Virus record (IMG/VR): IMGVR_UViG_3300045988_128133
DNA: 64,000 nucleotides
Origin: a virus
Direction: 5' to 3' (one strand)
In this document: piece after piece, positions 1 to 64,000 of the stretch
Position numbering within the stretch: position 1 is the stretch's first letter
Layout of the letters: each line of letters begins with the position of its first letter
Made by a program: the position numbers and the translations under genes
Notes under the pieces: generated by a model
What the model was told of the DNA's origin: nothing
Databases searched by the model: none
What the model saw: only the letters and a program-made list of their open reading frames with translations

Positions 1-158
1 ACTCATTAACACTCAATAAAAATTTGTACCAATCTTACTTTGTTCCATCTTGTTCGGAACCCACGGAACCCATTGCCTCCAAGGAACTTACGTAACCTCC
101 GAACCTTGTTGTTCCATCGTTCACCATGTAAGAAGTTTCAAGTTAGAACACAATTCTC

Positions 159-164
159 TTGACA
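159..164 (+). promoter_or_regulatory. sigma70-like promoter: TTGACA(159-164)-17 nt-TAAGGT(182-187)
   Basis: The -35/-10 hexamers have 17-nt spacing. The predicted TSS is ~194-195, immediately at ATG 195, so the first gene may be leaderless. Confidence 0.4.
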
Positions 165-194
165 CTTGGGTCTCTCTGTGCTAAGGTCCCATCG

Positions 195-944
195 ATGACA
201 ACAAATCAATCAATCGACCCGTTCGGCCACTATCGGCAGTGGCTCTTCGCCGATTATCTCAATCAGAAGCACCCCATCCGTAAGCCCCGGCGCAAGACGG
301 GCCCGCTTCAACGGCTGACAGATATTGTATCTACGGAACCCGTGGCTCCCCTCAACGAGGAATTATACCACCTCATATTCCTCTCCCGGCCACAACCTCA
401 GTTGTTTACCCGCGAAGCCCTCACCGAACTCTATGCTACATTGGGAGGGGATGCAAGCCCCGCCTGCATGGATTTTATTCTCACTCACTTCTATTATAAG
501 CTGGAGAGCCCTGGTCTCCATCCAAACCTTGCTCCCCGTTACACGGCAAACGACATGGCTCACGACTACTCCCATTATGTTTCTCTCAGCCTCTCAGGCC
601 GACTGAACAAGGACCTTCTCAGGGCGGGCTGTGCCGTGATTGAGGCGCGCGCCCTGCCAGGACCAAAGGCCTTCAGCCACCGCCATTTGTGGGCCTGGGG
701 GTCGGGAGCGCAGGCGGTCTCTCTGCTCTACCTGCTGGACCGGAATCGGGATAACCCCCGCAACAGGTCTATCGACAGTCTCACCTTCGGGTTGGGACAT
801 CTTCCGAACTCCAGCAGGGTCACGCTTCGCACTATCCTGCAAGGCCTTGAACGGGACAGGTATGTTACCCGCACCGGACGGCACGCCAACCGTTCCATCT
901 ATCTTCTCAACCCCAATAGCATCGTATTCTCTTACGTAGACTAA
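195..944 (+). CDS. hypothetical protein (start chosen at ATG 195 inside ORF 159..944)
   Basis: Long ORF in the track. The TTG at 159 overlaps the -35 box, so the ATG at 195 (MTTNQS...) is preferred. No recognisable motif. Confidence 0.45.
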   Translation: MTTNQSIDPFGHYRQWLFADYLNQKHPIRKPRRKTGPLQRLTDIVSTEPVAPLNEELYHLIFLSRPQPQLFTREALTELYATLGGDASPACMDFILTHFYYKLESPGLHPNLAPRYTANDMAHDYSHYVSLSLSGRLNKDLLRAGCAVIEARALPGPKAFSHRHLWAWGSGAQAVSLLYLLDRNRDNPRNRSIDSLTFGLGHLPNSSRVTLRTILQGLERDRYVTRTGRHANRSIYLLNPNSIVFSYVD

Positions 945-955
945 ATCATACGACA

Positions 956-3820
956 ATGACTACATCCAGCCAAACCGCATTCACGCTTACAGCCCTATCC
1001 GAACGCCAGCTGTTCGATTCCCCCATACCTCTCACCAAACACGGTTCCTGCAACTACACTTCCCGTCTTTCGCTTGGTGAAATCATCAACTTCCTGCACG
1101 GGGATATTACACCTCAGCTGTTGAGTGCCAGCCAGTTGTCTTCCCTCATCCAGGTTCAGAACGGGGAACTCTCTTTGGATAGCGTTCCAGCTTCCTACCG
1201 CTCCCTGTACGAGAAGTGGTCCCGGAACTGGGCTTCGCCCGATAACCGGGATAAGGATAAGCCGCTTCCTGTTAAGGCGGCACTCCCTGCTATCGTTCCC
1301 TCCATCCGCATCCTCAACTCCCGCAACAACCTGCTCCCGGACTACCAGAGTCAGTCCGTCAAACGCCTCATTAACATCCTGCCCGACCTGTGGGAGCATA
1401 CGGGTATCTTCGGGATTGACATCGACCGGGGCAAGGATGGGAATAGCGATGACCCCGCAGAGCTTCTTGCCATGGCACGGGAGAAGCTCGCCACTTTGCC
1501 GGGGTTCGTCTTCGCCTACACCAGCCCGAACAAGGGGATTAAGGCTTTCTTCCGCGCAAGCGATGAGATTGTCTACTACCTCAACAATCCGAAGAGCGTG
1601 GATTCCCCGGAACCCGTGGAATCCGAGATACAGGCTCGCAAGGTATTCCATGAGGCAGTATATGAGGAACTGGTCCGGCAGATTGCAGAGGTGGCCCATG
1701 TCGAGATGGACCGTAAGTGCAGTGATATTGCCCGGTTGCAGTTCCTGTATCGAGGGGAATATATCGCACCCGCCGAGGGTACATCCTCCGTATTTACCAT
1801 TGAAAACATGGAGAAGTTCTTCCGTGAGGCTATGGAGCGCGGAGTCAGTTCCTATATTGCGGATAACCTCCTTTCCCCAACTGAACCGCTCCCGCCACTA
1901 CTGCTGGAGTTCGCCCAGTGGCTCGATTTGCAGGGCCGCCCCAAAGAAGCGGAGACTATCCGCAACATGAAGCCGGGCGTAGATAAGCAGGGTACTTATA
2001 TCCGTACAGCATACTGCCCCTGCTGTGAAGGCATATGCACTGGCAAGAGGGGGGAAGATGACCTGGGCCTCTACATCCCGGCAGGGGACCCGGCCCGTTC
2101 CCGATTCACCTGCTTCCATGATACCTGTAGTAAGGAAAGCGATACCGCGAAGCGGCACCCGGGATTCCGCTCCATGGCTCAGCTCTTCTATGACTTCAGG
2201 ACCAGCAGGGTGCGCCGTCGCGCCGAAACTGCTACCGCCGTTGTTTCTACGGGACACCCTGACCTGGACAGGTTGTACAATCCACCTCAAGTCGTGCTGG
2301 ATGCCCTTAAGGGACGCATGGACCTTGCTTCCGGTTCTGCTCTGGATATTAAGGACCCGGAATCCGTGGCTTCCATGGACTTCCCGGTTACAAAGGAGAA
2401 GTCCTCCTCTATCCCGGTTACTGCTCTCAATATTAAGGCGTTAATGAATCATCTGAACCTGGTCCCCATTCATAATAAGGTTGCTCAGACAACTCTGGTT
2501 ATCGACTCCTCCACCAATAAGGCATATACTCTTGCAGGCGGATTGACGGGACCCCTGACGGACTTCTGGGTATCTTACCTCGACAGGTCAGCCAAGTCGG
2601 CACCTACTCAGAACGAGATTAACACAGTGATTACTAACGCGGCTTATCAGAACCTCTACCACCCGATTGCAACACTGACCCGCTTGCGCCCCTGGGATGG
2701 CGAGGACCGTCTTTCCGCGTATAATGCCACATTAACTCTCGACCCAGCCCGCACCCCCGCTGGTTGGGAACCCGCCGCCTGGCTCGATTATGTACTCCGT
2801 ACCTGGCTCTACACCCTATACGGGAGGCTTGAAGGTCACATTAAGGGCTCCCGCAAGCTTCTTGATTCCTATTGCCCCATCCTTATCGGACCCCAGGGCT
2901 GTGGTAAGACGACGTGGTGTGACCAGCTGTTCTGGCCATTTGACGGTTGCTACTCTTCCCGCATGGCTACGGATGCCAAGGACTTGGCCCGACAGAAGGG
3001 TACGCTGGTCGCTATCCAGCTGAATGAAATTGACAAACTTCTGTCTGACCGCGAACAAAGTTCCCAGCTCAAGGACACGCTGGACAACTTTGCCGAGTTT
3101 GTCCGTTTCGCTTTCGCTAAGGAACCGAGCATGGTCTATCCGTGTGCCAGCTTTATCGGAAGCACCAATGAGAACCACCCCCTGTCCGATGTGACTGGGA
3201 ACCGACGCTTCTCCCTCCTGTACGTCAAGTCTGCACACGACGACGCTCGCCTGGACTACGCGGCTCGCGCCAGTCTGGACCTTCAACAGATTTGGGCACA
3301 GATTCGTGAAGAGTACAACCGGGAGGCTCCAAGGCTCTCAGACCGCGTAGGCCTGGTGGTTAAGATGTCTAAGGAAATCAATGATACTTATGGTATTATG
3401 GAGAGCCCTGAAGCCGCTTACGCATGTCGGCTCCGCTATGTGGACTGGGTACAAGATACAGATATTAACGGAGACCCCCTGTGGAAGCATACCTATCCCC
3501 ACATGAAGTGTTCCTCCAATCTGCTCAACGCCCTGGCCCAGATTGACCAGACGGGAGTCCCATCTATCAACCCACCGAGGGTGGATATCAAGCTGACGAA
3601 AGCCGCAATCCGAGATTTCTCTTCCGCTCTCATCAAGCTGTATGGACCTAACGCCGCAGAAGCCAAGCAGAAGGTAGGTGAGACACGGGCTCGCCGCATG
3701 CCATATCTGCTGGTAGAGGACTGGATTAAGTGGGCCAGCAAGGAGACTAAGGAACGCTGGTACAACAAGTTCCCCGAATGGAGGGAGCAAGACGAACAAA
3801 AAACGGAAATTATGTTATAA
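956..3820 (+). CDS. primase-helicase: N-terminal AEP/PrimPol-like domain, Cys/His zinc ribbon, C-terminal D5-like SF3 helicase
   Basis: AEP motif I-like FGIDID (hhhDhD). Cys cluster CPCCEGICTG...CFHDTC. Walker A GPQGCGKT, Walker B-like AIQLNEID and SF3 motif C GSTN in a 954-aa ORF. Confidence 0.65.
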   Translation: MTTSSQTAFTLTALSERQLFDSPIPLTKHGSCNYTSRLSLGEIINFLHGDITPQLLSASQLSSLIQVQNGELSLDSVPASYRSLYEKWSRNWASPDNRDKDKPLPVKAALPAIVPSIRILNSRNNLLPDYQSQSVKRLINILPDLWEHTGIFGIDIDRGKDGNSDDPAELLAMAREKLATLPGFVFAYTSPNKGIKAFFRASDEIVYYLNNPKSVDSPEPVESEIQARKVFHEAVYEELVRQIAEVAHVEMDRKCSDIARLQFLYRGEYIAPAEGTSSVFTIENMEKFFREAMERGVSSYIADNLLSPTEPLPPLLLEFAQWLDLQGRPKEAETIRNMKPGVDKQGTYIRTAYCPCCEGICTGKRGEDDLGLYIPAGDPARSRFTCFHDTCSKESDTAKRHPGFRSMAQLFYDFRTSRVRRRAETATAVVSTGHPDLDRLYNPPQVVLDALKGRMDLASGSALDIKDPESVASMDFPVTKEKSSSIPVTALNIKALMNHLNLVPIHNKVAQTTLVIDSSTNKAYTLAGGLTGPLTDFWVSYLDRSAKSAPTQNEINTVITNAAYQNLYHPIATLTRLRPWDGEDRLSAYNATLTLDPARTPAGWEPAAWLDYVLRTWLYTLYGRLEGHIKGSRKLLDSYCPILIGPQGCGKTTWCDQLFWPFDGCYSSRMATDAKDLARQKGTLVAIQLNEIDKLLSDREQSSQLKDTLDNFAEFVRFAFAKEPSMVYPCASFIGSTNENHPLSDVTGNRRFSLLYVKSAHDDARLDYAARASLDLQQIWAQIREEYNREAPRLSDRVGLVVKMSKEINDTYGIMESPEAAYACRLRYVDWVQDTDINGDPLWKHTYPHMKCSSNLLNALAQIDQTGVPSINPPRVDIKLTKAAIRDFSSALIKLYGPNAAEAKQKVGETRARRMPYLLVEDWIKWASKETKERWYNKFPEWREQDEQKTEIML

Positions 3821-3827
3821 TTTTTTC

Positions 3828-3856
3828 TTGACAAAAATAAAACCGTAGTCATAATG
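3828..3856 (+). promoter_or_regulatory. sigma70-like promoter TTGACA(3828-3833)-17-ATAATG(3851-3856)
   Basis: Intergenic consensus hexamers upstream of ORF 3943. Confidence 0.5.
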
Positions 3857-3887
3857 GGCTCACTTCGCAGGTACGAGGTGAGCCCAT
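3854..3887 (+). other. 5'-proximal stem-loop (10-bp stem ATGGGCTCAC/GTGAGCCCAT, 14-nt loop) at start of predicted transcript
   Basis: Perfect 10-bp inverted repeat immediately after the -10 box. Not followed by a T-tract, so not a terminator. Confidence 0.45.
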
Positions 3888-3942
3888 TAAGCTTCCTCCC
3901 TTACCTGCCACCGATTACTAAAAAGCCAACCAGCAATATAAC

Positions 3943-4341
3943 ATGAAGACAACCAACGAAAACGAATCCCTCCTGAATGAGCTGACCCAGCTCGAAGCGG
4001 ACCTCAGCAATCAGGTCAAGGAAGCTGAGCAGAAGCTCAAGTCACTGCGTGCCAACCATGCGCGTATCTCCAAGCTCATCAACCTCTTGAATGGTTTGGG
4101 CAATCTCATCAATCAGGACCAGAACAAGGTTCATGTAACGGAAGCCGCCCGCCCCGGCTATAGCCGCAACGGCAAGAAACTGGGCAGGCCGAGCAATGAA
4201 CGTCTCGCCAACTTGAAGGCTCAGAACGCCAATATGCAGGAACGCTTCGCGCTGTCCCAGAAGCGTGACCAGCTGAACAAGGCCATTGACTCCCTTGATT
4301 GGATTATCGACATGCAGGAAGCCGAGGAAGCCATGTACTAA
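3943..4341 (+). CDS. hypothetical coiled-coil protein
   Basis: 132-aa ORF with heptad-like leucine-rich sequence (LKSLRANHARISKLINLLNGLGNLI). No catalytic motif. Confidence 0.5.
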   Translation: MKTTNENESLLNELTQLEADLSNQVKEAEQKLKSLRANHARISKLINLLNGLGNLINQDQNKVHVTEAARPGYSRNGKKLGRPSNERLANLKAQNANMQERFALSQKRDQLNKAIDSLDWIIDMQEAEEAMY

Positions 4342-4351
4342 TTGAACTGCC

Positions 4352-4522
4352 ATGTTGAAGACTTTGTTTAATATCGCCTGTGTCCTCCTGACCATCAGCA
4401 CCTTTGTCGGTGCCTGCTTCTTCAGGCTCGAACCCAACGAGAAATGGTGGCACCGCGGCATCGTCTATCTCGTGCTCATCATCCTCTTTACCGCCCTCCA
4501 CTTGCTTACATCAACCCACTAA
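4352..4522 (+). CDS. small membrane protein (56 aa, 2 predicted TM helices)
   Basis: ATG-initiated ORF not in the track because it is under 60 aa. Translation is MLKTLFNIACVLLTISTFVGACFF...IVYLVLIILFTALHLL, which is strongly hydrophobic. It fills an otherwise empty gap. Confidence 0.35.
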   Translation: MLKTLFNIACVLLTISTFVGACFFRLEPNEKWWHRGIVYLVLIILFTALHLLTSTH

Positions 4523-4535
4523 GACTAAACCAATC

Positions 4536-4742
4536 ATGGACACATTCATTAAAGATTACAGATTTCATTTCCGCGAGTTCCTCTGGCTCACGGCGACCTG
4601 CTTTGCCATTTCCGCAATATTCAACATCTTCAGTACTCAGATTTACAGGACTAAGCCCAAACACGAAACGTTCTACTTCTGCTGTCTATTCCTCCTGTGG
4701 CTCATCGCCCAGTGTGTTGTAGTTCTCAACCTGTTCAAATAA
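4536..4742 (+). CDS. small membrane protein (68 aa, 2 TM)
   Basis: Internal ATG of track ORF 4404..4742 (MDTFIKDYRF...). Two hydrophobic helices (LWLTATCFAISAIFNIF; FYFCCLFLLWLIAQCVVVL). Confidence 0.45.
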   Translation: MDTFIKDYRFHFREFLWLTATCFAISAIFNIFSTQIYRTKPKHETFYFCCLFLLWLIAQCVVVLNLFK

Positions 4743-4746
4743 GCAC

Positions 4747-5199
4747 ATGAAAGACAACGACATGACCCTCTACTCCGGCGACGGGATTCCGCTCATCAGC
4801 ATTCCCCGTCTCTGCCCTTACTGCCACCAGAGCGACATACAGTTCGAAACAAGGACACAAGTCCTTCCGTCTCTGGCCAGTATGTATCTGACCTGCCCCT
4901 TCTGCGGGGTTTCCACTCCACCCTACGAATTCGACCCAGATACTTCGGTAATTACCGCACAGTTCGAGGTCATGGAGCAGTGGCTTCGGCAGATTGCCAT
5001 TCTCCCGGTGTTCATGCTGTTGCGCCCTGGGGATGAAACGTTCCTCAAAGGCACAGCACCCATAACCGTGGTAACAACTCCGCAAGGTGCTGATTATAAG
5101 TTTCTTGTAGAGAATAAGGAGGGTCGGGTCTTTATGGTAGGCCCCGACGATATTGACCCTGAACCTAACGACCGCATCAAAGAAATCCTTAAACACTAA
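4747..5199 (+). CDS. hypothetical zinc-ribbon protein
   Basis: CxxC...CxxC pairs (CPYCHQ...CPFCG) in a 150-aa ORF. Confidence 0.5.
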   Translation: MKDNDMTLYSGDGIPLISIPRLCPYCHQSDIQFETRTQVLPSLASMYLTCPFCGVSTPPYEFDPDTSVITAQFEVMEQWLRQIAILPVFMLLRPGDETFLKGTAPITVVTTPQGADYKFLVENKEGRVFMVGPDDIDPEPNDRIKEILKH

Positions 5200-5202
5200 A
5201 CC

Positions 5203-5592
5203 ATGAACGACCTCGCCATATCCTGCACCACACTTGCCGATTACATCGACCGGACCTTCAAGCAAATGGGTCTTGTCGAATCTGCCTCTGACCTCCTTCG
5301 TCACCTGCAATGGGAGATTGAAGAATATAAGGAGGCAGAGGATGAAACGGAACGGGCTAAGGAAGCCTATGACATTGCGGTTCTTGCCGCCCGTCTCTTT
5401 ACGGCTGTCCTGAACGAAGCAGTTGATAGCAGTGCAGTAAACTATGCCGCGTTCGAAAAGGAGGACCAGATACGCAGGCGTATGCTCTATGCCCTCAAGT
5501 ATTTTAAGGAACGAACCAAAGAAAACCTTTCCGGGACTACTCCTTACGAATGCTACGCTGACGCTAAGAAACACCTTAACCAGAACGACTAA
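5203..5592 (+). CDS. hypothetical protein (weak MazG-like all-alpha NTP pyrophosphohydrolase pattern)
   Basis: 129-aa acidic helical ORF with an E..EE..E..D cluster (WEIEEYKEAEDETERAKEAYD). The assignment is tentative. Confidence 0.45.
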   Translation: MNDLAISCTTLADYIDRTFKQMGLVESASDLLRHLQWEIEEYKEAEDETERAKEAYDIAVLAARLFTAVLNEAVDSSAVNYAAFEKEDQIRRRMLYALKYFKERTKENLSGTTPYECYADAKKHLNQND

Positions 5593-7490
5593 TGGATAAT
5601 ACATTCTCACTGCCGAAGATTCCGGGCTACGAAATGGAAATCACGGATGACCAGACAAAGCTGACGGGCGATACTCTGGCCATTGACTTCGAAACGTTTT
5701 ACGAAGGGGATTACTCCATGACCTGCATGGATGCCCGGTCCTACTGCACCCACGAAAAGTTTGACGCGTACATCATGTCGGCGTATGACGGCAAGCACTG
5801 CTGGGTAGGTCATCCCAAGGATTTCAACTGGGCAGAGACTACCAAGGGCAAAACCCTCGTGTCCTTTAACGCCAGTTTCGACTATGCCGTTTACCTGTTC
5901 GGCCTGAAAGCCCCAGGCTGTACCGGAACCCCCGGAACCCCCGGATTCCGTACTCCCTTCAACGCATGGGTATGTTCACGCGCCGCGGCCAACTACCTGT
6001 CCATATATGGCGCACTATCAAAGATTGTGGCCAAGATATGGGGCATTGAGATTAGCAAGGAGGTACGAGCCAAAGCTGAGGGCGTGGACTTCCGAACCCT
6101 TGACGTAATCCCCGACGATATGAAGGAATACGTGGCAGGCGACTCCTACTACTGCCTTGCCGTCTGGGATAAGTTCGAACGCTTCTGGCCCGACTACGAA
6201 CGCGAGTGCTGGCTCAATACCTGCATGATGGGATGGAGGGGAGTACCTACCAACCGTGAGGCTATTGAAGAGGGATTGGAAATCCTGAACGAAGCGAGGG
6301 AGCAGTACAAGGAAGCCATCCCGCTGGAGAAGAAACTCTCCATTCCCCAACTCCGTAAAGCCTGTGCGGACCTGAACATCCCACCGCCGGAGACTACCAG
6401 CAAGAACAGCGACAAGTTCACGGACTGGCTCGAACAGTATGGAAAACTCGTTCCCTGGGTTTCCCTCATTGGCAAGTATCGAAGCGTCAACCGTCTCATC
6501 TCCCTGACCGAGCGCATGCTTTCCCGTGTCTATACCGACCACGAAGGCATTGACCGAATCCCTTACACGCTCACCTATTGCGGTGCGAGTACGGGACGCT
6601 GGACGGCAGGTGGTGACAAATTAAACTTGCAACAGCTTAACCGTGATAGTGTTATGGGATTCAACCAGCGCGAGCTAATACAAACTCCAGAGAACTATAA
6701 ACTGGTGGTATGTGACTGGGCAGGTATCGAAGCGCGTCTCACCGCATGGCTCTGCGGACAGGAGAAAATTCTTGAAACGCTTCGTGCCGGGGAAAAGGAT
6801 ATCTATGCCGCTAACGCGAAGGGCTGGGGCCTCATCCCCACATCCGTCAAGGACTTCAAACAATACTGCAAGGAAACTCCGGGTCAGGAAAACCTCCGTC
6901 AGCATGTGAAGGCTGGGGTGCTTGCCTGTGGTTTTAGTGCTGGGTGGTCAGCTATCCAACGGGCGAACCCCGGTATGGACCGGGACCAGTGCCAGGCCAT
7001 TGTCGATATGTACCGAAGCCGAAGCCCCGAAGTGGTTGCATGGTGGCGCGAGCTTGACGCACTGGCCGCTCGTGGCTACCGGACTCCCTCCCACAGTTTC
7101 GCTCTCGCCCTGCCCTCTGGCCGGAAGCTCTATTATCGTAACTGCTACAAGAAGCTTATCCAGCCCAAGGATGGCCGTCGCCCCTATTTTGCCACCTGTG
7201 TCGATTTCGGCTACAAGTCCTCCATTGTCAATACTAACCTATTGAGCAACAACAACATCCAGTCCATTGCCCGCGACCTGATGGTCCGTGCCTTCAACCG
7301 TCTCTGCAAGGAATTGCCCGGTGCCGCCCCCTGCCTTCTTGTCCACGACGAGGCGGTGGTGATGGTTCCCGCGGATAAAGCGGAAGAGTACGCCCAGCGG
7401 ATTGAGGATATTATGGAAGATACGCCTGACTGGGCAAACACCCTCCCTCTCCTCGCTGAACCTGAAATCATGGATAAGTACAGAAAATGA
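5592..7490 (+). CDS. DNA polymerase, family A, with 3'-5' exonuclease motif
   Basis: Exo I-like AIDFETF. Pol motif A VVCDWAGIEARL (DxxxxExR). Motif B-like RQHVKAGVLACGFSAGW. Motif C LLVHDEAVV. Confidence 0.8.
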   Translation: MDNTFSLPKIPGYEMEITDDQTKLTGDTLAIDFETFYEGDYSMTCMDARSYCTHEKFDAYIMSAYDGKHCWVGHPKDFNWAETTKGKTLVSFNASFDYAVYLFGLKAPGCTGTPGTPGFRTPFNAWVCSRAAANYLSIYGALSKIVAKIWGIEISKEVRAKAEGVDFRTLDVIPDDMKEYVAGDSYYCLAVWDKFERFWPDYERECWLNTCMMGWRGVPTNREAIEEGLEILNEAREQYKEAIPLEKKLSIPQLRKACADLNIPPPETTSKNSDKFTDWLEQYGKLVPWVSLIGKYRSVNRLISLTERMLSRVYTDHEGIDRIPYTLTYCGASTGRWTAGGDKLNLQQLNRDSVMGFNQRELIQTPENYKLVVCDWAGIEARLTAWLCGQEKILETLRAGEKDIYAANAKGWGLIPTSVKDFKQYCKETPGQENLRQHVKAGVLACGFSAGWSAIQRANPGMDRDQCQAIVDMYRSRSPEVVAWWRELDALAARGYRTPSHSFALALPSGRKLYYRNCYKKLIQPKDGRRPYFATCVDFGYKSSIVNTNLLSNNNIQSIARDLMVRAFNRLCKELPGAAPCLLVHDEAVVMVPADKAEEYAQRIEDIMEDTPDWANTLPLLAEPEIMDKYRK

Positions 7491-8851
7491 GCAATCCTCT
7501 TAAACCATTCCCACCGCAGGTGGAGTGCATTGACGCTATGGTCAAGGCGATTCGCGCCCACGGATTCGTCGTCAACAAATCATGCACGGGTACGGGTAAA
7601 ACCCTGACCACGATTGAGACGGCCCGCATCCTAGAGCGTAAGCCCCTCATCGTCTGTCCGGCCATTGTTGTTACCCAGTGGAAGCGCGCCATGGAGGCGC
7701 AGGGTGTAGTTGATGCGGGCATCTATTCCTGGGAGAAAATCCGTATGGGTAACACACCGTTCTACTCAAAACCCGCACGCCTCACCCGCAACCGGATTGC
7801 CTACGGCCGGTGGTCCCTGCCCGAAGATGCCGTCCTTGTTCTGGATGAAAGCCACAAGGCCAAGACCTATCGGAGCCAGAGCAACATCATGGCATTGTCG
7901 GCGGCAGTCCAGAAGATTCCCACCATCATGCTTTCGGCCACCCCGTTCATTACGCCGCTGGATATGAGTGTCCCCGCCACCTATGCCGGATGGATTAAAG
8001 ACCCCCGTATCGGTTTCTGGATGTGGGCCAGACAGCAGGGATGTACCGAATCTTTTTGGGGTGGGTTGGAATTTAAGTTATCCACTAGAACTCAATCCCT
8101 TATGGAGAACCTGAAACGCAAGCTGTTCGATGCGGGCGTTATGACGGAGATTGACAAGGAAAAGCTTGACACTTTCTTCCCGAAGAATAGAATCGAATAT
8201 CTGTCCGTTGACGTGGACGTGAAGGGTATGAACAAGATTAAGGCATTGCAGAAAGCTCTGACCAGACTGGACAACGCCTGGGACGAATCTATTGAACGCG
8301 CCAATGAGAAAGGTATTGAGCTTCCTGCTGTTGTAGAATTGCTTCGCCTTCGCCAGCAGTCGGAGCTTGCCAAACTTCCCACCATGGCAGAGAAGGCAGT
8401 TGAACTGTTGGAGAGCGGATATAGCGTTGCCATCTTTGTCTCCTTCATCGACAGCATCCTTACCCTTTCGGACCTCATTAACCAGAAGGCCGGAGAGGTG
8501 GTTCAGTATTCCGAAATTAGCGGACAGCTGACGGGAACCCAGAGACAAGCAGAAGTCGATAAGTTTCAATCGAATACGACACGGCTCGCTCTCGTTCAGA
8601 TTAGTGCGGGCGGGACCGGAGTGTCCCTTCATGATACGGACGGCAACTATCCCCGCGCGGCTCTCATCTCCCCGGACTACTCCATTCAGAACCTGTTGCA
8701 GGCCCAAGGCCGCATTGCCCGACTGGGTACGAAATCCTCCACGATTCAATATATCGTGACTGCCGCGGACACTGTGGAAGAAAAAATCATCAAAGCACTC
8801 AACACTAAGGAAATCTGTTTTAACTCACTGACACACAATGCAAACGAATAA
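7487..8851 (+). CDS. SF2 (SNF2/DEAH-like) helicase
   Basis: Motif I CTGTGKT. Motif II VLDESHKAK. Motif VI QAQGRIARLGT. Confidence 0.75.
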   Translation: MSNPLKPFPPQVECIDAMVKAIRAHGFVVNKSCTGTGKTLTTIETARILERKPLIVCPAIVVTQWKRAMEAQGVVDAGIYSWEKIRMGNTPFYSKPARLTRNRIAYGRWSLPEDAVLVLDESHKAKTYRSQSNIMALSAAVQKIPTIMLSATPFITPLDMSVPATYAGWIKDPRIGFWMWARQQGCTESFWGGLEFKLSTRTQSLMENLKRKLFDAGVMTEIDKEKLDTFFPKNRIEYLSVDVDVKGMNKIKALQKALTRLDNAWDESIERANEKGIELPAVVELLRLRQQSELAKLPTMAEKAVELLESGYSVAIFVSFIDSILTLSDLINQKAGEVVQYSEISGQLTGTQRQAEVDKFQSNTTRLALVQISAGGTGVSLHDTDGNYPRAALISPDYSIQNLLQAQGRIARLGTKSSTIQYIVTAADTVEEKIIKALNTKEICFNSLTHNANE

Positions 8852-10073
8852 CGAAAAACCAGCAGACAACTCTGAGGCTACGCACAGCAAGTACAGCCCC
8901 AGCAAGATAGCACTCCTTGCTACCTGCCCCGGTTACGTGCCCCGCCCCCTGACACAGGAAGAAGAGGAAGATGATTTCTCTCCCTCTGCCGTGGGTACCC
9001 GAGTCCACGGAGCCCTGGAAACCCAGAACCCGGATATGCTTCTGACCAAGCATGAACGTTCCCTCTACACCGCGGCCAACAATATGGTTGGCATCCTGCG
9101 GGGGATGATGGAGAAGGAAGTAGGGACGGCAGACTTTGAAGTCCTGCCCGAACATAAGTTCCCCGGAATCCTTTTTAACCCGGACGACCCGGAACAGACG
9201 GGGACTGCCGACGTGTTATTCCGACATGGGAATACCTCCATGATTATCGACTACAAGATGGGCATGGTGCCCGTTTCCAACCCTGAGGTCAATAGCCAAT
9301 TTATTTACTACGGACTGTTGGAATTTGCGGAACGTCCTGAATGTGAAAGGATTATACTTGCAGTAATTCAACCGAGCCAGCAGGATGCGCTTAAAACCGC
9401 CGCCTTCTACCGGACGAAGGAATCACCGACATTTTCTTCCGACATGCCCGCGGTACCCATGGGTGCCACGGAAGCCATGAAATCCATTGCCTCAGTTATT
9501 ATCCGTCATGGCCGTGATGCGGACAACCCGTATGCCTACAGCTCATCCCCCCATGTCTGCCCTTACTGCGACCGACTGGCAACCTGTAAGAAGATTACCA
9601 GCATGGCCCGTAACTTCTCCCTCAAAGTATTGAAGGACAAGGATTTAGCGGAGGGGATGATTGACAGCGTAGGCACTGCCATGGACAACCCGGAAACCCT
9701 GGGCTCCCTTCTCTCCTTCGCAAGCATTATTGGGGAGGCGAATAAGGTGCATAAGGATTATGCCAAGACCCTGTTCGCCTGTGGGGTAGATGTACCCGGA
9801 TGGAAGTACGCGAGCCGCGGGAATACGATTAAGGTGGACAACGATACGTTCCGCGCCTATGTCGAACAGCATCTATCCCCGGAAGAGATTCTGGACACTG
9901 TTTCCCGGCTTCCCGTAGCTAAGCTCCTTGACATCGTACTGGAACGAACCGCGGTCGAGGGAGCGAGCAAGGCAGAGAAGAAAGCCGCTAAGGAACTCCT
10001 GTTGAAGGACTTGCAGGACCTGGGCATTGTCCGCGAAGTGAAGAGCGCAATGGCTCTGCTGAAAATGAAGTAA
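8838..10073 (+). CDS. PD-(D/E)XK nuclease, Cas4/RecB-like with Fe-S cysteine cluster
   Basis: D...IIDYK nuclease motif. N-terminal Cys (LLATCPGY) plus C-terminal CPYCDRLATC, a typical Cas4/AddB arrangement. Confidence 0.7.
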   Translation: MQTNNEKPADNSEATHSKYSPSKIALLATCPGYVPRPLTQEEEEDDFSPSAVGTRVHGALETQNPDMLLTKHERSLYTAANNMVGILRGMMEKEVGTADFEVLPEHKFPGILFNPDDPEQTGTADVLFRHGNTSMIIDYKMGMVPVSNPEVNSQFIYYGLLEFAERPECERIILAVIQPSQQDALKTAAFYRTKESPTFSSDMPAVPMGATEAMKSIASVIIRHGRDADNPYAYSSSPHVCPYCDRLATCKKITSMARNFSLKVLKDKDLAEGMIDSVGTAMDNPETLGSLLSFASIIGEANKVHKDYAKTLFACGVDVPGWKYASRGNTIKVDNDTFRAYVEQHLSPEEILDTVSRLPVAKLLDIVLERTAVEGASKAEKKAAKELLLKDLQDLGIVREVKSAMALLKMK

Positions 10074-10080
10074 AAAGTTG

Positions 10081-10108
10081 TTGACATTTTCGGAAGTTCT
10101 GATATGTT
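10081..10108 (+). promoter_or_regulatory. sigma70-like promoter TTGACA-16-TATGTT
   Basis: Intergenic consensus hexamers upstream of ORF 10190. Confidence 0.45.
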
Positions 10109-10189
10109 CACTTCCACCGAGAGGTTAAGAGGGCGGTTCACTCGCTAAAGAAATTCCCTCAACTCGAATACAAGAATACTAGAATACAT

Positions 10190-10951
10190 ATGGCAACCGT
10201 AAGAAATACAAGTAACCCCGACACGCAGGACGAAGCCCTTGACCTCTGCACCACTGAAAAGCAGGAGCTTGCCACTGCCGAAACCTATCAGTCCTTTGAA
10301 GGTGAAACGGACGCGTCCGACATCCAGATTCCCTACCTCAAACTCTGGCAGGCCTCCTGTGAGGAAGCCAAGCTTGAGGAACCTGTAGGTAGCCTTGGTG
10401 CCTTCCTCCTTAACGGTCTCGTTGTCGCCGAGCGCAATAATCCTTTGGAATGCATTGTGCTGAAAGCCAAAAAGTTTTTCCGGGAATACATCCCGTTCAA
10501 CGAGCGTCAGCCTGGAGTCTTCGCCAAGTCCTGGAATACCAAGGAAGAATACGAAGCCGAAGGCTACGACAAGTCCCAGGTCAACCGCGCCCTGGCCATG
10601 TGGCTCCTGATTAAGAAGCCCGAAGGTATTAAGGATGCCTCCACCACGGAGGATGACCTTGATGCTCTCTTCACGATTGACTTCATGGGTGCCCAGTGGA
10701 CCCTTGCCCGCTACACCCCGGAAGGTAATCAGTACACAGGTGTTGGGGCTCCCTTCATTCAGTTCATGATGCTGAAGGGTGCCAAGACGGGTTCTCTCGC
10801 TTACCGTGTCCAGATTGGAGCTCAGCGTGCTGTAAGCCGCGATGGTAAGAACAGCTACGCGAAAGCGTTCCTTAAGTTCAAACCCCATCCCGTTGAAGGC
10901 CAGGTGGAGGCCATTCAGGAGATGGGCCTACTCTCCGCAGTCGCCAAGTAA
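10190..10951 (+). CDS. hypothetical protein; positional candidate for a single-strand annealing/ssDNA-binding partner of the upstream nuclease
   Basis: 253-aa ORF between the Cas4-like exonuclease and the RuvC-like resolvase. No diagnostic motif; the function is inferred from synteny only. Confidence 0.45.
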   Translation: MATVRNTSNPDTQDEALDLCTTEKQELATAETYQSFEGETDASDIQIPYLKLWQASCEEAKLEEPVGSLGAFLLNGLVVAERNNPLECIVLKAKKFFREYIPFNERQPGVFAKSWNTKEEYEAEGYDKSQVNRALAMWLLIKKPEGIKDASTTEDDLDALFTIDFMGAQWTLARYTPEGNQYTGVGAPFIQFMMLKGAKTGSLAYRVQIGAQRAVSRDGKNSYAKAFLKFKPHPVEGQVEAIQEMGLLSAVAK

Positions 10952-11007
10952 GCGGCTCGCCTCATTGCCTTTGATTTTTCCATAGTTTAGTGTTTAGCAC
11001 TAGGAGT

Positions 11008-11047
11008 CCCCCTGTTGCGCTGGGAAGCGTGGCAGGGGGTTTTCTTT
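11008..11047 (+). terminator. rho-independent terminator (CCCCCTG...CAGGGGG + TTTTCTTT)
   Basis: GC-rich 7-bp stem and T-tract directly after the stop of ORF 10190..10951. Confidence 0.6.
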
Positions 11048-11051
11048 AGGC

Positions 11052-11080
11052 TTGACTATCCTCCGTTTCTTCGGTATATT
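11052..11080 (+). promoter_or_regulatory. sigma70-like promoter TTGACT-17-TATATT
   Basis: Consensus hexamers 6 nt upstream of ATG 11086. Confidence 0.55.
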
Positions 11081-11085
11081 CCCGA

Positions 11086-11601
11086 ATGCAACTGGTAGCA
11101 TGTGACCCCGGAGTCCACGGAGCCCTTGTACTCGCGGACACCCAGCAGAAAAAAATCTACGTACAAAATATGCCGGAAGATACCCATGAGTTGGAAGGGC
11201 TCCTGAATCGGCTTCCTCGCCACAAGCATCGCAAGCTCGTAATTGAGAAGATGAGCTACGCTATGAGCGGAGGCGGTAAGGTGAGCAACCCCCGAAGCTC
11301 TGGAATCCTGGGCTATGCTACTGGGCGCGTTGTCGGTTATGCCGCCGCCTGCGGATATGAGCTGACGGAAGTTCCCCCTGTCAAATGGATGCGGGCTGTT
11401 GGAGCCTACGATACGGGCCTGACTGCGCGGGATAGAACCCGCTGGAAGAACAACCTTAAACAGATAGCAATGGAGAACTTTCCGGGAGTGAAGGTAACGC
11501 TACAGAACGCGGATGCCCTGCTTATTCTCCTGTGGGCCTACCGCGAACTCAATGGCGACCACACCCTGACCCTTGACTCCTGGGATATTGTTCGACTCTG
11601 A
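11086..11601 (+). CDS. RuvC-like Holliday junction resolvase
   Basis: N-terminal VACDPG (catalytic Asp), VIEKMS (Glu) and C-terminal ADALLILLWAY (Asp-x2-Asp equivalent) align with the RuvC catalytic tetrad order. Confidence 0.7.
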   Translation: MQLVACDPGVHGALVLADTQQKKIYVQNMPEDTHELEGLLNRLPRHKHRKLVIEKMSYAMSGGGKVSNPRSSGILGYATGRVVGYAAACGYELTEVPPVKWMRAVGAYDTGLTARDRTRWKNNLKQIAMENFPGVKVTLQNADALLILLWAYRELNGDHTLTLDSWDIVRL

Positions 11602-11604
11602 ATT

Positions 11605-13440
11605 ATGGCAAGACATTTTACACGATATGGGAGGCAATGGGAATACGGAGTCTCCGAACTGGATATTGAGCTTTGGTGCTTCAAATATGACTGGCCTGTA
11701 GAGAAGGGTGGTCTGGGCCGATACGGCCATGCCCACAATGCGATTGACCTGCTCTGGAATTACGAGGGTAGTCCGACTCCTATTACCTGGACTCCCTGGC
11801 TGGAGCAAATGATAGAGACCGCATCGAAGTACAACGTCTGCATTATGGGTGGCGGTTCCTCCTGTGGGAAGTCCCTGTCCATGGCCATCATGGCCCTGCT
11901 CTTCTATCTGGCTGACCCTATTGACACTCTGTGTCTCGTCACCTCTACCACCATTGAAGGTGCGAAGAAACGTATCTTCAAGGATATTAAGAGGTTATGG
12001 CGTAAGGAGTTTCCTGGCAAACTCGTTGATGGTAAGGGCCAGATTAAAGGTATTAACGAGGAAGGAGATATTGATGACTCCCGCGGCATCTCCATTATTC
12101 CCTGTGCCAACGTTGGCGACCCCAGTTCCCGGTTCATTGGTATTAAAGCAAAGAACATGCACGTCTTCTATGACGAGCTTTCCGAATTGCCCATTGAACT
12201 GGTGGAAGTCTGGCGCACCAACCTTATCACCAACCGCGCAGACACGCCCCCCACACTGATGGCCGCTTCCAACCCCAAGAGCCGCACAGATGCTTTCGGG
12301 GTGATGGCCATGCCGAAGGATGGTTGGAACTCCGTTGATATTTTCGAAGAGTACTCCTGGGAGACTAAGGACGGGATTTACATCCGCTTCGACAACACCC
12401 AAAACCCGCGAATCAAATACAAGCGCGAAGACTGGAGCTTCTATACTCCGCTCGACATTGTTCAGCAGACTATCGAACAGTACGGGGAAAACAGCCCGTT
12501 CGTCCTCCGGTTCCACAAGGCCACCTTCTCTGACGACGCTGAAGAAGGTAGCCTTATGTCGGAAGCGGAAATTTACGGGAGTGGAGCGGACGCTATGCCT
12601 GTCTGGGGTGAAGGTGAACTTATCACCATTGCGGGCCTCGACCCTGCCTACACTAATGGAGGGGACCAGACCTGCCTAAAACTCGCGAAGGTAGGGAAGA
12701 CCGTGGAAGGTCTCTGGGCCTGTGCCGTTACTCAGACATTCCTGCTCAAATCCACCAGAGCCAAGGAGAAGATGAAACAGCGCAACTTCGACATCGCTCA
12801 GCAGGTGGGTGAAATTCTTCGTGCCAATAACGTTCAGAGCAAGCACCTTGCCGTTGACGTTACCGGGGGTACTGGGTTCATCGAGATTCTGGCCCAGCAC
12901 GTCGGTACGGATTTCCAGACGGTCAGCTTCGCGGGCCAGGCCAGCAAGGTACCGCTGGGCCTTCTCCAAAATCAGGAAGCGTGTCAGCAGTATTCCAATA
13001 AGGTCTCTGAACTGTGGGGGTGCATGAAACTCGCCATTAACGCACGACAGCTGTATGGCCTTGACCCTACGACGATTGTGGAGTTGAAGTCCCGCAACTA
13101 TACCATGAATGGCACCCGTATTTCCGTGGAGCCCAAGGTAGCAATGAAGAAGCGGATTCGCAAATCCCCTGACAACGCTGACGCTCTGGCTCTTATTGTC
13201 CACGTATGCCGCGGAATCATGGGGCCTGAGTTCGGTAAAATTCGACTTGACATCAGGAACCAGCAAGTGGTAAAACATGAAGAAGTTATCAAATACCGCA
13301 CGGACGGCACAGCCTACATCGAAGCCCAGGATATTGGGAGATACCTTGGAGGCTTTACCCCAGCTACCGAAGCGGACCGACCCAAGCGGGATAATTTCCG
13401 CGAGGAAGTGAACCAAGCCATGAATCTGTTATGGACCTGA
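11605..13440 (+). CDS. terL: terminase large subunit
   Basis: Walker A GGGSSCGKS near the N-terminus of a 611-aa ORF. It sits immediately upstream of the portal/capsid module. Confidence 0.75.
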   Translation: MARHFTRYGRQWEYGVSELDIELWCFKYDWPVEKGGLGRYGHAHNAIDLLWNYEGSPTPITWTPWLEQMIETASKYNVCIMGGGSSCGKSLSMAIMALLFYLADPIDTLCLVTSTTIEGAKKRIFKDIKRLWRKEFPGKLVDGKGQIKGINEEGDIDDSRGISIIPCANVGDPSSRFIGIKAKNMHVFYDELSELPIELVEVWRTNLITNRADTPPTLMAASNPKSRTDAFGVMAMPKDGWNSVDIFEEYSWETKDGIYIRFDNTQNPRIKYKREDWSFYTPLDIVQQTIEQYGENSPFVLRFHKATFSDDAEEGSLMSEAEIYGSGADAMPVWGEGELITIAGLDPAYTNGGDQTCLKLAKVGKTVEGLWACAVTQTFLLKSTRAKEKMKQRNFDIAQQVGEILRANNVQSKHLAVDVTGGTGFIEILAQHVGTDFQTVSFAGQASKVPLGLLQNQEACQQYSNKVSELWGCMKLAINARQLYGLDPTTIVELKSRNYTMNGTRISVEPKVAMKKRIRKSPDNADALALIVHVCRGIMGPEFGKIRLDIRNQQVVKHEEVIKYRTDGTAYIEAQDIGRYLGGFTPATEADRPKRDNFREEVNQAMNLLWT

Positions 13441-14105
13441 CAAGCGCATCTAAAAACACCACAGCCCCTGTCACTGCCGACTACGACTGGCAGAACACCT
13501 TGTACCGCAAAGCATTAAGCCTGTATAAAGCAGGGGCTCCCGTCTCTGTTATTTCTGAAATCACCGGACTTACGGAGGACAAGGTTAATAAGCTGGTGGA
13601 CCAGGTGCAACTCTCTCGTGAAGAGTTGACCATAAGGAATCAGCTTCTCAACAGCTACACCCAGAATACCCAGGCCCGCATCCTGCAACGTCAGGAAGCT
13701 CGCACCAAGATTGAGCTTGATATTGTCGAGAACATGAGTGAGCAGTATAAGGGACTGATGAACAGTGGGTTTAAGAAGGTTGCCAGCTTCATGGCCGATG
13801 CTGACATTGAATCCATTAAGGACGTTCCTCTCTTCCTCTCCATCATGGAACGAAGCCACGGCTTGTGGGAACGGTTTAACGAAGCCATCGCCAAACGGGA
13901 TATGGACCTGCTCGCTTCGGTCATTAAACAATTTGAACTTGAACAGACTGAGACGATTACCCAGATGGGATTGCAGGGTGGGCCTATAGCTCTCAACAAA
14001 GACGGCACTCGTCCAGAGATTAAAGAAAACAGTGCCAGCCGTACTATCACACTTAAACTCAAGAAGAAAGGTGATAAGCCGGAAGAAGACGTAAAAAATA
14101 GTTGA
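13431..14105 (+). CDS. hypothetical protein (HTH-like N-terminus)
   Basis: 224-aa ORF overlapping the terL stop. The helix-turn-helix-like segment is VISEITGLTEDKVNKLV. Confidence 0.45.
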   Translation: MDLTSASKNTTAPVTADYDWQNTLYRKALSLYKAGAPVSVISEITGLTEDKVNKLVDQVQLSREELTIRNQLLNSYTQNTQARILQRQEARTKIELDIVENMSEQYKGLMNSGFKKVASFMADADIESIKDVPLFLSIMERSHGLWERFNEAIAKRDMDLLASVIKQFELEQTETITQMGLQGGPIALNKDGTRPEIKENSASRTITLKLKKKGDKPEEDVKNS

Positions 14106-14130
14106 CAATTTTGAGGAAGCTCCTATAGTC
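14103..14130 (+). promoter_or_regulatory. sigma70-like promoter TTGACA-16-TATAGT
   Basis: Consensus hexamers 6 nt upstream of ATG 14137. Confidence 0.55.
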
Positions 14131-14136
14131 AGGTGC

Positions 14137-14889
14137 ATGACCCAAGACGAAAACTTACACGAACTATTACGTCGTTGGACTCCGGTCACTCTTATCAACC
14201 TGCCGGAAGAAATTAAATCACCCGATATTTATCCTGACTACATGGGGAAGGAAAAGAAACCCCACCCCGTTGGTCAGGAGGTAGGGCTCCTCACTATTGT
14301 GGGCTATTCTCACGATGTTAATAAGCCCTACGTATTTAAGTGCGCTTGCGGTAATCTGATTAAGGCCTCTTATTCTGGTGCCAGTAAGGTACCTCATTGC
14401 GGATGTTTTAGCCAGATTACGCGCACAGCTTATCTCATCCGACTGCGAATTGAGGCCTTGCGCTCCTGGTGCCAGCAAATGAATGCATGGCTGGACGACC
14501 TCAATGCCCTTCGGAATCATGCTAATAAATATAAGGTAAAGTACAGTCAGCATAAGCAATCCATATCCCCCGTCCTACAGAGGATAGAGTATGCGGATGA
14601 CCCCCTGACCTTTGACCGGAAAGTCAGCCCGGAGAAGATTACCGACTATGATGTATTCATGAAGCTGATAGCTCCCTCTCCCGAATATGAAAAATTCCTC
14701 CGGGATATGGTGGACAAACTGGCAAACGTATATGAACCCTGGTCTGCAATACCTATGGCAAGTCTTAGTGCCTATGCCAGTTATAAGCGCGAATTGCCAG
14801 AATTCGATTCTGCCACCTTCATCAATTTTGTAAATTATCTGATTGACATTAAGAACAAACCATGTAAATGTACGTCAGACGATGAGTAA
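14137..14889 (+). CDS. hypothetical Cys-containing protein
   Basis: 250-aa ORF with CACGN...HCGC. Confidence 0.5.
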   Translation: MTQDENLHELLRRWTPVTLINLPEEIKSPDIYPDYMGKEKKPHPVGQEVGLLTIVGYSHDVNKPYVFKCACGNLIKASYSGASKVPHCGCFSQITRTAYLIRLRIEALRSWCQQMNAWLDDLNALRNHANKYKVKYSQHKQSISPVLQRIEYADDPLTFDRKVSPEKITDYDVFMKLIAPSPEYEKFLRDMVDKLANVYEPWSAIPMASLSAYASYKRELPEFDSATFINFVNYLIDIKNKPCKCTSDDE

Positions 14890-15424
14890 ACCAAAGAAAG
14901 GGTCAGGTCCCCTGCGGTCAGAAAACTCGAAACTCTTCACCTCTGTGATGAGGGATAAGGAGATATGGGGCAAGTCCTGGAAATATCGACAGTATTATAC
15001 CTCCTGGATTTCCTCTAGCTCCCTGTCGAAAGCCAATGTTACTGCTACTACTCTAGTCCCCAAGGCCACTGAAGTGGACAATCCTAGAAAGGATGTCCGT
15101 AATGTTCAGCATCTTATGTGCCCCAAGGATATTACGCTTAAAGACGTGCGCCATGTGTATTTTAGACGAAACATGTTTCAGAACTACATGGGTGTGGCAA
15201 AACCTTTAGGAGGGCTGGAGGACCGTAAGTACCCTTACTTCAACTTTCTAATGTACGAGCCCATCGTGGAGGCTCAATTCTATTTTCGCTGGTATGCGTT
15301 TAGCGCATTGATGACTCACAGGGCTTTCAGCATCCTGCCACCGCAGGCGGCCCTGTCACTGACGGATGCCGCAGTAGAGGCTTCGTTAGTACCTTCAGAA
15401 ACTAAACTACACACTGTATTATAA
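14843..15424 (+). CDS. hypothetical protein
   Basis: 193-aa ORF overlapping the previous stop. No motif. Confidence 0.4.
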   Translation: MTLRTNHVNVRQTMSKPKKGSGPLRSENSKLFTSVMRDKEIWGKSWKYRQYYTSWISSSSLSKANVTATTLVPKATEVDNPRKDVRNVQHLMCPKDITLKDVRHVYFRRNMFQNYMGVAKPLGGLEDRKYPYFNFLMYEPIVEAQFYFRWYAFSALMTHRAFSILPPQAALSLTDAAVEASLVPSETKLHTVL

Positions 15425-15430
15425 CCAAAT

Positions 15431-16339
15431 ATGGCAACCATAGTAATCCCGTGTGAGCCCCGCGTACTCGTTAATGGTACGCGGATTGCTCAAAACCTGC
15501 TCGACAGCGTAGCGGTGTCCAGCCGCACTGACCATGAAATCTGGCTTATGCTCCCGTACCGGGCGAGAGCGGCGGCTGAACCCATGCTCAACCTGTTACG
15601 TAATCAGTTCAAGGACCTTCGAACTATCGAACTCCTTACCCCCGTCACTGATAATTACAAGCTGGTGACTCACATGTTCGCCCGTCTTCATCAGGCCCTT
15701 GCTTACGAGAACGACCTGAACGAGCGTCCCATTATCTGGGTATCTGAACGAGGCAATGAAACGTTCCTTCCAGGAGCCATTGATGCCCTGGATGCCGCGT
15801 TCTTCCGCAAGAAATGTGATACCGTTGCTGGTAAGTACTTCACTATCCCGGCCACGGAATCTTCTAAGGAATCTCACACGCTTGACGGCACGTTCGTCAT
15901 GTCCAGCCAACTGGCTAAGATTTACCCCCACCGGGTACCTTATGTCACAGTGTCTCCCCACTTCCGACTCTTCCTTGACAGCGTTCTGACTGAAAAGTGC
16001 TACAACGTGGACAACTGGGATGAGCTTATTGAAACCGGAGATATCCCCGACACCACCGGGTTTGAACTGCCCCAGGAACTGGGACAAAGCCCAGTAACCA
16101 CTCTGGCCGAAGTCTCTATTGCCAAGTTTAGCGAAGAGACTGTTAAAATCATGGGACAGAGTGAACAGAAGGGAGGACCGACGAAAGCTCGTGAAGACCT
16201 CTCTGAGGCCGAAGGCTTAAAGCCCACTGCCCGTGTCGTAGCTCCTAGAGCTGTCAAGCCTAAAACCAAGAAGGCCATCAAGGAGGATGCCGCAACCGCA
16301 TCCGTAGATGAAGAAGATTCCGAACCTGAATTCATTTAA
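15431..16339 (+). CDS. hypothetical protein (possible head-morphogenesis protein by position)
   Basis: 302-aa ORF between terminase and portal. Confidence 0.45.
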   Translation: MATIVIPCEPRVLVNGTRIAQNLLDSVAVSSRTDHEIWLMLPYRARAAAEPMLNLLRNQFKDLRTIELLTPVTDNYKLVTHMFARLHQALAYENDLNERPIIWVSERGNETFLPGAIDALDAAFFRKKCDTVAGKYFTIPATESSKESHTLDGTFVMSSQLAKIYPHRVPYVTVSPHFRLFLDSVLTEKCYNVDNWDELIETGDIPDTTGFELPQELGQSPVTTLAEVSIAKFSEETVKIMGQSEQKGGPTKAREDLSEAEGLKPTARVVAPRAVKPKTKKAIKEDAATASVDEEDSEPEFI

Positions 16340-16344
16340 CCTCT

Positions 16345-18624
16345 ATGTCTAAGCCCGATTCCATAGCCCCCGTAGGGCCCGGAGTCATTGGCGTGGTTGA
16401 CGAGAAGGGGAACCTGCTGAAACAGCGGGTCCCCACCGCCGACCAGGCAAGAGCCCTTCTGTACTTCTGTCTCACCGCTGACCAGCTCTCTATGCAGGCA
16501 CGGACGGAAGCGCAGGCTGAACTCGACGGCCAACGCCCTTATGACCCCATGGCTCTCTCCGCTGTTGGTCAGAACTACCGGACCAACTACAACTTCCGCA
16601 CCATGCGTATCATTCGCGAAAAGGTTGCGGCAAGTCTGCGTGAAGTTTGGGATAACCCCGAATTCATTTCCGTCCAGACCCGTTTTGGCGATGATGCCCG
16701 CAGACCCATCTACTCTGACATTCTTTCCTCAGAGATTACCCAGATGGTTAAGTCTATGCCGGGATTCACCTCCATCATTACGGACCTCTTGCACTACTTC
16801 TCTTTCCACGGCTTTGGCCTTGCCTACTTCGAGGACCCGGATTCCTGGTTCTTTAAGGCAGGCAGTCTGAATGAGTTTGCGTTTGAGCGCAAGGTTAAGC
16901 CGGACAGCAAGACGTTGGAAGTAGTATTCGCAACGCGCACCCTGCGTGCCCATGAGCTTTACGATTATGTTCGTGACCCGCAGACGGCACGCGAAGCGGG
17001 CTGGGATGTGGAAGAAGTCATGAAGGTTCTCCGCACAGCCAGCTACAACCAAACCGTTCAGCCTCAGCGCGTCTCCTGGGAAACTGAGAAGATGCTCAAG
17101 AACGGAGACTACACTCTGACCGATATTATCGGTACCAGCATTCCGATTTCCCACATGTGGGTTCGTGAATTCGATGGCACCGTAACCCATTCCATTTTCT
17201 TCGTGAACGGCAATGGTGGCAATAGTCAGGATGTGAAGAGCGACAAGGAAGGAAACGTTGATGATACCAAATTCCTTTACACGAAGTATGGAGCCTATGA
17301 CTCCATGGAACAGGCGTTCGTCCTCTTCCCTCTGGGCAGTAGCACCAATGGAGACATCCATGCTCTGCGCGGATATGGCAATGACCTTCTTCCGCATACT
17401 CGTGTTATCGACAAGCTCATGAACCAGGCAACGGATGCCGCGTTCCTGGGTATGGCGTTGAACGTGATGGCCACCAACGAGTCCTCCCGTCTCTCTGCCA
17501 TGGTTAATCCCATGGGTGCCTACACCATTCTGGACCCCTCTGTTCAGATTCAGAGCAATGCGACTCCTAACCTTCAGCAGGTTGCGGGTATGCCACTTAC
17601 CTTATTGCAAAGCCAAATCCGTGAACGTCTTGGTGAAATCGACGTAAACGCGGATGGTGGTATGGGCCGCACTCAGCTGGAAGCGGAAATCCGCATGGGT
17701 AATGCAAGCAAGGTCAGCAACAACATTATGGATATGTTGCTGGAACACCTGTCCATCCTCCTGCGTGAAATCGTCCGTCGCGTCATCCGCAAGGACTACG
17801 ATGAAGGAATTGCAGGAGCCGAGGAACGCAAGCGCATGATAGCCCGACTGACCGAAGCCGGAGTACCTGTGGAAGCCTTGTATGAAATCGACCTCGACAG
17901 CGTTACGGCTCTTCCTCCCATTGGTGCAGGTAGTAAGGTAAGAAGGACTCTGGCCCTTCGGCAGTGCCTCAACTACATGCAGTTCATGCCCAGGGCAGGT
18001 CAGGAACGTCTGGTTCGCATGGCTATCGCTAACGAAACGAACGGGCGCACTGCTCGCCTTCTCATGCCCTTGAAGGATGACCCGAACCCGTCCGAAACAA
18101 TCGCCGCTTCTATTGCATCTATGCAGAACAACCAGCTTCTGGCAGGACAGGAAGTTCCGGTAATGCCGAACGAGGACCACAGGACGCACGCCGAAGTGCA
18201 TGCCAATTACATCCTGTCCCTCGTCCCGGATGCCCAGCTTTCCCCTGAAGAAATGGCTCAACTTGCTCAGCCTCTCCAGCTTCTGGTCAGCCAACTGGCG
18301 GGTCATATGGACTATTTGCAGGCCAGTAAGGAAGTCGTCCCCGAATTCGAACAATACGAAAAACTGGTGAAGCGGTGCAACGAAGTCATCACTAACGGCA
18401 TGCGAGCCCTGGAAGCTATGCAGGCTCAACAGCAGGCTGAGGGTGCTGAAGGTGAAGGTCCTACGCCGGAACAAATGAAAGCGCAGGCTGACATTGAGTT
18501 GAAGCGCATGAAGACCGAAGCCGAAATCAAACTTGCCGAAGAAAAGCAACAGGCAGAGATAGCGGCTAAGACTGTAGAAGCCAACGCCAAGGCCGCGGCA
18601 AACCTGGGAGGTACCAATGTCTAA
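16345..18624 (+). CDS. portal protein
   Basis: 759-aa ORF downstream of terL and upstream of scaffold/MCP. The size and synteny are typical of a portal; the call rests on gene order. Confidence 0.6.
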   Translation: MSKPDSIAPVGPGVIGVVDEKGNLLKQRVPTADQARALLYFCLTADQLSMQARTEAQAELDGQRPYDPMALSAVGQNYRTNYNFRTMRIIREKVAASLREVWDNPEFISVQTRFGDDARRPIYSDILSSEITQMVKSMPGFTSIITDLLHYFSFHGFGLAYFEDPDSWFFKAGSLNEFAFERKVKPDSKTLEVVFATRTLRAHELYDYVRDPQTAREAGWDVEEVMKVLRTASYNQTVQPQRVSWETEKMLKNGDYTLTDIIGTSIPISHMWVREFDGTVTHSIFFVNGNGGNSQDVKSDKEGNVDDTKFLYTKYGAYDSMEQAFVLFPLGSSTNGDIHALRGYGNDLLPHTRVIDKLMNQATDAAFLGMALNVMATNESSRLSAMVNPMGAYTILDPSVQIQSNATPNLQQVAGMPLTLLQSQIRERLGEIDVNADGGMGRTQLEAEIRMGNASKVSNNIMDMLLEHLSILLREIVRRVIRKDYDEGIAGAEERKRMIARLTEAGVPVEALYEIDLDSVTALPPIGAGSKVRRTLALRQCLNYMQFMPRAGQERLVRMAIANETNGRTARLLMPLKDDPNPSETIAASIASMQNNQLLAGQEVPVMPNEDHRTHAEVHANYILSLVPDAQLSPEEMAQLAQPLQLLVSQLAGHMDYLQASKEVVPEFEQYEKLVKRCNEVITNGMRALEAMQAQQQAEGAEGEGPTPEQMKAQADIELKRMKTEAEIKLAEEKQQAEIAAKTVEANAKAAANLGGTNV

Positions 18625-18937
18625 AATCTGGCCCATCTATTCCGAAGAAGCCTTCAGGTCGAACGTTAAAACACAAGGCACTCTGTTCGACCTCTTAAAC
18701 GACCCGGTGATGCAGGAAGCCCTTCTCATCATCCAATCTAAATTAAACGTCTCGCTTCCATCAACCATGGAAGCGGCGGCACTCGCCGGAGCTTATGCGG
18801 CTGGAGCTAAAGCGGTCATTGCCGGACTGCACACTCTCGCCCAACCCATGGAATCCATGGAAGCCCCGGTATCTGCGGTTCCTCACGAAACCCTTGAACG
18901 AAACGCTTGGATTAACTCACTCAAACCTAATCTCTAA
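18617..18937 (+). CDS. hypothetical protein
   Basis: 106-aa ORF coupled to the portal stop. Confidence 0.45.
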   Translation: MSKIWPIYSEEAFRSNVKTQGTLFDLLNDPVMQEALLIIQSKLNVSLPSTMEAAALAGAYAAGAKAVIAGLHTLAQPMESMEAPVSAVPHETLERNAWINSLKPNL

Positions 18938-18946
18938 TACACATTT

Positions 18947-20137
18947 ATGTCAGACAATCAAATTCCCGCTACTGCGGAGGCCCCCGTATCTAGAGCAATC
19001 GACACCGCCATTCATGGCCTTTTTGAACAAGTATTTAATGACTCCCCGGCACCCACGGAATCCGTGGCTCCCGTGGGTACAGTTGTTACCTCTGACCAGC
19101 CACGCATAGCGGAGGCCGAGGTAGAACAGAAAGTCCCCATTGAATTGTCCAACCCCAATGGCAATCCCGTAGAACCGGAACCAGAAGAAGGGGACGATGA
19201 GAAGGACACGGAAGAAGGGGACGATGAGAAGGACACGGAAGAGGGGGACGATGAGAAGGACACGGAAGAAGCTCAGCCCAAGGAAAAGCGGGCAAGCAAG
19301 GCCGCAAGCAAGGCGTTTGCTGAAATGCGAGTCCAGCTGAAAGAGGCCAAGAAGGAGATTCAGGAACTGAAACAGCAACTGGATGCGGCTAAGACGGCAA
19401 CCCCGAATAACGAAGAACTGGAAGCCCTTCGCGAAATTGTCAAGGGATATGCCTTCACTGCGACAGAGGAATACAAGACCCAAGTCACCAACCCCTACAA
19501 CAAAGCTAATGCCAGGATTGCCGACATTGCTCGCGAGGCTGGGGTATCTGTCGATATGAACAAGCTGAACGAAGTTGCCCTCAACCCTGAGCTGGATGCC
19601 TTCGACAGAGAGGAAGCCTATGAAACAATCGGAACGGACGCTGGATTGAGTGGAGCTTCCCTCTCCCGTTTTGTTCGGATGGCCAAAGTCCGTGACGCGG
19701 CTATCGAAGCTCACGGGAATTTCCAGGCTGACGCTGACAAGTATGTTGAAGAGCTGAAGGCGAGCAGGGGTAAATCGGGAGATGGCGGCAAGTATGAAGT
19801 CAACCTTGACAATTATACGCTGGAAGCCATGAAGGACCGGGCTAAGGAGCTGGGGATTACCACCGAAATTACGGAAGAGAATCTTAAACATGCCCGCCAT
19901 TTGGCTCACAAAATAAATAACAGTTCCTTCATGGATGGAGCCCTTGCGGAAATCATGCAGAAGGAACTGCTGGAAGCTCGCGGGCAGATTGAAGCTCTGG
20001 AAGCCAAGGTGAAGAAGCTTCGTGGTGTCCGACCCTCCCCAGGGAAGGGCAGTCCAGAAGCTCCAGAAACGCCGAAAGCCGCTAAGCCTATGAGCGTAAG
20101 CGACGCTATCCACAGTGCGTTTGACCTGCTTCATTAA
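18947..20137 (+). CDS. scaffolding protein (acidic repeats + coiled coil)
   Basis: EEGDDEKDTE x3, then a long predicted coiled coil, immediately upstream of the MCP. Confidence 0.55.
   Translation: MSDNQIPATAEAPVSRAIDTAIHGLFEQVFNDSPAPTESVAPVGTVVTSDQPRIAEAEVEQKVPIELSNPNGNPVEPEPEEGDDEKDTEEGDDEKDTEEGDDEKDTEEAQPKEKRASKAASKAFAEMRVQLKEAKKEIQELKQQLDAAKTATPNNEELEALREIVKGYAFTATEEYKTQVTNPYNKANARIADIAREAGVSVDMNKLNEVALNPELDAFDREEAYETIGTDAGLSGASLSRFVRMAKVRDAAIEAHGNFQADADKYVEELKASRGKSGDGGKYEVNLDNYTLEAMKDRAKELGITTEITEENLKHARHLAHKINNSSFMDGALAEIMQKELLEARGQIEALEAKVKKLRGVRPSPGKGSPEAPETPKAAKPMSVSDAIHSAFDLLH
19184..19264 (+). repeat. 27-nt tandem repeat x3 (GAAGAAGGGGACGATGAGAAGGACACG) inside scaffold gene
   Basis: Three tandem near-identical units encoding EEGDDEKDT. 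Confidence 0.9.
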
Positions 20138-20155
20138 GAATTATTAAATATTTCC

Positions 20156-20178
20156 TTGACATTCAGTCGGGAATACTC
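20156..20178 (+). promoter_or_regulatory. possible promoter TTGACA with weak -10
   Basis: TTGACA at 20156-20161 in the 210-nt leader upstream of the MCP. The -10 is poor. Confidence 0.3.
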
Positions 20179-20185
20179 CAAAAAG

Positions 20186-20263
20186 GGTGCATCCAAAGCG
20201 GTGCATCCTTTTTGCTTTCCCGCGAGCAAACCAAATTCCTATATATTGCAGGTGCATAAATCC
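20186..20263 (+). promoter_or_regulatory. three direct repeats GGTGCAT(C/A) upstream of MCP gene
   Basis: GGTGCATCC at 20186-20194 and 20200-20208, and GGTGCATAAATCC at 20251-20263. This is a candidate activator/late-regulator site. Confidence 0.35.
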
Positions 20264-20349
20264 TGGTCCTGTCCCTGCCATGACCGCCAAAGAACCCCTC
20301 AAATTCTTCCAAGAGAATAACGTTGCCATATTAACTACAAAACTACAAA

Positions 20350-21609
20350 ATGGCTACTACTTCTCCTAACGACATTCAGGCCCAGGAACTTAAGTTGGTT
20401 ACGATGACCAACCTTCTCAACGCTACCATGTACAGCACGTTTGCTCGTACATCTCCGTGGAACTCCCAGATGATTATGTCTGGCGAATGGACGGACGGCG
20501 TGGGTGACTCCGGGCGTATCGCAACCTTCGGTGCTACGGACCCCCGTCCCGAATGGATGAACATCAGTCTCGACTCCACCTCTGACCAGATTCCGATTAC
20601 GGTCAACCGTACGGGTGCCACCACCTATTCCTACAGCCGCTTCATTACGCGCCTGGCTTCTGAAAAACTGGACGTGCTTCGTATGCGCCAGTCCTGGCAG
20701 GCTCAACAGCAGGCTGAAAACATCGTCAAGCAGTTGGTGCGTGCCGTGGGTAACGCCTGGTCCCGTTTCTACCGTCAGAGCTACATCAACATTGCGTCCT
20801 ACAAGCTTATCCCCACGAAGGCTGGTATCGTCGGTCTCGACGTGGTGAGCAACGATATTAACTCCATGCCGGAAGTTAAGCCGGAAGCCGCGCTTAACGA
20901 CGACCTGATGAACCAGGCATGGCAGTTGCTCATTAACGAAGGAGCTGGCGACTCTGCCGCCTTCATGGACCAGGGTTCCCCTGTGTTCCTGGCCTACACC
21001 TCAAAAGATACGGTTGACTTCATCCTGCGTGAAAACCAGGTCATCCATAAGGACTGGAACTTTGCCGAAGCCGCTGAAGGCAAGGAAGCTACTCTGCTTC
21101 GTCAGCTGGGTGTGAAGTGGACGTACAAGGGCTTCACCTACGTCGTGGACAACATGAACCCCCGCTACACCTTCGACGACTCCAAGCCGACTGGTCAGAA
21201 GTGGGTTGAAGTTCCGCAGTACATCCCGGTCGAAACCACGGTGGGTACCCGCTATGTCCCGAACCCTGCCTACATGAACGCCCCGTATGAAGATACCATC
21301 ATCTTCGTGAAGGACGTGTACAAGTCTCTGGTTCCTCGCCCCGTGTCTGCCTACGGCCAGGCCAAGTGGGACCCCGTGACCTACGCTGGGGAACTCACCT
21401 GGGTGAACAACAAGGACAACGATGCCAACTACATGGGTACTCAGGGTCTGTTCGTGGCTACGCTGTCTGCGGCCCCGATGCCTGTCTTCCCGCGTCACGG
21501 TGTTGTCATTCGTCACATCCGCACGACCTCTGGTCGCAACCTCGTGGGTGCCGACGGTCAGCCCATTGGCTCTCTGGTCAGCACTCCGTCCGCTGTTGCT
21601 GGTCTGTAA
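20350..21609 (+). CDS. major capsid protein
   Basis: 419-aa ORF directly after scaffold and followed by a strong terminator. The call rests on position and size. Confidence 0.6.
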   Translation: MATTSPNDIQAQELKLVTMTNLLNATMYSTFARTSPWNSQMIMSGEWTDGVGDSGRIATFGATDPRPEWMNISLDSTSDQIPITVNRTGATTYSYSRFITRLASEKLDVLRMRQSWQAQQQAENIVKQLVRAVGNAWSRFYRQSYINIASYKLIPTKAGIVGLDVVSNDINSMPEVKPEAALNDDLMNQAWQLLINEGAGDSAAFMDQGSPVFLAYTSKDTVDFILRENQVIHKDWNFAEAAEGKEATLLRQLGVKWTYKGFTYVVDNMNPRYTFDDSKPTGQKWVEVPQYIPVETTVGTRYVPNPAYMNAPYEDTIIFVKDVYKSLVPRPVSAYGQAKWDPVTYAGELTWVNNKDNDANYMGTQGLFVATLSAAPMPVFPRHGVVIRHIRTTSGRNLVGADGQPIGSLVSTPSAVAGL

Positions 21610-21632
21610 TATAAACCCTTAACTCAGTAACC

Positions 21633-21672
21633 GGGGCGGGTGGGACATTCCTGCCCGCCCCAATTTTATTCT
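21633..21672 (+). terminator. rho-independent terminator GGGGCGGG-loop-CCCGCCCC + AATTTTATT
   Basis: 8-bp GC stem and T-rich tail right after the MCP stop. Confidence 0.7.
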
Positions 21673-21676
21673 CACA

Positions 21677-21946
21677 ATGAAGATTGCTTACGACCCTGAA
21701 AAATTTGGTGAACTTAAACCCGGCGATGACGTACAGGTCATGGGTGTCGGTATAGTTTCCGACGACGGTAAATCCATCGAAATCGTCTCCATCGAAGACC
21801 AGGAACTGGATGAAGAGGGTGACGATAAAGATGGCGATAAAGATGACGAAGAATCCCCCAAAGACGAAACCCAGGAAGAAACTGATGAAGAAATGGCTGA
21901 AGGTGCTGACCTTGATGCAATCATTGCTTCCGGCTTCGGCGCGTAA
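21677..21946 (+). CDS. small acidic protein
   Basis: 89-aa ORF with a D/E-rich middle (DEEGDDKDGDKDDEE). Confidence 0.5.
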   Translation: MKIAYDPEKFGELKPGDDVQVMGVGIVSDDGKSIEIVSIEDQELDEEGDDKDGDKDDEESPKDETQEETDEEMAEGADLDAIIASGFGA

Positions 21947-21964
21947 CTTAACCCTTTTACTCTA

Positions 21965-22492
21965 ATGGAAATCGACCTCCCAACCACTAAACCCATCGTA
22001 CTGACTCCCGGTGAAGAGAACATGCTCATCCCCGAAAGTGAAGGGGATTTCATCATTACCCTCACCAGCGACCGCGGCACGCCTACGGCAACTTTTACTG
22101 AGGATGACACTCCGAAGGCCCAAGGCACTTCCCTGTTTAATAGAGAGTTCAAACTCCATATTAAAACACAGGCAATCCTTGTCGTAAAGGAAACCGTAGC
22201 AGACACCGTAATTACTTTGTCGGTAGCAGAAGCTCCCGAAAGCAAGTATGGGACGGCGGCAGTCGCCCCTGGCGTTGCTCACCAGGTGAACTTTGTCCCA
22301 GACAGCAACAAGCCGGAAACCCAGTCTGCCGTCATCTACTTCGGCGAATCTGTACAGGCTTCTGTGCAGGAAGTTTTCGTACACGACGGAGATGTTGTCA
22401 TTCCCGCGCACGCCACAGCCCATGTACCTGTAGGTCACAGTATCACCATTACCCCGCTGGTTGAACAGACCAAAGCGGTGTCTCAAGCTTAA
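21965..22492 (+). CDS. virion structural protein (hypothetical)
   Basis: 175-aa ORF in the head/tail module. Confidence 0.45.
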   Translation: MEIDLPTTKPIVLTPGEENMLIPESEGDFIITLTSDRGTPTATFTEDDTPKAQGTSLFNREFKLHIKTQAILVVKETVADTVITLSVAEAPESKYGTAAVAPGVAHQVNFVPDSNKPETQSAVIYFGESVQASVQEVFVHDGDVVIPAHATAHVPVGHSITITPLVEQTKAVSQA

Positions 22493-22511
22493 CTCCTAAC
22501 TCATTTATTTT

Positions 22512-23486
22512 ATGCCTGCAACTAAACTTCCCATTCCTGCAACCAAGGCCGCCATCAACCGTGGCGAACTCTATCAACTGACGGGGCTTCAAAACGGTAC
22601 CCGGTACAAGTTTGAAGTCACCTCCACTAAGAGAGCCTTTGTAACCATTGCTGAAGATGAACAGCTGAAGAAGGTTCAAGCTGAAGGTTTCCTCGATGGA
22701 ACCGCTTATCACTTCTCGACAGAGGGCAGTCAAACCTCAGCCTATCTTCGCATTGACGCACTGGAAGGTGCCGAGATTGTGCTGAACATGAAAGCTGACC
22801 CGGTACCCGCACCTGAAGGAGCCCAGCTCCCGAAGGACCTTTCGCCTGATAAGTGGTACAGTGTTGAGAACCTTACGGAGAACACTCTGTACGAATTGAA
22901 GGTAAGCGCGGATGCTCCTGTAACCGTGTTCGTCAAGACTGGCGACCAGATTATAAGCGCGATTGAAGAGCCTCCCTTCACCACACAGGAAGGTTCTGTT
23001 CGATTCTATGCAACCGGAACGAATGCCTGGATTTACGTGGATGGGGCCGTTCCTGCAAATGTTGCCCTCGTTCCTGCAACAGGTATCGAAGGATTTACGA
23101 AGCCGCAAATTACGGCCCTCTCCAGCACGGTGACAGCCGTATCTCTCATGGGCCCTGCCCCTGCTGGGTACTACAGTGTTGAGTTCGTAACGCATGCGGA
23201 CGACCTCTCCTTCAAACAGGACCAGGTTCTTACAGTTGTTTCTCAGAATGTAGCCTTCTCTCTTCTGAACTCAGTTGCTTCTGACGGGCAGACTATGCAA
23301 CCTGCTTATCTTGCTAACAGTGAGTTCACTGGGAAAGACGTTCGAGGTAAGATTGTTTTCTCCCAGACCACGCCGCTTGGTGAAGGGCAGAGCGCACAGG
23401 TTCTTACCATTACGCCGCCCACGGGTGGGAACGCACAGCAGTACTCCGGCACGGCCATCATCACCTTTGCTGGGAATATCGCGTAA
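22512..23486 (+). CDS. virion structural protein (hypothetical)
   Basis: 324-aa ORF in the structural module. Confidence 0.45.
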   Translation: MPATKLPIPATKAAINRGELYQLTGLQNGTRYKFEVTSTKRAFVTIAEDEQLKKVQAEGFLDGTAYHFSTEGSQTSAYLRIDALEGAEIVLNMKADPVPAPEGAQLPKDLSPDKWYSVENLTENTLYELKVSADAPVTVFVKTGDQIISAIEEPPFTTQEGSVRFYATGTNAWIYVDGAVPANVALVPATGIEGFTKPQITALSSTVTAVSLMGPAPAGYYSVEFVTHADDLSFKQDQVLTVVSQNVAFSLLNSVASDGQTMQPAYLANSEFTGKDVRGKIVFSQTTPLGEGQSAQVLTITPPTGGNAQQYSGTAIITFAGNIA

Positions 23487-23519
23487 TACAGCAACTTAAA
23501 CCTTGACGGGCCCGACCCC

Positions 23520-25676
23520 ATGAGCTATAAGCTTTACCGGGCCGGGCCCAAATTATTTTCAATCATGAATATCAAAGAATACGTAAACGGTTCAGCTATC
23601 GAGCCGGGTGTAACTTACAAGATTGGAACCGCGGATGCCAATTCTGCGTGGACTCTAATCTCCGACCGTCCGATTCTCTTTAAGCTGTCAGCCACGGAAC
23701 CCACGGATTCCGAGTGGTCTAATGTAACTGAAGAGCAATACCTCATCAATGGTGCGCTCTCCAACCAGGTTCTTAAAATTGAATCACCTGCTGGAAAGTT
23801 CTTCGTCGTCCCCACTAATGCACAGGATTCCGCGGCTACCGTGGAATCCGCGTATGCCAAGGTCTCTCTCAAGCCCCTGGGGTTTGACTATGAGGACACG
23901 TATGAGGCACTGCCGCTGGAGGGCGATGGCCCCGTAGCCGAAGGCTTCTACAAGATTTCCAACCTTGAATCCGGCAAGCTCTACTCCATCAATGTATCTC
24001 CTGATGCTGGTGGTCTTAGAGCGAACAACCCTATCCCCGAATACGCCTTTGCCCTTTTCGCTGTAGATGGTTCGAACAATCCCAAGGCTCTTCTGGCCGC
24101 GGGGAATTCCGGTAAGCAACTGGTCTTCGTGGCTACCGAAGCTACGGCTATCATCAACCTCAGCTCCACCATTGAAGAGAGCGAGTTCTTTGTCAGCATC
24201 CGAAATTTTAGTGTAGGCTCTGGTGGTGGAAGCGGCTCTGGTTTTGACCCTGCGTCTGACCAGAACATTACCGGGGCCTGGTCTTTCTCCAATGTAACGG
24301 GCTTAACCATGGCTGATAACGCGGCCATTAAGCTGGGCACGGGAGACGACGCTGTTCAGATTAGAGGGTCGAGCAATGGAGCGGCGGTGATTGAGGGGAC
24401 AAACAAGTCCCATCTTGACATTGCTGTCCCCCTGAAATTGCAGAACCCGGTGACGGTAGATGATAGCCTCAACTTCATTGCCACTACTGGTGAGAAGATG
24501 AAGGCCATTCAGTTTGGCACAGCCGCGGGCATGGCTCGTTGCATTGTGTTTGAAGAGGCCAACAAATTCCTCAGCATTGCTAATCCTGCCAACGTTAACC
24601 AGAAGACGCTCACCATCGACGGTAGCGGCAATATCTGGTTCTATCTGGTAGAGAACCATAATGGACAGTGCAACTTCAACACAGAGGTGCGACTCAATAG
24701 CACGGTTTCAGTTGGCGGGGTTGCCTCGTTCAACAAGACCGTCAACGCGAACCAGGGGATAAACATCCCCCTGACCGTGGGAATCCCTACGGACACCTCC
24801 GTAGTGAACCGTGCCTATGCGGCAGGGTTGGGAACCATTGCCAATATTCTGTCCACTGAGGCCTATCTTAACACAGAGTCCCTGTCGGCTACACAAAGTG
24901 CGGCTATCACCAAGAACGTTCCTTACGCCAGTGCTGATATTCGAGTAAATAACGGAGCCCATTCTACCATTCAGGGAGAATTTCATGCTCGCAGTTTCCA
25001 GTGGAACTATTCCAGTTTTGCGGGTATCTCCTTTATTTGGAGGTGCACGGGGGCAAGTAAGCTCACCTTTGGCATTGGCCGTGGTAGCAAGGACATTCGC
25101 ACAGACCTGTCCATCAATTCGTACAGCATGATACCGGGCAGTTCCCTCGCATACAATCATGGGGAAATCTTTGACATCACCTTCGACAATTCCAGAGATT
25201 CTTCCCGTAATGGATATACTGTGAAGGTCCGGGAGATTTATGCTCTCTCCGCTGATACTGGCTGGAAGGTCAAGACGACTACCAGCTTCATTCCTGCAAC
25301 CAATAACGAACCCATACCGTGGACGGTATGCAAGGTCATTTACATGCAGGAGAAAGTTGCGGCAATAAATAAATACGAACCCACGGGAGCTATTTATCTC
25401 ATGGTCACAGGTGGGCAAGGGAATACCCTGTTCAAAATCGCCACCTGCCGGGGTATCTCCAACTTCGAGTCGGGTGTAGGCCTGAGCCGCTGGGTGACGG
25501 ACGTAGTGAATAATACCACCGGAAGTATTTCCGTAAGCGTTGGCAACGGCGACTACACCTTCTACCAACCAGGTGGTACCAACCCCGCGTACTACGCACT
25601 GAACGCTCTGGCCCGCGACTGTGTGGAAAGTGAAGATACCGCAGACTTCGCGGACATCAATGAACCTATTCAGTAA
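23520..25676 (+). CDS. tail fiber/structural protein (hypothetical)
   Basis: 718-aa ORF with a Gly-rich linker (GSGGGSGSGF). Confidence 0.45.
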   Translation: MSYKLYRAGPKLFSIMNIKEYVNGSAIEPGVTYKIGTADANSAWTLISDRPILFKLSATEPTDSEWSNVTEEQYLINGALSNQVLKIESPAGKFFVVPTNAQDSAATVESAYAKVSLKPLGFDYEDTYEALPLEGDGPVAEGFYKISNLESGKLYSINVSPDAGGLRANNPIPEYAFALFAVDGSNNPKALLAAGNSGKQLVFVATEATAIINLSSTIEESEFFVSIRNFSVGSGGGSGSGFDPASDQNITGAWSFSNVTGLTMADNAAIKLGTGDDAVQIRGSSNGAAVIEGTNKSHLDIAVPLKLQNPVTVDDSLNFIATTGEKMKAIQFGTAAGMARCIVFEEANKFLSIANPANVNQKTLTIDGSGNIWFYLVENHNGQCNFNTEVRLNSTVSVGGVASFNKTVNANQGINIPLTVGIPTDTSVVNRAYAAGLGTIANILSTEAYLNTESLSATQSAAITKNVPYASADIRVNNGAHSTIQGEFHARSFQWNYSSFAGISFIWRCTGASKLTFGIGRGSKDIRTDLSINSYSMIPGSSLAYNHGEIFDITFDNSRDSSRNGYTVKVREIYALSADTGWKVKTTTSFIPATNNEPIPWTVCKVIYMQEKVAAINKYEPTGAIYLMVTGGQGNTLFKIATCRGISNFESGVGLSRWVTDVVNNTTGSISVSVGNGDYTFYQPGGTNPAYYALNALARDCVESEDTADFADINEPIQ

Positions 25677-25681
25677 ACGAC

Positions 25682-26170
25682 ATGAACAACGCAGAGATTC
25701 AAATCCAATTCCCCGAACCTGGTATATGGACGGTGATGAGCATGTCCGCGGTTTATGCGGATGCCGATGGTTTCAACCGGGTAGATACCTATACACAAGA
25801 CACTCTCCCTCCTGAACAGATACCAGCCCTGGAAGCCGCGATTACTGCGATAGCCACGCTGGAAGAAGACTGGAGGGCAAGGCAGGTCTGGGCCCGACTG
25901 GTTACGGAAACCATAGTAACCGCGGAATCCGTGGAATCCGTGGAAACCATTCTTCTCACTGTCGAGGCTATCAACAAAAACGGAGGGACTCGAATGTTCC
26001 GGCCATCCGAATACGAACAATTTCGGCTGACGGACACAGGTTCCCTGTCCTTCTTTAAATACTTCACAACTAAACAACCATCAACCATTTATGGAGATAC
26101 AGGAACTTCTGAACCTACTCCTGCTCCTGAAGCGGTAAAGAAGGTTCGAAAGACTAGAAAGTCCAAGTAA
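25682..26170 (+). CDS. hypothetical protein
   Basis: 162-aa ORF. Confidence 0.45.
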   Translation: MNNAEIQIQFPEPGIWTVMSMSAVYADADGFNRVDTYTQDTLPPEQIPALEAAITAIATLEEDWRARQVWARLVTETIVTAESVESVETILLTVEAINKNGGTRMFRPSEYEQFRLTDTGSLSFFKYFTTKQPSTIYGDTGTSEPTPAPEAVKKVRKTRKSK

Positions 26171-26177
26171 ACCATGG

Positions 26178-26211
26178 GGGCCGGGGGAACAATCCTCCGG
26201 CCCTCTTTTGT
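26178..26211 (+). terminator. rho-independent terminator GGGCCGG-GGGAACAATCCT-CCGGCCC + TCTTTTGT
   Basis: Stem-loop plus T-tract after ORF 25682..26170. Confidence 0.6.
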
Positions 26212-26229
26212 CATACTAAAATAAACTTA

Positions 26230-26257
26230 TTGACAAAAGTAAAAATCCCTGTATGTT
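26230..26257 (+). promoter_or_regulatory. sigma70-like promoter TTGACA-16-TATGTT
   Basis: The consensus hexamers open the accessory island. Confidence 0.5.
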
Positions 26258-26264
26258 GATGCAC

Positions 26265-26585
26265 ATGGATAACAACCCATCCACAAAAAACATCGTAGTA
26301 GTTCAAGACATGACTAATGGTCTTAGCCATGTCATTGAAAGTGAAACCAACGGGGGAGAAGATGTGAAGAAGTACGTTTCTGTCGTGTCCCCCACGGCTC
26401 CCCGTCCAGTACCTCTGTCCCAAATGACCTGGGAGGAAGCGGAGATTGATGCTTTCTGTATCGTTCGGCTCCTCGACCCATCACTGTCCCCTGAACGGGA
26501 ACCTTCGGAGTCGGAATCACAAATTAAGAAAGAAGTGGAATTGACCATTAAATGTGCTAAGAAACGATTGAACAAACAAAACTAA
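26265..26585 (+). CDS. hypothetical protein (start moved to ATG 26265; ATG 26253 lies in the -10 box)
   Basis: In-frame ATG 12 nt downstream of the track start. Confidence 0.4.
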   Translation: MDNNPSTKNIVVVQDMTNGLSHVIESETNGGEDVKKYVSVVSPTAPRPVPLSQMTWEEAEIDAFCIVRLLDPSLSPEREPSESESQIKKEVELTIKCAKKRLNKQN

Positions 26586-26586
26586 A

Positions 26587-26994
26587 ATGGAAAAGCAAGA
26601 TAGATTCTTCCAGAGAGGAGACGAGGTGCGGTTCATCAACCGAGGCAGACCTCTCCCCAAACAGTTCAAGTATGATAAAACGTATATAGTAACTCGAAAT
26701 GAAACGGAAACTGGGCTAGTAGCTATTGAGGGTTTAGACTTCTCAAGTTTCATGTTGGAATTGGTTTCACCCGTTGAAAAGAACTTTCCTTTCGGATTTC
26801 AGGAAGCAGTAAAATACATGATGGAAGGACATATTCTGGAAAGATTGTCCCCTATACATAATGCTAGATTTCGGGTACGAATGATTGATGGGCACATTCA
26901 AAGCAGGCATAATGAATCTACTGACGACAGGGACTGGTGCTCTTGTGCGCTCGATGACGAAGATGTTATGTCCAGGTGGAAAATTGTTGACTAA
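26587..26994 (+). CDS. hypothetical protein, member of GD(E/K)VR(F/Y) beta-barrel-like paralog family
   Basis: The RGDEVRF motif is shared with ORFs 27037, 28386, 28737 and 52973. Confidence 0.45.
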   Translation: MEKQDRFFQRGDEVRFINRGRPLPKQFKYDKTYIVTRNETETGLVAIEGLDFSSFMLELVSPVEKNFPFGFQEAVKYMMEGHILERLSPIHNARFRVRMIDGHIQSRHNESTDDRDWCSCALDDEDVMSRWKIVD

Positions 26995-27026
26995 TTAACC
27001 AATTAACCAATTAACCAATTAACTAA
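26995..27026 (+). repeat. tandem 8-mer TTAACCAA x3 + TTAACTAA
   Basis: Perfect tandem octamers between the stop at 26994 and ATG 27037. Confidence 0.9.
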
Positions 27027-27036
27027 TTGAAACACA

Positions 27037-27609
27037 ATGAAGAGAGAAGATTGTAAACCGAACAAGATTGTCATGTTGAAAGGAGTCATTGACCATGATG
27101 ATAAAACTACAGTACGTCCTATTAAAGTGAACTTCATTCGCCCTGATGAGGACGAACCGCCTTATGCGTGGTTCGACCCGGACCAGTTGCTCGAAGTTAA
27201 GGAACCCACAATTAGCCGGACAAGAAAGTTCTGCAAGGGGGATAAGGTACGGTACGTTTCCAGTGGACGTATGGATTATATTAAGGTACCAAAAGCAGAT
27301 GAAGAGTATGTAGTCACTGTCTCTGAGTTGGATGGCTGGGTTAATATAAAGAACGACCAGTATGACAACTGCGTTAAATGGCATGACCTGGAACTCGTGG
27401 AACCCGTGGATTCCGTGGGTGAAAGGAACCCCTATGAAATCGGGGACTATGAAGGTGCTTATTTCCGCATCCAGCGTGATGGACGATATATCCATGAAAT
27501 CTGGTATAGTTCAAACCTGGGCAGTCCCTATACTAAAGCGGAAGCCCGCCAGATAGCGCAGGAACTCTGTGATGAATTAAACCGTAAGTACAACCCCTCA
27601 AACAATTAA
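27037..27609 (+). CDS. hypothetical protein (MKREDCK N-terminus; KGDKVRY family)
   Basis: 190-aa ORF. Its N-terminus and 5' flank are near-identical to ORF 52973. Confidence 0.5.
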   Translation: MKREDCKPNKIVMLKGVIDHDDKTTVRPIKVNFIRPDEDEPPYAWFDPDQLLEVKEPTISRTRKFCKGDKVRYVSSGRMDYIKVPKADEEYVVTVSELDGWVNIKNDQYDNCVKWHDLELVEPVDSVGERNPYEIGDYEGAYFRIQRDGRYIHEIWYSSNLGSPYTKAEARQIAQELCDELNRKYNPSNN

Positions 27610-27634
27610 ACCGTAAGTACAACCCCTCAAACAA
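27577..27634 (+). repeat. 29-nt perfect tandem duplication (TTAAACCGTAAGTACAACCCCTCAAACAA x2) spanning stop codon of ORF 27037..27609
   Basis: Two identical 29-mers at 27577-27605 and 27606-27634, followed by a partial TTAAACC. Confidence 0.9.
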
Positions 27635-27650
27635 TTAAACCCAACAAGAT

Positions 27651-28112
27651 ATGCCAATACTCAATCTTACAGTCAGCCAGTATATTGTCGTTGCCCTTCT
27701 CATCACCCTGTGGGCTTTCATTGCCCGCTGGGTTATGGCCTGGGTGAATGGCCGTAAAACGGAAGAGGTGAAAAAACTTTGGAAGAAGCAGGGGATAGAA
27801 ACCAACTCCTTCCGAACCCGCGGAAGCCAATACACTCTGTACGAGAAGGGAGCCATGGAACAAATGCATGATACTCTGGTCAACAGGTTTATGCACATTG
27901 TCTATGGAGCCTGCATCTTCTTCATTATGGTGGTCACGGCAGAAAGCATTTACTTCTTCATGACCCCAACTACTGTTGGTGCTTACTTCGCAGGGCTGGC
28001 AGTATGGCTCGCAGGAACTTTCTTCTGGTCTATCTTAGCTACCCAGTTTACTTACTACATCACCCTGCTGTGTGAAAAGCGCAGGCTGACAAATAATAAG
28101 CTTGACGAATAA
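27651..28112 (+). CDS. membrane protein (about 4 TM)
   Basis: 153-aa ORF with multiple hydrophobic helices. Confidence 0.5.
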   Translation: MPILNLTVSQYIVVALLITLWAFIARWVMAWVNGRKTEEVKKLWKKQGIETNSFRTRGSQYTLYEKGAMEQMHDTLVNRFMHIVYGACIFFIMVVTAESIYFFMTPTTVGAYFAGLAVWLAGTFFWSILATQFTYYITLLCEKRRLTNNKLDE

Positions 28113-28135
28113 AACTCCTATTACATAATAACTGC

Positions 28136-28399
28136 ATGTCACCAACACCAATCAAAGAGACGCTTAATTGTCCAGTGTGCGGCTTGCCCTTGTACCTATC
28201 TGACGACCTGTTTACGAAGGACCATCTGGGATATAGTTGCTATGAAGACCGTAATGTCTATTACTACGAATGCCCCGACTGTCCTCTGGCAACCGAATAT
28301 GGAGATACGGAAGAAGATGCTTGGGAGAAAGCTAAACAACTTGTAGATAAGTGTCTTGAAAAATTTAACCAGAAGGAGGCTTCCAATGGCGATGCTTAG
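28136..28399 (+). CDS. zinc-ribbon protein, paralog family A (CPVCG...)
   Basis: CPVCGLPL...CPDCP. Its N-terminus is homologous to the next two ORFs. Confidence 0.5.
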   Translation: MSPTPIKETLNCPVCGLPLYLSDDLFTKDHLGYSCYEDRNVYYYECPDCPLATEYGDTEEDAWEKAKQLVDKCLEKFNQKEASNGDA

Positions 28400-28718
28400 A
28401 TGCCCTGTATGTAACACTCCCCTAAAAGAATTCGAGGATTCCGCATACGAACTTAGTTCTGTAGGCTGTCCCCGGTGCGAATGGACTACGTTTAAAGCGT
28501 ACCCGGAAGAAGCGTGGAAGGCCGCTGAAAAATTTATCAACGAGTTCCCGCCCGCTATGCGGGTGCATCCAGGAGATAAGATTATCTACTTCGATAACCT
28601 GTATCATAGGGTAGGAGGAACCGTTATGGGGAAAGACCCGGTTACCATGCGAATCATACTCGAAGACGGAAGCACTACAGCTGACATGGTGTACAAATGG
28701 CCCTGGCAACTGAACTAG
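28386..28718 (+). CDS. zinc-ribbon + PGD beta-barrel protein, paralog family A
   Basis: ATG 28386 is preceded by GGAGG. CPVCNTPL...CPRCEW and FPPAMRVHPGDKII closely parallel ORF 28737 (FPPLMRVWPGDVVS; KWPWQL/KWPWEL). Confidence 0.5.
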   Translation: MAMLRCPVCNTPLKEFEDSAYELSSVGCPRCEWTTFKAYPEEAWKAAEKFINEFPPAMRVHPGDKIIYFDNLYHRVGGTVMGKDPVTMRIILEDGSTTADMVYKWPWQLN

Positions 28719-28736
28719 AAAGGAGAAAGGAGAATA

Positions 28737-29234
28737 GTGAAAACGTTTAAATGTCCCGTGTGCGGAGGCACCTTCGAACTGCAATCCGATTTGGCCTTCT
28801 ACGATTACCATGAAGCAACCTACGAACAGGTGCATTACTATGTCTGCGACACCTGTGCCCTCACTTCGGACTGGCAGTATATCGAAGATGAGGCGAGGAA
28901 AAAGCTGGAAGCCCTTATCCGCAGGTTTCCCCCTCTCATGAGGGTCTGGCCCGGGGATGTAGTTTCATGGGGAGTCCATCCCGTTACGGTTCTGGATAAG
29001 GATGTCCAGTGCGGAGAACTGCTGGTACTAGATTCTTATGGAAATAAACAGCTTCTTGAACAACGCGTCATTGATAAATGGCCATGGGAACTTGAACAGG
29101 AAAAGGAAGAGAGAAACTGCTATAACTGCAAATATAGCGCACTGTCTTGCAGGGACCATCCCTGTAACGCATGTTCGTCACCGGAAGCACCTGAGTGTTA
29201 TAAGTATTGGGAAGCTGAACCGAAAGAAAACTAA
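28737..29234 (+). CDS. zinc-ribbon + PGD beta-barrel protein with extra C-terminal Cys cluster, paralog family A
   Basis: GTG start after AAAGGAGAAAGGAG. CPVCGGTF...CDTC, then C-terminal CYNCK...CRDHPCNAC. Confidence 0.45.
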   Translation: MKTFKCPVCGGTFELQSDLAFYDYHEATYEQVHYYVCDTCALTSDWQYIEDEARKKLEALIRRFPPLMRVWPGDVVSWGVHPVTVLDKDVQCGELLVLDSYGNKQLLEQRVIDKWPWELEQEKEERNCYNCKYSALSCRDHPCNACSSPEAPECYKYWEAEPKEN

Positions 29235-29389
29235 TGCTATTCGACATCATATATTTGTTCGTCATATTGGCCACCATCGCTGTCTTTGGGTATTACTACT
29301 ACATGGCAGGCAAGGTGCAAGGAGTTCTTATGGCCCTCGAAATTTATCTGACGCACAACGACGAAAAGGAAAATGAAACTGACACCTGA
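29234..29389 (+). CDS. small single-TM protein (51 aa)
   Basis: ATG ORF with a hydrophobic N-terminus (LFDIIYLFVILATIAVFGYYYY) absent from the track. It overlaps the next start by 17 nt. Confidence 0.3.
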   Translation: MLFDIIYLFVILATIAVFGYYYYMAGKVQGVLMALEIYLTHNDEKENETDT

Positions 29390-29726
29390 ACAGCAGGCCT
29401 TTTACCGATATGGGTTTGTCAAAGCCTGTTTATGTCTTAAAATCCAAGAGGCTCGTGATTATGCGCGATACACCTACGGGACAACCTACGCTAAATTAAC
29501 ACCGAAGGAACGGGCAGACTGTCGAAAGCAATTTCAAATTGAATTTCTTCTCGACCTGGTAAGGGACCGAAGAGTCACGTGCCGGGCGTGGGTACCGCCG
29601 CGACAACGCGGTTGCTCAACCTGTAGGCATGACGGAACTCATTACAAGCTTTGTGCACTCTGCCACGGTGAAGGATGGCCTGTCAGCTGGGTACCGAAAA
29701 GGAATTCCCTAGGTAAGATGAAATGA
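29373..29726 (+). CDS. Cys/His-rich hypothetical protein
   Basis: CRAW...CSTCRHDGTHYKLCALCHGEGW. Confidence 0.45.
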   Translation: MKLTPEQQAFYRYGFVKACLCLKIQEARDYARYTYGTTYAKLTPKERADCRKQFQIEFLLDLVRDRRVTCRAWVPPRQRGCSTCRHDGTHYKLCALCHGEGWPVSWVPKRNSLGKMK

Positions 29727-29748
29727 CAAATTCTACTAAATAATATTC

Positions 29749-29776
29749 TTGACAAAACAACCGGGGGTACTACAAT
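29749..29776 (+). promoter_or_regulatory. sigma70-like promoter TTGACA-16-TACAAT
   Basis: Consensus hexamers 25 nt upstream of ATG 29801. Confidence 0.5.
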
Positions 29777-29800
29777 ACCTCCGAACTCCAATCAAATTCA

Positions 29801-30022
29801 ATGATGAAGTTAGACCCTATCGTACCCTCCTGCGCTCACTGCCATTACAGCGACCTGCCTTCGGAGTCGTTCCCGTGTTCAGATTGTGACAAAGACTATA
29901 GCCAATTTACAGCCAAGTCTATCTGCCGTATCTGTTCACTCGCAAGCATGTCACTCTGCCAACCTGATTGTTTCACCTGCAATTCATCCTGGGCAGAGAT
30001 TAAGAACAACAAAAAGAAATAA
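29801..30022 (+). CDS. CxxC zinc-finger protein, paralog family B
   Basis: CAHCHYSDLPSESFPCSDCD...CRICS...CFTC. It matches the pattern of ORF 30030. Confidence 0.45.
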   Translation: MMKLDPIVPSCAHCHYSDLPSESFPCSDCDKDYSQFTAKSICRICSLASMSLCQPDCFTCNSSWAEIKNNKKK

Positions 30023-30029
30023 CCACCCC

Positions 30030-30602
30030 ATGTCTCAAACCAAACTTACAGAATCCTGTGACCATTGTGTCTATAATGAATTGAGAGGGAATGATTATCC
30101 CTGCTCAGATTGTTCATCCCAAGGGACCCATTTCACCCCGGACCCCATATGTCAAAAATGTGAACATGCGGACACCCCTGTGGCAGATTATCCTTGTTCA
30201 ACCTGCCGCATCGAATCTGATAGGGGACATTACGTAGAATCCACGGAATCCACGGAACCTGTGTCTCCGTGCCAGTCCTGCCCGCACGCGGGGACCCCTC
30301 CGCTCCAACAGCCATGCGCGGACTGCGGTCACAATGGGCTTAGTGCGGGCATTCAAAGGAACAGAGAAGCAGAGTACCAGCGGTTCGTGGAGGAAATGAA
30401 TGCACGCCCAGCCGCCTGTATCTGCGGGGAGAATCCCGAATATGTGGAAGACAACATCTATCCCGGAGAAGTCCACCGCTATGTGGTCTGCAACGGGAGT
30501 CACCCCGTCCCCCATTCCCTGTCGGTCCACGGCGGCAATAGCCGGGAGGAAACCATTGGACGATGGAACGCTTTTATTTTCAATCTTAAAAACAATAAAT
30601 AA
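30030..30602 (+). CDS. multi-CxxC zinc-finger protein, paralog family B
   Basis: The start is at MSQTKLTESCDHCVYNELRGNDYPCSDCS. The pattern repeats about four times (CQKC...CSTC...CQSC...CADC). Confidence 0.5.
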   Translation: MSQTKLTESCDHCVYNELRGNDYPCSDCSSQGTHFTPDPICQKCEHADTPVADYPCSTCRIESDRGHYVESTESTEPVSPCQSCPHAGTPPLQQPCADCGHNGLSAGIQRNREAEYQRFVEEMNARPAACICGENPEYVEDNIYPGEVHRYVVCNGSHPVPHSLSVHGGNSREETIGRWNAFIFNLKNNK

Positions 30603-30604
30603 TT

Positions 30605-30838
30605 ATGTATATGGCAAACACACCGCTCTATCATAATCAGGTCCGACAAATGCGTAAACTACTTCAGATTAACTTCGGCATACCCTGGGAAGAACTTGCG
30701 CTCATGACAGACAATGAAGCCGAAGAAACTCTGTCCTCCCTGGGGTACACCCTCGTCAAAACCGCCTCTGTGGATGACGGCACTCTGTACGTCGTCCCCA
30801 AAGACCTGCTCGAAAACGCTTTCACTCTAAACCGATGA
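30605..30838 (+). CDS. hypothetical protein
   Basis: 77-aa ORF. Confidence 0.4.
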   Translation: MYMANTPLYHNQVRQMRKLLQINFGIPWEELALMTDNEAEETLSSLGYTLVKTASVDDGTLYVVPKDLLENAFTLNR

Positions 30839-30914
30839 TTATGTTTCTAATCGGCGCGGCCATGGCTCTCTGCCTAATCTACATCATTGAGAATAACGAA
30901 CCACTTTTACCTGC

Positions 30915-31397
30915 ATGAAGAATCAAGGAAAACTCATCCAGCACCCAGGGCTCAAGTACCCACGGAAACCACGGAATTGTACACCCGCTGTAAAGAAGAT
31001 TCCCTATGGCTACATGTCCACCCAGGAAATCGCGGAAGCCGTGGGTAGAACTCCCACCTGTGTTCTCGTTACTCTGGAACGCCGCAAGGTGCCGAAGGTA
31101 CGTTCCGGCAAGATGGTTTACTGGGACGGAGACATAGCACGGGAATATATTAAAACACTTAACTCAGACGTGTACGAGGGAATTCCTAACGGATATACGG
31201 ATATGGAAGGAGCCCTGGAACTCACTGGTTTTAAGAATGGAGCGACCCTCTCCACCATGTTTAAGCGCGGGCGGGTCCGGCGTGTCCGGTACCGTGATGA
31301 CATGGGTGCCGGGAGAAAGACGCGATTCGCGTATAATATTCTTGACCTGGAACGGCATATGGGCTTAACTAATGTCACCGAAGATGACGACGAATAA
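30915..31397 (+). CDS. HTH DNA-binding protein (Xis/AlpA/MerR-like helix-turn-helix)
   Basis: MSTQEIAEAVGRTPTCVLVTLERRKVPKVRSGKMVYW fits the AlpA/excisionase-type HTH pattern. Confidence 0.45.
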   Translation: MKNQGKLIQHPGLKYPRKPRNCTPAVKKIPYGYMSTQEIAEAVGRTPTCVLVTLERRKVPKVRSGKMVYWDGDIAREYIKTLNSDVYEGIPNGYTDMEGALELTGFKNGATLSTMFKRGRVRRVRYRDDMGAGRKTRFAYNILDLERHMGLTNVTEDDDE

Positions 31398-31728
31398 TAA
31401 CCATCAAATGGCAAAAGTCAGCAATCAGGAGGCATTACTGACAATTCTGTCCTGGGTCGATTTATTCGACCCTGACATGAGCCTGACCCGACTCCGCATC
31501 CTGCTTGCCCTTCACGGTGCGGGGGGCACCCCCACGCTGACGGTCAAGGTTTTGTCTCGCTATCTGTCTCTTTCCACGTCCAACCTTAACTATAATCTCA
31601 AGAAACTGATGGAGGATGGATGGGTGGAGATTGTAGAGGATAGCGAACCTGCTCTCTATCAACTGACAAGACGTGGCAGAACCTTCTGCCGCGATATATT
31701 CAAACCCCGAAAGTACATCAACAAATGA
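31372..31728 (+). CDS. winged-helix (MarR/ArsR-like) transcriptional regulator
   Basis: LTRLRILLALHGAGG...NLNYNLKKLMEDGWVEIVED is a typical wHTH recognition helix plus wing. Confidence 0.5.
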   Translation: MSPKMTTNNNHQMAKVSNQEALLTILSWVDLFDPDMSLTRLRILLALHGAGGTPTLTVKVLSRYLSLSTSNLNYNLKKLMEDGWVEIVEDSEPALYQLTRRGRTFCRDIFKPRKYINK

Positions 31729-32147
31729 CTCACGAAGAAATTGAAAAGGTAGCTGAACAGCTATACACCCTGACAGAATCCCGTACTGCATGGTCTGAAC
31801 TTGACACTGCGGGCCAATACCCCTACGTCAAACTGGCACTCAATCTGGGAGAAAAGAAACCGGAAATTCTTGGTGAACTGGTTTCAAAGTACTGCGTCGA
31901 TTTCGGAATGCCCAGCAAGTACAAGGCGATTGTCGCTGGGATTATTTCCGGGATTCTTACGGTACTGGCCGCTTTCGGTCTCATCTCCCAGAACAGCTGT
32001 ACCCGTGTCGATATGACGGAAGACCATGCAATTATTTGTCGTGGCGATTCCTGCATTGTCCTTGAGCCGGGCCGGATTTCCTACAGCCAGGCCCAGCCGG
32101 AAACGGACGTGCCTCCGGTGGTTCAGGTAAAACCCAGCAAGAAGTAA
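31725..32147 (+). CDS. membrane protein
   Basis: The hydrophobic helix is IVAGIISGILTVLAAFGLI. Confidence 0.45.
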   Translation: MTHEEIEKVAEQLYTLTESRTAWSELDTAGQYPYVKLALNLGEKKPEILGELVSKYCVDFGMPSKYKAIVAGIISGILTVLAAFGLISQNSCTRVDMTEDHAIICRGDSCIVLEPGRISYSQAQPETDVPPVVQVKPSKK

Positions 32148-32148
32148 T

Positions 32149-33186
32149 ATGGCCGACAACGAGGTTCAATATTCAGAACTGCCCTCAGCCCCGGACCTCT
32201 TTAATCATCCGGTACCCACGGTTCCCGTGGGTACCGAATTGTTTAATGACATGCCGCCGTTCGATTCCCTCCCTGACCCCATTGCCCCAGTTTACGGTGA
32301 AAGCGATGTCATGGTACATACTCCGTCGCCGTACAACGACGACCCCCTGATGCGGAACCGACCGGAGAATATGTTCGCTATCGTCTATGACCCAACGAAC
32401 AGCGGAGCCAACGCGGCCGTCCAGTACGTTGCCGGGGTAATCATCGACAGCAATGAGGTTACTAAAATAGGTGGGGAACCGGGAACCCTGCACAATGTCG
32501 ATTCCAAAGAGCAGGCACCGCTGGACGAGGACATCACCTGGTACCTCAATGTGAAAAGCGACCGGGCCAGTTCCACGGTGACAAGCGTAAAGGACGAGAG
32601 TGCTGACTTCTCTGTCCCTCTGGCCAAGATGACTCGCGGCAATAACGGGTACATTCAGCAGTTACACCGTGGTGCTGTGTTCATTGGTGGCGGTAGCGGA
32701 GGCGGCACGTTCCCGTTTAAAGTCACTACCTCTAAGGAACAGGATGGTTCTGGCGTATGGCATACCTACGCAGTAATCGTTGAGGGCGGCTTCCGGGACA
32801 CCGACCGGAAGAAGGCTACCATAGATGGGTTCAAGGACGGGAAGGCTAAAGTGGAAATTGTCACGGATGGTGAACTCCCTATCCTGTTGGAGTGGGAATA
32901 TGCATGGCCCTATACGGGGCTGACCCAAGCTAAGGTGGTTGTCGATGATAAGCCCTGGGATGGGAAGGAAGTCATTACACCCATTACCAGTGAAGAGGGG
33001 AATGGTAAAAGTAAATGCGCTTTAGCCATCCTTACTGTCACCCGTGCCAAAGATGGGACGCTCGACGCAGTTGTTAAATCCCAGCTGGTCAATACCGGGT
33101 TAATCGCCATGTGGTATAGCGGCTACGTTGACGGGGTATCGGGCAACGTCGGCCAGTATGCAGAAGCCAGTACTGTATCACCATGA
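32149..33186 (+). CDS. virion structural protein (hypothetical)
   Basis: 345-aa ORF. It contains the perfect 11-bp palindrome at 32211-32235. Confidence 0.45.
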   Translation: MADNEVQYSELPSAPDLFNHPVPTVPVGTELFNDMPPFDSLPDPIAPVYGESDVMVHTPSPYNDDPLMRNRPENMFAIVYDPTNSGANAAVQYVAGVIIDSNEVTKIGGEPGTLHNVDSKEQAPLDEDITWYLNVKSDRASSTVTSVKDESADFSVPLAKMTRGNNGYIQQLHRGAVFIGGGSGGGTFPFKVTTSKEQDGSGVWHTYAVIVEGGFRDTDRKKATIDGFKDGKAKVEIVTDGELPILLEWEYAWPYTGLTQAKVVVDDKPWDGKEVITPITSEEGNGKSKCALAILTVTRAKDGTLDAVVKSQLVNTGLIAMWYSGYVDGVSGNVGQYAEASTVSP

Positions 33187-33998
33187 GTTCTCTTCTTCTC
33201 TACCCCAAGCCATTGCAGGGGAATAGACCTGCATCCTTCCTGCAACAGTGGCACCAGAAGCTGACACATCCCTTCAATGAGATGTACTGGTATGGGACAC
33301 CCGGACCTACACTCCATGGCATGCCAACTCCGAACGGGCTTGCTATTCCCATTAAAGCAGATGCAACTTATCGACCGGGAGTCCGGTGCAAAAATATCAG
33401 TGATGCGTGGAAGATATACAATACCCTGAAAGGATTAAAGACTCCAGAAATGACACCTGTATTGCCGAGCCAGGCAGGATGGAAGACCCATATCTACCCT
33501 ACGGAATCTGTACGTGTCTTTGACTACGAAGTCTGGAAAGTGTGGCACCCGAATCAGCCACAGCATGAGATGACGCTGGATGAGGTCAAGACCTGGCCCA
33601 TACCTACAGAGGGTGGCCTGGGAGGTTCCATTTACGTGGTGACGTATAATGAGAACGGGGTTCTCATCGATAACACAGCCCGGTTCCTAATTGACCAGGT
33701 ATGGTACATTGAAGAAGAGACGGGAGCTGTTTACCTGGACCTTCGCTACAATATCACAGGCCAGTATGAACAGAGGGTTTCCGGTGTTGGCCGAACCTTC
33801 AACGTATCAGCTGACTTCGGAAGACGACAGCACATCAATGGAACACAGTCCCGTATCATCCAGTGGACTGGCGAGATATGCGGCGTGACAGTCGATTTCC
33901 TTGCTTCCTACTTCAGCTATGCTCCTTCCACGGTAACAGTCCCCCAGGTGCCTGTTCTTACCACATTCTTCAAAGGAATCCAGTTTACTACCCTTTGA
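33183..33998 (+). CDS. hypothetical structural protein
   Basis: 271-aa ORF, translationally coupled to the previous gene. Confidence 0.45.
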   Translation: MSSLLLYPKPLQGNRPASFLQQWHQKLTHPFNEMYWYGTPGPTLHGMPTPNGLAIPIKADATYRPGVRCKNISDAWKIYNTLKGLKTPEMTPVLPSQAGWKTHIYPTESVRVFDYEVWKVWHPNQPQHEMTLDEVKTWPIPTEGGLGGSIYVVTYNENGVLIDNTARFLIDQVWYIEEETGAVYLDLRYNITGQYEQRVSGVGRTFNVSADFGRRQHINGTQSRIIQWTGEICGVTVDFLASYFSYAPSTVTVPQVPVLTTFFKGIQFTTL

Positions 33999-34061
33999 AC
34001 ATTTCAATACAGCTGTACAATCCCCCAGCGGATTTCGTACATTGAAATGTCAGAGCGTTTA

Positions 34062-34100
34062 GATTGCGAGAATATACGGAAAATGTATATTCTCGCAATC
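34062..34100. terminator. perfect 16-bp palindrome GATTGCGAGAATATAC-GGAAAAT-GTATATTCTCGCAATC followed by ATTTTAT
   Basis: Intergenic, 7-nt loop, T-rich tail. It is a terminator or operator. Confidence 0.55.
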
Positions 34101-34113
34101 ATTTTATGGAGGA

Positions 34114-34866
34114 ATGACGAGGAAAGTAGTTGACAGAAACAAACTCTCCACTATGATGGGGGTCATGTCCGAACCATTACCCAATCACGAATTCGATGAT
34201 TTTGTTTTCATCATCTTTGCGTACAACGCTACGCTTGACTGGCCGGAACGAGAGTCCCTGCTTGTCCACTACTCCGTCAACTACCTGCTCAACCACGGAA
34301 TCCACGGAACCCGTATCACCGTTCTGGCCAATGACCTGTCGGTATGTTCCTGGGCAAATTTGCAGGGATTGAAGTTTATTCAGCTTAAAGCCACTGACAA
34401 GGAAACTGTTACGGAAGCCATATCCACCGTGATGCGGGAAAACCCTGAGAAGAATGTTGCATGCCTCAATACTGTATTCCCTGTACGTGAATCCGACCTC
34501 CTGTCTCTGATATGTAGCCAAACCCGAACGGAAAAGGATAAGCTCTTTATCTCTGCCCACATGGGTGCCAAGTATGAGAAGGACGACAGGACAACATCCT
34601 GGGGCACTACTCTGAACGGAAGTATCATAGGCTTTCGTCATGACTCTGATATTAAAGCTCTCTTCCATCCTAAGAACATTTACCCCGTACTTCACACTGC
34701 TGAATGCGGAAATTATAAGGTCTGTTTCAGGTATGAGTACATGAAGGAACCCCTGGAATCCGCGGTTGCCGTGGGATATAAGATGTCCGCATGGTCTGCC
34801 CCCTGTCCATCAGAATATCCTCGCAGGGTGGAAATAAAGCTGGACAACGGAACGGATGCCCGCTAA
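34114..34866 (+). CDS. hypothetical protein
   Basis: 250-aa ORF. Confidence 0.45.
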   Translation: MTRKVVDRNKLSTMMGVMSEPLPNHEFDDFVFIIFAYNATLDWPERESLLVHYSVNYLLNHGIHGTRITVLANDLSVCSWANLQGLKFIQLKATDKETVTEAISTVMRENPEKNVACLNTVFPVRESDLLSLICSQTRTEKDKLFISAHMGAKYEKDDRTTSWGTTLNGSIIGFRHDSDIKALFHPKNIYPVLHTAECGNYKVCFRYEYMKEPLESAVAVGYKMSAWSAPCPSEYPRRVEIKLDNGTDAR

Positions 34867-35320
34867 CCTGAAGCCCATGAACAACACCAACTTATACTTT
34901 GACGGTGCGCTTGGCCAGTTCATAGGAAAGCACAACTATGACCTCATCAGCGTTGACCCAGACCTCGAAGTCCAGCACGCCACGTCGTCTAAGACAATCT
35001 GCCTTGGAGCCGACTTCCAGGGAAACATCAACCTGTACATCTCCCATGCCGCCGCGCTGGGGTTGACGGGCCGTGCTTTCTCCTGGGATATTTATCTGGC
35101 TCCATACAACAATGCCAATCTCCCTGTCTGGGAGAATATAGCATCCGGCAATACCTCCGCAGAGAAACCGGGAGGGACTACAGATACAGTTCTCCTGGCC
35201 ACTGACATGTTTACCCTGGGCCTCGAAAACTATCCGCGAGGCGTTTACTGGATGAAACTGCATTTCAGCAATATGTCTGACTGGATGCGTTCCTTCCCCT
35301 TCATTCTTCACATCATTTAA
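34856..35320 (+). CDS. hypothetical protein
   Basis: 154-aa ORF. Confidence 0.45.
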   Translation: MPANLKPMNNTNLYFDGALGQFIGKHNYDLISVDPDLEVQHATSSKTICLGADFQGNINLYISHAAALGLTGRAFSWDIYLAPYNNANLPVWENIASGNTSAEKPGGTTDTVLLATDMFTLGLENYPRGVYWMKLHFSNMSDWMRSFPFILHII

Positions 35321-35325
35321 CCGAC

Positions 35326-35700
35326 ATGAAATTAGACCTCAACAAAATACTCCGGCTCTACCCTCTCCTTAAAATCCTCCACTATCAAACAGGGGCGGGG
35401 TTCCATCATGAGAAATATGACGATGCCCTCGACTGTCTGGGGGAGATAGCAGACAAGTACATCGAGACTTACATGGGGCTGAACGGACGGGACTGGGTTG
35501 CAGGGACTTCCCCCATGCCCAAGCTCGTAACTGGTACGCGCCCCTGTGTTGTGCAGTTCCGCATGGAAATCGTCGAGACACTTGTTCCCTACCTCTATCA
35601 ACTGGCCAAGGGACAGAAGGCTCTGAACAAACTGGCAGAAGACTTTGACGAAGCCGCCCACGGAATCCTTGGTCTCCTGGAAAACTACAGCAATCAATAA
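35326..35700 (+). CDS. hypothetical protein
   Basis: 124-aa ORF. Confidence 0.45.
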   Translation: MKLDLNKILRLYPLLKILHYQTGAGFHHEKYDDALDCLGEIADKYIETYMGLNGRDWVAGTSPMPKLVTGTRPCVVQFRMEIVETLVPYLYQLAKGQKALNKLAEDFDEAAHGILGLLENYSNQ

Positions 35701-35716
35701 ATCAACCAAACACACT

Positions 35717-36226
35717 ATGCCCTGCAACGTACAGCGCGGAGAATTCTATATTGCCAACGACGGACCGGAAAGCAATTCCGAAATCATAGCAAACGTACTT
35801 CCCAGGATGGACGGGATTCTGTCGCGGTCCCGCTCCATGACCTGGGGTATGATTAGCTACACCCTGTCCCACCTGAACAATCCGTTCGGCATTGCTCTGG
35901 AACATATGCGGGTAGGTTTCGCGGCGCGTACCGCATCCCTGCCGGACGCTATGGGGGTGGTCGATGTATCTCACTGGATTATCATTGAGAAGGTACCTAT
36001 CTCTTTTGAGGACTTCCGCTGTGTCTTCAAGATTCTGGAACCCACGGATTCCCCGGATGAGCGGAAGGATTATCTCCTTCATGGCAAGTGGTTTACACCT
36101 ACCAAGGAAATCAAACTGAGCAACGATATGATTACCCGGTTCCACTGGGAACTGGGCTATCCTGAAAACGAACGAATCAACCTGCTGGAAGACAGCACAG
36201 AAGAAGACGATGACACAGAAAGCTAA
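35717..36226 (+). CDS. hypothetical protein (start at internal ATG MPCNVQRGEF)
   Basis: The first ATG after the upstream stop. The track ORF starts earlier at a non-ATG codon. Confidence 0.4.
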   Translation: MPCNVQRGEFYIANDGPESNSEIIANVLPRMDGILSRSRSMTWGMISYTLSHLNNPFGIALEHMRVGFAARTASLPDAMGVVDVSHWIIIEKVPISFEDFRCVFKILEPTDSPDERKDYLLHGKWFTPTKEIKLSNDMITRFHWELGYPENERINLLEDSTEEDDDTES

Positions 36227-36959
36227 AATCAAAAAGATTCAACAGCTGGTCGGCGTGACCGCTGACGGCATTATCGGACCGAAGACCATTGATGCAATTC
36301 TTAAACGGCTGACCCCGGAATCCACGGGTACCGGGGATTCCGCGGGTACCGTGGATGCTCATGAAATCCGCAACCGGATGGCCGCTAAAATCCTGAACAT
36401 GGAGGACTACAAGATTACGGGGCCAGAATCCCTGCGGGTTACGCGCCTCCCCTCCGGCGATGGTGGCGGCACCTGGGAGATTGCAGGTATCTGTGACGGG
36501 ATTGAACCGAAGGTGTTTAACCGGATTAAATCCCTGCTGGACAAGGGACTGCGGGATGAAGCATGGGAAGAATGCCTTAGCTACGTACTGGAGAACACCT
36601 CCAAGATTGTAAGCTATCTTCCGAACTATGGTTTCGGCTACGAATTCATGGTACGCGACCTCGCGTTCAACATGGGTACCGGAGGTGCCGTCAATGTCAT
36701 CCAACGCATGCTCAACTCTGTGGGAGATGCTGGCCTTACAGTGGATGGCAAATGGGGACCTAAGACTCAAGCCGCCCTACGAAGCGTAACGGATGTTATT
36801 CCAGAAGCTGAAGTTGTCAGGGGGCTGGACAGGGCGGCCCGTGCAAGGTATGAAAGCATTGTCAAGGCCAACCCTGTTAAGAAGAAGTTCCTTAAAGGTT
36901 GGTTTAACCGATGCGAAGCTCGTGTTAAGTTTGCCGAGACTATTATGTCAAGAAAATAA
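36210..36959 (+). CDS. endolysin: GH108-like muramidase domain + PG_binding_3-like C-terminus, with N-terminal PG-binding repeat
   Basis: DGIIGPKT and DGKWGPKTQAAL PG-binding repeats. GGGTWEIAGI and C-terminal FLKGWFNRCEARV match the GH108/PG_binding_3 architecture. Confidence 0.55.
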   Translation: MTQKAKIKKIQQLVGVTADGIIGPKTIDAILKRLTPESTGTGDSAGTVDAHEIRNRMAAKILNMEDYKITGPESLRVTRLPSGDGGGTWEIAGICDGIEPKVFNRIKSLLDKGLRDEAWEECLSYVLENTSKIVSYLPNYGFGYEFMVRDLAFNMGTGGAVNVIQRMLNSVGDAGLTVDGKWGPKTQAALRSVTDVIPEAEVVRGLDRAARARYESIVKANPVKKKFLKGWFNRCEARVKFAETIMSRK

Positions 36960-36988
36960 TTCTTTACAGCAATAAATTCATTTAGTAC

Positions 36989-37027
36989 CATGGCGGTGAG
37001 GTAAACCTTGCCGCCATGTTTTTGTAT
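36989..37027 (+). terminator. rho-independent terminator CATGGCGG-loop-CCGCCATG + TTTTTGTAT
   Basis: 8-bp stem plus T-tract after the endolysin stop. The stem contains ATG 37016 of the track ORF. Confidence 0.6.
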
Positions 37028-37063
37028 AGTCTCGCAAGCGTGGATGCAAATGTCTGGACGATG

Positions 37064-37372
37064 TTCCTGACGCGCATCGTTGATGAGATGAGCCCTGCGT
37101 ATCTGGTGTTCGTAGGGCTTATTTACGTGGCGGCGAAGCTTGCCTATAAGTACCTTAGTAAAAAAATTGATTATACTCTTGACAAGGAGAAATCTTTTTT
37201 AGTACTTCTACAGGAGGCACTGCGGGTTATCTCTGAACTGGATGAAACTCTGGACCAGCTCCACGGTAAACTGGATTCCCTGCGGAGTGGCCACGAAGAA
37301 CTGTTAGAAATCGTCAAACACAGCGGCATGAACAATGAAGCTACTCCCAAAACTATTCCGAAAAGAACCTGA
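37064..37372 (+). CDS. membrane + coiled-coil protein (holin/spanin-like by position)
   Basis: Start moved to ATG 37064 (MFLTRIV...). TM helix AYLVFVGLIYVAAKLAY, then a coiled coil, downstream of the endolysin. Confidence 0.4.
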   Translation, partial: FLTRIVDEMSPAYLVFVGLIYVAAKLAYKYLSKKIDYTLDKEKSFLVLLQEALRVISELDETLDQLHGKLDSLRSGHEELLEIVKHSGMNNEATPKTIPKRT

Positions 37373-37847
37373 ACCAGAAGGAGTGATTAAGAACATCACC
37401 AGTCTGGCTGATGAGTTGCAGGTTAAATTACACACCTGCGGCGAACGCATTGCCAAGCGGAATCAGTTCTACGCGACTCTGCCCCTGGGCCGTGAAGGTG
37501 AAAGAAAGCTACCCAAGAATCAGTGGGTTTACTTTCTGCGTGGTTCGGTAGGTATCAAGTATGTTGGAGAAAACCTCACAAGCTCTGTTACTTACATCCG
37601 AACACATGAAGAGATTAAGCTTCCCAATTTTATTGACAGCGAACGCTCACATAAACTTCGTGTCATAAACGGATATATTATTGACAGAAGAACAAACCGG
37701 AAGTATTCTGCGGGTGAGTCGATAGACTTTCAGCGGGGAGAACCTATGCACTTAACCATAAACGGATATGTGTGGATGACCTGGACACCCCCGCTTCCGG
37801 GTTCAACACTTCCGTTCTACCACTCAAATCATGCCTCTAATTCCTAA
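37335..37847 (+). CDS. hypothetical protein
   Basis: 170-aa ORF. Confidence 0.4.
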   Translation: MKLLPKLFRKEPEPEGVIKNITSLADELQVKLHTCGERIAKRNQFYATLPLGREGERKLPKNQWVYFLRGSVGIKYVGENLTSSVTYIRTHEEIKLPNFIDSERSHKLRVINGYIIDRRTNRKYSAGESIDFQRGEPMHLTINGYVWMTWTPPLPGSTLPFYHSNHASNS

Positions 37848-40710
37848 TACAGGAGCATCAAACCCACAACCTCCGATAATTCCGATAGGAACCACGGACA
37901 GTTCATGGCGTAACGGGCATAACCCGGACCGTCCCATGGGGGAACCCATCATCAATTTCCCCTATGCCGTAGTCAAGAACGTCATGTTCTTCGTGGAAAG
38001 GATTGTCAAGAATCCCAACGAATTGTCGGCAGAACTGGGTACTCCCTACAACCCCACAGCGGGGACTACTTTCCTCCCCTTCATGCGTGAAGCTGTGCTT
38101 GTCCATGTCGAACCCGTAGCGGAAGACACGCGCCGCCACATCTATCGGTTCTACTACATGGTCCCACCGCAGGAGCAGTATCGGTATAACATCCAGGATA
38201 TGAAGAAGATTCAGGATGGCTATACACTCAAGGACACTGCCGCGGACGGGAACTTCATGAGCAGTGCCGCTGACGCTGAAGACCTCAAGGACTTCTATGA
38301 AATCATTCGTGAATGGGTTGAACCCACGGATTCCGCGTACACCCCGTTAGCCCTAGGGTCTTTCGACCCCAGCAACGAGAAGCTTGACCCTGACTTCTAT
38401 GACCTCCATGATTATACGGCCTACGATGCCCAGCTGGTCTATGAAGAAGTTGGCCGCTTCGAGCAGGAACATCTCAACAAGTACTTCCGTAAAGTTACAC
38501 GGGTGTATAAAACTCTGCCCGGCCCTGTCGTTAAGGAGTTCATGCCCAATAACATGTGGGTAAAGGGAGACACTGTATGGGAAAACGGTGGGCCCGGAAC
38601 TTCCGTACCGGAGAACGAATGGGTATCTCAGAACGCTATCAAACTTTCCCGCGAGGTGTGGGCCGCCCCACTGTGGGAGGGTGAAGGTGGAGCAGAGCCC
38701 GGACAGGCACGCATCCCTTTCATGCCCACCAAAGAGTTCGAAGGTAAACCTCTTAGCACTGGATGGGATAAGGGCACGTACCCCAGCCTCCAGAACTATA
38801 CGGTGGTTACGATGTTCAAGCGCAATTCCTCCATCGTGGAGAATGAACAGCAGAACAGCCTTTCCGGCAACTGTTGCAACCCGGACTCCCGGTTTGTGCG
38901 TTGCATCAATACCACGGTGACGACCAGCCAGTCAGTGGACTGGACGGCCAACGGAGACCTTCCATCCATTGAACCCCCGGAACCCGGTGAGAACTGTAGC
39001 CAGTGGAGAGTGGATAGTAGTGTCGTTGTCCGGGAAGGCTATAGCCAGAAGGAGACGAGAAAGCAGTGTACCACTTACGAACAGATTGACGAGTTCTGGG
39101 AGAGCCAGTTCGACCGGATAACGAATCAGGTTTATCCGGTGCTTCGTAAAATCGTGCATGAACCCTCCACCGAGTTCGATAAGGACTGGCAGGAAGAAGG
39201 GTTCAAGAAATACACGGACTCCGTGGGTAACGTCTATTACGGACGCAAACTGGAATCCCCGGTAACTGAGGTTTCCATATCCATCCCTGACACTGTGTGG
39301 GTTAAAGAGAACTACAGCCTCAGCGATTTCTCCGTTGGCGAGGACAACCCCAGCCCTACGGGATTGCTTTCTAACCTTAATGTCATCAACGGATGGAACG
39401 ACCCCAGCTATCCTTCGTTCTCCAACTACTTCGCATTCACCTGCGAATTCACTTCCAACAATCCGGGGAGAGACAGGGGAACCGTGGTAACGGTCTATTA
39501 CAAGAACAAACGCTGGTGGCCCATGTATGTGCAGAATAGCATGCCCGTGGAGCAATCTCCTGGCACCATCTCTACGGCCAACCATTACTACAATGTCAAC
39601 CCGGATGGCCCATGGTACACTGCGGACGGCCTTTATCGGATTAGCATGGAGGGGATTATCTCCGACACGCTGTACGGTGAAGGAGTATCTGGCCAGACCT
39701 GGACGCTTCCCATAGGTTATATGGATGGTTCAGGGATATATAAGCGGGGAACCTACAACCCCGAAATGAAGTTTACGGTTGGTTCTCTCCCCACGGGGAT
39801 TAGCAAGGTATTCCTTGATGTCACTAACGGTCAGCTCAATATGCTGGTCTGGGTAGAGAACCCCAATGGCATCTCCATTAACGGGAACATTCCCATTAAG
39901 CTCAACGGCACCAAGATATTCGACATTGCAGTAACCTCTTCCGTGTCCTCATCTAATGAGCCTCCTTCTGTTGTGACCCGCAATGGCGAGAAGAGCGAAT
40001 ACACGGATGGAACCTACTCATTGAAGGCGGCAGTAGCAAACCGGATTGAACTCTCCTACAATGGAACGAGATACCCTTACTTCCAGTTTGGTGCGACCGT
40101 AGCTACCTTGACCGGGAATACATTCAAGCTCCAGAAGAATACCAACGTGTCCCGCGTCGTACTCCGGCAGTGGGTGAACCCCTGTTACGCTGTTGATAGC
40201 TACATGCAGATTCCCGGCATTGGCTATTACCGAAAGTACACCACCACCATGAACTACAGTTTCCCCGCAGTGCTGGGAAATGTTTCATGGATGGCCTGGA
40301 ATACGAGGCCCGACATGTCGGGTAAACAGGGTGGCCAATACTTCCCGTCCACGAACATGAAACGGGATTCCTACTCAGGCCCCTGCCGTGCCGTGGTGGA
40401 AGAGCTTTTCAGCCCGGACGGCTCCTGGCCCAGCACCTGGGGCCTGGGAACTTCTCCCCAGTTCACTACGGCCAGCGGATATTTCTCTACGCCGTTAGTG
40501 GACTTCCGTCTTCCGGCCTGCCTCCACACCCAGTTGAACTTTACGGTCACTATTGGAAACCAGGATGCCAAGTGGACTCCCGGAGTCTTCAATGCAACCT
40601 TCCCGGCAACCAGTGTTACCGACTGGACCTCCGTGACATCCTACTATGCATCCCCGTGGAACGGCGGCATGCTGTGCAAGAAAGTAACCATCTATCCTCC
40701 AACCGCATAA
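37831..40710 (+). CDS. tail fiber / receptor-binding structural protein
   Basis: 959-aa ORF. The C-terminal half is rich in N/S/T/G/W/Y, as in receptor-binding proteins. Confidence 0.5.
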   Translation: MPLIPNTGASNPQPPIIPIGTTDSSWRNGHNPDRPMGEPIINFPYAVVKNVMFFVERIVKNPNELSAELGTPYNPTAGTTFLPFMREAVLVHVEPVAEDTRRHIYRFYYMVPPQEQYRYNIQDMKKIQDGYTLKDTAADGNFMSSAADAEDLKDFYEIIREWVEPTDSAYTPLALGSFDPSNEKLDPDFYDLHDYTAYDAQLVYEEVGRFEQEHLNKYFRKVTRVYKTLPGPVVKEFMPNNMWVKGDTVWENGGPGTSVPENEWVSQNAIKLSREVWAAPLWEGEGGAEPGQARIPFMPTKEFEGKPLSTGWDKGTYPSLQNYTVVTMFKRNSSIVENEQQNSLSGNCCNPDSRFVRCINTTVTTSQSVDWTANGDLPSIEPPEPGENCSQWRVDSSVVVREGYSQKETRKQCTTYEQIDEFWESQFDRITNQVYPVLRKIVHEPSTEFDKDWQEEGFKKYTDSVGNVYYGRKLESPVTEVSISIPDTVWVKENYSLSDFSVGEDNPSPTGLLSNLNVINGWNDPSYPSFSNYFAFTCEFTSNNPGRDRGTVVTVYYKNKRWWPMYVQNSMPVEQSPGTISTANHYYNVNPDGPWYTADGLYRISMEGIISDTLYGEGVSGQTWTLPIGYMDGSGIYKRGTYNPEMKFTVGSLPTGISKVFLDVTNGQLNMLVWVENPNGISINGNIPIKLNGTKIFDIAVTSSVSSSNEPPSVVTRNGEKSEYTDGTYSLKAAVANRIELSYNGTRYPYFQFGATVATLTGNTFKLQKNTNVSRVVLRQWVNPCYAVDSYMQIPGIGYYRKYTTTMNYSFPAVLGNVSWMAWNTRPDMSGKQGGQYFPSTNMKRDSYSGPCRAVVEELFSPDGSWPSTWGLGTSPQFTTASGYFSTPLVDFRLPACLHTQLNFTVTIGNQDAKWTPGVFNATFPATSVTDWTSVTSYYASPWNGGMLCKKVTIYPPTA

Positions 40711-40714
40711 TCTC

Positions 40715-41452
40715 ATGGCGTTCATTACTAAATCCTATTTGACGTATCGAAACGTATGCGACGAATTGTGTATGCTCATTACCAATACGCCGCCCTCCAA
40801 ATCCAATGTTGACTTCCGCAGGATTCTGAAGGAAGCCCAGAACCTCCTGCTTAACGAGGCCACGGTTTCCCCGGATTCCATGGCAATCCTTGATTTCGAA
40901 GGAGTTGAACGGAATGGAATCATTGCCCTCCCTGATGAGTACGATAGTATCGTTGCGGCATGGACACCGGGGGGACAACGGTATAACATCGTTGACCGGG
41001 CCATGTTCGAATCCAACACCTGGTTCCGTAGCGAGTACCCCCGCAGGCCGCACGGCTCACCCCCTCTCATGGTGGACATGGGGCTGAACGAGATGAACCT
41101 CCGTACCTATGCCGTACTGTCTGGTAGCAATGGCATCAATGACAAGGATATGGGCATGACCGTTTCCGCGCGTTGCGCTCTCCGCGGTCTCTCCCTCAAT
41201 GTCTATGATGATAAGGCATGGGAAGATAAGGAGGTTCGTATCTATCCCGGATGCCTCCCCGCCCTCAAGGCCATGATGCTGTCAGTGGTCTATAATGAAC
41301 AGGGCAATACCCAGATGGGCACCGACAGCTATGGACTTGCGGTCAAGTACCTGAACGACCACCTCCGCAAATATCGTCAGGGAACTTATCAGGCTCCCAA
41401 CATTGTACAGAACGGCGGGCTGATGCAGAGCCCCGGCCTTAACCTCATGTAA
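40715..41452 (+). CDS. hypothetical structural protein
   Basis: 245-aa ORF. Confidence 0.45.
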   Translation: MAFITKSYLTYRNVCDELCMLITNTPPSKSNVDFRRILKEAQNLLLNEATVSPDSMAILDFEGVERNGIIALPDEYDSIVAAWTPGGQRYNIVDRAMFESNTWFRSEYPRRPHGSPPLMVDMGLNEMNLRTYAVLSGSNGINDKDMGMTVSARCALRGLSLNVYDDKAWEDKEVRIYPGCLPALKAMMLSVVYNEQGNTQMGTDSYGLAVKYLNDHLRKYRQGTYQAPNIVQNGGLMQSPGLNLM

Positions 41453-41458
41453 ACCATC

Positions 41459-42529
41459 ATGGCAACTCAATCCACAGATATCAGCAGTGAAGGGAAGAAC
41501 CCGGCAACCAAGTCTCCCCGGCAGAAGATAACCGAAGAAGTCCTGCCCAAGGTGAACCCGGATGTTCCCCTTCGTCCCGTAACCAATAACGACCCGAACA
41601 AACCAGTGGACGCTAAGGCATTGAACGAGGTAGCCGCGGCTAACAGCAACCGGGGGATTCAACGTCCCCCGGCATCCCCGGCACCCGCGAATCAGTATGG
41701 CCGCGGCATTACGGAACCTACGGTTCCGGGTGCCGTGGACCCGAACAGTCAGGCCTATGCGGAAGCACAACGTGCCAATTACCAGAAGCTCATGGCCCAG
41801 GGACCCACTGCGGAGGATAGGCTTCTCATGCGAGGGGTGGACCAGAATGTAAGCAGAGGGCAGATGCCCGTTGGTAGGGTACCAGGAGCCACGGCATCCC
41901 CGGTACCCACGGGTTCCGGTGCCACCCGTCCCACGGGTTCCGCTACTCCGGCATCGCTATCGCAGGAAGCTTTCGGCACAGACATTAAGAACAGGCTCAG
42001 CCCTGACGACTATAAGCTATATCAATCACTGAACCCGGCCAAGCAGACTGAGCTCTACAATAAATGGAAGGAACAGCAGGTAAAGCAGAACCCCTCCCTG
42101 CTCACAGCACCGACAGGTTCTCCGGCGGCCCCGGCGGCCCCCGCTGGTGCCCTACCCTCCGGCGGCTCCCCTATACCCACGGCGCAGGTATCGCCGCCCG
42201 GACGTGATGAGAAAATGCTGGAGGTACTGCGTGACCCTACGGCAGACCCGCAGGCAAGGTCTCAGGCCAGCACCTATCTGAAGGTCAAAACCATGTACGC
42301 ACAGAAGGCGAAATTCGGCAACGAGATTAAAGCTCTGGAACGGGCCAGCCGCGCATATACACGCCAGCTGGGGAACATGTTTAAGAATCCCCTGAACAGG
42401 AGAGACCCGAAGTACCAGCAACAGTACGAGCACTGGAAGGCTCTCCGAAAAGGAAATCCACAGGCGAAGCTCATCATGTTCAATGAGTTAATGAAGCGAC
42501 CGGAGTTTGCTTCCCTCAGTTTCAAATAA
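41459..42529 (+). CDS. Pro/Ala-rich hypothetical protein
   Basis: 356-aa ORF with low-complexity repeats (PTGSGATRPTGSATP). Confidence 0.45.
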   Translation: MATQSTDISSEGKNPATKSPRQKITEEVLPKVNPDVPLRPVTNNDPNKPVDAKALNEVAAANSNRGIQRPPASPAPANQYGRGITEPTVPGAVDPNSQAYAEAQRANYQKLMAQGPTAEDRLLMRGVDQNVSRGQMPVGRVPGATASPVPTGSGATRPTGSATPASLSQEAFGTDIKNRLSPDDYKLYQSLNPAKQTELYNKWKEQQVKQNPSLLTAPTGSPAAPAAPAGALPSGGSPIPTAQVSPPGRDEKMLEVLRDPTADPQARSQASTYLKVKTMYAQKAKFGNEIKALERASRAYTRQLGNMFKNPLNRRDPKYQQQYEHWKALRKGNPQAKLIMFNELMKRPEFASLSFK

Positions 42530-42559
42530 TATTGCTGACAGAAAAAGTTAGTATTTCTC

Positions 42560-42587
42560 TTGACCTTAGCCCCTGCTTTGATAGACT
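42560..42587 (+). promoter_or_regulatory. sigma70-like promoter TTGACC-16-TAGACT overlapped by 10-bp inverted repeat (42569-42578 / 42602-42611)
   Basis: Hexamers plus GCCCCTGCTT...AAGCAGGGGC upstream of the giant gene. Confidence 0.4.
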
Positions 42588-42642
42588 TAGGCAGTCCCTC
42601 GAAGCAGGGGCGCATTGTATTAGAAACCAACCTATTAAGTAA

Positions 42643-45600
42643 ATGGCTATTGACTTTACTACAGCTAGCCCGGCAGACTGGAACCCCAGTTCTGAAATCA
42701 CCGGAATCCGAGAAGCCCGCGCCGCAGAAAAGCATGCGGCATGGCAACGGGGTCAGGAGCAGAAAGCTCTCGACCGTCAGAAGAAGGAAGCAGAAGAAGC
42801 ACAGAAACAGGCCGTTAAAGGCGTAGAAGCGGAAGCGGATTTCTTCACTCACCTGTCCGGCGTACTGGACACCGAACGCAAGGAACAGGAAAAACGAGCC
42901 AAGGAACAGAAGACGGAAGCAAGGAAAGAAGTTACCGAGGCCCGTGCCGACATTCAGTTTGAGCAAGGGCAGGCTGACCGTGCGCGTGCTGAACGCGACC
43001 GGGATGTCAAATCCCTGTCCCGCCGCAACATGGGGCTCAACTTCGAAGCCCTTGAGGACATGACCGACTACGTTGGCCGCAGTGCCGATAGCTTTGTTGA
43101 CCTGAAAGAAGGGGCCAAGGCTAACCCGCAGGTGATGGAAAAGCTTGGCAACTCTCTGGGTCTCAATGTCGTAAGCTCCAACTCCCTTACGCCTACCGAC
43201 CCTGCATTCACTTCCCGGTTCGGCTTCTCTGTCGGTGCGGATGGACAGCCAGTTATTACTGAAAAGTTCCTCGCTATTGCCGCCGACCGGAACCGTAGCA
43301 GTAAGGATGTAAGCACGGCGATTGCCCGGACTCTGGCCGCTGAACGGAAGAGCTACATTAAAGCGAATACGACTGTGGCTCCTGACAGTGCCGCGAAAGC
43401 GGAAGCGGAAGCCCCGGAAACCATGGAAGCCGAAGAGATTAAGGCAATCATCGACAGCATTCGCCGCGAGGATGTAAATACCTTCAATGCGGCACGCAAG
43501 GTTTACGACAAATATAATACGGCATCCACGGAATCCATTCAGGGTAAAGCCGCTAAACCCCGCGAGGCTAGCGTGGGGGAGCTTGGCGTTGGCGAATCCT
43601 TTGACACGGCACCTTCATTCACTGGGAATGTATTTGCTGAGCTCGCCAACTTGTCCAAGTCCCCCAGCACCATGTTCCGTCTCGTCCGCGACTACGGCAA
43701 ATACGTAGCTGACACGGCATCCACGGTAGCCGCGGATGCCCGTGCCGCTGAGGCCGGGAAGCGGGCCGTCACTGCCGCGAAGACGATTGACAATCTAGTT
43801 AAGCAGATGGAGGACGAGTATGAGGGCATCAACTCCGTAGCCCTCCGGGATGCTTTGATGAACGAAGCCAAGGTTGCCGAGGCCGCCGTGAAACGGTTGG
43901 CCCCCATGGTTGACCTCGACGAGATGCGGGCCATGGCTGACAAGAAGAGCCATGAACTGGGCCGCACCATTGAATCGGATTACCGCCGCGATTATGCTGA
44001 CACGCTGTATGCCGAACTGGAGAAGCGCAATCCAGGATTGAGCCGTGACCTGATTCGCACGCTGGGAACTACGGAACTTCTCGACAAACATACCGTTGGA
44101 CTGAAGAAGAGAGGAAGTCTGGATGACGCAGTAGCGGGAGCTATGAGCCAGTACAGAAGTGCGGCAGGCCAGGTTGCCGACGTTCTCACCTTCCAGCCGA
44201 AGGCTTCGGTAGGCAAAACCAGTGACCCCCTGAGTGCTATGGAATGGCGGCAGGGTGCGCGTGGCTGGGAATATGGCGTAGTTGGCGGTCCTACCTTTGA
44301 GGTCAGCACCGAACAGCTCCGCGACTACATGAAGAACTATGGGATTAAGAGTACGAAGGACGCGCTTAATTCCCTCAGTCATGCGGCGAGGCAGGGGGAC
44401 CTCAACCTTGGCAGGGGTACGCTGTTTGCATACAACCCCCATACTAAGGAGGTAGATACAAACGCCACGCTTCAATACAACCCCAACGCCCTGTACGATG
44501 ATGACCTATTTAACCGTAGCGTCAATCAATTACAGGAATCCGGGGCGAATCCCGAACTCATCGAGAGAACGATTGAACAGTGGAAGAAGGCCCGCACCAA
44601 ATCCGCAAGCGAAATGGTCAAGCAGAACATGGAACTGGAAGAAACTCTGGGCGCGCTCCGCGATACCTGGATGGGAACTGGTGCCGGGTTTGCTGGAGGC
44701 TGGGTTATGGACCGTCTGGACAAGATGCTGTCCTTCAAGGAGTTCTATAACAGCGGCAAGGAGAATGGCCAGAGTGATGAGCAGATTCTTGCCGCATGGC
44801 AGAAGGAAGGACAGGGGGCTATTAACTCCATCCTGCGTGGCCTTCAAATCGGCGCACACAAATTTGCTGACATTGGGACGGGTGCTGTTGCGGGCTCCCT
44901 TCTTTTCGCCTCCAACCTTATAGGCAGTGACACTGGCCGGGAAAAAGCCCGCACCATGTGGAACACGCTGAATGAAAAACAGCAGGCAGAAGGTGAACTG
45001 GTCAAGGGGAATCTCATGGCTGACATGTCTGCGGAGATTGTCAACCTGGGATATCAAATGGTAGCGACCCATGTCGGTGGTACGGTTGGCAGTGTTGCGG
45101 GCCGTGCTCTGGAACGGACTGCGGTCAATGGTCTCATTAAGGCCAGTGCCAAAGTCATCGCCCGAAAGACGGAAGCCCTTGTCCCTGCCGCGCGTCCCGG
45201 CCTTGCTAGTGGTATTAGCGGCGGTGTCCAGCGTGTATTAAACCAAGCCGCCGCGATTGACCTCCAGCGGGTTGGAGCTGGTGCCGGGGTTAATACCGTC
45301 ATTGCCAGCCAGATAGTTCCGCAGGCATACTCCGAAATCTTCTATGCGGTTTACGACCGTGAAATGGATGGTAAGGAACACACTGCGGAAAACCTCGAAG
45401 CCGCTCAGGCAAAGGCTAATCGCCGGGCCATGATGGGTGCAGGTATCGCGGGTGGCATGTCCGTCCTGATTAACAACCGTATGGGTATGGAATCCTTTAT
45501 CCGTAAAGCAGTTGGAGCTAAAAACCTTCGCAGGGAAAACTGGTTCAACCGTGTGGATGACCGTCTTTCCAACTGGCGCAGGAAGAACTGGAAGGACATG

Positions 45601-48600
45601 ACCAATGTGGAGAAGGTGAAAGCTGTATCTTCCTACCTGTACAGCTGTGCCAAGGTGTCCGCTGAAGGCGCAACCGAAGAACTCGCGGATGAGTTTCAGG
45701 AATGGGCCGTCACGGAACTGGCCAAGAACGGAGAGATTTCTGAACAGTCTATCGGTACGTTCGAAGGAGTCGTTGAAGTAGGAGCAAAGGTTGCTTTCCT
45801 TGGTGCGCTTGGCGGTGTCTATGGAGCGCGGATTGCAGGGGAGACCCCGGCCCAGTTCCAGTTGCCCGCTATCGAACCCACGGAATCCAAGGTATTCAGG
45901 GATGCGAGTCAGCTGGTGGATAGCACGGGCAAAGCCCTGGAATCCGTGGACCCCACGGGACCCGCGGCACCCTTGCTTGAAACAGGAATGCGGACGATTG
46001 AAATCGCAGGGGATAGGGGAGACGTGGAACTGGTGGCAACTGAATGGGTAAACAAGACCATAACTGACGAGGCCCTACAGCTGACGGATGAGCAGAGAAA
46101 GCAATGGATATCTAGGGCACCTGCCCTGGGTATGACCAACTTCCAGTCTTTCCGTGGCTACGTGCAGGAAGCTTCCGACAGGTATCAGTACGAAGGCGAA
46201 TCCGCCGCGGCTGAATACCTTGCGGGCGTTATTCGCGACCTGCCCAACACGATGGCCTATGCCAACGATACAAACGTCAGTGTCATGCGCTCCATGCTGA
46301 CCGAAGCATTCGACGCAATGAAGAGCCGCGAAGCCAACGTTCCCCTTGATGACCACCTCGACCTTCAGGGTACGGGGGATGAAAGCCTTGATGAAGCATC
46401 CGTCGTAATCAATACGCTGACCAATGAACCCACGGAAACCACGGAAGCCGTAGCTCCCACGGAAACCACGGAGACCGCGGCCCGTGAGGAAGCCAATAAG
46501 ATAGTAGCTCCTGTGCAGAACTTCCTCGACAATGGTACGGGGAGAGAAGCCGCCGAGGAAACCGTAAATACTTTGGCCGCAGGGACGGCTACGTTTGACC
46601 CCAACACCGGGGCATGGCTAGCCAGCGGCTCCTTGGAACAGCGGGCAGAAAAGCTGGTGGTGCTTAATAGCATGACCAGTCCCACGGGCCCCGTAGTTAC
46701 CACGAACACCGGGGAGAGTATTGTCATGACTCCCAACGCCAGTATGTATGCGCCAAGTGCCAACGCCAAAGCGGAAGAAGCTCCTACTACCAAATGGGGG
46801 AACGCCGTCATGAGCCTTGACCTGCCTACGGACGGGACTGGAGTCAATGGTATTAACCTCCTGAACAGGTTGAGCGTCAACGCTACACCTGCTCAGAAGA
46901 AAGCCATTGAAGGATTGACGCAGGCTCTCAATGCCGCGGGCCTTGACCTCGCAGTCCGTATGAGCACAGCGACTGACGGTAACTTCTCCCCTGCCATGAT
47001 TACCTACAATCAAGGTGCGGATGGTGAACTGGCTGGTGGCGTTATTGACCTCTTCACCAACAGGGAGAACGCGGTGGAAGGCACTACGGGTACACTCATC
47101 CATGAAGCTATCCACCTGCTGGACCGACACCTGCGGAAGAACAATGCAGAATATGGCCGGGAAATGAGCAAGCTTCGCTCAGCTATGGCGGCTCGCTTCA
47201 ACGACATCCATGCAGTCTTGCGGGAGGCTTACGACAATAGCCTTGACCCCAACGAGATGAACGCAATCGCCGCTGTCATGAACGACCTGGCCTACGGGAT
47301 TAAGGGTGCTGACGAGTTCGCCTCTGTGGTCTTCTCCAACCCCGTCATCAATTCTCTGGTAATGGGATTCACCGGGAAGAATGCGGATATGGACATGCTT
47401 ACCCGGTATGCGGAAACGACAGGTAAACGTAAGCCGATTCACAATCGTATCATCGACTGGTTGCGCGACCTCTTTCATGAGGTTCGCAATGAAATGCAGA
47501 ATGCGCCTGTTCTCGATGAGGCAGAATGGAACGCCTATGTCCAGCGCGTGGCCGACGTAGCCCCGGAAGGTGCCTGGTATAGTCTTGACCGACCGGAAAC
47601 CTATGCAGTAAATGTGACGGACTACACCGGGAATAAGCTGGGTAAATCCTATTTCAACCCCATGGCCTATGAGAGCGGCCTCTCCCAGCGCATGAGCTTC
47701 GGTGTGGCCGCAGAAATTGTAGGCTCTTCCTCCGGCAACTGGGCGACCATGTTCCGCAACGGTTGGCGCATGACCCGCTGGGGGCAGGGAGGTATCAACG
47801 TTCCCACCCCGGAACAGCGTCTCGTCCTACAAGAACAAATGGTCAACCTGAGCGCATCCTATGAGCGCGTCAATAAGCGTCTGGGTAAGGTGAAGGAGCT
47901 TGCGGATAAGTATGTCCAGAAGAACAACCTCACCACTGATGCCCGGCAGAAACTTGCCTCTGCCATCATTGACACGGCAGGTAATCTGGACAATGACATC
48001 GACCCGGAAACCGTGGAACGTATTAACCGTGAAACGAATGCGGAGATTGCTCAGCTCAAGGAAACCCGTGACTACCGTATCAATGCGGCGAAGCAACACG
48101 TACAGAGGGTGGTTAATCAGAACGCTGAACTGATTCGTGCCGCCAACCTCATGGCCAACACCAGTGAAGGACGTGCATCCATCAATGAAATGATTCGTCT
48201 CCTTAACGAAGTTGGCCGGGAAGGATATGCATCTACGGTCAATGCCGAAACTATGGCTCCCGCTATGAACCAAAGGCTCACGGAATCCATGGATTCCCTG
48301 GGTTCACGGGTTCGTGACCTGGGGAATGCGGCTCTCGCCTCCCGCTACTATGCACTGGCACGGGACACCAAGAGCTACATTCTGGACCAGGTGAATGGGG
48401 TGGAATCTCCCTTCACTCTGGATGAATTGCAGGAGGGCTGGGATAATCTGCGCTCCGACTACCTGCGTGACGAGCTGTCCAAGAACGTTGAAACGGCCAA
48501 CATGCTCCGTGACATTAAGGAGGCTAAGGCTCAAGCTCGTGAATGGATTAAAGAGGCTAACGCGGAATACGCGCAAGCCACACGCCATACGGGTATTAAG

Positions 48601-51600
48601 GCAGACGGTACGGTCGTTGAATCCGGCATCGTTTGGAAGAAGCGTGATGCCGCCCTGCTGGAAGCCCGAAGGAAGAAGCAGGCTGAATTCATGGCTCGTC
48701 GTGAAGCTGGTGAAAAATACCTGAAGGAGCAAGGCGTAATCGGAAACCTCATCTACAATGCAGTTGTCGATGCCCGCAAGGAAATCGCAGTAACGCAAAT
48801 GGCTATCGCCCGCATCACGGGTGACAGCAAGATGGAAGACAATGCCAAGCGCATGGACTACCTGCATCGCACCTATCTGGCTGTGGGTAAGCACGCTGGG
48901 GACTACACGAAGACGATGCGGGAAATCATCGCCAATCCTAACGGTGAAACCGCACAAGCCTTTAAGGGGCTTACCGTTCTGTTGAATGAAGCCGCGACGG
49001 CTCATGCCGAAACCCATCAGAGGGAGATGGCCGAAACCGTAAGCACCGTGCTGGACAATATGCAGGCACTTGCAACCCTGCATGATGAACTGAACCTTGA
49101 GGTAGTGCCCGCAGGGGACACGGCTAACGAGAACAACGCACTCCTGTTCAATGGTGTTGCCAAGAACTTCAGAAGTCGCAATATTCTTGACTTCATCCAT
49201 GACAACTATGGGGAAATTCAGTTGGCTTCTGACCTCAAGAACGGAATGAATATGTCCAGCATCTACGATAAGGCCATGTCCATGATTGTGCAGAGCGACA
49301 GGTACACGGCCAAACGTCTGGACAAAGTGAAGCGCAGGCTTCGCACGGAAGCCCAGGATAAATACATTGAATCCCTCCTACAAGGTGTGCCGGGCGATAC
49401 GCTTCTGGACAAGCTGGGTTCCTTCAATTCAGGAGATGCTTTGGCCCACAGGATAAATGAAATCCTCCCCATGGTTCCGGTCAATGCCATCAACCAAATC
49501 TGGAATACCCCGCACCTGGATATTGAAGAGAAGCTGAACGACGTGGTGGACCTTCTCCGTAAGCAGGCAGAGATTCAGATGAACCTCAATGGTCTGGGCA
49601 ATGTCATTAACGCTCAGGACATTAAGACGTTGGAATACCCCCAGCTCGCGGAACTGGCCATGGCTCATGCCAAGGAAGCCATTGACGAAGTACTGTCCAA
49701 GAAACGCACCCGTGAAGACGTAACGTCTATGCGGAAACGTGAACCGGAATGGAAGCGCAAGGCCATGCACGAACTCCACGATACTACCATTGGTGAAGCC
49801 ATTGGCGTATTGCAGAACACTGTTTCCCTCCAGTCTAAACTGGCAGTGAATCAGGTGCTGTCTGATGAATATGCAACAGTGCTTAAGGACCAGGGGGTTG
49901 TAGTCGCGGAGGACAGTGCGGACCGTACCCCCGACATGGTGGAAGTCATGTTGAAGAATAAGCGTAATTCCCTGAACGGACTCTACACTACGCCGGATGT
50001 GGCTCGTGCCATTTACAAAATCTACATGCCCTCCGACGAAATCATGGACTCCAAGACCAGCACGTATGAGGATGTCCGCAAGTACTGGAAGAGCCACACA
50101 GGAAGACCTGGCTTCCTCTCAAAGACGGGCGGCTACATCAACATGGCCACTCTTATCGCCAGCCCAGGTTCCACCTTCCGTAACGCCTATGGTACTGCGG
50201 CTCAGATGCTTCATGCTGGTGCGTTCCCTGTGAAGGGGCTTAAGGACATTGGTTCCCTCGTGAAAGAATGGGGCCAGATGCACAAGCTCTACCTTAAAGC
50301 ACAGGAAGGAGGCATTGGTGCGGAGTCTTCTGCTCAGAAGCTCCTACAGGCTGAGTCTAAATACAATGAGAAGATTCGCTACTGGCAGGAGATTGGTCTT
50401 CTTGATGCGGGGCAGGGTGAATTCCTTCGGAATATTTGGAAGTCCGAAGAGTTCGCGACAATGCAGGGAGAACTGGAATCCACGGATTCCGAGGATTCCT
50501 TCTATGCCTTTGCCGAAGCGTTAGAGGATAAGAGGTCCAAGACCACCATCAAAGATGTGGCCAAGAAGGCAGGACATGGTGTTGCATACCCCGTGAAATT
50601 GGCCGCCTTTGCTTACGGGATGCCGGATGCCGCGGCTAAGATTGCGTTGTTCGGTAATCAGCAGGCACTCAGCCGCAAGCAGTTGGAGGTCCAGCTGGAA
50701 CGGGCGACCATGAGAGCGGCCGCTGGGGAAGAACTCAATGCAAGGCAGAAGGCCCTTGTCCGCGCGGCAGGTAATGGTGAAGTGGCATGGAATGCGTATG
50801 TCGATAGGCATGCGGCTTCCAAGGTGAAAACCCTGCTTCCGACAGGTACGCGCACCCCGAAGTGGGTGAAGTACATGGGGCAGTATGTTGCGCCCTACTT
50901 CATGTTCCAGTACCATACCTTCCAGTCCGCTATGTATAACGTGGGCTACGGCATGGAAGAAATTAGCGATGGTGTATGGGCTATGAAGAACGGCATGAGT
51001 AAGGACGGTGCCTACCTCGTAACCCGCGGGCTTGGCCGATTCATGGGTTCCGCGGCGGCTCTGACTGCCATGCCCATGCTTTCCCGCTGGGCTCTCATCA
51101 CAGCGTTGCATACTCTTTATGGTGATGATGAGGACAAGATGCAATTCATTACGAATGAGGGGGCACTCCGTAAGATGGCAGAGGCTGGACTCTTCCCGGA
51201 ATATGACAAGTACGGTGACTTACTCGCCGTAGTGGACAAGGAAAGGAACGAGTTTACCTACTTTAATCTTGACTATGTGAACCCCTACAAGAACGTGGTC
51301 AAGAGCTTTGGTACACTCTACAGACTAGCAGTCAAGTATGACGAAGACAAGTGGTCCAGCAATCCTATGGGTGAACTTCACAACCTGTTGGAAGGCACTG
51401 TGTTATCTCCGTCCATGGGGCTCGCTACCTTGTTTGAAGTGTTAGATGCTGAAGGATTCCATTATCAGTATGCGACTACGGGCAATGAGAACGTGGACTT
51501 CATACCTGCGGTCGTCAATGCTCTAACCCTCACGGCGGGCTTCGAACCGTCCATGAGTGGCGGCCATACCTGGGAATGGGCTGAACGTCTGGCAACTACA

Positions 51601-52242
51601 GCGAATAGCAAACTCCCGGTCTATAGTTGGGGTGTCAAGTCTATCCGTTCTCTGGGTGGAGATACCCCCGACCTTAGCTGGGGAGCATTCGCCGCGCAGA
51701 CGATTGGTACGGGGATGCGTAGGCCGAAGGACCTGACGGAAACCTTCGCTCAAGGGTTGAAGAATTCCCAAGCTTCGCTCAACCGAGCCAAGCGTATGAC
51801 GATTCTCAAGCCGAACTACTATAAGCGAATGGAGTCCGGGGCTGACGTGGATGCCGTGGTTGCCGAGGAATCCGAGGCTATCATTAAGAGCTATACCAAC
51901 GTGGTGAACGGGGTGCGCTTCGTCTATGGACTGAGCCGAACCTTGCCAGAGAATATGAGGGATGCTGTCCTTGCCTCCGCTATTGAACGTTCCGGCATGA
52001 GTGCCAACAGGTTCAAGGCGGCCATGAGTGGCATCCTCCCTGAACTGATTAGCAAGGAGTCTGCCAAGGAAGCCATTGCTCGTCTCCAACTGGAAGATAA
52101 AAAGGCAAGCACGACGGAACGTGGTCATGAACTGATTCAGAAACAGATTGACCTCATCCTCCAGCAGGCTGGAAGCGGTTCCGTGGATGTCAATGACAGA
52201 GCCTTGAGCCAGAAGGAAATTGATGGTTCTCTTCGACAGTAG
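42643..52242 (+). CDS. giant 3199-aa protein with HEAIH zincin-like metallopeptidase motif; candidate polyvalent/ejected virion protein or tape-measure-like protein
   Basis: Single uninterrupted ORF. N-terminal K/E-rich coiled coil; TLIHEAIHLLDRH (HExxH) near aa 1480. Long helical/Ala-rich segments. Followed by a strong terminator. Confidence 0.65.
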   Translation: MAIDFTTASPADWNPSSEITGIREARAAEKHAAWQRGQEQKALDRQKKEAEEAQKQAVKGVEAEADFFTHLSGVLDTERKEQEKRAKEQKTEARKEVTEARADIQFEQGQADRARAERDRDVKSLSRRNMGLNFEALEDMTDYVGRSADSFVDLKEGAKANPQVMEKLGNSLGLNVVSSNSLTPTDPAFTSRFGFSVGADGQPVITEKFLAIAADRNRSSKDVSTAIARTLAAERKSYIKANTTVAPDSAAKAEAEAPETMEAEEIKAIIDSIRREDVNTFNAARKVYDKYNTASTESIQGKAAKPREASVGELGVGESFDTAPSFTGNVFAELANLSKSPSTMFRLVRDYGKYVADTASTVAADARAAEAGKRAVTAAKTIDNLVKQMEDEYEGINSVALRDALMNEAKVAEAAVKRLAPMVDLDEMRAMADKKSHELGRTIESDYRRDYADTLYAELEKRNPGLSRDLIRTLGTTELLDKHTVGLKKRGSLDDAVAGAMSQYRSAAGQVADVLTFQPKASVGKTSDPLSAMEWRQGARGWEYGVVGGPTFEVSTEQLRDYMKNYGIKSTKDALNSLSHAARQGDLNLGRGTLFAYNPHTKEVDTNATLQYNPNALYDDDLFNRSVNQLQESGANPELIERTIEQWKKARTKSASEMVKQNMELEETLGALRDTWMGTGAGFAGGWVMDRLDKMLSFKEFYNSGKENGQSDEQILAAWQKEGQGAINSILRGLQIGAHKFADIGTGAVAGSLLFASNLIGSDTGREKARTMWNTLNEKQQAEGELVKGNLMADMSAEIVNLGYQMVATHVGGTVGSVAGRALERTAVNGLIKASAKVIARKTEALVPAARPGLASGISGGVQRVLNQAAAIDLQRVGAGAGVNTVIASQIVPQAYSEIFYAVYDREMDGKEHTAENLEAAQAKANRRAMMGAGIAGGMSVLINNRMGMESFIRKAVGAKNLRRENWFNRVDDRLSNWRRKNWKDMTNVEKVKAVSSYLYSCAKVSAEGATEELADEFQEWAVTELAKNGEISEQSIGTFEGVVEVGAKVAFLGALGGVYGARIAGETPAQFQLPAIEPTESKVFRDASQLVDSTGKALESVDPTGPAAPLLETGMRTIEIAGDRGDVELVATEWVNKTITDEALQLTDEQRKQWISRAPALGMTNFQSFRGYVQEASDRYQYEGESAAAEYLAGVIRDLPNTMAYANDTNVSVMRSMLTEAFDAMKSREANVPLDDHLDLQGTGDESLDEASVVINTLTNEPTETTEAVAPTETTETAAREEANKIVAPVQNFLDNGTGREAAEETVNTLAAGTATFDPNTGAWLASGSLEQRAEKLVVLNSMTSPTGPVVTTNTGESIVMTPNASMYAPSANAKAEEAPTTKWGNAVMSLDLPTDGTGVNGINLLNRLSVNATPAQKKAIEGLTQALNAAGLDLAVRMSTATDGNFSPAMITYNQGADGELAGGVIDLFTNRENAVEGTTGTLIHEAIHLLDRHLRKNNAEYGREMSKLRSAMAARFNDIHAVLREAYDNSLDPNEMNAIAAVMNDLAYGIKGADEFASVVFSNPVINSLVMGFTGKNADMDMLTRYAETTGKRKPIHNRIIDWLRDLFHEVRNEMQNAPVLDEAEWNAYVQRVADVAPEGAWYSLDRPETYAVNVTDYTGNKLGKSYFNPMAYESGLSQRMSFGVAAEIVGSSSGNWATMFRNGWRMTRWGQGGINVPTPEQRLVLQEQMVNLSASYERVNKRLGKVKELADKYVQKNNLTTDARQKLASAIIDTAGNLDNDIDPETVERINRETNAEIAQLKETRDYRINAAKQHVQRVVNQNAELIRAANLMANTSEGRASINEMIRLLNEVGREGYASTVNAETMAPAMNQRLTESMDSLGSRVRDLGNAALASRYYALARDTKSYILDQVNGVESPFTLDELQEGWDNLRSDYLRDELSKNVETANMLRDIKEAKAQAREWIKEANAEYAQATRHTGIKADGTVVESGIVWKKRDAALLEARRKKQAEFMARREAGEKYLKEQGVIGNLIYNAVVDARKEIAVTQMAIARITGDSKMEDNAKRMDYLHRTYLAVGKHAGDYTKTMREIIANPNGETAQAFKGLTVLLNEAATAHAETHQREMAETVSTVLDNMQALATLHDELNLEVVPAGDTANENNALLFNGVAKNFRSRNILDFIHDNYGEIQLASDLKNGMNMSSIYDKAMSMIVQSDRYTAKRLDKVKRRLRTEAQDKYIESLLQGVPGDTLLDKLGSFNSGDALAHRINEILPMVPVNAINQIWNTPHLDIEEKLNDVVDLLRKQAEIQMNLNGLGNVINAQDIKTLEYPQLAELAMAHAKEAIDEVLSKKRTREDVTSMRKREPEWKRKAMHELHDTTIGEAIGVLQNTVSLQSKLAVNQVLSDEYATVLKDQGVVVAEDSADRTPDMVEVMLKNKRNSLNGLYTTPDVARAIYKIYMPSDEIMDSKTSTYEDVRKYWKSHTGRPGFLSKTGGYINMATLIASPGSTFRNAYGTAAQMLHAGAFPVKGLKDIGSLVKEWGQMHKLYLKAQEGGIGAESSAQKLLQAESKYNEKIRYWQEIGLLDAGQGEFLRNIWKSEEFATMQGELESTDSEDSFYAFAEALEDKRSKTTIKDVAKKAGHGVAYPVKLAAFAYGMPDAAAKIALFGNQQALSRKQLEVQLERATMRAAAGEELNARQKALVRAAGNGEVAWNAYVDRHAASKVKTLLPTGTRTPKWVKYMGQYVAPYFMFQYHTFQSAMYNVGYGMEEISDGVWAMKNGMSKDGAYLVTRGLGRFMGSAAALTAMPMLSRWALITALHTLYGDDEDKMQFITNEGALRKMAEAGLFPEYDKYGDLLAVVDKERNEFTYFNLDYVNPYKNVVKSFGTLYRLAVKYDEDKWSSNPMGELHNLLEGTVLSPSMGLATLFEVLDAEGFHYQYATTGNENVDFIPAVVNALTLTAGFEPSMSGGHTWEWAERLATTANSKLPVYSWGVKSIRSLGGDTPDLSWGAFAAQTIGTGMRRPKDLTETFAQGLKNSQASLNRAKRMTILKPNYYKRMESGADVDAVVAEESEAIIKSYTNVVNGVRFVYGLSRTLPENMRDAVLASAIERSGMSANRFKAAMSGILPELISKESAKEAIARLQLEDKKASTTERGHELIQKQIDLILQQAGSGSVDVNDRALSQKEIDGSLRQ

Positions 52243-52265
52243 GCTACATTAAATCCTTGACTTAC

Positions 52266-52308
52266 AGAGGGCATGGGGGGTACAATCCTCCCATGCCCTC
52301 TTTTCGTA
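52266..52308 (+). terminator. rho-independent terminator (12-bp stem AGAGGGCATGGG / CCCATGCCCTCT, loop GGGTACAATCCT, TTTTCG)
   Basis: It overlaps the candidate promoter TTGACT(52257-52262)...TACAAT(52281-52286). Confidence 0.65.
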
Positions 52309-52370
52309 TAGTACCCAATCATGTCAGAGCCACCCCTCCCGGTGGCTGGAAATTTATTGTCCCGGAATCT

Positions 52371-52904
52371 ATGAGCGTTCGACTGAAAGGTGTTAAGGTT
52401 GAAGGACCTACGCTTGAACAGCTCAGGAAAAACGTTACCCGCCTCTTCATCAACAACGGGGAACCTTTCCGAAATGAAGCTTTCGAATCTGAACTATGCT
52501 CCTATCTCCCCCCGGAGTATTGTCAGACGTGCGGAGATAAGGGTATCGAGTGGCGGGAATATGAACCCATGTCTGCACGCAAAGTCCTGTCCTTCTTTGC
52601 CACGATGGTATTGTGGTATAGACAGGGGCACAGGTTTGTAAGCAGTGAAGAGGCTCGACGACGCTACGATATTTGCAGGAACTGCCCTCGTGCTACGGAC
52701 GTACCTCCCCCAGGTTTGGATAAGGAAGGGTGTGCTACCTGCGGTGCCGAAGGGGCTGGAAGAAAATTCTTAAAAGAGAAAACACAAAATCTTGTGGACC
52801 TCTCTGGCGGGCGGCCTCCCTTATACTGCACCTTGTGTGGTTGTGACCTGACGGTGAAGGCCCACTTTGATATAGACTCTGACTGTTGGAAGAAAAATTC
52901 TTGA
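52371..52904 (+). CDS. Cys-rich (4x CxxC) hypothetical protein
   Basis: Start moved to the first ATG downstream of the terminator. CQTC...CRNC...CATC...CTLCGC. Confidence 0.4.
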   Translation: MSVRLKGVKVEGPTLEQLRKNVTRLFINNGEPFRNEAFESELCSYLPPEYCQTCGDKGIEWREYEPMSARKVLSFFATMVLWYRQGHRFVSSEEARRRYDICRNCPRATDVPPPGLDKEGCATCGAEGAGRKFLKEKTQNLVDLSGGRPPLYCTLCGCDLTVKAHFDIDSDCWKKNS

Positions 52905-52951
52905 CAATAATAAAACAACAGTCATACTGGCGTTGCTATGAAAGAGCAACG
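52901..52951 (+). promoter_or_regulatory. sigma70-like promoter TTGACA-17-ATACTG followed by 5' stem-loop CGTTGCT/AGCAACG
   Basis: Hexamers at 52901-52906 and 52924-52929. The hairpin is at 52931-52951. Confidence 0.45.
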
Positions 52952-52972
52952 AACTAGAAAGAAACTAACACA

Positions 52973-53539
52973 ATGAAGAGAGAAGAATGCAAAGTAGGAA
53001 CAATGGTCCGGGTTACTTGTGGCGAACACAAATCTGCTATAGGTATTATCAAGGAAGATGATGGAACCGGAACATTGCCTATCAGAGTCAGATACATTGA
53101 TGAGACAGGCTACGATTTCTACGAACCCTTTGAGTTAGAACCTTACTCATGCACAGACATTAACCACAACGAATCCAAAATGAAAACCACCTTTGAACCT
53201 GAAGAACTTAAAAACATAACCCTGCATAAGGGAAGCACCGCATATATCAAATCTTCACAGGGCGGGGTCCCTGTCGTCCTTGGCGTTGAAGTGGACCATA
53301 TCTCCTACGATATTGAACGCAAAACTGTTGAAGTGACATACACCAACCACCATTTCAGGACTCAGGAATGCGGCACTTTGAATCTGGAAGTATTCTTCTG
53401 TGCAGACGATGCCAACATGTCAGCTATTCGAGAATACGAACGTGTAGTCCAGAGCCTCAAGCGCGGCTGGGAATCAGCAGAAGCTCATTTAGAACAGCTC
53501 AAAAAAAATCATAAGGATAAAAACTATATCGTCAAATAA
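52973..53539 (+). CDS. hypothetical protein (MKREECK N-terminus, paralog of ORF 27037)
   Basis: About 27 nt around the start codon are near-identical to 27031-27057. Confidence 0.5.
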   Translation: MKREECKVGTMVRVTCGEHKSAIGIIKEDDGTGTLPIRVRYIDETGYDFYEPFELEPYSCTDINHNESKMKTTFEPEELKNITLHKGSTAYIKSSQGGVPVVLGVEVDHISYDIERKTVEVTYTNHHFRTQECGTLNLEVFFCADDANMSAIREYERVVQSLKRGWESAEAHLEQLKKNHKDKNYIVK

Positions 53540-53542
53540 AGA

Positions 53543-53572
53543 TTGACAGCTTGAATGGTAACATGGTATAAA
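53543..53572 (+). promoter_or_regulatory. sigma70-like promoter TTGACA-18-TATAAA with no downstream ORF
   Basis: Consensus hexamers. The next 55 nt are non-coding and end in a strong hairpin. Confidence 0.4.
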
Positions 53573-53578
53573 ACCCTT

Positions 53579-53665
53579 GCAACGATAGACATTCTGTTTG
53601 GACTGTAAGTTGTGTTTGGGTTCTTAGCATCGGCCCCCGTAGGTTAATTCCTACGGGGGCCATGT
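53579..53665 (+). ncRNA. candidate small RNA (about 85 nt) between promoter and terminator
   Basis: Promoter at 53543-53572, no ORF, and a 12-bp-stem terminator at 53632-53661 followed by a U-rich tail. Confidence 0.3.
53632..53661. terminator. bidirectional terminator at convergence point (GGCCCCCGTAGG-TTAATT-CCTACGGGGGCC)
   Basis: 12-bp perfect stem between the last + gene/sRNA and the stop of the - strand ORF 53668..54168. Confidence 0.7.
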
Positions 53666-53667
53666 GC

Positions 53668-54168
53668 TTATTTAGATTCAAGGTGGGCGACAAGTTGTGT
53701 AATCGCTCCAATGCAGGCTTGCAATTCGGAAGCTGGATTAACATCCGCTAGCCTGTCATGTGTCCAGATGTTGAAGAGTCGTACAAGAATCCTGTCCTCT
53801 TCACATTCTTTATAGCTTTTAGCCATCACTGTGCGCTGAAACTGTTTCAAGATTAGGTGAAGCTCATAGGTCTCAAATACTTTCGCCCAGTTTTTGGCAT
53901 GGTATTCGAGGTACCACTTAGCCTTCTTGAGGTCTTCAATGCGGTTCTTCTTGTACCGTGAACGCATCAAATATTTTACGGCGTTGCCAAGGGCAAAGGG
54001 AAGCTTGCCTGTAATCTGGATAGCTTCAATTCCGCTGGGGTGTGATGTATAATGGGAGGGATGATTAACTGCATCATGGGTAATGGAATCCTCTTCAGGA
54101 ATATCTGCAAAAGCCTGGGTCTTTACCCGGCTTGCCACTACCGCATTGATTACTTCGTGTTCTTGCAT
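53668..54168 (-). CDS. hypothetical protein with NHPxHY motif (DUF3310-like)
   Basis: VNHPSHYTSHP resembles the conserved NHP motif of the phage DUF3310 family. The assignment is from memory only. Confidence 0.4.
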   Translation of the reverse strand: MQEHEVINAVVASRVKTQAFADIPEEDSITHDAVNHPSHYTSHPSGIEAIQITGKLPFALGNAVKYLMRSRYKKNRIEDLKKAKWYLEYHAKNWAKVFETYELHLILKQFQRTVMAKSYKECEEDRILVRLFNIWTHDRLADVNPASELQACIGAITQLVAHLESK

Positions 54169-54734
54169 TGATTTATAAGAGCTTTATAGATTAAACGTTG
54201 TTGATATTTTTGAACAAAGTGTTGGATGTTTAGAATGAAATCCGCAGGGACTGCGACTAGAGTATATTTTCTAGCGTATCTTCGTAGCAGATACCGCACC
54301 ATTCCATTTGTTTTTCCTACGATTTCTTTAGCTTTAACAGCATCTCCCACCAGTGTCACTACCATGGAAATATGGTGCTGAACACCGTTAAGATAATAAC
54401 CGACCGAAAAGGCGTTGCTGTCTGCCTTCCACATTATAGCACACTCTGAGTCCTCACCGTAGCGAGGACCTTTGGATGCCTTCGGTCTATCACTGGCGAG
54501 AATTGCGCCATAGTTTAATTGACTGCTGGTTAAGGGTTTGGCACTGGATAGGTCCGTATCTACCCACTTGTCGTGTTTAGGGTATAAGTCTGTTATAATA
54601 CGCCTGCGGGCTTCAAGCTGGTCTCTCCCCAGGCGCACACCCCATGCGTGGTATGTCTCTTTAATTCGCCGATAGGAATCCGGGGTATTATTGAACAGCT
54701 GATAGCGGCCAGGGCCGTAGTATAGGCGAGGCAT
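54150..54734 (-). CDS. hypothetical protein
   Basis: 194-aa ORF. Confidence 0.45.
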   Translation of the reverse strand: MPRLYYGPGRYQLFNNTPDSYRRIKETYHAWGVRLGRDQLEARRRIITDLYPKHDKWVDTDLSSAKPLTSSQLNYGAILASDRPKASKGPRYGEDSECAIMWKADSNAFSVGYYLNGVQHHISMVVTLVGDAVKAKEIVGKTNGMVRYLLRRYARKYTLVAVPADFILNIQHFVQKYQQRLIYKALINQCKNTK

Positions 54735-55405
54735 TAGTCCAGATATATAGCTGAGTTATGGATGCGATTTGGGCAGTGGGGGATATCCTCGAATGCCCAG
54801 CTTAAGCCGTATTTGTAGCTCATGGCTATCTTCAATGTAGTGAAGAGACTCCGTATCTGAGGCTGAGCCGCGCCATCAAGACGCATACGGAAGATATGCC
54901 TCCACTCCCGGAGGTTAGCAGTCATAGCAATGGTTGTGGCTGTGCAGTTAGGGAGAAGACCGCGGGCTTCTTCAGGGGGCAGTCCTTCTTCACTAATCAG
55001 CTCAGCATAAGTGTACACCAGAGATAGGCACTTACCTTTGAACAGCCTGACAACTGTGGAAGGGGTTGAAGGGTCTCCAAAGAACTGAGGCTTAACCAGT
55101 TGAATAATTCCCTTCTTGTTGTAGTTCACGTACCTCTGAGACTCCATAGAGAAGGCGCAGTGGCGGTGACGTACCAGCTGGTGAGTTACACTCCTGTCCG
55201 TAGTTAGAACGGCAGAGATATTGATGTGTTCCAGTACGCTTTCATGTCCCCTATGGAGAATTTTAGACAGGAAAGCTACCGGGTCTCCTTTAGGTTCGCT
55301 TTTGTAGCAGGTGCGTCCGGCTTCTTCTGCCATAGATATGGCCTCAGAAACAGTTTCCTTACTAAGGGGGAGTCTTACCTGCTGGTCAATCCATTCGATG
55401 TCCAT
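54734..55405 (-). CDS. thyX: flavin-dependent thymidylate synthase
   Basis: ThyX signature RHRHCAFSMES (RHR-x7-S). The size of 223 aa is typical. Confidence 0.75.
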   Translation of the reverse strand: MDIEWIDQQVRLPLSKETVSEAISMAEEAGRTCYKSEPKGDPVAFLSKILHRGHESVLEHINISAVLTTDRSVTHQLVRHRHCAFSMESQRYVNYNKKGIIQLVKPQFFGDPSTPSTVVRLFKGKCLSLVYTYAELISEEGLPPEEARGLLPNCTATTIAMTANLREWRHIFRMRLDGAAQPQIRSLFTTLKIAMSYKYGLSWAFEDIPHCPNRIHNSAIYLD

Positions 55406-55417
55406 TGTTGTCTGTGT

Positions 55418-55735
55418 TTAAGAGTTCTTTAATTCATTTTCCATTCTTCTCAATGCTGTTCTGGATAAGAGTTCTTTAACTCTTTCCTCAGCATCTTCAA
55501 TGCTGGTGTAAGTCCAACCGTAAGTTCCCCATTCTTCAGGGCTTGGCAAGTATTCATCCCCAGCTTTAGTACCAGTGAAGTCATTGTCTTTTGTTCTGGT
55601 TCGGACAACGACCACTTCATACCTCCGGGTCTTCCCTTCGGGGTGGGTTTGTGAATAAAGGGCTACGTGTTTTTCCCTCCTTATCAGAGTACATGTGAAG
55701 GGTTTGCGGATGTATTCGTCAGGAATCTTTTTCAT
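55418..55735 (-). CDS. hypothetical protein
   Basis: 105-aa ORF. Confidence 0.45.
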   Translation of the reverse strand: MKKIPDEYIRKPFTCTLIRREKHVALYSQTHPEGKTRRYEVVVVRTRTKDNDFTGTKAGDEYLPSPEEWGTYGWTYTSIEDAEERVKELLSRTALRRMENELKNS

Positions 55736-57707
55736 TTTGTTTGAGCATGTTTAGGAATTCTTTCTCACTAATCACCGGGACTTTATGGAGTGCCGCAACC
55801 TTTTGCTTGTGTTCTCCGGGGGAGTCTCCGACAACTAGATAGCTGGTCTTTCTGGATATATTCTCCTTAACACTGCCACCCATCCGTTTTACCAGCATAG
55901 CATACACAGAGCGGGGCTGGTTCAGCGTTCCCGTGATAACGAAGTTAATGCCTTTCAGGGTCTGGTTCTCTGGAAGGTTGCCCTTAACATCAACAATATC
56001 TTCACGCAGAACTGCGTAGTACATATCATTCCATGCAGGGTGCTGTTCAATCCAGTTCAGGATTTCCTCCGTCATTGCGCTTCCGAAACCTTCAATGTTC
56101 CCCTTCTTCAAATCGTCAGGGAAGAGGGTAAAGAAAGCTGACAGGGAAGAATATCTCCAGGACAGGTTTACGGCTCTGGTTTTGCCTATGTGGGGAATAC
56201 CCATTGCCGTAATCCATTGCTCCAGTTTAGCGTCCTTTCTCCGCTTGTCAAGACATTCCTTCAACCTTTTAGTCCCCGGTATCTGTGTAATCATGTCATC
56301 ATAATCTCCAAGCATCAGAGGGAGCCACGGGTACTGGGCATCCGAAGGTATCTCTGCACACAGGTCAAGGCTGTCGTCAACGTATTCACGGAACCGGGCA
56401 ACGAGGTTGCGGGCTACCGCAGGCCCCATGCCGTCAATGTCCAGAGCGTTCTTCCCACAGGCGTAAACGAGACTAGCCGCCATGCGTCCCCAGCAGTTGG
56501 GGTTAGGGCATACGAGGTTATCCGCTTCCAGACCTTTCTGCACGATGAGAGAGTGCTGACATTCCGGGCAGGATGCAGGGGACTTCGTACTAGTATTTGC
56601 AAGCTGAACCACCTTTCGGATAAAGGGAATGATTTCTCCTGCTTTCACCACTTCAACCACGTCCCCGACATGATAGAGCTGGGCGTTGGAGTAGTTGGAA
56701 AGCGTGGCACGCCGGACTTCGGTACCTCCAATGATAACTGGGTCAAACTCTGCCACTGGGGTCAATACTCCGGTTCTTCCTACCTGCCAGACAATCTTTC
56801 GGATGGTGGTATCTACCCCTCGCGGGTGGAACTTGAACGCAATAGCATCCTTCGGGTGATGAGCCGTAGGTTCTCCGGCCTCTTCAATATCCTGCAACGA
56901 AATCAGTTTAAGGACAAGGCCGTCCGTAGGATATTCCGTATCATACTGAAGTCCCTTTTGAAGAGCCTCCAGAAAATCCTGGGTAATTTCCCCATCAGTC
57001 AGGGGATTCCATATGCGTTGAGGGGGAACTACTCCGAACTGGCGTTCCATATAGACACCCGCATAAGCGCGAGATACGGGGGCTTCCATGTCGAAGGGCA
57101 TGAAACGGATAAGGAGGTCTTCCGCATTGAGGCGATTGTTCCTGAGCTGTCCCACAGCACAGGCCCGGAGATTAGAGTAGCCCATAGCCAGAGCTTTCGC
57201 TTCATTCTCCACAGCTACCACCACTTCACCGCGAATGGTACCAGAGAAGGGGGAGTCCAACGCAAAGGCCGTATCGGGAAGGAAGGATTTAAGCCGGGAC
57301 ATGGGAACAATTTCTCCACGGGTTCCGTTGCCACGGGTGACACCGCGGATGAGCAAACCATCCTCATAATAGAGAACGAGAGTTAGCCCATCGTATTTAG
57401 GCTCAATGTACACCTTGCGTCCATTTATCCAGCTGTTAAGCTGGGCCACCCCGCTACCATCCTCCCCCTCATGAATCTTGTCGAGGGAGAGGATGCGGTG
57501 GGTATGGACTACAGTCTTCGCTCCCCGCTGTGCGTCGTCACCGAGGGAACAGAGAAGCGGGGACTCAGGGTTACGGCTTCGGAGTTCAGCAATAAGTGCA
57601 TCGTATTCACAATCGGGAACAACAGATAACCCTTCCCCATAATACTTCTGGTTCAGGAATTCAATCCGCTTTTCGAGTTCTGGTGTACTGTAGTCTTGAG
57701 GTTTCAT
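55719..57707 (-). CDS. ligA: NAD-dependent DNA ligase
   Basis: Adenylation motif EPKYDGLTL (KxDG). Zn finger CPECQH...CPNPNC. C-terminal BRCT-like end with GDSPGEHKQK. Confidence 0.8.
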   Translation of the reverse strand: MKPQDYSTPELEKRIEFLNQKYYGEGLSVVPDCEYDALIAELRSRNPESPLLCSLGDDAQRGAKTVVHTHRILSLDKIHEGEDGSGVAQLNSWINGRKVYIEPKYDGLTLVLYYEDGLLIRGVTRGNGTRGEIVPMSRLKSFLPDTAFALDSPFSGTIRGEVVVAVENEAKALAMGYSNLRACAVGQLRNNRLNAEDLLIRFMPFDMEAPVSRAYAGVYMERQFGVVPPQRIWNPLTDGEITQDFLEALQKGLQYDTEYPTDGLVLKLISLQDIEEAGEPTAHHPKDAIAFKFHPRGVDTTIRKIVWQVGRTGVLTPVAEFDPVIIGGTEVRRATLSNYSNAQLYHVGDVVEVVKAGEIIPFIRKVVQLANTSTKSPASCPECQHSLIVQKGLEADNLVCPNPNCWGRMAASLVYACGKNALDIDGMGPAVARNLVARFREYVDDSLDLCAEIPSDAQYPWLPLMLGDYDDMITQIPGTKRLKECLDKRRKDAKLEQWITAMGIPHIGKTRAVNLSWRYSSLSAFFTLFPDDLKKGNIEGFGSAMTEEILNWIEQHPAWNDMYYAVLREDIVDVKGNLPENQTLKGINFVITGTLNQPRSVYAMLVKRMGGSVKENISRKTSYLVVGDSPGEHKQKVAALHKVPVISEKEFLNMLKQNEKDS

Positions 57708-57708
57708 G

Positions 57709-57945
57709 TTAATTCAAGTTTTGAGGATTTCTTAAAATAGTACCGGGGCGTGGTATAGCCATCCGTTCCACGGCCAGCTGGACTTCCTCCCGCACAATGG
57801 ATTTAATACCCCGGATGCCTGTGTTATAGAACGCCAGTCCGATATAGTGGTCCATATTCATGGGGATTCCTTTCTTACTGGCCGCCTTATACCACAGTGG
57901 GATATGCTTTCGGAGGTATTCCCGGATTGATGCTTCGTCTTTCAT
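57709..57945 (-). CDS. hypothetical protein
   Basis: 78-aa ORF. Confidence 0.4.
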   Translation of the reverse strand: MKDEASIREYLRKHIPLWYKAASKKGIPMNMDHYIGLAFYNTGIRGIKSIVREEVQLAVERMAIPRPGTILRNPQNLN

Positions 57946-57947
57946 GA

Positions 57948-58514
57948 TTACCAGGTGGTCATAACAGACACATTATGTCCCTGCCAGTGGTGATATTTAA
58001 CCGCCCGGCCCTGCTCATCCCGCTCTATCACGGATATATGGGTTCCATGGGTGTTGGTTAGCATATCCAAATCGGAGACCTTGAGTTTATCGAACCCCTT
58101 GATGCAGGTGCCACCGACAAAGATAAGGCATTGAGTATAAACATCATCCACTTTTGTGGGACGTTCGGGGGAGTCGCAGGATGAGAGGCATACCACGGCA
58201 ATCAGACCCGCCACGAGGGCCAGAACCAGTGTGAGAATCCTATGGGTTAAATGCTTCATATATTTTCGTTGTCTTCTCCGTTTGAGTTTAAGCTGTTTCT
58301 TAATTCTTTTCCGATTGTTCTTTACCAGACAACGTATGTTGTCGGGCAGAGGTTTAAGGGAAGAGCGCATCCTTTCCAGTTCATAGAAAAACAGGAGGAC
58401 ATACCCGCAGGTAGCGCATACTATTTGTGGATTGGAACCATCAGTAACCTGATAGGGGCCTCCGCAAACAGGGCATACCGGAGTATTAGGCGAGGATGAT
58501 TTTGGACTTGGCAT
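57948..58514 (-). CDS. zinc-ribbon / basic linker / TM protein (anti-sigma-like topology). Alternatively two genes, with an internal lipoprotein-like start MKHLTH...LSSC at 58259
   Basis: N-terminal CPVCGG...CATCGY, Lys/Arg-rich stretch, then hydrophobic LTLVLALVAGLIAVVCLSSC with a lipobox-like LSSC. Confidence 0.4.
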   Translation of the reverse strand: MPSPKSSSPNTPVCPVCGGPYQVTDGSNPQIVCATCGYVLLFFYELERMRSSLKPLPDNIRCLVKNNRKRIKKQLKLKRRRQRKYMKHLTHRILTLVLALVAGLIAVVCLSSCDSPERPTKVDDVYTQCLIFVGGTCIKGFDKLKVSDLDMLTNTHGTHISVIERDEQGRAVKYHHWQGHNVSVMTTW

Positions 58515-59133
58515 CTTCTACTTGCTGTTGCAGAACTTCTTTACTGATGAAGGAGTATTTGGAAAGCCTCAACAGCTTCATGCTTACGACGTTGGACAGT
58601 ACGGTGAAATACCTGAACGCGTTAATCTTTCCTTCACCCTCACCCACGAGGTCAGGCTTGTTCAGGGTGGTGTAGGAAATGAGCATATGCACTGCCATGA
58701 CCATGATAATGGCACGAACCATTGTGTTCGTATCAGTGTACATAGCGCATGCCTGTCCCGCATTCTCAATCTCCTGCGTGAACATGATAGAATCCCGGAG
58801 GTTGGACACCAGTTCAATAGCCTTCTCCAGCATGAACTTGACACCATGAGTTGTGGGAAGTTCTATACCTGGGAAAATAGAAGCCGCATGTTCCCCAATC
58901 TCCGTAGCCTTTTCAGCCACGGCTTCCGCGGATGCATCGGGTGCCAGACCGAAGGTGGGAATGGATTCCCAGGCCAGTTCCATTTCCTCTTTGAGCTTAA
59001 TGGATTCCGGTTCCTTCAACAGGGCGGCCACTGCTTCTTCAACTGCGTCGAGCTTGATTTCTTTAGTAGATTCGTTCATTTGTGTAGGTTGGTTAATGGG
59101 TTTAAATGATACCGTGGGTTCCGTGGATGTCAA
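58486..59133 (-). CDS. hypothetical protein with internal TM segment
   Basis: 215-aa ORF with a TTG start. Its N-terminal STEPTV is encoded by the dispersed motif. Confidence 0.4.
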   Translation of the reverse strand: MTSTEPTVSFKPINQPTQMNESTKEIKLDAVEEAVAALLKEPESIKLKEEMELAWESIPTFGLAPDASAEAVAEKATEIGEHAASIFPGIELPTTHGVKFMLEKAIELVSNLRDSIMFTQEIENAGQACAMYTDTNTMVRAIIMVMAVHMLISYTTLNKPDLVGEGEGKINAFRYFTVLSNVVSMKLLRLSKYSFISKEVLQQQVEDAKSKIILA

Positions 59134-59612
59134 TGAAAATCATCGAACATTTTAGGGACACAGGAAACTGCATTACAGATGGAAAACCGGGGGATAGATG
59201 CACCCGAAGGGGCCTCAATCTCCAGCTGGTTCTCAACCTGGGAGAGCAGAGCTAAAACATCCTTGCAGAATATCTGCTCCTTCCCCGATTCAATATTTTT
59301 ACAGCGGTACTGGAGAGTGTCTGCGATAAAGGATGAAATTACAACGTAGTCCCTACATGGGCACGAATCCAGCGAACAATATCCAATGTATCGAACTACA
59401 TCCCCCACTTGCAGTTCGCGGTCGGGATAATAAAACATCGGCGTAAGGTCTAGAGGATTAGCCAGAATCGGTTTCGTGTTCGAGGCCTTCAACAGCTTAA
59501 TCAGGTAGTTCCGGTCCTGTGCAAGAACCACTCCGGGGGTTATCCCATCAAAGAGAACGTGGTCTCCGATTACTGGATGTCTTAACTGGTCGAGAAGTAT
59601 GTTAATGGTCAT
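59130..59612 (-). CDS. hypothetical protein
   Basis: 160-aa ORF. Confidence 0.45.
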   Translation of the reverse strand: MTINILLDQLRHPVIGDHVLFDGITPGVVLAQDRNYLIKLLKASNTKPILANPLDLTPMFYYPDRELQVGDVVRYIGYCSLDSCPCRDYVVISSFIADTLQYRCKNIESGKEQIFCKDVLALLSQVENQLEIEAPSGASIPRFSICNAVSCVPKMFDDFH

Positions 59613-59758
59613 TGTTTCTGATTGGTTTTATAATTTCTTTCGTCGTCAAAGCGTTTCCATTCTTCCTTGTACTGGTGGTAGGCATCCCACAGGATGATGA
59701 AGACGCACAGAGATAGGATGAAGGAAAAAATGATACCAAGATATAACAGAATTTGCAT
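59609..59758 (-). CDS. small single-TM protein (49 aa)
   Basis: ATG ORF (MQILLYLGIIFSFILSLCVFIILW...) absent from the track. Its stop overlaps the start of the next gene (ATGA). Confidence 0.3.
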   Translation of the reverse strand: MQILLYLGIIFSFILSLCVFIILWDAYHQYKEEWKRFDDERNYKTNQKQ

Positions 59759-59792
59759 AGAACTTATTAGTAGCGTTATATGAGGGTTCTAG

Positions 59793-60359
59793 TTAGGCGC
59801 GGGTGTTGTCCTGAAGAGAACCACCAAGGATGAGACTTTCTATATCCAGCGGGTGTGCCGGGTCGAGGCTGATAGCTAAAGCGTCCACGTTAAAATCTAC
59901 CAACGTTTCCCCGTAGGGTTCAATGTCCGCGGGCCTGTATTTAACCTCACGGGTCAGGGCCGGGCGAGCCTTGAATAGTGCGGAGAAGAGGTTCGTAGAG
60001 TAGCGTACTGCATTGAAGCCCATTTGATATGGCGTGTAGAAGAGTGTCGCATAGTAGTGTTCTTGTCCGCGCTTAATTATGGGAGTGTTTAGCCGCATAA
60101 TCTGAACACATCTCCGGTCATGGTCGTTGCGGTAGGTGGCCGTCAGGGTTACTTGCTTTTTCTGCCACCAGGCGGGACCAAGCCCGAAGCCTTCCAGTTC
60201 AATGACATTTGGAGTCACTGGCTTCCGGGGAATAACTATCTGGGTCGGCTCATCTACCATAAACAGAAGACCTTTCGGAAGTCCTTCGTAAACCGTCGGG
60301 TTCTTCTTCACGTAGTCAGCGAGAAGCCAAATCTGCTGGGCGAGTGCGATTGATTTCAT
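59793..60359 (-). CDS. hypothetical protein
   Basis: 188-aa ORF. Confidence 0.45.
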   Translation of the reverse strand: MKSIALAQQIWLLADYVKKNPTVYEGLPKGLLFMVDEPTQIVIPRKPVTPNVIELEGFGLGPAWWQKKQVTLTATYRNDHDRRCVQIMRLNTPIIKRGQEHYYATLFYTPYQMGFNAVRYSTNLFSALFKARPALTREVKYRPADIEPYGETLVDFNVDALAISLDPAHPLDIESLILGGSLQDNTRA

Positions 60360-60396
60360 TATCTTATTGATTAGTAGGGTTATATGAGGGTTCTAG

Positions 60397-60744
60397 TTAG
60401 AGAATAGGTGGGTTAATTCCGAAGTCCTTCATCCAGCGGGCCAGTACTGCGGCCTGGCTGATATGTTTACGCATGCGCTTCCTGCATATGTTGGTTGCAA
60501 TCTCAATCAGGAAGGAGGGAAGGAACCAAACCAAGATGAGAGCGCACCATACATGGAAACCCAGGTCAAACTTTCCAACCACACCCGCAACAAGCATGGC
60601 GGTGGAGAGAAGGAATCCCACAACAGTGGTTGCAATCGTAGATTTTTCGAGCAAGTCCCATGCGGTGTGGTACCTATCCGCAAGGCCCATGTGCTTCAAA
60701 TACTGGGCACGGGTATTAAGCACGGCTTCCTTAAACGTGTTCAT
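60397..60744 (-). CDS. membrane protein (2-3 TM)
   Basis: The hydrophobic helices are VVGFLLSTAMLVAGVV and VWCALILVWFLPSFLI. Confidence 0.45.
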   Translation of the reverse strand: MNTFKEAVLNTRAQYLKHMGLADRYHTAWDLLEKSTIATTVVGFLLSTAMLVAGVVGKFDLGFHVWCALILVWFLPSFLIEIATNICRKRMRKHISQAAVLARWMKDFGINPPIL

Positions 60745-60767
60745 AGCGTTCTATGAGGGTTCTAGAA

Positions 60768-61376
60768 TTAACGGAAAACTACCTTAATTTCAGTCACATC
60801 TGAATCACCCTTCTTCTCAACCACCGTGCTAAACTTCACCATGCAGGGGAGGAACATCTTTTCGGCCATGCGGCGAGCCTTAATAGAGTTCAGCTTCTGA
60901 GCCTGTGGTTCGTCGGCGTTCAGTACCCTGAATTTCATGTAGGTCAGGCTTTGGTCTACCATGAAGTCAACGGCTTGAATCTCATTTGCAATTCTGAATG
61001 CCACATCCTGCCAGTTCTGGGTTATCACCTCCATGAAGGTACGTGCCCACTGCACGGCATCCTTGAGTGACAGGGAAGCCACTTCCAAAATCGTCAGCAC
61101 CTGCCCATTCCACTTCATCTTGTGAATACGGGTAATGTACGAAGTAAGGGAAATGCGTTGCAGTTCAACGGCATAAGGTCTCCGATACGGTTTGATGAAT
61201 ACCGAGCCTTCACCATTCCAAAGTTCCGGCTTCTCAATGCGTACAGACTCTTCATCCTTATGTAGGAGCAGGGTGTTAGGCTGAATTTTATTTACATAGG
61301 TGGTCAATCTAATCCATTCAGGGCGAGAAAGTTCTTCACGGCTCTTGCATTCAGTATTTACGAAAAAGGCTTTCAT
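60768..61376 (-). CDS. hypothetical protein
   Basis: 202-aa ORF. Confidence 0.45.
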   Translation of the reverse strand: MKAFFVNTECKSREELSRPEWIRLTTYVNKIQPNTLLLHKDEESVRIEKPELWNGEGSVFIKPYRRPYAVELQRISLTSYITRIHKMKWNGQVLTILEVASLSLKDAVQWARTFMEVITQNWQDVAFRIANEIQAVDFMVDQSLTYMKFRVLNADEPQAQKLNSIKARRMAEKMFLPCMVKFSTVVEKKGDSDVTEIKVVFR

Positions 61377-61478
61377 GATTTATAGCGTTCTATGAGGTTT
61401 CTAGTATTTTGGTTGATGTTAATTTAGGTTAATTATCTTTTTTCTTTTGGATTGTTAGGGTAGCCTAATTTGTTAGTT

Positions 61479-62555
61479 CTATCTAAGGGAAGAAGTATCA
61501 AGCACCGGGTGCACTGGGTTAGTCTCCGAGTTGACAAGATAGGAAGAATGGGAAGACATGAGGACGTGAAGCCGTTGATGCACCGCCTGATAGTGGCGGT
61601 GAGCATCTAACCATTCCGTCAAGAGACTGCGTAGGTACCGCTCACTTTTAGCACTAGTCAAAGCCGCTTCCACCTTTTCAAGCTCGCTTTTAATACGGTT
61701 CTCCTGCTCTTTCAAGACTTGCGCCAATTCCGCTTGCGCCCCTTCATCCAGTCGGAAGCTGACGGAACCACGGCATACATTGAAGGCACTTGCAGGGAAA
61801 GAAATAAGCTCAATAGCTTCCGCATCCGTTGAACAGTCTTCGCACCTTACCCAGACTTGCACGGCTAATCTCTCCATATCCACAAGAACATCAAGGCCAT
61901 GTTTGTCATGCAGATTGCGAAGGGCCTCAATTTCGCCGGACGCACGGTTGAATAAATGTTCAGCAAGGTAGGGTGTGAAGCGATACCCTGCTAATGCCTT
62001 CAAATCAAGGCGTAATGCGGTCAGGAGATACTGGGAAACTGTCAAAGCTATCCGGCGATTGATTAGATAAGACTGTGTGCGCTTGATATCATGGAGAATA
62101 GACCACGCCGCATTGTGACATGCGGCCCCTTCATCAGGAGAGAGCAGGGGAAGAAAAGTACTCATGGCTCCAGCGCAAGCATTATCCACCTGCTTTAAAT
62201 GGTTGTCTATTTGGTCATACCCGTTCACGCTCAAGAAGTTGAACAGGTTTGCATGGGGAGAAGCGGCTAAAGTTTTTCCGTTGGTAATATGAACTCCGTA
62301 CGTTGGCATGAAATGGGAGGTTGCCAGCGTTACGCCGTTTCTCCGGCGCATTTGCGCCCCTTCTGCGTCATACGTCCAATTATAATCTGCATAGTTTATC
62401 CCATTGAACAGGAAAGCTTTCTGGATATCGTCCGGTTCCGGGTTGTCCAAATATTTCACAGGTCGAAGGCAATCCAAATCACCGCAGAATTGAATGAGAG
62501 AAAGGGTGTTGTCCTTGAAACTCTTGACAAGTTTAGTTGCGGAAATGTTTGTCAT
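61479..62555 (-). CDS. hypothetical protein
   Basis: 358-aa ORF. Confidence 0.45.
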   Translation of the reverse strand: MTNISATKLVKSFKDNTLSLIQFCGDLDCLRPVKYLDNPEPDDIQKAFLFNGINYADYNWTYDAEGAQMRRRNGVTLATSHFMPTYGVHITNGKTLAASPHANLFNFLSVNGYDQIDNHLKQVDNACAGAMSTFLPLLSPDEGAACHNAAWSILHDIKRTQSYLINRRIALTVSQYLLTALRLDLKALAGYRFTPYLAEHLFNRASGEIEALRNLHDKHGLDVLVDMERLAVQVWVRCEDCSTDAEAIELISFPASAFNVCRGSVSFRLDEGAQAELAQVLKEQENRIKSELEKVEAALTSAKSERYLRSLLTEWLDAHRHYQAVHQRLHVLMSSHSSYLVNSETNPVHPVLDTSSLR

Positions 62556-62590
62556 ACTTAAATAATTGCTTAGGGTTAATGAGTTAGGAA

Positions 62591-63391
62591 TTAGCGGTTG
62601 TACTTAGGAAGGGCGGCGTTGTAGTCCGTGCGCTTGTAGTGATATGTTTTCGGTGACGTAATGGACGCAATAAGGGCATCCTGCTTCACCAGTTCACGCT
62701 TTACTTTAATTGTAGATTGCACAATCTTTCGCAAGATGCTTTCTTTCTGCATGTTGTGGAGAGATGTAAGAGCACTTTCCGCCTTAGATTCCAGATATTC
62801 CACAGTTGCGTTTAGCTTGTCAATCACGGGTTGCATGTCATCTACGCTAACAATGCGCCCAGTTTCCGGACTCACTAACACCTTAAAATCCAACGGGAAA
62901 GAAATATGTTCCTCCAATCCTAGGCTTCCGTGGAATCGGAGGCAATGCAAATCGTAATTGCTGAAATCTACATAGCCTTTAATTGTACGGAGAGTCTCTT
63001 TTTTCCGGGCATCATCCAAAGAGTCGGAGAAGCAAGCCTTTATGGCATTGTCCAACCGGGCGTTGTAGACCTTACCCGCAAAACTGGGAAGCTTAGCAAT
63101 TAGCCGCCTGATGAAGTCAATGGAGATATTGGCGGCGTAATAATAATTAAAAAGTTTCACTCGTGTAACATTCAAATCATCCAAAAAGGTACGGATTGAT
63201 GCACCCAGTTCCCGCCAGTCATCTTTACCGAGGCCTTCCCCCGGTTCACCGTTGAACTGGTTCCAGACTTCTTCCCGAACCGTTTTAATAGCGGCATCAC
63301 TTTTCGTCATGTATGCAATCGTTTCGTTATGTGTGGTATATTTCATTTTCTTATTCTTTCTATTGGTTTTGTTAATATCCTTAAATATCAA
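62591..63391 (-). CDS. hypothetical protein
   Basis: 266-aa ORF. Confidence 0.45.
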   Translation of the reverse strand: MIFKDINKTNRKNKKMKYTTHNETIAYMTKSDAAIKTVREEVWNQFNGEPGEGLGKDDWRELGASIRTFLDDLNVTRVKLFNYYYAANISIDFIRRLIAKLPSFAGKVYNARLDNAIKACFSDSLDDARKKETLRTIKGYVDFSNYDLHCLRFHGSLGLEEHISFPLDFKVLVSPETGRIVSVDDMQPVIDKLNATVEYLESKAESALTSLHNMQKESILRKIVQSTIKVKRELVKQDALIASITSPKTYHYKRTDYNAALPKYNR

Positions 63392-63939
63392 TCAATTATG
63401 CGTAACACCCTTGCTTCTGCGTCATCCGTACTGGGTGCCATATAACGCCCGCAACCGTCAAAAGTTTCCGTTGCGGATGCGTCCATGAAATTAGTATGGA
63501 CGTAATAGCTAAGATAAGGGCGGCCGTGCTTCGCATAATTCCACCCTACGGGAGCATATTCATCATTCCAACGCATATCTGCAACACGCTTAAAACCTGC
63601 GTTTTTATATATTTTCGATAAATGGGGCGTATCGAGGCACATCAGCCACCCGGCACCGTGAGCAACCGCATCACAGACTAGCCCGCTTCCGAGTATGATA
63701 CTTTTCGGAGACTTAATGAGAGATACTAGCTCAAGATTTTCCGTGATTGCATAAACTGCAACCGGGTTTGACGGTGTGCCTATCAAGTGGCAGTGCGCTT
63801 TCTTTTGGACATACCAGCTTTCTTCATGCACATCCACCGCGCCGCGCGTTCCTTCGTCAATCTTATTACGCAATTTATGCGCGGCGGTCAGCCATTCATT
63901 AAGGTCTTCGGTTTCGGCGTTGTAGCAATATCTATTCAT
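63388..63939 (-). CDS. hypothetical protein
   Basis: 183-aa ORF overlapping the downstream start. Confidence 0.45.
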   Translation of the reverse strand: MNRYCYNAETEDLNEWLTAAHKLRNKIDEGTRGAVDVHEESWYVQKKAHCHLIGTPSNPVAVYAITENLELVSLIKSPKSIILGSGLVCDAVAHGAGWLMCLDTPHLSKIYKNAGFKRVADMRWNDEYAPVGWNYAKHGRPYLSYYVHTNFMDASATETFDGCGRYMAPSTDDAEARVLRIID

Positions 63940-64000
63940 AATCTATTGTCTTTCTATTGTTCGGTTGTTTTGTTCACCGCCCCTTATTGGCGGCTGATGT

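Follow-up and report, generated by a model that had tools for sequence, protein, structure and literature searches.

The window analysed here is a 64,000-nt stretch of an uncultured 72-kb phage, with 7.8 kb of the genome lying outside it. The phage has a G+C content of ~50% and sigma-70-type promoters, and a 2.8-kb non-coding control region directly upstream of window position 1 separates two divergent gene blocks. Dispersed through the genome is a repeat with a unit of CCACGG plus three bases; written generally, it is a tandem (GGNNNCCNN)n in which CCRYGG hexamers recur at a 9-bp phase (Table 1). The hexamer is mostly CCACGG or CCGTGG with an A/T-rich triplet between copies, which is equivalent to tandem GGAAYCC-RY. 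Each unit is quasi-palindromic, consisting of GGAWTCC plus RY, so that CCRYGG is palindromic too.

Table 1. Repeat arrays, single sites and candidate binder genes, in window coordinates
Position	Feature	Remark
56-82	3-unit array GGAACCCAC GGAACCCAT TGCCTCCAA, non-coding leader	Equals L232 9101-9127; right edge of the 2.8-kb control region
335-352	2-unit array, ORF 159-944	
956-3820 (+)	Primase-helicase (BT4734-like_N + VapE-like)	Leading candidate binder
1600-1626	3-unit array (VDSPEPVESE), variable linker of primase-helicase	
2359-2394	4-unit array, primase-helicase	
4317-4334	2-unit array, C-terminus of ORF 3943-4341	Kept in L092 and L237
5925-5951	3-unit array, DNA polymerase, Gly-X-Y frame (GTPGTPGFR)	Kept in L236 and L237; segment equally long but different in sequence in more distant relatives
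9452-9487	4-unit array, exonuclease gene	Kept in L236 and L237
9683-9709	3-unit array, exonuclease gene	Kept in L236 and L237
11101-11127	3-unit array, N-terminus of RuvC-like resolvase, frame 0 (CDPGVHGAL)	Conserved catalytic motif of the resolvase may account for part of it
18850-18894	5-unit array, C-terminal part of ORF 18617-18937	
19039-19092	6-unit array, N-terminal part of ORF 18947-20137	
23687-23713	3-unit array, ORF 23520-25676	Nearly identical peptide in relatives with other codons; 0/20 synonymous codons shared
23825-23869	5-unit array, ORF 23520-25676	Lineage-specific
25906-25950	5-unit array (TETIVTAESVESVETI), ORF 25682-26170	
27390-27416	3-unit array	One 9-nt unit deleted in 97%-identical relative L060
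30237-30259	GAATCCACGGAATCCACGGAACC, ORF 29886-30602	Preliminary site, confirmed
30915-31397 (+)	Family-conserved protein, HTH-like by eye only	Alternative candidate binder
30959-30977	CCACGGAAACCACGGAAT, 5' end of HTH-like gene, or upstream of alternative start 31014	CCACGG-N3-CCACGG retained in most relatives
31372-31728 (+)	MarR-type winged-helix protein	Weaker candidate binder; closest relatives only
32211-32237	3-unit perfect palindrome (CGGTACCCACGG-TTC-CCGTGGGTACCG)	Kept in at least 25 relatives, among which one G..C to C..G change is compensatory
34297-34314	2-unit array, frame 0 (GIHGTR)	
34746-34772	3-unit array	
35653-35679	Weak 3-unit array, frame 0	
36037-36054	2-unit array (EPTDS)	
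36308-36361	6-unit array, linker of endolysin-like protein	6 differences in a 20-nt patch versus 96-99%-identical relative L053
38321-38336	GAACCCACGGATTCCG, single site	Preliminary site, confirmed
39252-39278	3-unit array	Corresponding place in relatives has variant arrays or a 12-nt deletion
40855-40890	4-unit array	Synonymous sites kept in 76%-identical relatives; 34/40 codons identical
41671-41688	2-unit array, conserved	Adjoined by a 15-nt insertion in relatives
41884-41943	Array of at least 5 units, Pro/Ala/Thr-rich ORF 41459-42529	
42124-42141	2-unit GGCGGCCCC array	Weakest family resemblance
43407-43433, 43521-43538, 43716-43742, 43863-43889	Four arrays, giant 3199-aa ORF	
45874-45889, 45939-45974	Site and 4-unit array, giant ORF	
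46416-46478	7-unit array (TNEPTETTEAVAPTETTETA), giant ORF	
48282-48308	3-unit array	Includes perfect 16-bp palindrome GGAATCCATGGATTCC (48282-48297)
50475-50501	3-unit array GGAATCCAC GGATTCCGA GGATTCCTT	
51831-51884	6-unit array near C-terminus of giant ORF	
57314-57343	Weak site CCACGGGTTCCGTTGCCACGGGT, ligA	Among very few in the leftward block
58921-58947	Weak array	Sole 3-unit array in the leftward block
59111-59129	CCGTGGGTTCCGTGG, start of ORF 58486-59133	
62925-62940	CTTCCGTGGAATCGGA, weak two-unit site	

Abundance, orientation and selection on DNA

A preliminary description of the window had reported the motif as recurring far beyond chance, and we located it at essentially all of the coordinates listed there. 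Matches to GGAAYCCRYGG numbered 28 versus 0.49 expected from dinucleotide shuffles of the window, and those to CCRYGGAAY 34 versus 5.0. Defining a three-unit array as a run of three GGNNNCCNN units that matches at least 11 of the 12 skeleton bases, we counted 48 versus 0.1 expected by chance. The earlier figure of more than 30 ORFs was an overstatement, as the 36 arrays of our definition occupy ~21 genes, or ~25 when the previously listed single-unit sites are added. The arrays are not an assembly artefact, for they recur in independently assembled data (ENA ERZ1689595 and ERZ1689355, as well as several IMG/VR contigs). The 9-nt period is likewise real, and slippage by one unit does happen (27390-27416). 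A suggested link to restriction-modification, and with it restriction-site avoidance, was rejected because CCRYGG is in excess (CCACGG 54 versus 23, CCGTGG 43 versus 24).

The motif had also been described as strand-asymmetric and co-oriented with transcription. Relative to a codon-aware null, however, both orientations are enriched 20-30 fold, with 16 versus 0.78 matches for GGN3CCACGGN3CC and 11 versus 0.34 for GGN3CCGTGGN3CC. GAA/TCC/ACG codon and peptide usage accounts for the raw mRNA-sense excess of GGAAYCC, and the apparent co-orientation is a coding by-product. Since enrichment is independent of orientation, the phage repeats lack the very feature that defines stoperators and Chi/KOPS polarity signals, and the analogies once drawn with these break down. 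Arrays are restricted to the control region and rightward block, with a frequency at least 10-fold lower in the leftward early genes, where the supposed mirrored population on the minus strand amounts to two or three weak sites.

Shuffling synonymous codons with the proteins held fixed afforded 10-20 times fewer matches than the real sequence (sense 11-mer, 20 real versus 2.05; antisense 11-mer, 8 versus 0.37; three-unit arrays, 49 versus 2.3). Among orthologous arrays, third-codon skeleton bases are identical at 87% (G1) and 82% (C7), versus 55% for background third positions, and non-skeleton first-codon positions are 68-70% identical versus 84%. Synonymous codons are also kept more often inside arrays than outside (87% versus 57% in L236, p=0.001; 94% versus 79% in L237, p=0.02; 68% versus 50% pooled). 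The third-codon conservation and the excess over the synonymous shuffle therefore establish that selection acts on the DNA sequence of the arrays, as the preliminary description had held on the grounds of multiple reading frames. Those frames were also recovered: the first G falls at codon position 3 in 31 of 36 arrays, at position 1 in five, one of which (56-82) sits in the non-coding leader, and at position 2 in none.

Tandem peptide-repeat genes containing (GGNNNCCNN)n, such as those encoding collagen-like Gly-X-Y, share the nucleotide periodicity, and unrelated viral contigs found with a 20-mer proved to be genes of this kind. Unlike such cases, where a single gene carries a single long array in one frame, the phage has many short arrays spread over many genes, two frames and non-coding DNA, with a signal that survives the synonymous shuffle. 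A peptide-repeat reading was tested and rejected.

The same consensus occurs in ~35 related contigs, with most arrays at non-orthologous positions and high turnover of those positions. Lineage-specific arrays arose in place by substitutions, including synonymous ones, with length unchanged; insertion as the source was tested and rejected. Across 9-34% nucleotide divergence, arrays are more conserved than their flanks, specifically at third-codon skeleton positions.

The control region and candidate binding proteins

The longest arrays and the highest density occur in the control region, in the 7.8 kb beyond the window. A core of 38-50 nt, alternating purine-pyrimidine and AT-rich in sequence, separates 4-7 CCACGG units on one side from 4-7 CCGTGG units on the other, an arrangement present in three genomes (L232 6609-6825, L004 2838-2998 and L026/L237). 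In this genome the control-region units are GGTTCCCAC, and intragenic units are mostly GGAATCC or GGAACCC. The spacer dinucleotide is looser in genes (AC/GT 31, CC/GG 11, AT 6, GC 6) than at the putative origin. The structure has the layout of SaPI-type origins, which self-loading helicase initiators use, and by its architecture is a probable replication origin. It lies outside the window with the SaPI-Rep-like primase-helicase gene nearby, and had been missed in the preliminary description.

The iterons bound by SaPI Reps are 6-12 penta- or hexanucleotides, oppositely directed on either side of an AT-rich region (PMC9371898). The phage control region resembles SaPI/PICI Rep origins (SaPI1 Rep1, PDB 7PDS) in its 5-6-nt core repeats in 6-12 or more copies, in the two opposed sets around an easily melted core, and in the homologous helicase-initiator, a putative binder of the phage repeats, that is fused to a primase and encoded nearby. 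In contrast to SaPIs, the phage repeats keep a strict 9-bp phase and an A/T-rich triplet that is semi-conserved, the core alternates purines and pyrimidines besides being AT-rich, and the putative origin lies ~3.3 kb upstream of the initiator gene instead of just downstream. A further ~35 phage arrays lie in protein-coding genes under DNA-level selection, which is undescribed for SaPIs. As neither SaPI nor P4 origins are known to have dozens of intragenic copies, the analogy is limited to the control-region arrays.

The phage primase-helicase is probably the initiator that binds these iteron-like sites. Its residues 538-788 are homologous to SaPI1 Rep1 and match the SaPI1 Rep1-DNA complex (PDB 7PDS, E=1.6e-9). 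Against this role, the protein is just 34-36% identical across family members that have the same repeat. Its C-terminal region was modelled at a pLDDT of 37 and gave no PDB profile match that would indicate a winged helix. Satellite phage P4 likewise combines primase, helicase and origin-binding functions in a single polypeptide, the last being putative here. P4 iterons are only 8 bp long, are oriented both ways and are found at two loci, ori and the distant crr; both are non-coding, unlike the dozens of phage loci inside genes. In P4 alpha, primase, SF3 helicase and winged-helix origin binder follow the same order (PMC2777425), but a comparison of the phage primase-helicase with the P4 winged-helix domain detected no similarity in sequence.

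Interpretation of the dispersed arrays

Because the intragenic repeats match those flanking the probable origin, they are most likely sites for a phage DNA-binding protein. A sequence-specific binder, already among the earlier suggestions, remains the best reading, and its identity and the role of the intragenic copies are what we infer below. We assign a probability of roughly 0.55 to the motif being a family of putative iteron-like double-stranded DNA binding sites with its primary set at the control region. The primase-helicase would bind the hexamers with one DNA-binding domain per unit, on a putative target of (CCACGGNNN)3-5, and would then open the purine-pyrimidine/AT-rich core. The ~35 intragenic arrays would be accessory copies, placed where proteins tolerate them, mostly in linker-like segments and in a frame that usually reads Glu/Asp, then Ser/Pro/Thr/Ala, then Thr/Val/Met. 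They are maintained by purifying selection on DNA, are gained and lost via substitution and one-unit slippage, and may serve to bring in or hold the binder across the long rightward replication and morphogenesis block, our best guess being distributed loading, titration or roadblock sites. Unit order and orientation within arrays are not biased towards hairpins, which fits a protein reading each quasi-palindromic unit.

A possible but doubtful alternative is that the arrays are stoperator-like operator or roadblock sites of a separate phage transcription regulator (candidates at 30915-31397 and 31372-31728) that controls the two divergent promoters and times or silences the rightward block through arrays inside genes. 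Restriction to the control region and rightward block agrees with this, as do the arrays flanking sigma-70-like promoters in relatives' control regions, the CCACGG-N3-CCACGG at or just upstream of the HTH-like gene, the MarR-type protein itself and the precedent of intragenic Cluster A stoperators (PMC6550527). Yet enrichment is independent of orientation, arrays lack positional association with gene starts (a rough hand count), and the genes scanned include no integrase, partition gene or recognisable immunity repressor. Moreover, most relatives with the motif lack a recognisable MarR-like gene, and the 30915 protein has no recognised domain (no Pfam or PHROG match). It is unlikely that the arrays are instead a mutational product without binding, generated by 9-nt slippage together with template switching or short-patch ectopic gene conversion between copies dispersed in the genome, and persisting only in tolerant flexible acidic/Ser/Thr/Pro linkers. 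The one-unit indel in a 97%-identical genome, six substitutions within 20 nt in a 96-99%-identical one, rapid positional turnover, linker-like peptides and a strong frame bias consistent with protein-level filtering can all be accommodated; slippage and conversion, however, predict instability where the third-codon skeleton outconserves its flanks, the intragenic units are not copies of the control-region units, and both the opposed arrays around the core and the leftward depletion are left unexplained.

We think it quite improbable that a host factor recognises the repeat, or that the repeat imitates a signal of the host genome (for instance a transposase or nucleoid-protein site), even though (CCACGGAAY)3 arrays serve as terminal inverted repeats for small intergenic elements of some Gammaproteobacteria. 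Multi-copy elements of 150-340 bp, bounded by GCCACGGAAYCCACGGAAYCCACGGAAAAA and its inverse, occur in Oceanisphaera, Marinobacter and uncultured gammaproteobacterial genomes with the polarity of the phage control region (CCACGG ... CCGTGG), and sigma-70-type promoters with ~50% G+C are compatible with a proteobacterial host. Against this, the taxa are scattered among the matches listed in the genome scan, and in those bacteria the motif was observed at element ends only and not scattered through genes. One relative comes from a sample with the prefix 7000000071, which we take to denote the Human Microbiome Project, where Oceanisphaera and Marinobacter would be unexpected. Least probable is an element acting as RNA or as a hairpin (structure in the mRNA, a site for a GGA-recognising RNA-binding protein, or cruciforms), in line with the RNA targets proposed earlier; as a general account it is already largely refuted. 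Every unit does contain a GGA triplet, one compensatory change occurs at 32211, and the self-complementarity of the units makes some arrays (32211-32237, 48282-48297) perfect palindromes. Against it, permuting the orientation of units gave folding energies at least as low as those of the real arrays (mean z +0.39), a large number of arrays consist of direct repeats alone, enrichment is equal in both orientations, and the largest arrays occupy non-coding DNA ahead of promoters. A search of Rfam returned no credible family, the sole match being a sub-threshold MIR538 caused by a large inverted repeat.

Tandem operators such as the omega protein heptads of pSM19035 and the 8-bp metboxes of MetJ are bound cooperatively by small dimeric repressors, in arrays of 2-10 contiguous 7-9-bp units, direct or inverted, each unit being recognised by the protein, which polymerises on the array. 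The phage units are similarly contiguous, direct or inverted and variable in number, but omega/MetJ arrays occur in promoters only and no ribbon-helix-helix protein was identified in the phage. Stoperators are 13-14 bp long, single and asymmetric, lie in one orientation to transcription and are bound by the immunity repressor of a temperate phage; the phage units, in contrast, are tandem, quasi-palindromic and enriched both ways, with no repressor or integrase found. Cluster A mycobacteriophages carry tens of stoperators genome-wide, some intragenic, together with operators at the early promoter region (PMC6550527), and the phage motif is comparably conserved across its group with intragenic and control-region copies. 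The near-absence of arrays from the leftward block is a feature that an origin-binding role alone does not predict. The 32211 site, given its compensatory change, behaves as a selected palindrome, which hints that the sites are not all equivalent.

Form and excess of the 9-nt repeat

The commonest 10- and 11-mers of the window all belong to one repeat family, in which a CCRYGG hexamer (mostly CCACGG or CCGTGG) recurs every 9 bp with an A/T-rich triplet between copies. As the preliminary description had claimed, its frequency is far beyond chance: GGAAYCCRYGG has 28 matches on both strands versus 0.49 expected from dinucleotide shuffles, and CCRYGGAAY is likewise in excess (34 versus 5.0). When all copies were listed, the spacing between adjacent GGAAYCC and GGRTTCC, whatever their relative orientation, proved to be 9 nt in nearly every case, and the general form of the repeat is tandem GGNNNCCNN, a multi-unit array also being written (CCACGGNNN)n or (CCACGGAAT)3-5. 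Runs of three consecutive units with at least 11 of the 12 skeleton bases, the fixed GG and CC of each unit, number 48 versus 0.1 expected. Arrays, defined as runs of two or more units, total 36, with 2-7 units each, 126 units altogether and the unit consensus GG-(A)(A/T)(T/C)-CC-(A/G/C)(C/T). Since GGAATCC is the reverse complement of GGATTCC, and CCRYGG is a palindrome in its own right, the repeat amounts to a series of overlapping quasi-palindromes, whose sole true orientation marks are AC versus GT in the hexamer and AAY versus RTT in the triplet. The coordinates previously listed check out; the arrays lie in ~21 genes (~25 if single-unit sites are counted) and not in more than 30 ORFs as first stated. 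GANTC, the CcrM/HinfI site, is present in AAT/ATT units only, and a literature search with the sequence strings of the repeat returned nothing relevant.

The best-supported reading is that these are iteron-like repeats, a family of putative protein-binding sites, and several other kinds of element were weighed against it. An earlier suggestion was that the motif is co-oriented with transcription. Under a null that shuffles synonymous codons within each gene, keeping proteins and codon usage, mRNA-sense CCACGG arrays are 20-fold enriched (16 versus 0.78) and CCGTGG arrays 32-fold (11 versus 0.34), while GGAAYCC and GGRTTCC are enriched 2.5- and 2.8-fold. Because both orientations are enriched, the seeming co-orientation arises from the codons and amino acids in use and is no feature of the element itself. 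The repeat is thus not a polarity signal: the Chi/KOPS comparison fails on a quasi-palindromic unit without orientation-specific enrichment, and the proposed stoperator analogy on the same two-way enrichment and on build, the stoperators of Cluster A mycobacteriophages being single asymmetric sites of ~13-14 bp, whereas the units here are tandem 9-bp quasi-palindromes, 2-7 per array. As a possible cognate immunity repressor, only a MarR-type protein was recognised, many ORFs having no annotation, and the scanned or pre-annotated genes include no integrase or partition gene. Membership of CCRYGG in the DsaI/BtgI specificity class had raised a link to restriction, but the hexamers are enriched, not depleted, relative to synonymous shuffles (CCACGG 54 versus 23.4, CCGTGG 43 versus 24.4). 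DnaA boxes came into question through GGAATCCAC, which contains ATCCAC, and were rejected on inspection, since RY position and triplet both vary beyond what a DnaA box would tolerate. Selection for hairpins or cruciforms was also rejected: the arrays are no more stable than versions with triplet and spacer orientation randomised (mean z +0.39). Unit order is irrelevant; it is the units themselves that count. Rfam gave nothing at the gathering threshold.

An origin by in-frame insertion of MITE- or RPE-type elements is rejected for the intragenic arrays because, for those at 5925, 23687 and 23825, the alignment with orthologous sequence lacking the motif has no gap. The frame bias is strong: 31 of the 36 arrays are read as xxG-GNN-NCC-NNG, encoding Glu/Asp, Ser/Pro/Thr/Ala and Thr/Val/Met, and the array-encoded peptides resemble flexible linkers. 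Five arrays lie in a Gly-X-Y frame (one of them in the non-coding leader) and none in the third. The excess survives the codon shuffle, with 20 sense 11-mers versus 2.05 and 8 antisense versus 0.37, and three-unit arrays number 49 versus 2.3; codon permutation yields still fewer matches. Since synonymous shuffling leaves 10-20 times fewer matches, peptides explain no more than a minor fraction of it. The use of two frames, the non-coding copies, this null and a conservation of third-position skeleton bases above that of non-skeleton first positions together rule out a peptide tandem repeat or coding microsatellite. Frame bias is what would be expected if a DNA-level motif persists only where the encoded peptide is harmless.

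Constraint on the DNA skeleton

The proposal that selection acts on the nucleotide sequence and not on the peptide is borne out by the codon-shuffle null and by conservation at individual codon positions. In several relatives, divergence is lower within arrays than around them. Relative to the phage relative L097, arrays differ at 1% of positions versus 14.9% outside, a pooled value to which one array from a mosaic segment of ~99% identity contributes; for the two arrays in segments of ~84% identity, a single difference falls in 54 nt. Relative to L031, the figures are 8.9% within arrays and 22.9% outside. Among codons that keep their amino acid, 68% are unchanged in arrays versus 50% outside, pooled and driven by three arrays. 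Two further loci, found via the primase-helicase protein and not via the motif, cover five other arrays, and there codons were kept at 87% versus 57% (p=0.001) and 94% versus 79% (p=0.02). In frame-2 arrays, skeleton bases at third codon positions are 87% (G1) and 82% (C7) identical versus 55% for background third positions, while the non-skeleton first positions N5 and N8 are 68-70% identical versus 84% for background, in a test on 25 distinct orthologous array sequences that are phylogenetically related, so that exact p-values are to be read loosely. The usual order of codon-position constraint is therefore inverted, and the DNA skeleton is the thing kept. Overall, the repeat is a real feature under DNA-level selection.

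A single array, that beginning at 32211, is an exception in folding, and weakly so (0.07 of permutations reach it). It forms a perfect palindrome shared by at least 25 relatives, where two synonymous changes complement each other (G..C to C..G), and it may serve additionally as a hairpin or symmetric-dimer site. A scaffold-like acidic coiled-coil protein contains a perfect triple peptide repeat, EEGDDEKDT x3, which is a coding tandem repeat of the ordinary kind and separate from the 9-nt family.

Control region, predicted origin and candidate binders

An exact-protein look-up led to the complete 71,872-bp contig of the same phage (ENA ERZ1689595; L232, L234). Window position 1 corresponds to L232 9046 and position 64000 to L232 1228, and the 7.8 kb absent from the window comprise the rest of the leftward block and a nearly gene-free control region of ~2.6-2.8 kb between the two divergent blocks. 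This region holds the longest arrays of the genome, with CCACGG and CCGTGG sets in opposite orientation around a 38-nt alternating purine-pyrimidine (RY)/AT tract; the same layout, with a 38-50 nt RY/AT core, recurs in the relatives L004 and L026/L237. Triplets differ between the control regions (TTT/AAA, AAC) and the hexamer is identical, so the constant part is the hexamer together with its 9-bp phase.

Coordinates of the principal features (window, or contigs as named: L232, complete contig of the same phage; L004, phage relative; L157 and L161, bacterial contigs)
Feature	Location	Remark
Array in non-coding leader	window 56-82	right-hand edge of the control region; only part of the layout within the window
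Primase-helicase	window 956-3820	954 aa
EEGDDEKDT x3	window 19190-19270	ORF 18947-20137
Three adjoining zinc-ribbon ORFs	window 28136-29234	CPVCG ... FPP(A/L)MRV(H/W)PGD ... KWPW(Q/E)L
HTH-like protein	window 30915-31397	CCACGG-N3-CCACGG at 5' end of its own gene
MarR-type protein	window 31372-31728	close relatives only
Perfect palindrome	window 32211-32237	12-bp arms, 3-nt loop; 62 nt into ORF 32149-33186
Giant ORF	window 42643-52242	3199 aa; 12 of 36 arrays
ThyX (flavin-dependent thymidylate synthase)	window 54734-55405	leftward block
NAD-dependent DNA ligase	window 55719-57707	leftward block
Control region	L232 about 6400-9240	
Longest arrays	L232 6609-6662	(GGTTCCCAC)x5
Alternating RY/AT tract	L232 6662-6700	38 nt, after (GGTTCCCAC)x5
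CCGTGG-phased arrays	up to L232 6825	opposite orientation
Further control-region arrays	L232 6999-7020, 7400-7452, 8308-8352	
~25-nt element, five copies	L232 7645-8375	TGTCAAG(A/C)(A/G)AAA(T/A)CGAC(G/A)(C/T)GCGGC; 0.7-1.4 kb upstream of window position 1
17-bp tandem repeats and second RY/AT tract	L232 8940-9040	
RY tracts	L004 2698-2765, 2995-3036	
Origin-like layout	L004 2838-2998	
Sigma-70-like promoter	L004 3115	TTGACA-16-TAAAAT
MITE-like elements	L157 2193-2532; L161 5508-5680, 6580-6770	also in L130, L142, L147, L149, L162, L164, L185

SaPI Reps are self-loading helicases and initiators that read 6-12 penta- or hexanucleotide iterons per origin through a winged-helix domain at the C-terminus; the iterons are divided equally between the two sides of an AT-rich region, at least two per side pointing oppositely, and SaPI5 has its primase fused to Rep (PMC9371898). 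In P4 alpha, too, a primase is followed by an SF3 helicase and then by a winged helix (PMC2777425). Like SaPI, PICI and P4 origins, the control regions of L232, L004 and L026/L237 place two opposed sets of iteron-like units on either side of an AT-rich region, and the architecture fits the SaPI/P4 scheme point by point, making this region a predicted origin. The window also encodes a counterpart to the Rep-type helicase-initiator, often primase-fused, of these replicons: its primase-helicase combines BT4734-like_N and VapE-like domains, and residues 538-788 match PDB 7PDS_A (phmmer, E=1.6e-9), a cryo-EM structure of SaPI1 Rep1 on DNA. The C-terminal ~190-194 residues are conserved, with only one homologue found; the AlphaFold model of this region (pLDDT 37) is unusable, and a profile search of the PDB returned nothing relevant to it. 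Two further proteins are candidate binders, namely the MarR-type protein and a family-conserved protein (~54% identity) that looks HTH-like by eye and has no database domain.

In the best-supported reading, the main cluster would form an SaPI/P4-type origin beside a Rep-like primase-helicase, the leading candidate binder, and many short copies lie embedded in the genes of one arm; which protein binds, and what the intragenic copies do, are inferences. If a phage initiator or regulator does bind, this uncultured phage family would show SaPI/P4-type origin logic operating in a 72-kb phage with its own DNA polymerase. The dispersed gene-embedded sites would then be a stoperator analogue of different build (tandem, palindromic and working in either orientation), and selection on DNA would clearly override the choice of codons and amino acids in more than 20 unrelated proteins. 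The three named proteins could be tested directly against (CCACGGNNN)n.

Other elements accompany the arrays. The RY tracts of L232 and L004 may be Z-DNA-prone or easily melted, and 17-bp (x4) and 22-bp (x2) tandem repeats adjoin strong sigma-70-like promoters. The ~25-nt TGTCAAG elements share one strand and fall within a 730-bp non-coding stretch, against an expectation of 0.04; the window contains no convincing copy. These elements could mark phage-specific promoters or the beginnings of small-RNA units.

Distribution, turnover and relatives

By three measures, the control region (2.6 kb) carries 9, 7 and 6 hits (2.3-3.5 per kb), the rightward block of replication and morphogenesis genes and the giant ORF (52.3 kb) 47, 52 and 35 (0.7-1.0 per kb), and the leftward block (26 genes, 13.7 kb) 1, 0 and 0 (below 0.1 per kb). 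At rightward density, 9-14 hits would be expected in the leftward block (P at most 1e-4), and the block is equally empty in L237 and L004; short single matches are slightly enriched even there (2 versus 0.17). This two-arm asymmetry is real. It could mean that the sites function within the rightward transcription or replication unit, or that fast-turnover early genes have had no time to acquire them. A rough hand count put ~10 of the 36 arrays no more than 120 nt from a gene boundary, with ~10 expected, and an informal look at HSP ends revealed no pattern of recombination breakpoints near arrays. GC skew flips sign near 44 kb, inside the giant ORF and not at the 53.6-kb strand switch. Neither the giant ORF nor the early genes have a PHROG or Pfam match, a tRNA search of the whole genome was negative, and three small paralogous zinc-ribbon ORFs were recognised from translations.

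An IMG/VR scan with a two-unit 20-mer returned 111 stretches, ~60 of them on about 35 contigs (35-72 kb) that come mostly from metagenome 3300045988 and have 66-99% nucleotide identity to the window. The others are unrelated contigs with one long tandem array in one gene, ordinary peptide repeats. GenBank phages gave no nucleotide match and no portal-region protein match, and the DNA polymerase is only ~25% identical to those of known phages, leaving the phage unclassified. AAY/RTT triplets and AC/GT spacers form a consensus common to all relatives, and the repeat offers a simple signature for spotting this family and its putative origin in metagenomes.

Few arrays are orthologous in position at ~70% identity. 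Where orthologues can be aligned, those at 32211, 40855 and 41671 are conserved. At 5925 (DNA polymerase), 23687 and 23825, relatives have motif-free sequence of the same length, and at 23687 nearly the same peptide is encoded with all synonymous codons different. Slippage by whole 9-nt units, as earlier envisaged, does occur: exactly one unit of 27390-27416 is lost in the 97%-identical genome L060, and relatives differ by units at 36308 and 39252. At 36308, 6 changes fall within 20 nt between 96-99%-identical genomes. Slippage adds to turnover but fails to explain the repeat family. Primase-helicases are only 34-36% identical between family members having the same repeat; this includes genomes 89-99% identical over much of their length (window 1-3824 versus L092, L004 and L237), which indicates that the initiator module has been swapped by mosaicism. 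The repeat family is unchanged despite the swap.

Iterons and dispersed operator-like sites are already known. Unusual here are the 9-bp tandem quasi-palindromic units, their orientation independence, their restriction to one arm and their in-frame embedding in ~21 genes with inverted codon-position constraint. More speculatively, and with the odds against it, the intragenic arrays may be a functional code within coding sequence, dozens of in-frame arrays along one arm serving as distributed (re-)loading sites for the primase-helicase or a partner, perhaps with tethering or roadblock roles. The genes themselves would then carry the organisation of replication, or of its coupling to middle and late transcription, and synonymous skeleton positions would be under tighter constraint than the encoded amino acids. 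Such a code would be a new genome-wide control mode for a lytic-type phage, and would exemplify how a code for DNA binding can shape protein linkers in nature.

A scan of bacterial genomes with the repeat gave taxonomically scattered results among the matches listed. These included MITE-like intergenic elements, 150-340 bp long and present in multiple copies in Oceanisphaera, Marinobacter and some uncultured Gammaproteobacteria; Rfam returned no match for the elements. Their terminal inverted repeats, GCCACGGAAYCCACGGAAYCCACGGAAAAA, consist of three CCACGGAAY units, the same 9-mer as in the phage, and the polarity of their ends is that of the phage control region. The resemblance may reflect a shared type of DNA-binding domain, the host lineage or coincidence.

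What the first reader, a model, noticed from the sequence alone, without database searches (positions are those of the whole stretch)
26230..31728. Accessory island inside the structural module: terminator/promoter-bounded cluster of tandem paralog families (zinc ribbons, GD-V beta-barrel proteins) plus two HTH regulators
A terminator (26178-26211) and a promoter (26230-26257) open a run of 15 small genes between structural genes.

Three paralog families are expanded in tandem:
- Family A: CPVCG zinc-ribbon proteins at 28136, 28386 and 28737. The latter two share FPP(A/L)MRV(H/W)PGD and KWPW(Q/E)L.
- Family B: C-HC-Y..L...PCSDC zinc-finger proteins at 29801 and 30030.
- A GD(E/K)VR beta-barrel-like family at 26587, 27037, 28386 and 28737, with a distant copy at 52973.

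The island also holds a 4-TM membrane protein, an AlpA/Xis-like HTH (30915) and a MarR-like wHTH (31372). Several genes here (28386, 28737) have strong GGAGG ribosome-binding sites, unlike most genes in the window, which suggests acquisition from a different background. Such islands typically carry anti-defence or host-takeover functions.
Basis: partly seen in the sequence, partly recalled or inferred. Interest (0 to 1): 0.7.

Follow-up and report, generated by a model that had tools for sequence, protein, structure and literature searches.

The report
Mosaic accessory-gene island in Akkermansia phage
Between two tail-fibre-like genes of a previously undescribed ~71 kb phage of the gut bacterium Akkermansia lies a 6 kb block of small genes with their own promoters; its content differs between near-identical phages and is built from shuffled zinc-ribbon, small-barrel and Tad2/AcrIIA7-fold modules shared with Akkermansia prophages, which most likely makes it a counter-defence / host-interaction arsenal, though no function has been shown.

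Summary
The cluster is real. A strong terminator (26176-26205) and a conserved sigma-70-like promoter (26230-26257) open a run of 15 small + strand genes, plus a 27-aa micro-ORF.

- There is no 3' boundary at 31728. Genes stay coupled into the fibre-like genes, up to a terminator at 34062-34100.
- The "GD-V barrel family" is three sequence families that profile comparison does not link.
- The AlpA/Xis-like HTH at 30915 is not confirmed. The MarR call at 31372 is.

New results:
- The host is Akkermansia.
- The island consists of three promoter-led cassettes that are present or absent independently among relatives. Family A ranges from 0 to 5 copies.
- Family A is a rare two-domain family: a Lar-type zinc ribbon plus a Tudor/SH3-like barrel. 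Its two halves have been re-assorted between this phage lineage and Akkermansia prophages.

Best reading: a moron-type accessory island resembling acr-aca operons, with variable small effectors upstream of conserved DNA-binding regulators. The anti-defence function is inferred, not shown. It is a new variant of a known kind, of moderate interest.

The parts
23520..26170 (+). Upstream flank: a 718-aa fibre-like protein and a 162-aa partner gene.
   Evidence: The N-terminal ~260 aa are conserved and the C-terminus is replaced in L007 and L010, together with the small downstream genes. The L018 homologue has a faint BppL_N hit. There is no Pfam, PHROG or PDB hit.
26176..26205 (+). Intrinsic terminator that closes the fibre operon.
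   Evidence: dG -27.8, z -4.9. L007 and L010 have a different hairpin sequence at the same site.
26206..26257 (+). Promoter P1 (TTGACA 26230, TATGTT 26252). The palindrome TTTTGTCA-N17-TGACAAAA (26206-26238) overlaps its -35 element.
   Evidence: P1 is conserved in all 7 genomes. The conserved ATG at 26265 lies 7 nt after the -10 element, a leaderless geometry.
26253..26585 (+). g26253: a 110-aa acidic protein of unknown function. The likely true start is 26265.
   Evidence: Present in relatives, but frameshifted in L002 and truncated in L007. No family hit.
26587..26994 (+). g26587: a small barrel (26593-26772) fused to a Tad2/AcrIIA7-fold domain (26773-26991).
26987..27026 (.). Tandem 8-mer TTAAC(C/T)AA, 4 copies here.
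   Evidence: Relatives carry 1-4 copies.
27037..27609 (+). g27037: an N-terminal barrel (type bb0), a barrel (type bb1) and an unknown C-terminal domain.
   Evidence: In L003 the C-domain is replaced by the Tad2-fold domain. Fusion proteins P0017 and P0019 exist.
27575..27632 (.). Perfect 29-nt tandem duplication that spans the stop codon of g27037.
   Evidence: Relatives carry 1-3 copies.
27651..28112 (+). g27651: a multi-pass membrane protein with 3-4 TM spans.
   Evidence: Absent from L010.
28102..28129 (+). Promoter P2 (TTGACG-16-CATAAT). The ATG at 28136 lies 6 nt after the -10 element.
   Evidence: The same geometry, with a diverged spacer, is found in L002 and L003. P2 is absent from L010, together with family A.
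28136..28399 (+). Family A member 1: a Lar-type zinc ribbon only (87 aa).
28386..28718 (+). Family A member 2: zinc ribbon plus barrel (110 aa), with a GGAGG ribosome-binding site.
28737..29234 (+). Family A member 3: zinc ribbon, Tudor/SH3-like barrel and a 4-Cys knuckle (165 aa), with a GTG start and an AGGAG site.
   Evidence: AF2 pLDDT above 90 for residues 1-125. The barrel matches the PHF1 and SMN Tudor domains, TM 0.6-0.68. TIGR03655 Lar E 9e-4. Family size.
29234..29389 (+). g29234: a 51-aa single-TM protein.
   Evidence: Its presence varies among relatives.
29373..29726 (+). g29373: a basic helical domain plus a 4-Cys knuckle (117 aa).
   Evidence: It is the adjacent partner of family A in the temperate phage L014. 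Relatives carry 0-4 copies.
29749..29776 (+). Promoter P3 (TTGACA-16-TACAAT).
   Evidence: Conserved in L003 and L010. Absent from L002, together with family B.
29801..30022 (+). Family B member 1: two 4-Cys units (73 aa).
   Evidence: The module HMM calls one unit (29828-29914). The second Cys cluster (ICRIC...CFTC) was read by eye.
30030..30602 (+). Family B member 2: three 4-Cys units plus a C-terminal CxC...WN domain (190 aa).
   Evidence: Its homologues occur only in this phage group.
30605..30918 (+). g30605 (77 aa) and an overlapping 27-aa TM micro-ORF (30835-30918).
   Evidence: The micro-ORF is conserved in 6 loci.
30915..31397 (+). g30915: a basic 160-aa protein conserved in all relatives. 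An HTH is plausible but not confirmed.
   Evidence: 72-99% identity, net charge +9, no significant family or PDB hit.
31372..31728 (+). g31372: a MarR-family winged-helix regulator.
   Evidence: PF12802 E 6.3e-11, 42.7 bits against a cut-off of 27. Conserved at 60-100% identity.
31725..32147 (+). g31725: a 140-aa single-TM protein, coupled to both of its neighbours.
32149..34100 (+). Downstream flank: the fibre-like 345-aa and 271-aa genes, then a terminator at 34062-34100.
   Evidence: The N-terminal 201 aa are 70% conserved. The C-terminus and the next gene are replaced in relatives. Terminator.
52973..53539 (+). Distant copy of the bb0 N-terminal barrel outside the island, preceded by a similar promoter at 52901.

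Best explanation
WHAT IT IS
This is a mosaic accessory-gene island (in the 'moron' sense) of an Akkermansia phage. It is inserted after the terminator of one receptor-binding/fibre operon and runs into the next fibre-like genes.

HOW IT IS BUILT
The island consists of three cassettes, each led by its own host-type sigma-70-like promoter:
- TU1 holds an acidic protein, two small-barrel proteins (one carrying a Tad2/AcrIIA7-fold domain) and a membrane protein.
- TU2 holds an array of Lar-type zinc-ribbon / Tudor-like-barrel proteins plus a basic helical zinc-knuckle protein.
- TU3 holds multi-zinc-knuckle proteins, followed by a conserved tail of a basic DNA-binding-like protein, a MarR regulator and a membrane protein.

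The cassettes are gained, lost and re-assorted, down to the level of single domains, by recombination with other phages of the same host, prophages included.

INFERRED MECHANISM
The variable small acidic proteins are early-expressed binders. They would neutralise host defence components or other host factors: a signal or RNA sponge through the Tad2/AcrIIA7-fold domain, and restriction alleviation or a similar activity through the Lar-type proteins. The conserved regulators at the 3' end would control expression, as Aca proteins do in acr-aca operons.

SHOWN VERSUS INFERRED
Shown: the anatomy, the variability, the exchange with prophages, the folds and the MarR identity.
Inferred: expression timing, targets, anti-defence activity and autoregulation.
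For: BOUNDARY AND PROMOTERS
- The terminator is strong and positionally conserved, with a different sequence in L007 and L010.
- Promoters P1, P2 and P3 share an AT-rich upstream tract, TTGACA, an A-rich 16-nt spacer and TAnnnT. They are conserved in divergent relatives with diverged spacers.
- L010 lacks P2 together with family A. L002 lacks P3 together with family B.

VARIABILITY
- The 162-aa to 140-aa gene distance is 3.5-6.5 kb in the four genomes with both anchors.
- Module counts differ per genome: ZRA 0-5, HEL 0-4, ZFB 0-7, TAD 1-2.
- The nucleotide-identity mosaic is discordant with the backbone.

NOT STRUCTURAL
- Family A and its g29373-like partner occur as an adjacent pair in temperate phage L014, in its early region. 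There they sit between a RusA-like gene (my reading of the sequence) and two DNA methylases (Pfam-annotated).
- A family A gene also occurs in an A. muciniphila MAG prophage, between genes I read by eye as RusA-like and replication genes.

RECENT EXCHANGE AND DOMAIN SWAPS
- Nucleotide identity is 94% over 179 nt between the prophage L016 and L012.
- Zinc ribbon 100% / barrel 12% for W_28737 against P0003.
- Barrel 97% / zinc ribbon 36% for P0003 against the prophage.
- Zinc ribbon 80% / barrel 10% for L014 against L003_15745.

ANTI-DEFENCE LINKS
- The top Foldseek PDB hit is SPO1 Tad2.
- Lar_restr_allev is hit by 9 of 50 family A members, best E 1.2e-7. Sub-threshold Lar hits appear in three libraries for the window copies.
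- Most variable proteins are acidic.
- Akkermansia MAGs carry BREX and R-M loci (PMC10799925).

REGULATORS
- MarR_2 scores above its cut-off.
- Both putative regulators are conserved in every relative.
- A palindrome overlaps the P1 -35 element.
- The acr-aca operon logic is taken from PMC6765145 and PMC9410906.
Against: - No protein here reaches a curated threshold for any anti-defence family.
- The Pfam scan of g26587, which includes the DUF2829 model, returned no family. Profile-profile comparison with Tad2/AcrIIA7 sequences aligns only the first helix (probability 5%).
- The GWNGKG loop, which holds the ligand-contacting W25 and N26 of SPO1 Tad2, is absent.
- Lar-type zinc ribbons are a broad family of small phage proteins, and a function is known for only one member.
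- About half the island is conserved in all relatives.
- Expression timing is unknown. The promoter calls are consensus matches, and their overall count in the region is not above shuffles (22 against 15.7 +/- 3.8).
- The host assignment rests on one MAG prophage plus one related temperate contig.
Confidence: 0.55

Rival explanations
1. This is a host-takeover or regulatory module rather than anti-defence. The zinc-ribbon, KOW/Tudor-like barrel and zinc-knuckle proteins, the basic g29373 and g30915 and the MarR protein would bind nucleic acids or the host transcription/replication machinery, and so re-programme gene expression early in infection.
For: - Tudor/SH3/KOW-like barrels and zinc ribbons are typical nucleic-acid or RNAP-binding modules. 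Foldseek hits include the PWWP-ssDNA complex, the uL2 barrel and Tudor domains. The N-terminus of g52973 gives a weak KOW5_SPT5 hit.
- g29373 has net charge +13, g30915 +9 and MarR +5.
- In the prophages the cassette lies among replication and recombination genes.
- The 3' genes are conserved in all relatives.
Against: - Copy number ranges from 0 to 5, and whole cassettes are lost in otherwise similar phages. That argues against an essential regulatory role.
- The best structural matches for the only domain with a specific match are anti-defence proteins.
- The variable proteins are mostly acidic.
Confidence: 0.25
2. These are structural or assembly accessories of the tail-fibre region: chaperones, adaptors or decoration proteins that co-vary with the receptor-binding proteins flanking them.
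For: - The island sits between two fibre-like genes whose C-termini are swapped among relatives.
- There is no terminator between the island and the next fibre-like genes.
- Weak hits link the g27037 barrel to a 'virion structural protein' PHROG (E 0.059).
Against: - Island content does not co-vary with the fibre type. L007 has a different fibre but a 95-99% identical TU1/TU2, while L002 and L003 share the fibre at 93-100% identity but differ in TU2.
- The family A / g29373 pair sits in the early regions of temperate phages, far from structural genes.
- The island has its own promoters after a strong terminator.
- It contains a MarR regulator.
Confidence: 0.08
3. This is a superinfection-exclusion or other 'moron' function. 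It would be mediated mainly by the four membrane proteins (g27651, g29234, the 27-aa ORF and g31725), with the soluble proteins as cofactors.
For: Three of the 15 genes plus the 27-aa micro-ORF encode TM proteins. Morons with their own promoters often encode exclusion functions (general knowledge). g27651 and g29234 vary in presence.
Against: Exclusion is mostly a trait of temperate phages, and no integrase or repressor was seen in this window. The expanded families are soluble and Cys-rich.
Confidence: 0.07

Closest known systems
acr-aca (anti-CRISPR / anti-CRISPR-associated) operons and other phage anti-defence loci
   Same: - Short, variable and horizontally exchanged genes sit behind a strong promoter of their own.
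- They are followed in the same orientation by conserved DNA-binding regulator genes.
- The island is embedded in an otherwise conserved late region.
- An inverted repeat overlaps the promoter.
- One protein has the fold of AcrIIA7.
(PMC6765145, PMC9410906, PMC13551039)
   Different: - The island is much larger: 15 genes in three promoter-led cassettes.
- The candidate regulators are a MarR winged helix and an unclassified basic protein, not a known Aca family.
- No protein is a sequence-level homologue of a validated Acr.
- Repression by the regulators is untested.
Tad2 / AcrIIA7 (DUF2829) anti-defence proteins
   Same: - The N-terminal helix motif F-x-x-A...G...R and a C-terminal W-x5-D...W-x-I-V-(D/E) resemble the family by eye.
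- pdAcrIIA7 also carries an extra N-terminal domain (PMC13133391).
   Different: - No Pfam family is detected in g26587, DUF2829 included, and the HMM finds no PDB sequence.
- hhalign gives only 5% probability.
- The GWNGKG loop with W25 and N26 is replaced.
- The domain is fused to an SH3-like barrel.
- Oligomeric state and ligand are unknown.
Lar (RalR) restriction-alleviation family, PF14354 / TIGR03655
   Same: - The family A N-terminal module is a CxxC...CxxC zinc ribbon followed by an 'EEAW..A' helix.
- 9 of 50 family members hit PF14354 (best E 1.2e-7).
- In temperate relatives it lies next to recombination genes, and in L014 directly upstream of two methylases.
   Different: - The window copies score below the curated cut-offs: 15 bits against 28.6, and 19.5 against 39.6.
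- The ribbon is fused to a Tudor-like barrel through a conserved FPPxMRVxPGD joint.
- No restriction-alleviation activity has been tested.
Morons and hyperplastic regions of tailed phages (lambdoid nin region, T4-type plastic regions)
   Same: Autonomous promoter-equipped cassettes are inserted between conserved genes, with deviating GC and translation signals, and vary between close relatives.
   Different: Here the cassettes consist of a small set of protein modules that are recombined at domain joints between a lytic-type lineage and prophages of the same host.

Membership tests
Tad2 / AcrIIA7 (DUF2829) | Match to the Pfam DUF2829 model, or to Tad2/AcrIIA7 sequences. | tested here: not met
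   The Pfam scan gives 0 families at E <= 0.5. An HMM of the domain finds nothing among PDB sequences at E <= 10. hhalign against three Tad2/AcrIIA7 sequences aligns 19 columns with probability 5%.
Tad2 / AcrIIA7 (DUF2829) | Fold: an N-terminal helix followed by an antiparallel sheet. | tested here: met
   [not shown]
Tad2 / AcrIIA7 (DUF2829) | Ligand-contact residues of SPO1 Tad2 (W25, N26, W73, D79). | tested here: inconclusive
   The W25/N26 loop (GWNGKG) is absent: LSPIHNA occupies the equivalent loop. A W-x5-D pair (W117, D123) could correspond to W73 and D79. This is a by-eye alignment only.
Tad2 / AcrIIA7 (DUF2829) | Homotetramer that sequesters gcADPR/His-ADPR or binds tracrRNA. | not testable with these tools
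   This needs biochemistry or multimer modelling.
Lar restriction-alleviation family (PF14354 / TIGR03655) | HMM score above the curated cut-off. | tested here: inconclusive
   The window copies score 14-15.5 bits against 28.6 and 19.5 against 39.6. However, 9 of 50 homologues of the same family hit PF14354, with a best E of 1.2e-7.
Lar restriction-alleviation family (PF14354 / TIGR03655) | Four-Cys zinc ribbon followed by a helix. | tested here: met
   C6, C9, C37 and C40 are invariant in 50 sequences. The AF2 model shows a beta-hairpin 12-37 and a helix 50-62 with pLDDT above 90.
Lar restriction-alleviation family (PF14354 / TIGR03655) | Alleviates type I restriction. | not testable with these tools
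   This needs plating assays.
acr-aca-type operon | Variable small genes upstream of a conserved HTH regulator in one transcription unit. | tested here: met
   No terminator was found between 26205 and 34062.
acr-aca-type operon | The regulator binds inverted repeats in the operon promoter. | tested here: inconclusive
   The palindrome TTTTGTCA-N17-TGACAAAA overlaps the -35 element of P1 and is conserved. Binding has not been tested. P2 and P3 carry TGACA/TGTCA elements at other spacings.
acr-aca-type operon | Contains a validated Acr, or a member of a known Aca family. | not tested
   No Acr/Aca library is available. There is only fold-level similarity to AcrIIA7.
MarR family (g31372) | Pfam MarR_2 score above the gathering score. 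| tested here: met
   42.7 bits against 27, E 6.3e-11. Pfam annotation in relatives agrees.
AlpA / Xis HTH_17 (g30915) | HMM match to an excisionase/AlpA-type HTH. | tested here: not met
   No Pfam, PHROG or NCBIfam hit at E <= 0.5. The best PDB profile hits are homeodomains at E 0.7-1.2.
Tudor / SH3-like small barrel (family A middle domain) | Five-stranded small-barrel fold. | tested here: met
   Foldseek matches the PHF1 and SMN Tudor domains: probability 1.00, TM 0.6-0.68, rmsd 2.3-3.1 A over 51-56 columns.
   hhalign between the three barrel profiles gives probability <= 2.4%. Only 26587 with the middle of 27037, and the N-termini of 27037 and 52973, are linked.
Tail assembly chaperone / structural protein | Homology to structural families, and invariant presence in relatives. 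| tested here: not met
   No significant structural hit. Content varies. Homologues sit in prophage early regions.

The most novel reading that the evidence does not exclude
Family A proteins would be two-part adaptors, in which a Lar-type zinc ribbon and a Tudor-like barrel carry independent specificities. The two parts are re-assorted at a conserved FPPxMRVxPGD joint between lytic-type and temperate Akkermansia phages. Two ribbon groups, three barrel types and all six pairings are seen by eye. One search supports the barrel types quantitatively, but the 'a-like' ribbon group only weakly (44% identity). Together with the zinc-knuckle/helical proteins and an SH3-fused, signature-less Tad2-fold protein, they would form a combinatorial, promoter-modular counter-defence toolkit of a kind not yet described. 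It would include a new branch of the Tad2/AcrIIA7 fold with a different ligand.
Probability: 0.3. Interest if true: 0.75.

Novelty: new variant of a known kind. Interest (0 to 1): 0.55.

Why it matters
Akkermansia muciniphila is a keystone gut bacterium, and very little phage biology is known for it. The terminase of this phage has no match among 50,697 deposited phage genomes.

The island gives a concrete, compact list of candidate host-interaction and counter-defence genes for that host:
- a rare two-domain family (96 clusters among 1.84 billion representative proteins) whose domains visibly recombine between lytic-type and temperate phages;
- a Tad2/AcrIIA7-fold protein that sequence methods miss.

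If these are active, they would extend the known range of signal-sponge and Lar-type inhibitors. They would also show that anti-defence repertoires can evolve by shuffling domains within promoter-equipped cassettes. If they are not anti-defence, the island is still a clean natural example of moron-style modular evolution inside a late operon.

Tried and rejected
SEARCHES THAT FOUND NOTHING USEFUL
- megablast of the island and tblastn of TerL against INPHARED: no match.
- PHROG, Pfam and NCBIfam scans of all 15 island proteins: only MarR passes a threshold.
- PDB sequence searches with profiles of the Tad2-like domain and of g30915, and with the fibre-like protein and the presumed capsid protein: nothing significant.
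- Word-indexed homologue searches for g28737, g26587 and g30030: only 8-12 close relatives each, none annotated.
- Rfam on 25-35 kb: no hit. tRNA scan: none.
- AFDB50 fold search: not available.
- PHROG and Pfam scans of flanking and other genes, to prove a 'structural module': only TerL, the endolysin and replication genes were identified.
- g31372 against the wHTH protein of L014: no similarity.

IDEAS REJECTED
- A single GD-V barrel family: rejected by hhalign.
- Recent in-situ tandem duplication (a 'gene accordion'): the paralogs are only 25-47% identical, and each is closer to copies in other phages.
- A Bacteroidota host, suggested by the lack of SD sites: rejected because the promoters are TTGACA/TATAAT-type and the exchange is with an Akkermansia prophage.
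- The giant 3199-aa protein as a recognisable RNA polymerase: no Pfam hit and no DxDxD motif.

Full report
1. WHAT IS AT THE COORDINATES

The ORF map shows an unbroken run of small + strand genes from 26253 to 32147, most of them abutting or overlapping. GC falls to 0.44-0.47 across 26-30 kb, against about 0.52 in the rest of the window.

The hairpin at 26176-26205 has a 13-bp stem with 10 GC pairs. It folds at -27.8 kcal/mol (z = -4.9) and is followed by UUUUGU.

Downstream lies TTGACA-16-TATGTT at 26230-26257.

BLASTP among the island proteins confirms these links:
- Family A: 28386 against 28737, E 1e-11; 28136 against 28737, E 8e-9.
- Family B: 29801 against 30030, E 4.5e-13.
- 26587 against the middle of 27037, E 9e-6.
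- The N-terminus of 27037 against the N-terminus of 52973, E 3e-6.

g31372 is a MarR_2 protein above Pfam's cut-off. g27651 has 3-4 hydrophobic spans.

Only about 4 of about 72 genes have an SD-like site at the right spacing. Two of them are 28386 and 28737.

- The three barrel types are not linked by profile-profile comparison (probability <= 2.4%).
- g30915 has no HTH family hit.
- Nothing ends at 31728. g31725 overlaps the MarR stop and abuts g32149, and the next convincing terminator is at 34062-34100.

2. THE PHAGE AND ITS HOST

The window holds:
- a replication block at 1-10 kb: primase-helicase, PolA, helicase and exonuclease;
- TerL at 11605-13440;
- an endolysin at 36210-36959;
- a 3199-aa ORF with no family hit;
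- a minus-strand nucleotide-metabolism block with ThyX, DUF3310 and an NAD ligase.

Neither the island DNA nor TerL matches any of 50,697 deposited phages. None of the presumed virion proteins hits a family. 'Inside the structural module' therefore rests on gene order, and on the behaviour of the two flanking large genes. Both keep their N-termini and swap their C-termini among relatives, as receptor-binding proteins do. One homologue has a faint BppL_N hit.

The host is Akkermansia. A family A gene lies in a prophage region of an A. muciniphila MAG (L016). Its barrel-coding half is 94% identical in nucleotides over 179 nt to the copy in relative L012. A second temperate contig, L014, shares its repressor gene with that prophage at 93%.

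3. COMPARISON WITH RELATIVES

Seven genomes with a complete island and several partial ones were recovered.

- The distance between the 162-aa gene and the 140-aa gene is 5555 bp (window), 3536 bp (L002), 6490 bp (L003) and 5860 bp (L012). L007 and L010 lack the 162-aa anchor.
- Module HMMs give a different domain string for each lineage: family A ribbons 0-5, barrels 0-3, helical domain 0-4, zinc knuckles 0-7, Tad2-fold domains 1-2.
- Sliding nucleotide identity shows histories that disagree with the backbone. L002 and L003 are 72-86% identical to the window in the head region, but 93-100% across the fibre C-terminus and the first island genes, and unalignable at 28-30 kb. L007 has a different fibre, but a 95-99% identical TU1/TU2.
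- The genes present in all complete islands are g26587, g27037, g30915, the MarR gene and g31725. g26253 is also present throughout, although degraded in L002 and L007. g30605 is found in every complete island except L010.
- Two short tandem repeats vary in copy number: the 8-mer at 26987-27026 and the 29-mer at 27575-27632.

4. TRANSCRIPTION SIGNALS

L007 and L010 have a different gene upstream of the island and a different hairpin sequence at the same place. After it comes the same TTTTGTCATACTAAAATAAAC.TATTGACAAAAG. This argues for a real terminator and a real promoter.

That segment is a palindrome, TTTTGTCA-N17-TGACAAAA, unique in the window.

Two more promoters of the same style lie at 28102 and 29749: an AT-rich tract, TTGACA, an A-rich 16-nt spacer and TAnnnT. 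In the divergent L002, L003 and L010 they recur at the equivalent positions with diverged spacers. P2 is missing exactly where family A is missing (L010). P3 is missing where family B is missing (L002).

The island is therefore three promoter-equipped cassettes.

At P1 and P2 a conserved ATG sits 6-7 nt after the -10 element (26265, 28136). This suggests leaderless mRNAs, in keeping with the near-absence of SD sites. Expression timing itself is not known.

5. THE PROTEINS

Sequence methods do not see this link. There is no Pfam hit and no PDB HMM hit, and hhalign aligns only the first helix. The GWNGKG loop, which holds the ligand-contacting W25 and N26 of SPO1 Tad2, is replaced. A W-x5-D pair may correspond to W73 and D79, by eye only.

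This establishes fold membership, not family membership. In L003 a second protein carries the same domain, and fusions with the other barrel type exist.

Family A. The model of g28737 has pLDDT above 90 for residues 1-125. It shows a zinc-ribbon hairpin plus helix, then a Tudor/SH3-like barrel that matches the PHF1 and SMN Tudor domains (TM 0.6-0.68), then a helix. The C-terminal zinc knuckle is not modelled.

A full HMMER search of 1.84 billion representatives finds 96 clusters at E <= 1e-3, and 47 at E <= 1e-10. Their architecture is conserved: MK..KCP.CG ... C..C ... FPPIMR..GD ... WPWELEQ(K)GG. Nine of 50 members hit Lar_restr_allev, best E 1.2e-7. The window copies give only sub-threshold Lar hits.

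The common C-terminal ELEQKGG encodes AAAGGAGG for the next gene. This explains the unusual SD sites.

Family B and related proteins are built from a C-x2-C-x9-12-C-x2-C unit. g30030 adds a C-terminal CxC...RWN domain that looks Lar-like by eye but has no HMM support. g29373 joins a basic helical domain to the same knuckle.

6. EXCHANGE WITH TEMPERATE PHAGES AND DOMAIN SWAPPING

In L014 the pair [family A][g29373-like] lies in the early region. It follows an S24 repressor, a PDDEXK nuclease and a gene I read as RusA-like from its sequence. It sits directly upstream of two DNA methylases, and every gene there has a strong GGAGG site.

In the A. muciniphila prophage, the family A gene lies between genes I read by eye as RusA-like and replication genes.

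Per-domain identities show recombination at the FPPxMRVxPGD joint:

| Pair compared | Zinc ribbon identity | Barrel identity |
|---|---|---|
| W_28737 and its L012 allele (P0003) | 100% | 12% |
| The L012 allele (P0003) and the prophage copy (L016) | 36% | 97% |
| L014 copy (P0006) and L003_15745 | 80% | 10% |
| L014 copy (P0006) and W_28737 | 35% | 72% |

Paralogs inside one genome are only 25-47% identical, and each is closer to copies elsewhere. The array is therefore a collection of old lineages, not a recent duplication.

7. INTERPRETATION

Shown:
- an insulated 5' end;
- modular promoters;
- presence/absence and domain-level mosaicism;
- sharing with the early regions of prophages;
- a MarR regulator;
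- a Tad2/AcrIIA7 fold;
- a Lar-type ribbon.

Inferred: that the variable proteins act early as inhibitors of host defences or other host factors, and that the conserved 3' regulators tune expression.

I give this 0.55.

The main rival is a regulatory or host-takeover role without a defence target (0.25). It uses the same modules, which are generic nucleic-acid and protein binders, and it fits the basic g29373 and g30915.

A structural or assembly role (0.08) is disfavoured. Island content does not track fibre type, and the same cassette lives far from structural genes in prophages.

A membrane-protein-based exclusion function (0.07) cannot be excluded.

8. RELATION TO KNOWN SYSTEMS AND NOVELTY

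The closest architecture is the acr-aca operon: variable small inhibitor genes, followed by a conserved regulator that binds inverted repeats in the promoter (PMC6765145, PMC9410906, PMC13551039). More generally it resembles the moron or plastic-region concept.

The differences are the size, the three-cassette layout, the candidate regulators, and the absence of any sequence-level homologue of a validated inhibitor.

The Tad2 and AcrIIA7 literature shows that this fold serves both as a signal sponge and as a tracrRNA binder (bioRxiv 10.1101/2023.05.01.538930; PMC13133391). Fold alone therefore does not fix the ligand.

I rate the finding a new variant of a known kind.

9. WHAT LED NOWHERE

See Tried and rejected: most family and PDB searches were empty, AFDB50 was unavailable, and the structural identity of the flanks could not be proven.

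Noticed in passing
window 42643-52242: A 3199-aa ORF, Ala/Glu-rich at its N-terminus, has no Pfam hit and no DxDxD-type polymerase motif. It follows ORFs of 959, 245 and 356 aa that also lack any hit.
   Followed up: partly
whole window; P1 at 26230, P2 at 28102, promoter at 34130: About 68 of 72 genes lack any Shine-Dalgarno site. At three sigma-70-like promoters an ATG lies 6-7 nt after the -10 element (26265, 28136, 34165), which suggests leaderless mRNAs. This geometry is kept in divergent relatives at P1 (L010) and P2 (L002/L003); the 34130 promoter was not compared.
   Followed up: partly
whole window, e.g. 23692/23701, 30241/30250, 30960/30969, 34293/34302, 46430/46439: The hexamer CCACGG/CCGTGG occurs 96 times in 64 kb, about 3 times the expectation, often as pairs 9 nt apart on either strand. 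GGTACC is also about 2 times enriched. This is unexplained.
   Followed up: partly
window 32210-32236: A perfect 12-3-12 palindrome, CGGTACCCACGG-TTC-CCGTGGGTACCG, lies inside the 5' part of the fibre-like gene g32149. It is conserved in the close relatives L001 and L012. It could be an operator or an RNA hairpin.
   Followed up: partly
window 30835-30918: A 27-aa hydrophobic micro-ORF (MIMFLIGAAMALCLIYIIENNEPLLPA) overlaps the stop of g30605 and the start of g30915 by ATGA. It is conserved in six loci, with conservative substitutions.
   Followed up: partly
window 26987-27026 and 27575-27632: Two variable-number tandem repeats: an 8-mer TTAAC(C/T)AA (1-4 copies among relatives) and a 29-mer spanning the stop of g27037 (1-3 copies).
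   Followed up: yes
window 23520-25676 and 32149-33998; L007, L010, L018-L020: Both fibre-like genes keep their N-termini but swap their C-termini, together with their small downstream genes, among relatives. L018-L020 carry a cytidylyltransferase-like gene (CTP_transf_3) downstream instead of g33183.
   Followed up: partly
L014 (Logan ERR13960587_566) and L016 (A. muciniphila MAG CANQLV010000002.1, 295620-311958): Two Akkermansia temperate-phage regions carry an S24 repressor, a PDDEXK nuclease and a RusA-like gene (my reading). L014 also has a SocA_Panacea gene and two DNA methylases. L016 has a DnaB-like helicase and a 531-aa protein upstream of the terminase genes, both read by eye.
   Followed up: partly
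window 14137-14889: A 250-aa ORF shortly after TerL has a weak HNH-endonuclease PHROG hit (E 1e-3).
   Followed up: no
window 52257-53539: After the giant gene come a Cys-rich 215-aa protein, a promoter-like site at 52901, a 12-codon mini-ORF ending in ATGA at the start of g52973, and g52973 itself. g52973 shares its N-terminal barrel with g27037.
   Followed up: partly
window 57948-58514 (- strand): A 188-aa protein has a TFIIB-type zinc ribbon (PF08271, E 6e-6, just below the cut-off). It lies in the minus-strand nucleotide-metabolism block that holds ThyX, DUF3310 and the NAD ligase.
   Followed up: no

Follow-up and report, generated by a model that had tools for sequence, protein, structure and literature searches.

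A 29-nt tandem repeat of variable copy number at the boundary between two accessory genes of a human-gut phage

The locus and its genome

We analyzed a stretch of 64,000 nt (the window) that makes up most of a phage genome of about 72 kb found in many assemblies of human-gut metagenomes. Where two plus-strand genes of this phage, ORF 27037 and ORF 27651, adjoin, a sequence of 29 nt is repeated head to tail across the TAA stop of the first gene, and the array ends 9 nt before the second (Table 1). Both of the ORFs named in the original prediction (27037-27609 and 27651-28112) exist, with the refinement that the stop codon belongs to the second copy of the repeat. Searches against Pfam and PHROGs gave no match for ORF 27037, for ORF 27651 or for their neighbours.

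The repeat is located in a stretch of lower G+C (44-47%, versus about 52% elsewhere), which is occupied by small ORFs without assigned function and has a gene content that differs between relatives. It is placed between two predicted promoter-like sites, the one at 26230 and the next at 29749-29776, and therefore inside one transcription unit. Near-consensus TTGACA-N16-18-TAnnnT sites are found in the larger intergenic gaps of the window, at about 3828, 10081, 11055, 20156, 26230, 29749, 42556 and 53544, and AT-rich tracts precede them.

Table 1. Coordinates of the features at and around the junction
Feature	Position	Strand	Description
Operon context	26176..26257	+	strong terminator-like hairpin 26176-26205, then TTGACA-N16-TATGTT 26230-26257
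8-nt array AATTAACC x4.5	26993..27028	+	between ORF 26587 and ORF 27037, just upstream of the latter
ORF 27037 (upstream gene)	27037..27609	+	190 aa, no known family; mosaic, variable accessory gene; homologues of 46-96% identity
In-frame 9-nt repeat TGGAACCCG x3.3	27389..27418	+	inside ORF 27037
Junction island	27560..27720	+	sliding-window identity at least 90% from about -52 to +70 around the stop
29-nt tandem array	27575..27641	+	2.3 perfect copies, unit AATTAAACCGTAAGTACAACCCCTCAAAC; 1, 2 or 3 copies in related phage contigs
First AATTAAACC 9-mer	27575..27583	+	other two at 27604-27612 and 27633-27641
Copy 1 (register of the original prediction)	27577..27605	+	encodes L-N-R-K-Y-N-P-S-N-(N) of ORF 27037; co-segregates with the upstream gene
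Copy 2	27606..27634	+	stop codon and otherwise non-coding spacer; 1-3 bases different in other genomes; co-segregates with the downstream-gene haplotype
TAA stop of ORF 27037	27607-27609	+	bases 2-4 of copy 2; position relative to the protein fixed at any copy number
ORF 27651 (downstream gene)	27651..28112	+	153 aa, hydrophobic N-terminus
In-frame 27-nt repeat x3.3	19184-19271		acidic EEGDDEKDT; in the 396-aa ORF upstream of the capsid gene

The window encodes a helicase-primase, a family A DNA polymerase, an exonuclease, a terminase and an NAD-dependent ligase. The phage has no close relative in culture. Its DNA polymerase shares at most 25% identity with the enzyme of any cultured phage, and neither megablast of the region nor tblastn of the capsid protein found a match among 50,697 phage records. 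A scan of bacterial genomes for the junction, as a sign of a host or prophage, gave no match either, and Rfam and tRNA scans of the whole window were also without match. The 419-aa ORF at 20350 had no Pfam or PHROG match. Its AlphaFold model is of low confidence (pLDDT 51, pTM 0.55), and the best PDB matches of this model were the capsids of phages N4 (E 7.6e-5) and Moo19 (1.7e-4). It is plausible that this ORF encodes the major capsid protein, and the 396-aa ORF upstream of it may be the scaffold protein. The 3199-aa ORF (42643-52242) had no Pfam, PHROG or PDB sequence match, and no sequence support was found for reading it as an N4-type virion RNA polymerase. A giant ORF together with an N4-like capsid model (ORF 20350-21609) in a genome of about 72 kb gives a layout that seems reminiscent of N4-like phages with their giant virion RNA polymerase.

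The leader of the putative capsid gene is 212 nt long (20138-20349), and parts of it are conserved among relatives. Even relatives of 53% identity keep the TTGACA box and most of TTTTTGCTTTCCCGCGAGCAAACC, in which a TTGCT/AGCAA stem is possible. In the same leader TCCTGGTCCTGTCCCTGCCATGACCGCC is conserved only among relatives of 90% or more, and GGTGCATCC forms a direct repeat at 20182-20208.

Structure of the array and its effect on the flanking genes

The perfect 29-nt tandem duplication that had been described was confirmed. The 29-mer TTAAACCGTAAGTACAACCCCTCAAACAA occurs twice in succession with 0 mismatches, where 0 were expected (100 shuffles). The array is slightly longer than had been noted, with a third AATTAAACC 9-mer at its end, and Tandem Repeats Finder reports it with a period of 29, 2.3 copies, 100% matches and a score of 134. 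This 9-mer was found 3 times versus 0.46 expected, one on each side of every 29-nt unit. The unit itself is made up of 45% A, 31% C and 7% G.

Since 29 is not a multiple of 3, the bases of copy 1 that match the stop codon of copy 2 are read as TTA-AAC (Leu-Asn) and not as a stop. The base after the unit completes AAT-TAA identically in every case (with a single unit it is the following AATTAAACC that gives the same AAT-TAA), and therefore the upstream protein is unchanged by copy number, its C-terminus ...LNRKYNPSNN* being identical with one, two or three units. What copy number alters is only the spacer from this stop to the ATG of ORF 27651, which is 12, 41 or 70 nt long, and the last 18 nt of the ORF 27651 leader, TAAACCCAACAAGAT plus ATG, are the same in all alleles. 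An extension of ORF 27037 through the repeat by read-through or frameshifting was rejected, given that read-through would not be in frame with ORF 27651 and that the sequence has no slippery site.

The body of ORF 27037 is bracketed by a 15-nt direct repeat, in which TAAACCGAACAAGAT at 27054-27068 (+) matches TAAACCCAACAAGAT at 27636-27650 in 14 of 15 positions, and both copies can encode K-P-N-K-I in one frame. In contig L094 (909-1145) a 46% homologue of ORF 27037 is followed directly by a 78-aa gene, the start of which (MNRKECKP...) resembles the N-terminus of ORF 27037 (MKREDCKP...). The junction leader may be the vestige of a lost tandem paralogue of ORF 27037. As a general leader motif TAAACCSAACAAGAT was discarded, for only two local copies exist.

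Copy number in related phages

We compared the contigs that encode the two flanking proteins or homologues of them, together with the contigs that have the junction 19-mer. Looking for one versus two copies at this junction in related phages had been proposed as a check, and alleles with 1, 2 and 3 copies were found. One unit is present in contigs L003, L007/8/10, L086, L088, L089-91, L092/93 and L094. Two units are present in the window and in contigs L001/L009, L002/5/6, L004, L033, L014, L016 and L018 (at least nine assemblies), and in several of these assemblies copy 2 differs from copy 1 at 1-3 bases. Three units were found in one genome (L013 = L034), the units 1 and 2 of which share a C>T change, a pattern that indicates a second round of duplication.

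Every diverged homologue of ORF 27037 (46-96% identity) is single-copy and the multi-copy states appear only with the window's own 190-aa allele; therefore, one copy is the ancestral state. The array has undergone more than one expansion. In the single-copy alleles L003, L007 and L088-L091, two AATTAAACC 9-mers at a spacing of 29 nt are already present. L003 and the window are exactly one unit apart with 0/540 nt differences upstream and 0/462 in the downstream gene, so that the change in copy number between them is very recent. This pair, together with the identity of the units in the window, supports the recent duplication proposed originally. Head-to-tail units, a copy number that varies among near-identical genomes and a flanking 9-mer in the single-copy state are characteristics of a variable-number tandem repeat (VNTR), and these three are found here.

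The junction as a boundary between modules

Around the stop codon there is a short island of high identity between genomes (Table 1), flanked by gene bodies that are only 40-80% identical. The two sides behave differently in different relatives. Contig L007 has 145/540 differences from the window at the left side and 12/900 at the right, and contig L088 has 10/540 at the left and 428/722 at the right. The left and right genes assort independently, and the junction is the boundary between modules of a mosaic genome. The copies of the repeat follow the genes next to them. Copy 2 of L002/5 has the GCAC variant that is found in the single unit of L092/93, and the downstream genes of these two groups are 4-5 nt apart; in the same way, the CTCC variant of L007 is also found in copy 2 of L004/L033, whose downstream gene differs from the one in L007 by 1-2 nt. 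Thus copy 1 stays linked to the upstream gene, and copy 2 to the downstream-gene haplotype.

In L088 (1274-1346), a 96% relative, only the first ~25 nt of the 153-aa downstream gene remain before unrelated sequence takes its place, and there is no AATTAACC array upstream. This contig illustrates the sharp clustering of exchange points at the junction. No inverted repeats or recombinase-site-like symmetry were found there.

Other repeats in the same phage

The 29-nt array is one of several unstable repeats. The AATTAACC array upstream of ORF 27037 has 2, 3, 4, 6 or 7 units among related contigs, some of them with C/T alternation. The in-frame TGGAACCCG repeat is one unit shorter in the three-copy genome L013. 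The 27-nt repeat upstream of the capsid gene has one unit fewer in L040 (where the protein has 387 aa), and it is the end point of several contigs, the 71,872-bp one of ERZ1689595 among them. As the 8-, 9- and 27-nt repeats vary too, no function specific to the locus is needed to account for the 29-nt array. We also considered AATTAACC as a genome-wide junction signal and rejected it, because its excess is due to the tandem arrays; one copy outside them is the loop of a terminator hairpin (53630-53661).

A different element is present at junctions on the minus strand. It is 31 nt long, CTAGAACCCTCATA(T/G)AAC(G/C)CTA, and has four copies, at 59766-59796, 60370-60400, 60739-60769 and 61378-61408. 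Each copy begins directly behind the stop codon of a small gene and extends to 0-20 nt from the following ATG, with a TAGAAC/TA(T/G)AAC direct repeat 11 nt apart. Inside this four-copy family lies AGAACCCTCATA, with three exact copies and one with one mismatch (minus strand, 59779-61402). The element is kept by 95% relatives and has diverged in a 71% relative. It is unrelated to the 29-nt repeat.

The window has also an over-represented, quasi-palindromic motif with a period of 9 bp, (GGAWYCCRY)n, found between 56 and 51873; examples are 1600-1625, 5925-5950, 25920-25949, 27389-27418, 36317-36356, 46426-46480 and 50475-50500. Allowing at most one mismatch, GGAWNCCNNGGAWNCC has 85 matches versus 1.9 expected. 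A regular-expression search gives 49 plus-strand sites, spread over more than 20 different genes, all of them within 1-52 kb and none in the minus-strand module. In 43 of the 48 genic sites the motif is in one codon phase, giving E/D-S/P-V/T tripeptides. The codon choice inside the motif is skewed when compared with the genome (GAA 97 vs 69%, GAT 88 vs 39%, TCC 90 vs 36%, GTG 83 vs 24%), therefore pointing to a constraint, or to a common origin, at the level of DNA. This motif is probably the most interesting feature of the window, and both it and the minus-strand junction element hold more interest than the neighbouring 29-nt repeat.

Interpretation of the array

We consider it very likely that the 29-nt duplication is a near-neutral VNTR, a scar of slippage or recombination at a module boundary, and not a transcription signal. 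The copy number is polymorphic, the protein is unchanged, 9-mers flank the units, each copy is linked to its neighbouring gene and promoter features are absent. The neutrality of the array, and the molecular route by which it arose (slippage or unequal crossover), we infer. The array would be one allele of a VNTR located between two accessory genes of an uncultured human-gut phage. In the ancestral junction a single unit would already have been flanked by the two AATTAAACC 9-mers at a distance of 29 nt, and out-of-register pairing between these could add or remove whole units, either through replication slippage within a single genome or through unequal homologous recombination of mosaic relatives during co-infection, two routes that are indistinguishable from assemblies alone. 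Against near-neutrality stands the frequency of the two-copy state, which occurs with second copies that have diverged, on two haplotypes of the downstream gene; it has either been maintained or originated several times, and this could reflect selection for a longer spacer. Against a view based on recombination only, the nucleotides of the junction are better conserved than the flanking genes and could be a functional translation-initiation region.

A more elaborate version, which we regard as unlikely, is that the AATTAA(A)CC-based arrays at both sides of ORF 27037, together with the junction island, are dedicated linkers that steer homologous or microhomology recombination to gene boundaries. 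Co-infecting phages would then exchange accessory genes as whole cassettes, the 29-nt repeats would be the footprints of these exchanges, and copy number might also tune the expression of the next gene.

It is rather improbable that copy number is itself functional, with the unstructured, A/C-rich spacer tuning the translational coupling or initiation of the downstream membrane-protein gene in the manner of a contingency locus. Such a role would fit a repeat that alters nothing other than the stop-to-start distance, that has a leader-like composition and an unstructured RNA (MFE of the array -1.2 kcal/mol, z = -0.17; z = +0.60 for the 121-nt context), in a phage where most genes are without Shine-Dalgarno, so that the accessibility of the leader may matter, and where multi-copy alleles are frequent. 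However, the nucleotides immediately before the ATG do not change among alleles, repeats without any conceivable link to ORF 27651 vary equally, and diverged second copies are tolerated.

The original prediction saw in AACCCCTCAAACAA a promoter- or leader-type signal, duplicated here, that would form one family with a site in the capsid-gene leader and with the minus-strand junction element. We find this highly improbable. The unit is indeed located in an intergenic leader, and it loosely resembles, with one indel, the core of the genuine four-copy minus-strand element. The part of the claim that stood is that an exact 11-mer, AACCCCTCAAA, is common to the unit and to the capsid-gene leader. 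This sole further copy in the window is at 20293-20303, 47 nt ahead of the ATG of 20350. The match is nevertheless at chance level, given that in 46% of trials a random 64-kb sequence had an 11-mer in common with a 38-nt query. Two further 11-mers from the 29-nt unit likewise turn up again, within coding regions. For the 16-mer, the 64-kb window offers no additional copy below 3 mismatches. The motif in the capsid leader is not conserved either: it falls in a variable patch that reads ACCCCAAAACAAAT in relatives with 91% capsid identity, in which the neighbouring blocks of the leader are kept. At the junction itself, the most diverged homologue of ORF 27037 (46% identical) retains the peptide ...LNRKYN... 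but encodes it by other codons and lacks AACCCCTCAAA, and the conservation of the unit in closer relatives is explained by the coding of LNRKYNPSNN plus recombination.

A genome-wide profile scan had been named beforehand as the test that could refute the proposed family, and its outcome went against it. An nhmmer profile built from the minus-strand elements recovered its own four members alone (E 6e-10 to 7e-8) and, up to E = 100, neither of the sites on the plus strand. The AACCCTCA core of the minus-strand element is itself changed in the 71% relative. Nor are there promoter features: a scan of 19500-31000 found neither a sigma-70 hexamer pair 16-18 nt apart nor a terminator within 27575-27650, and there is no -35/-10 pair in the unit, the clear TTGACA-N16-18-TAnnnT sites being found instead in the larger gaps. 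An A/C-rich, G-poor composition is common to all leaders of this phage (in the 20 nt upstream of starts, A is 39% vs 26% and G 13.6% vs 25.4% genome-wide), and the resemblance of the motifs is due to it. A family of junction motifs would have many copies above chance and be conserved at the orthologous junctions of diverged relatives, and we found neither. There is no promoter shared with the capsid gene, and this false lead can be removed.

That the duplication is an artefact of assembly or circularization, such as a k-mer-sized overlap from the joining of a circular contig, is hardly credible: 29 is a k value of MEGAHIT and the Logan contigs L011 and L012 end inside the repeat, but breaks of this kind are expected at a genuine repeat, and the recurrence of the array, internally, in independent SPAdes, MEGAHIT, JGI and Logan assemblies of different samples, together with several alleles that have non-identical units and one that has three, which no joining artefact can yield, therefore indicates that the multi-copy state is not produced by assembly.

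We regard the near-neutral VNTR as a clear natural case in which a tandem repeat that leaves the protein unaltered keeps a record of slippage and out-of-register recombination at the boundary of phage modules. As a strain marker it could be of use for this widespread gut phage, and alone it matters little.

Comparison with known systems

Mosaic phage genomes have conserved boundary or linker sequences at the junctions between modules. The junction described here is similar in that a short island of high identity is located exactly at the gene boundary and the flanking genes assort independently. It is different in that the boundary holds a repeat, the copy number of which records out-of-register exchanges, and specificity of a recombinase is not implied. 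Like sigma-70 promoters, the 29-nt unit is placed in a leader region, but it does not have their pair of hexamers.

Short asymmetric repeats in one orientation are found at the junctions of mycobacteriophage genes, the start-associated sequences of Cluster K and the stoperators of Cluster A, the former a few bases (3-7 nt) before start codons (PMC3203893). Elements of this kind correspond to what the original prediction had proposed. The minus-strand junction element is like the start-associated sequences in position and orientation. The 29-nt unit, in contrast, is 17-46 nt from the ATG, has no further copies in the genome and is not conserved beyond its coding role.

The array behaves like VNTRs that arise through slipped-strand mispairing or through unequal recombination of short direct repeats, and the number of its units varies among near-identical genomes. 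The repeats of Borg elements are perfect, fast-evolving and A-rich, with flanking partial repeats and with arrays that begin in the end of an ORF (PMC9879509). The array of this phage has in common with them its perfect head-to-tail units, a flanking partial repeat (the 9-mer), its richness in A and its start in the end of an ORF, and also an intergenic unit length that is not a multiple of 3, while the in-frame repeats of the phage are of 9 and 27 nt (PMC9879509). It differs from the Borg repeats in having only 1-3 units, in belonging to a phage of ~72 kb and not to a giant archaeal element, and in that the variants of its second copy match other haplotypes, pointing to recombination between genomes besides slippage.
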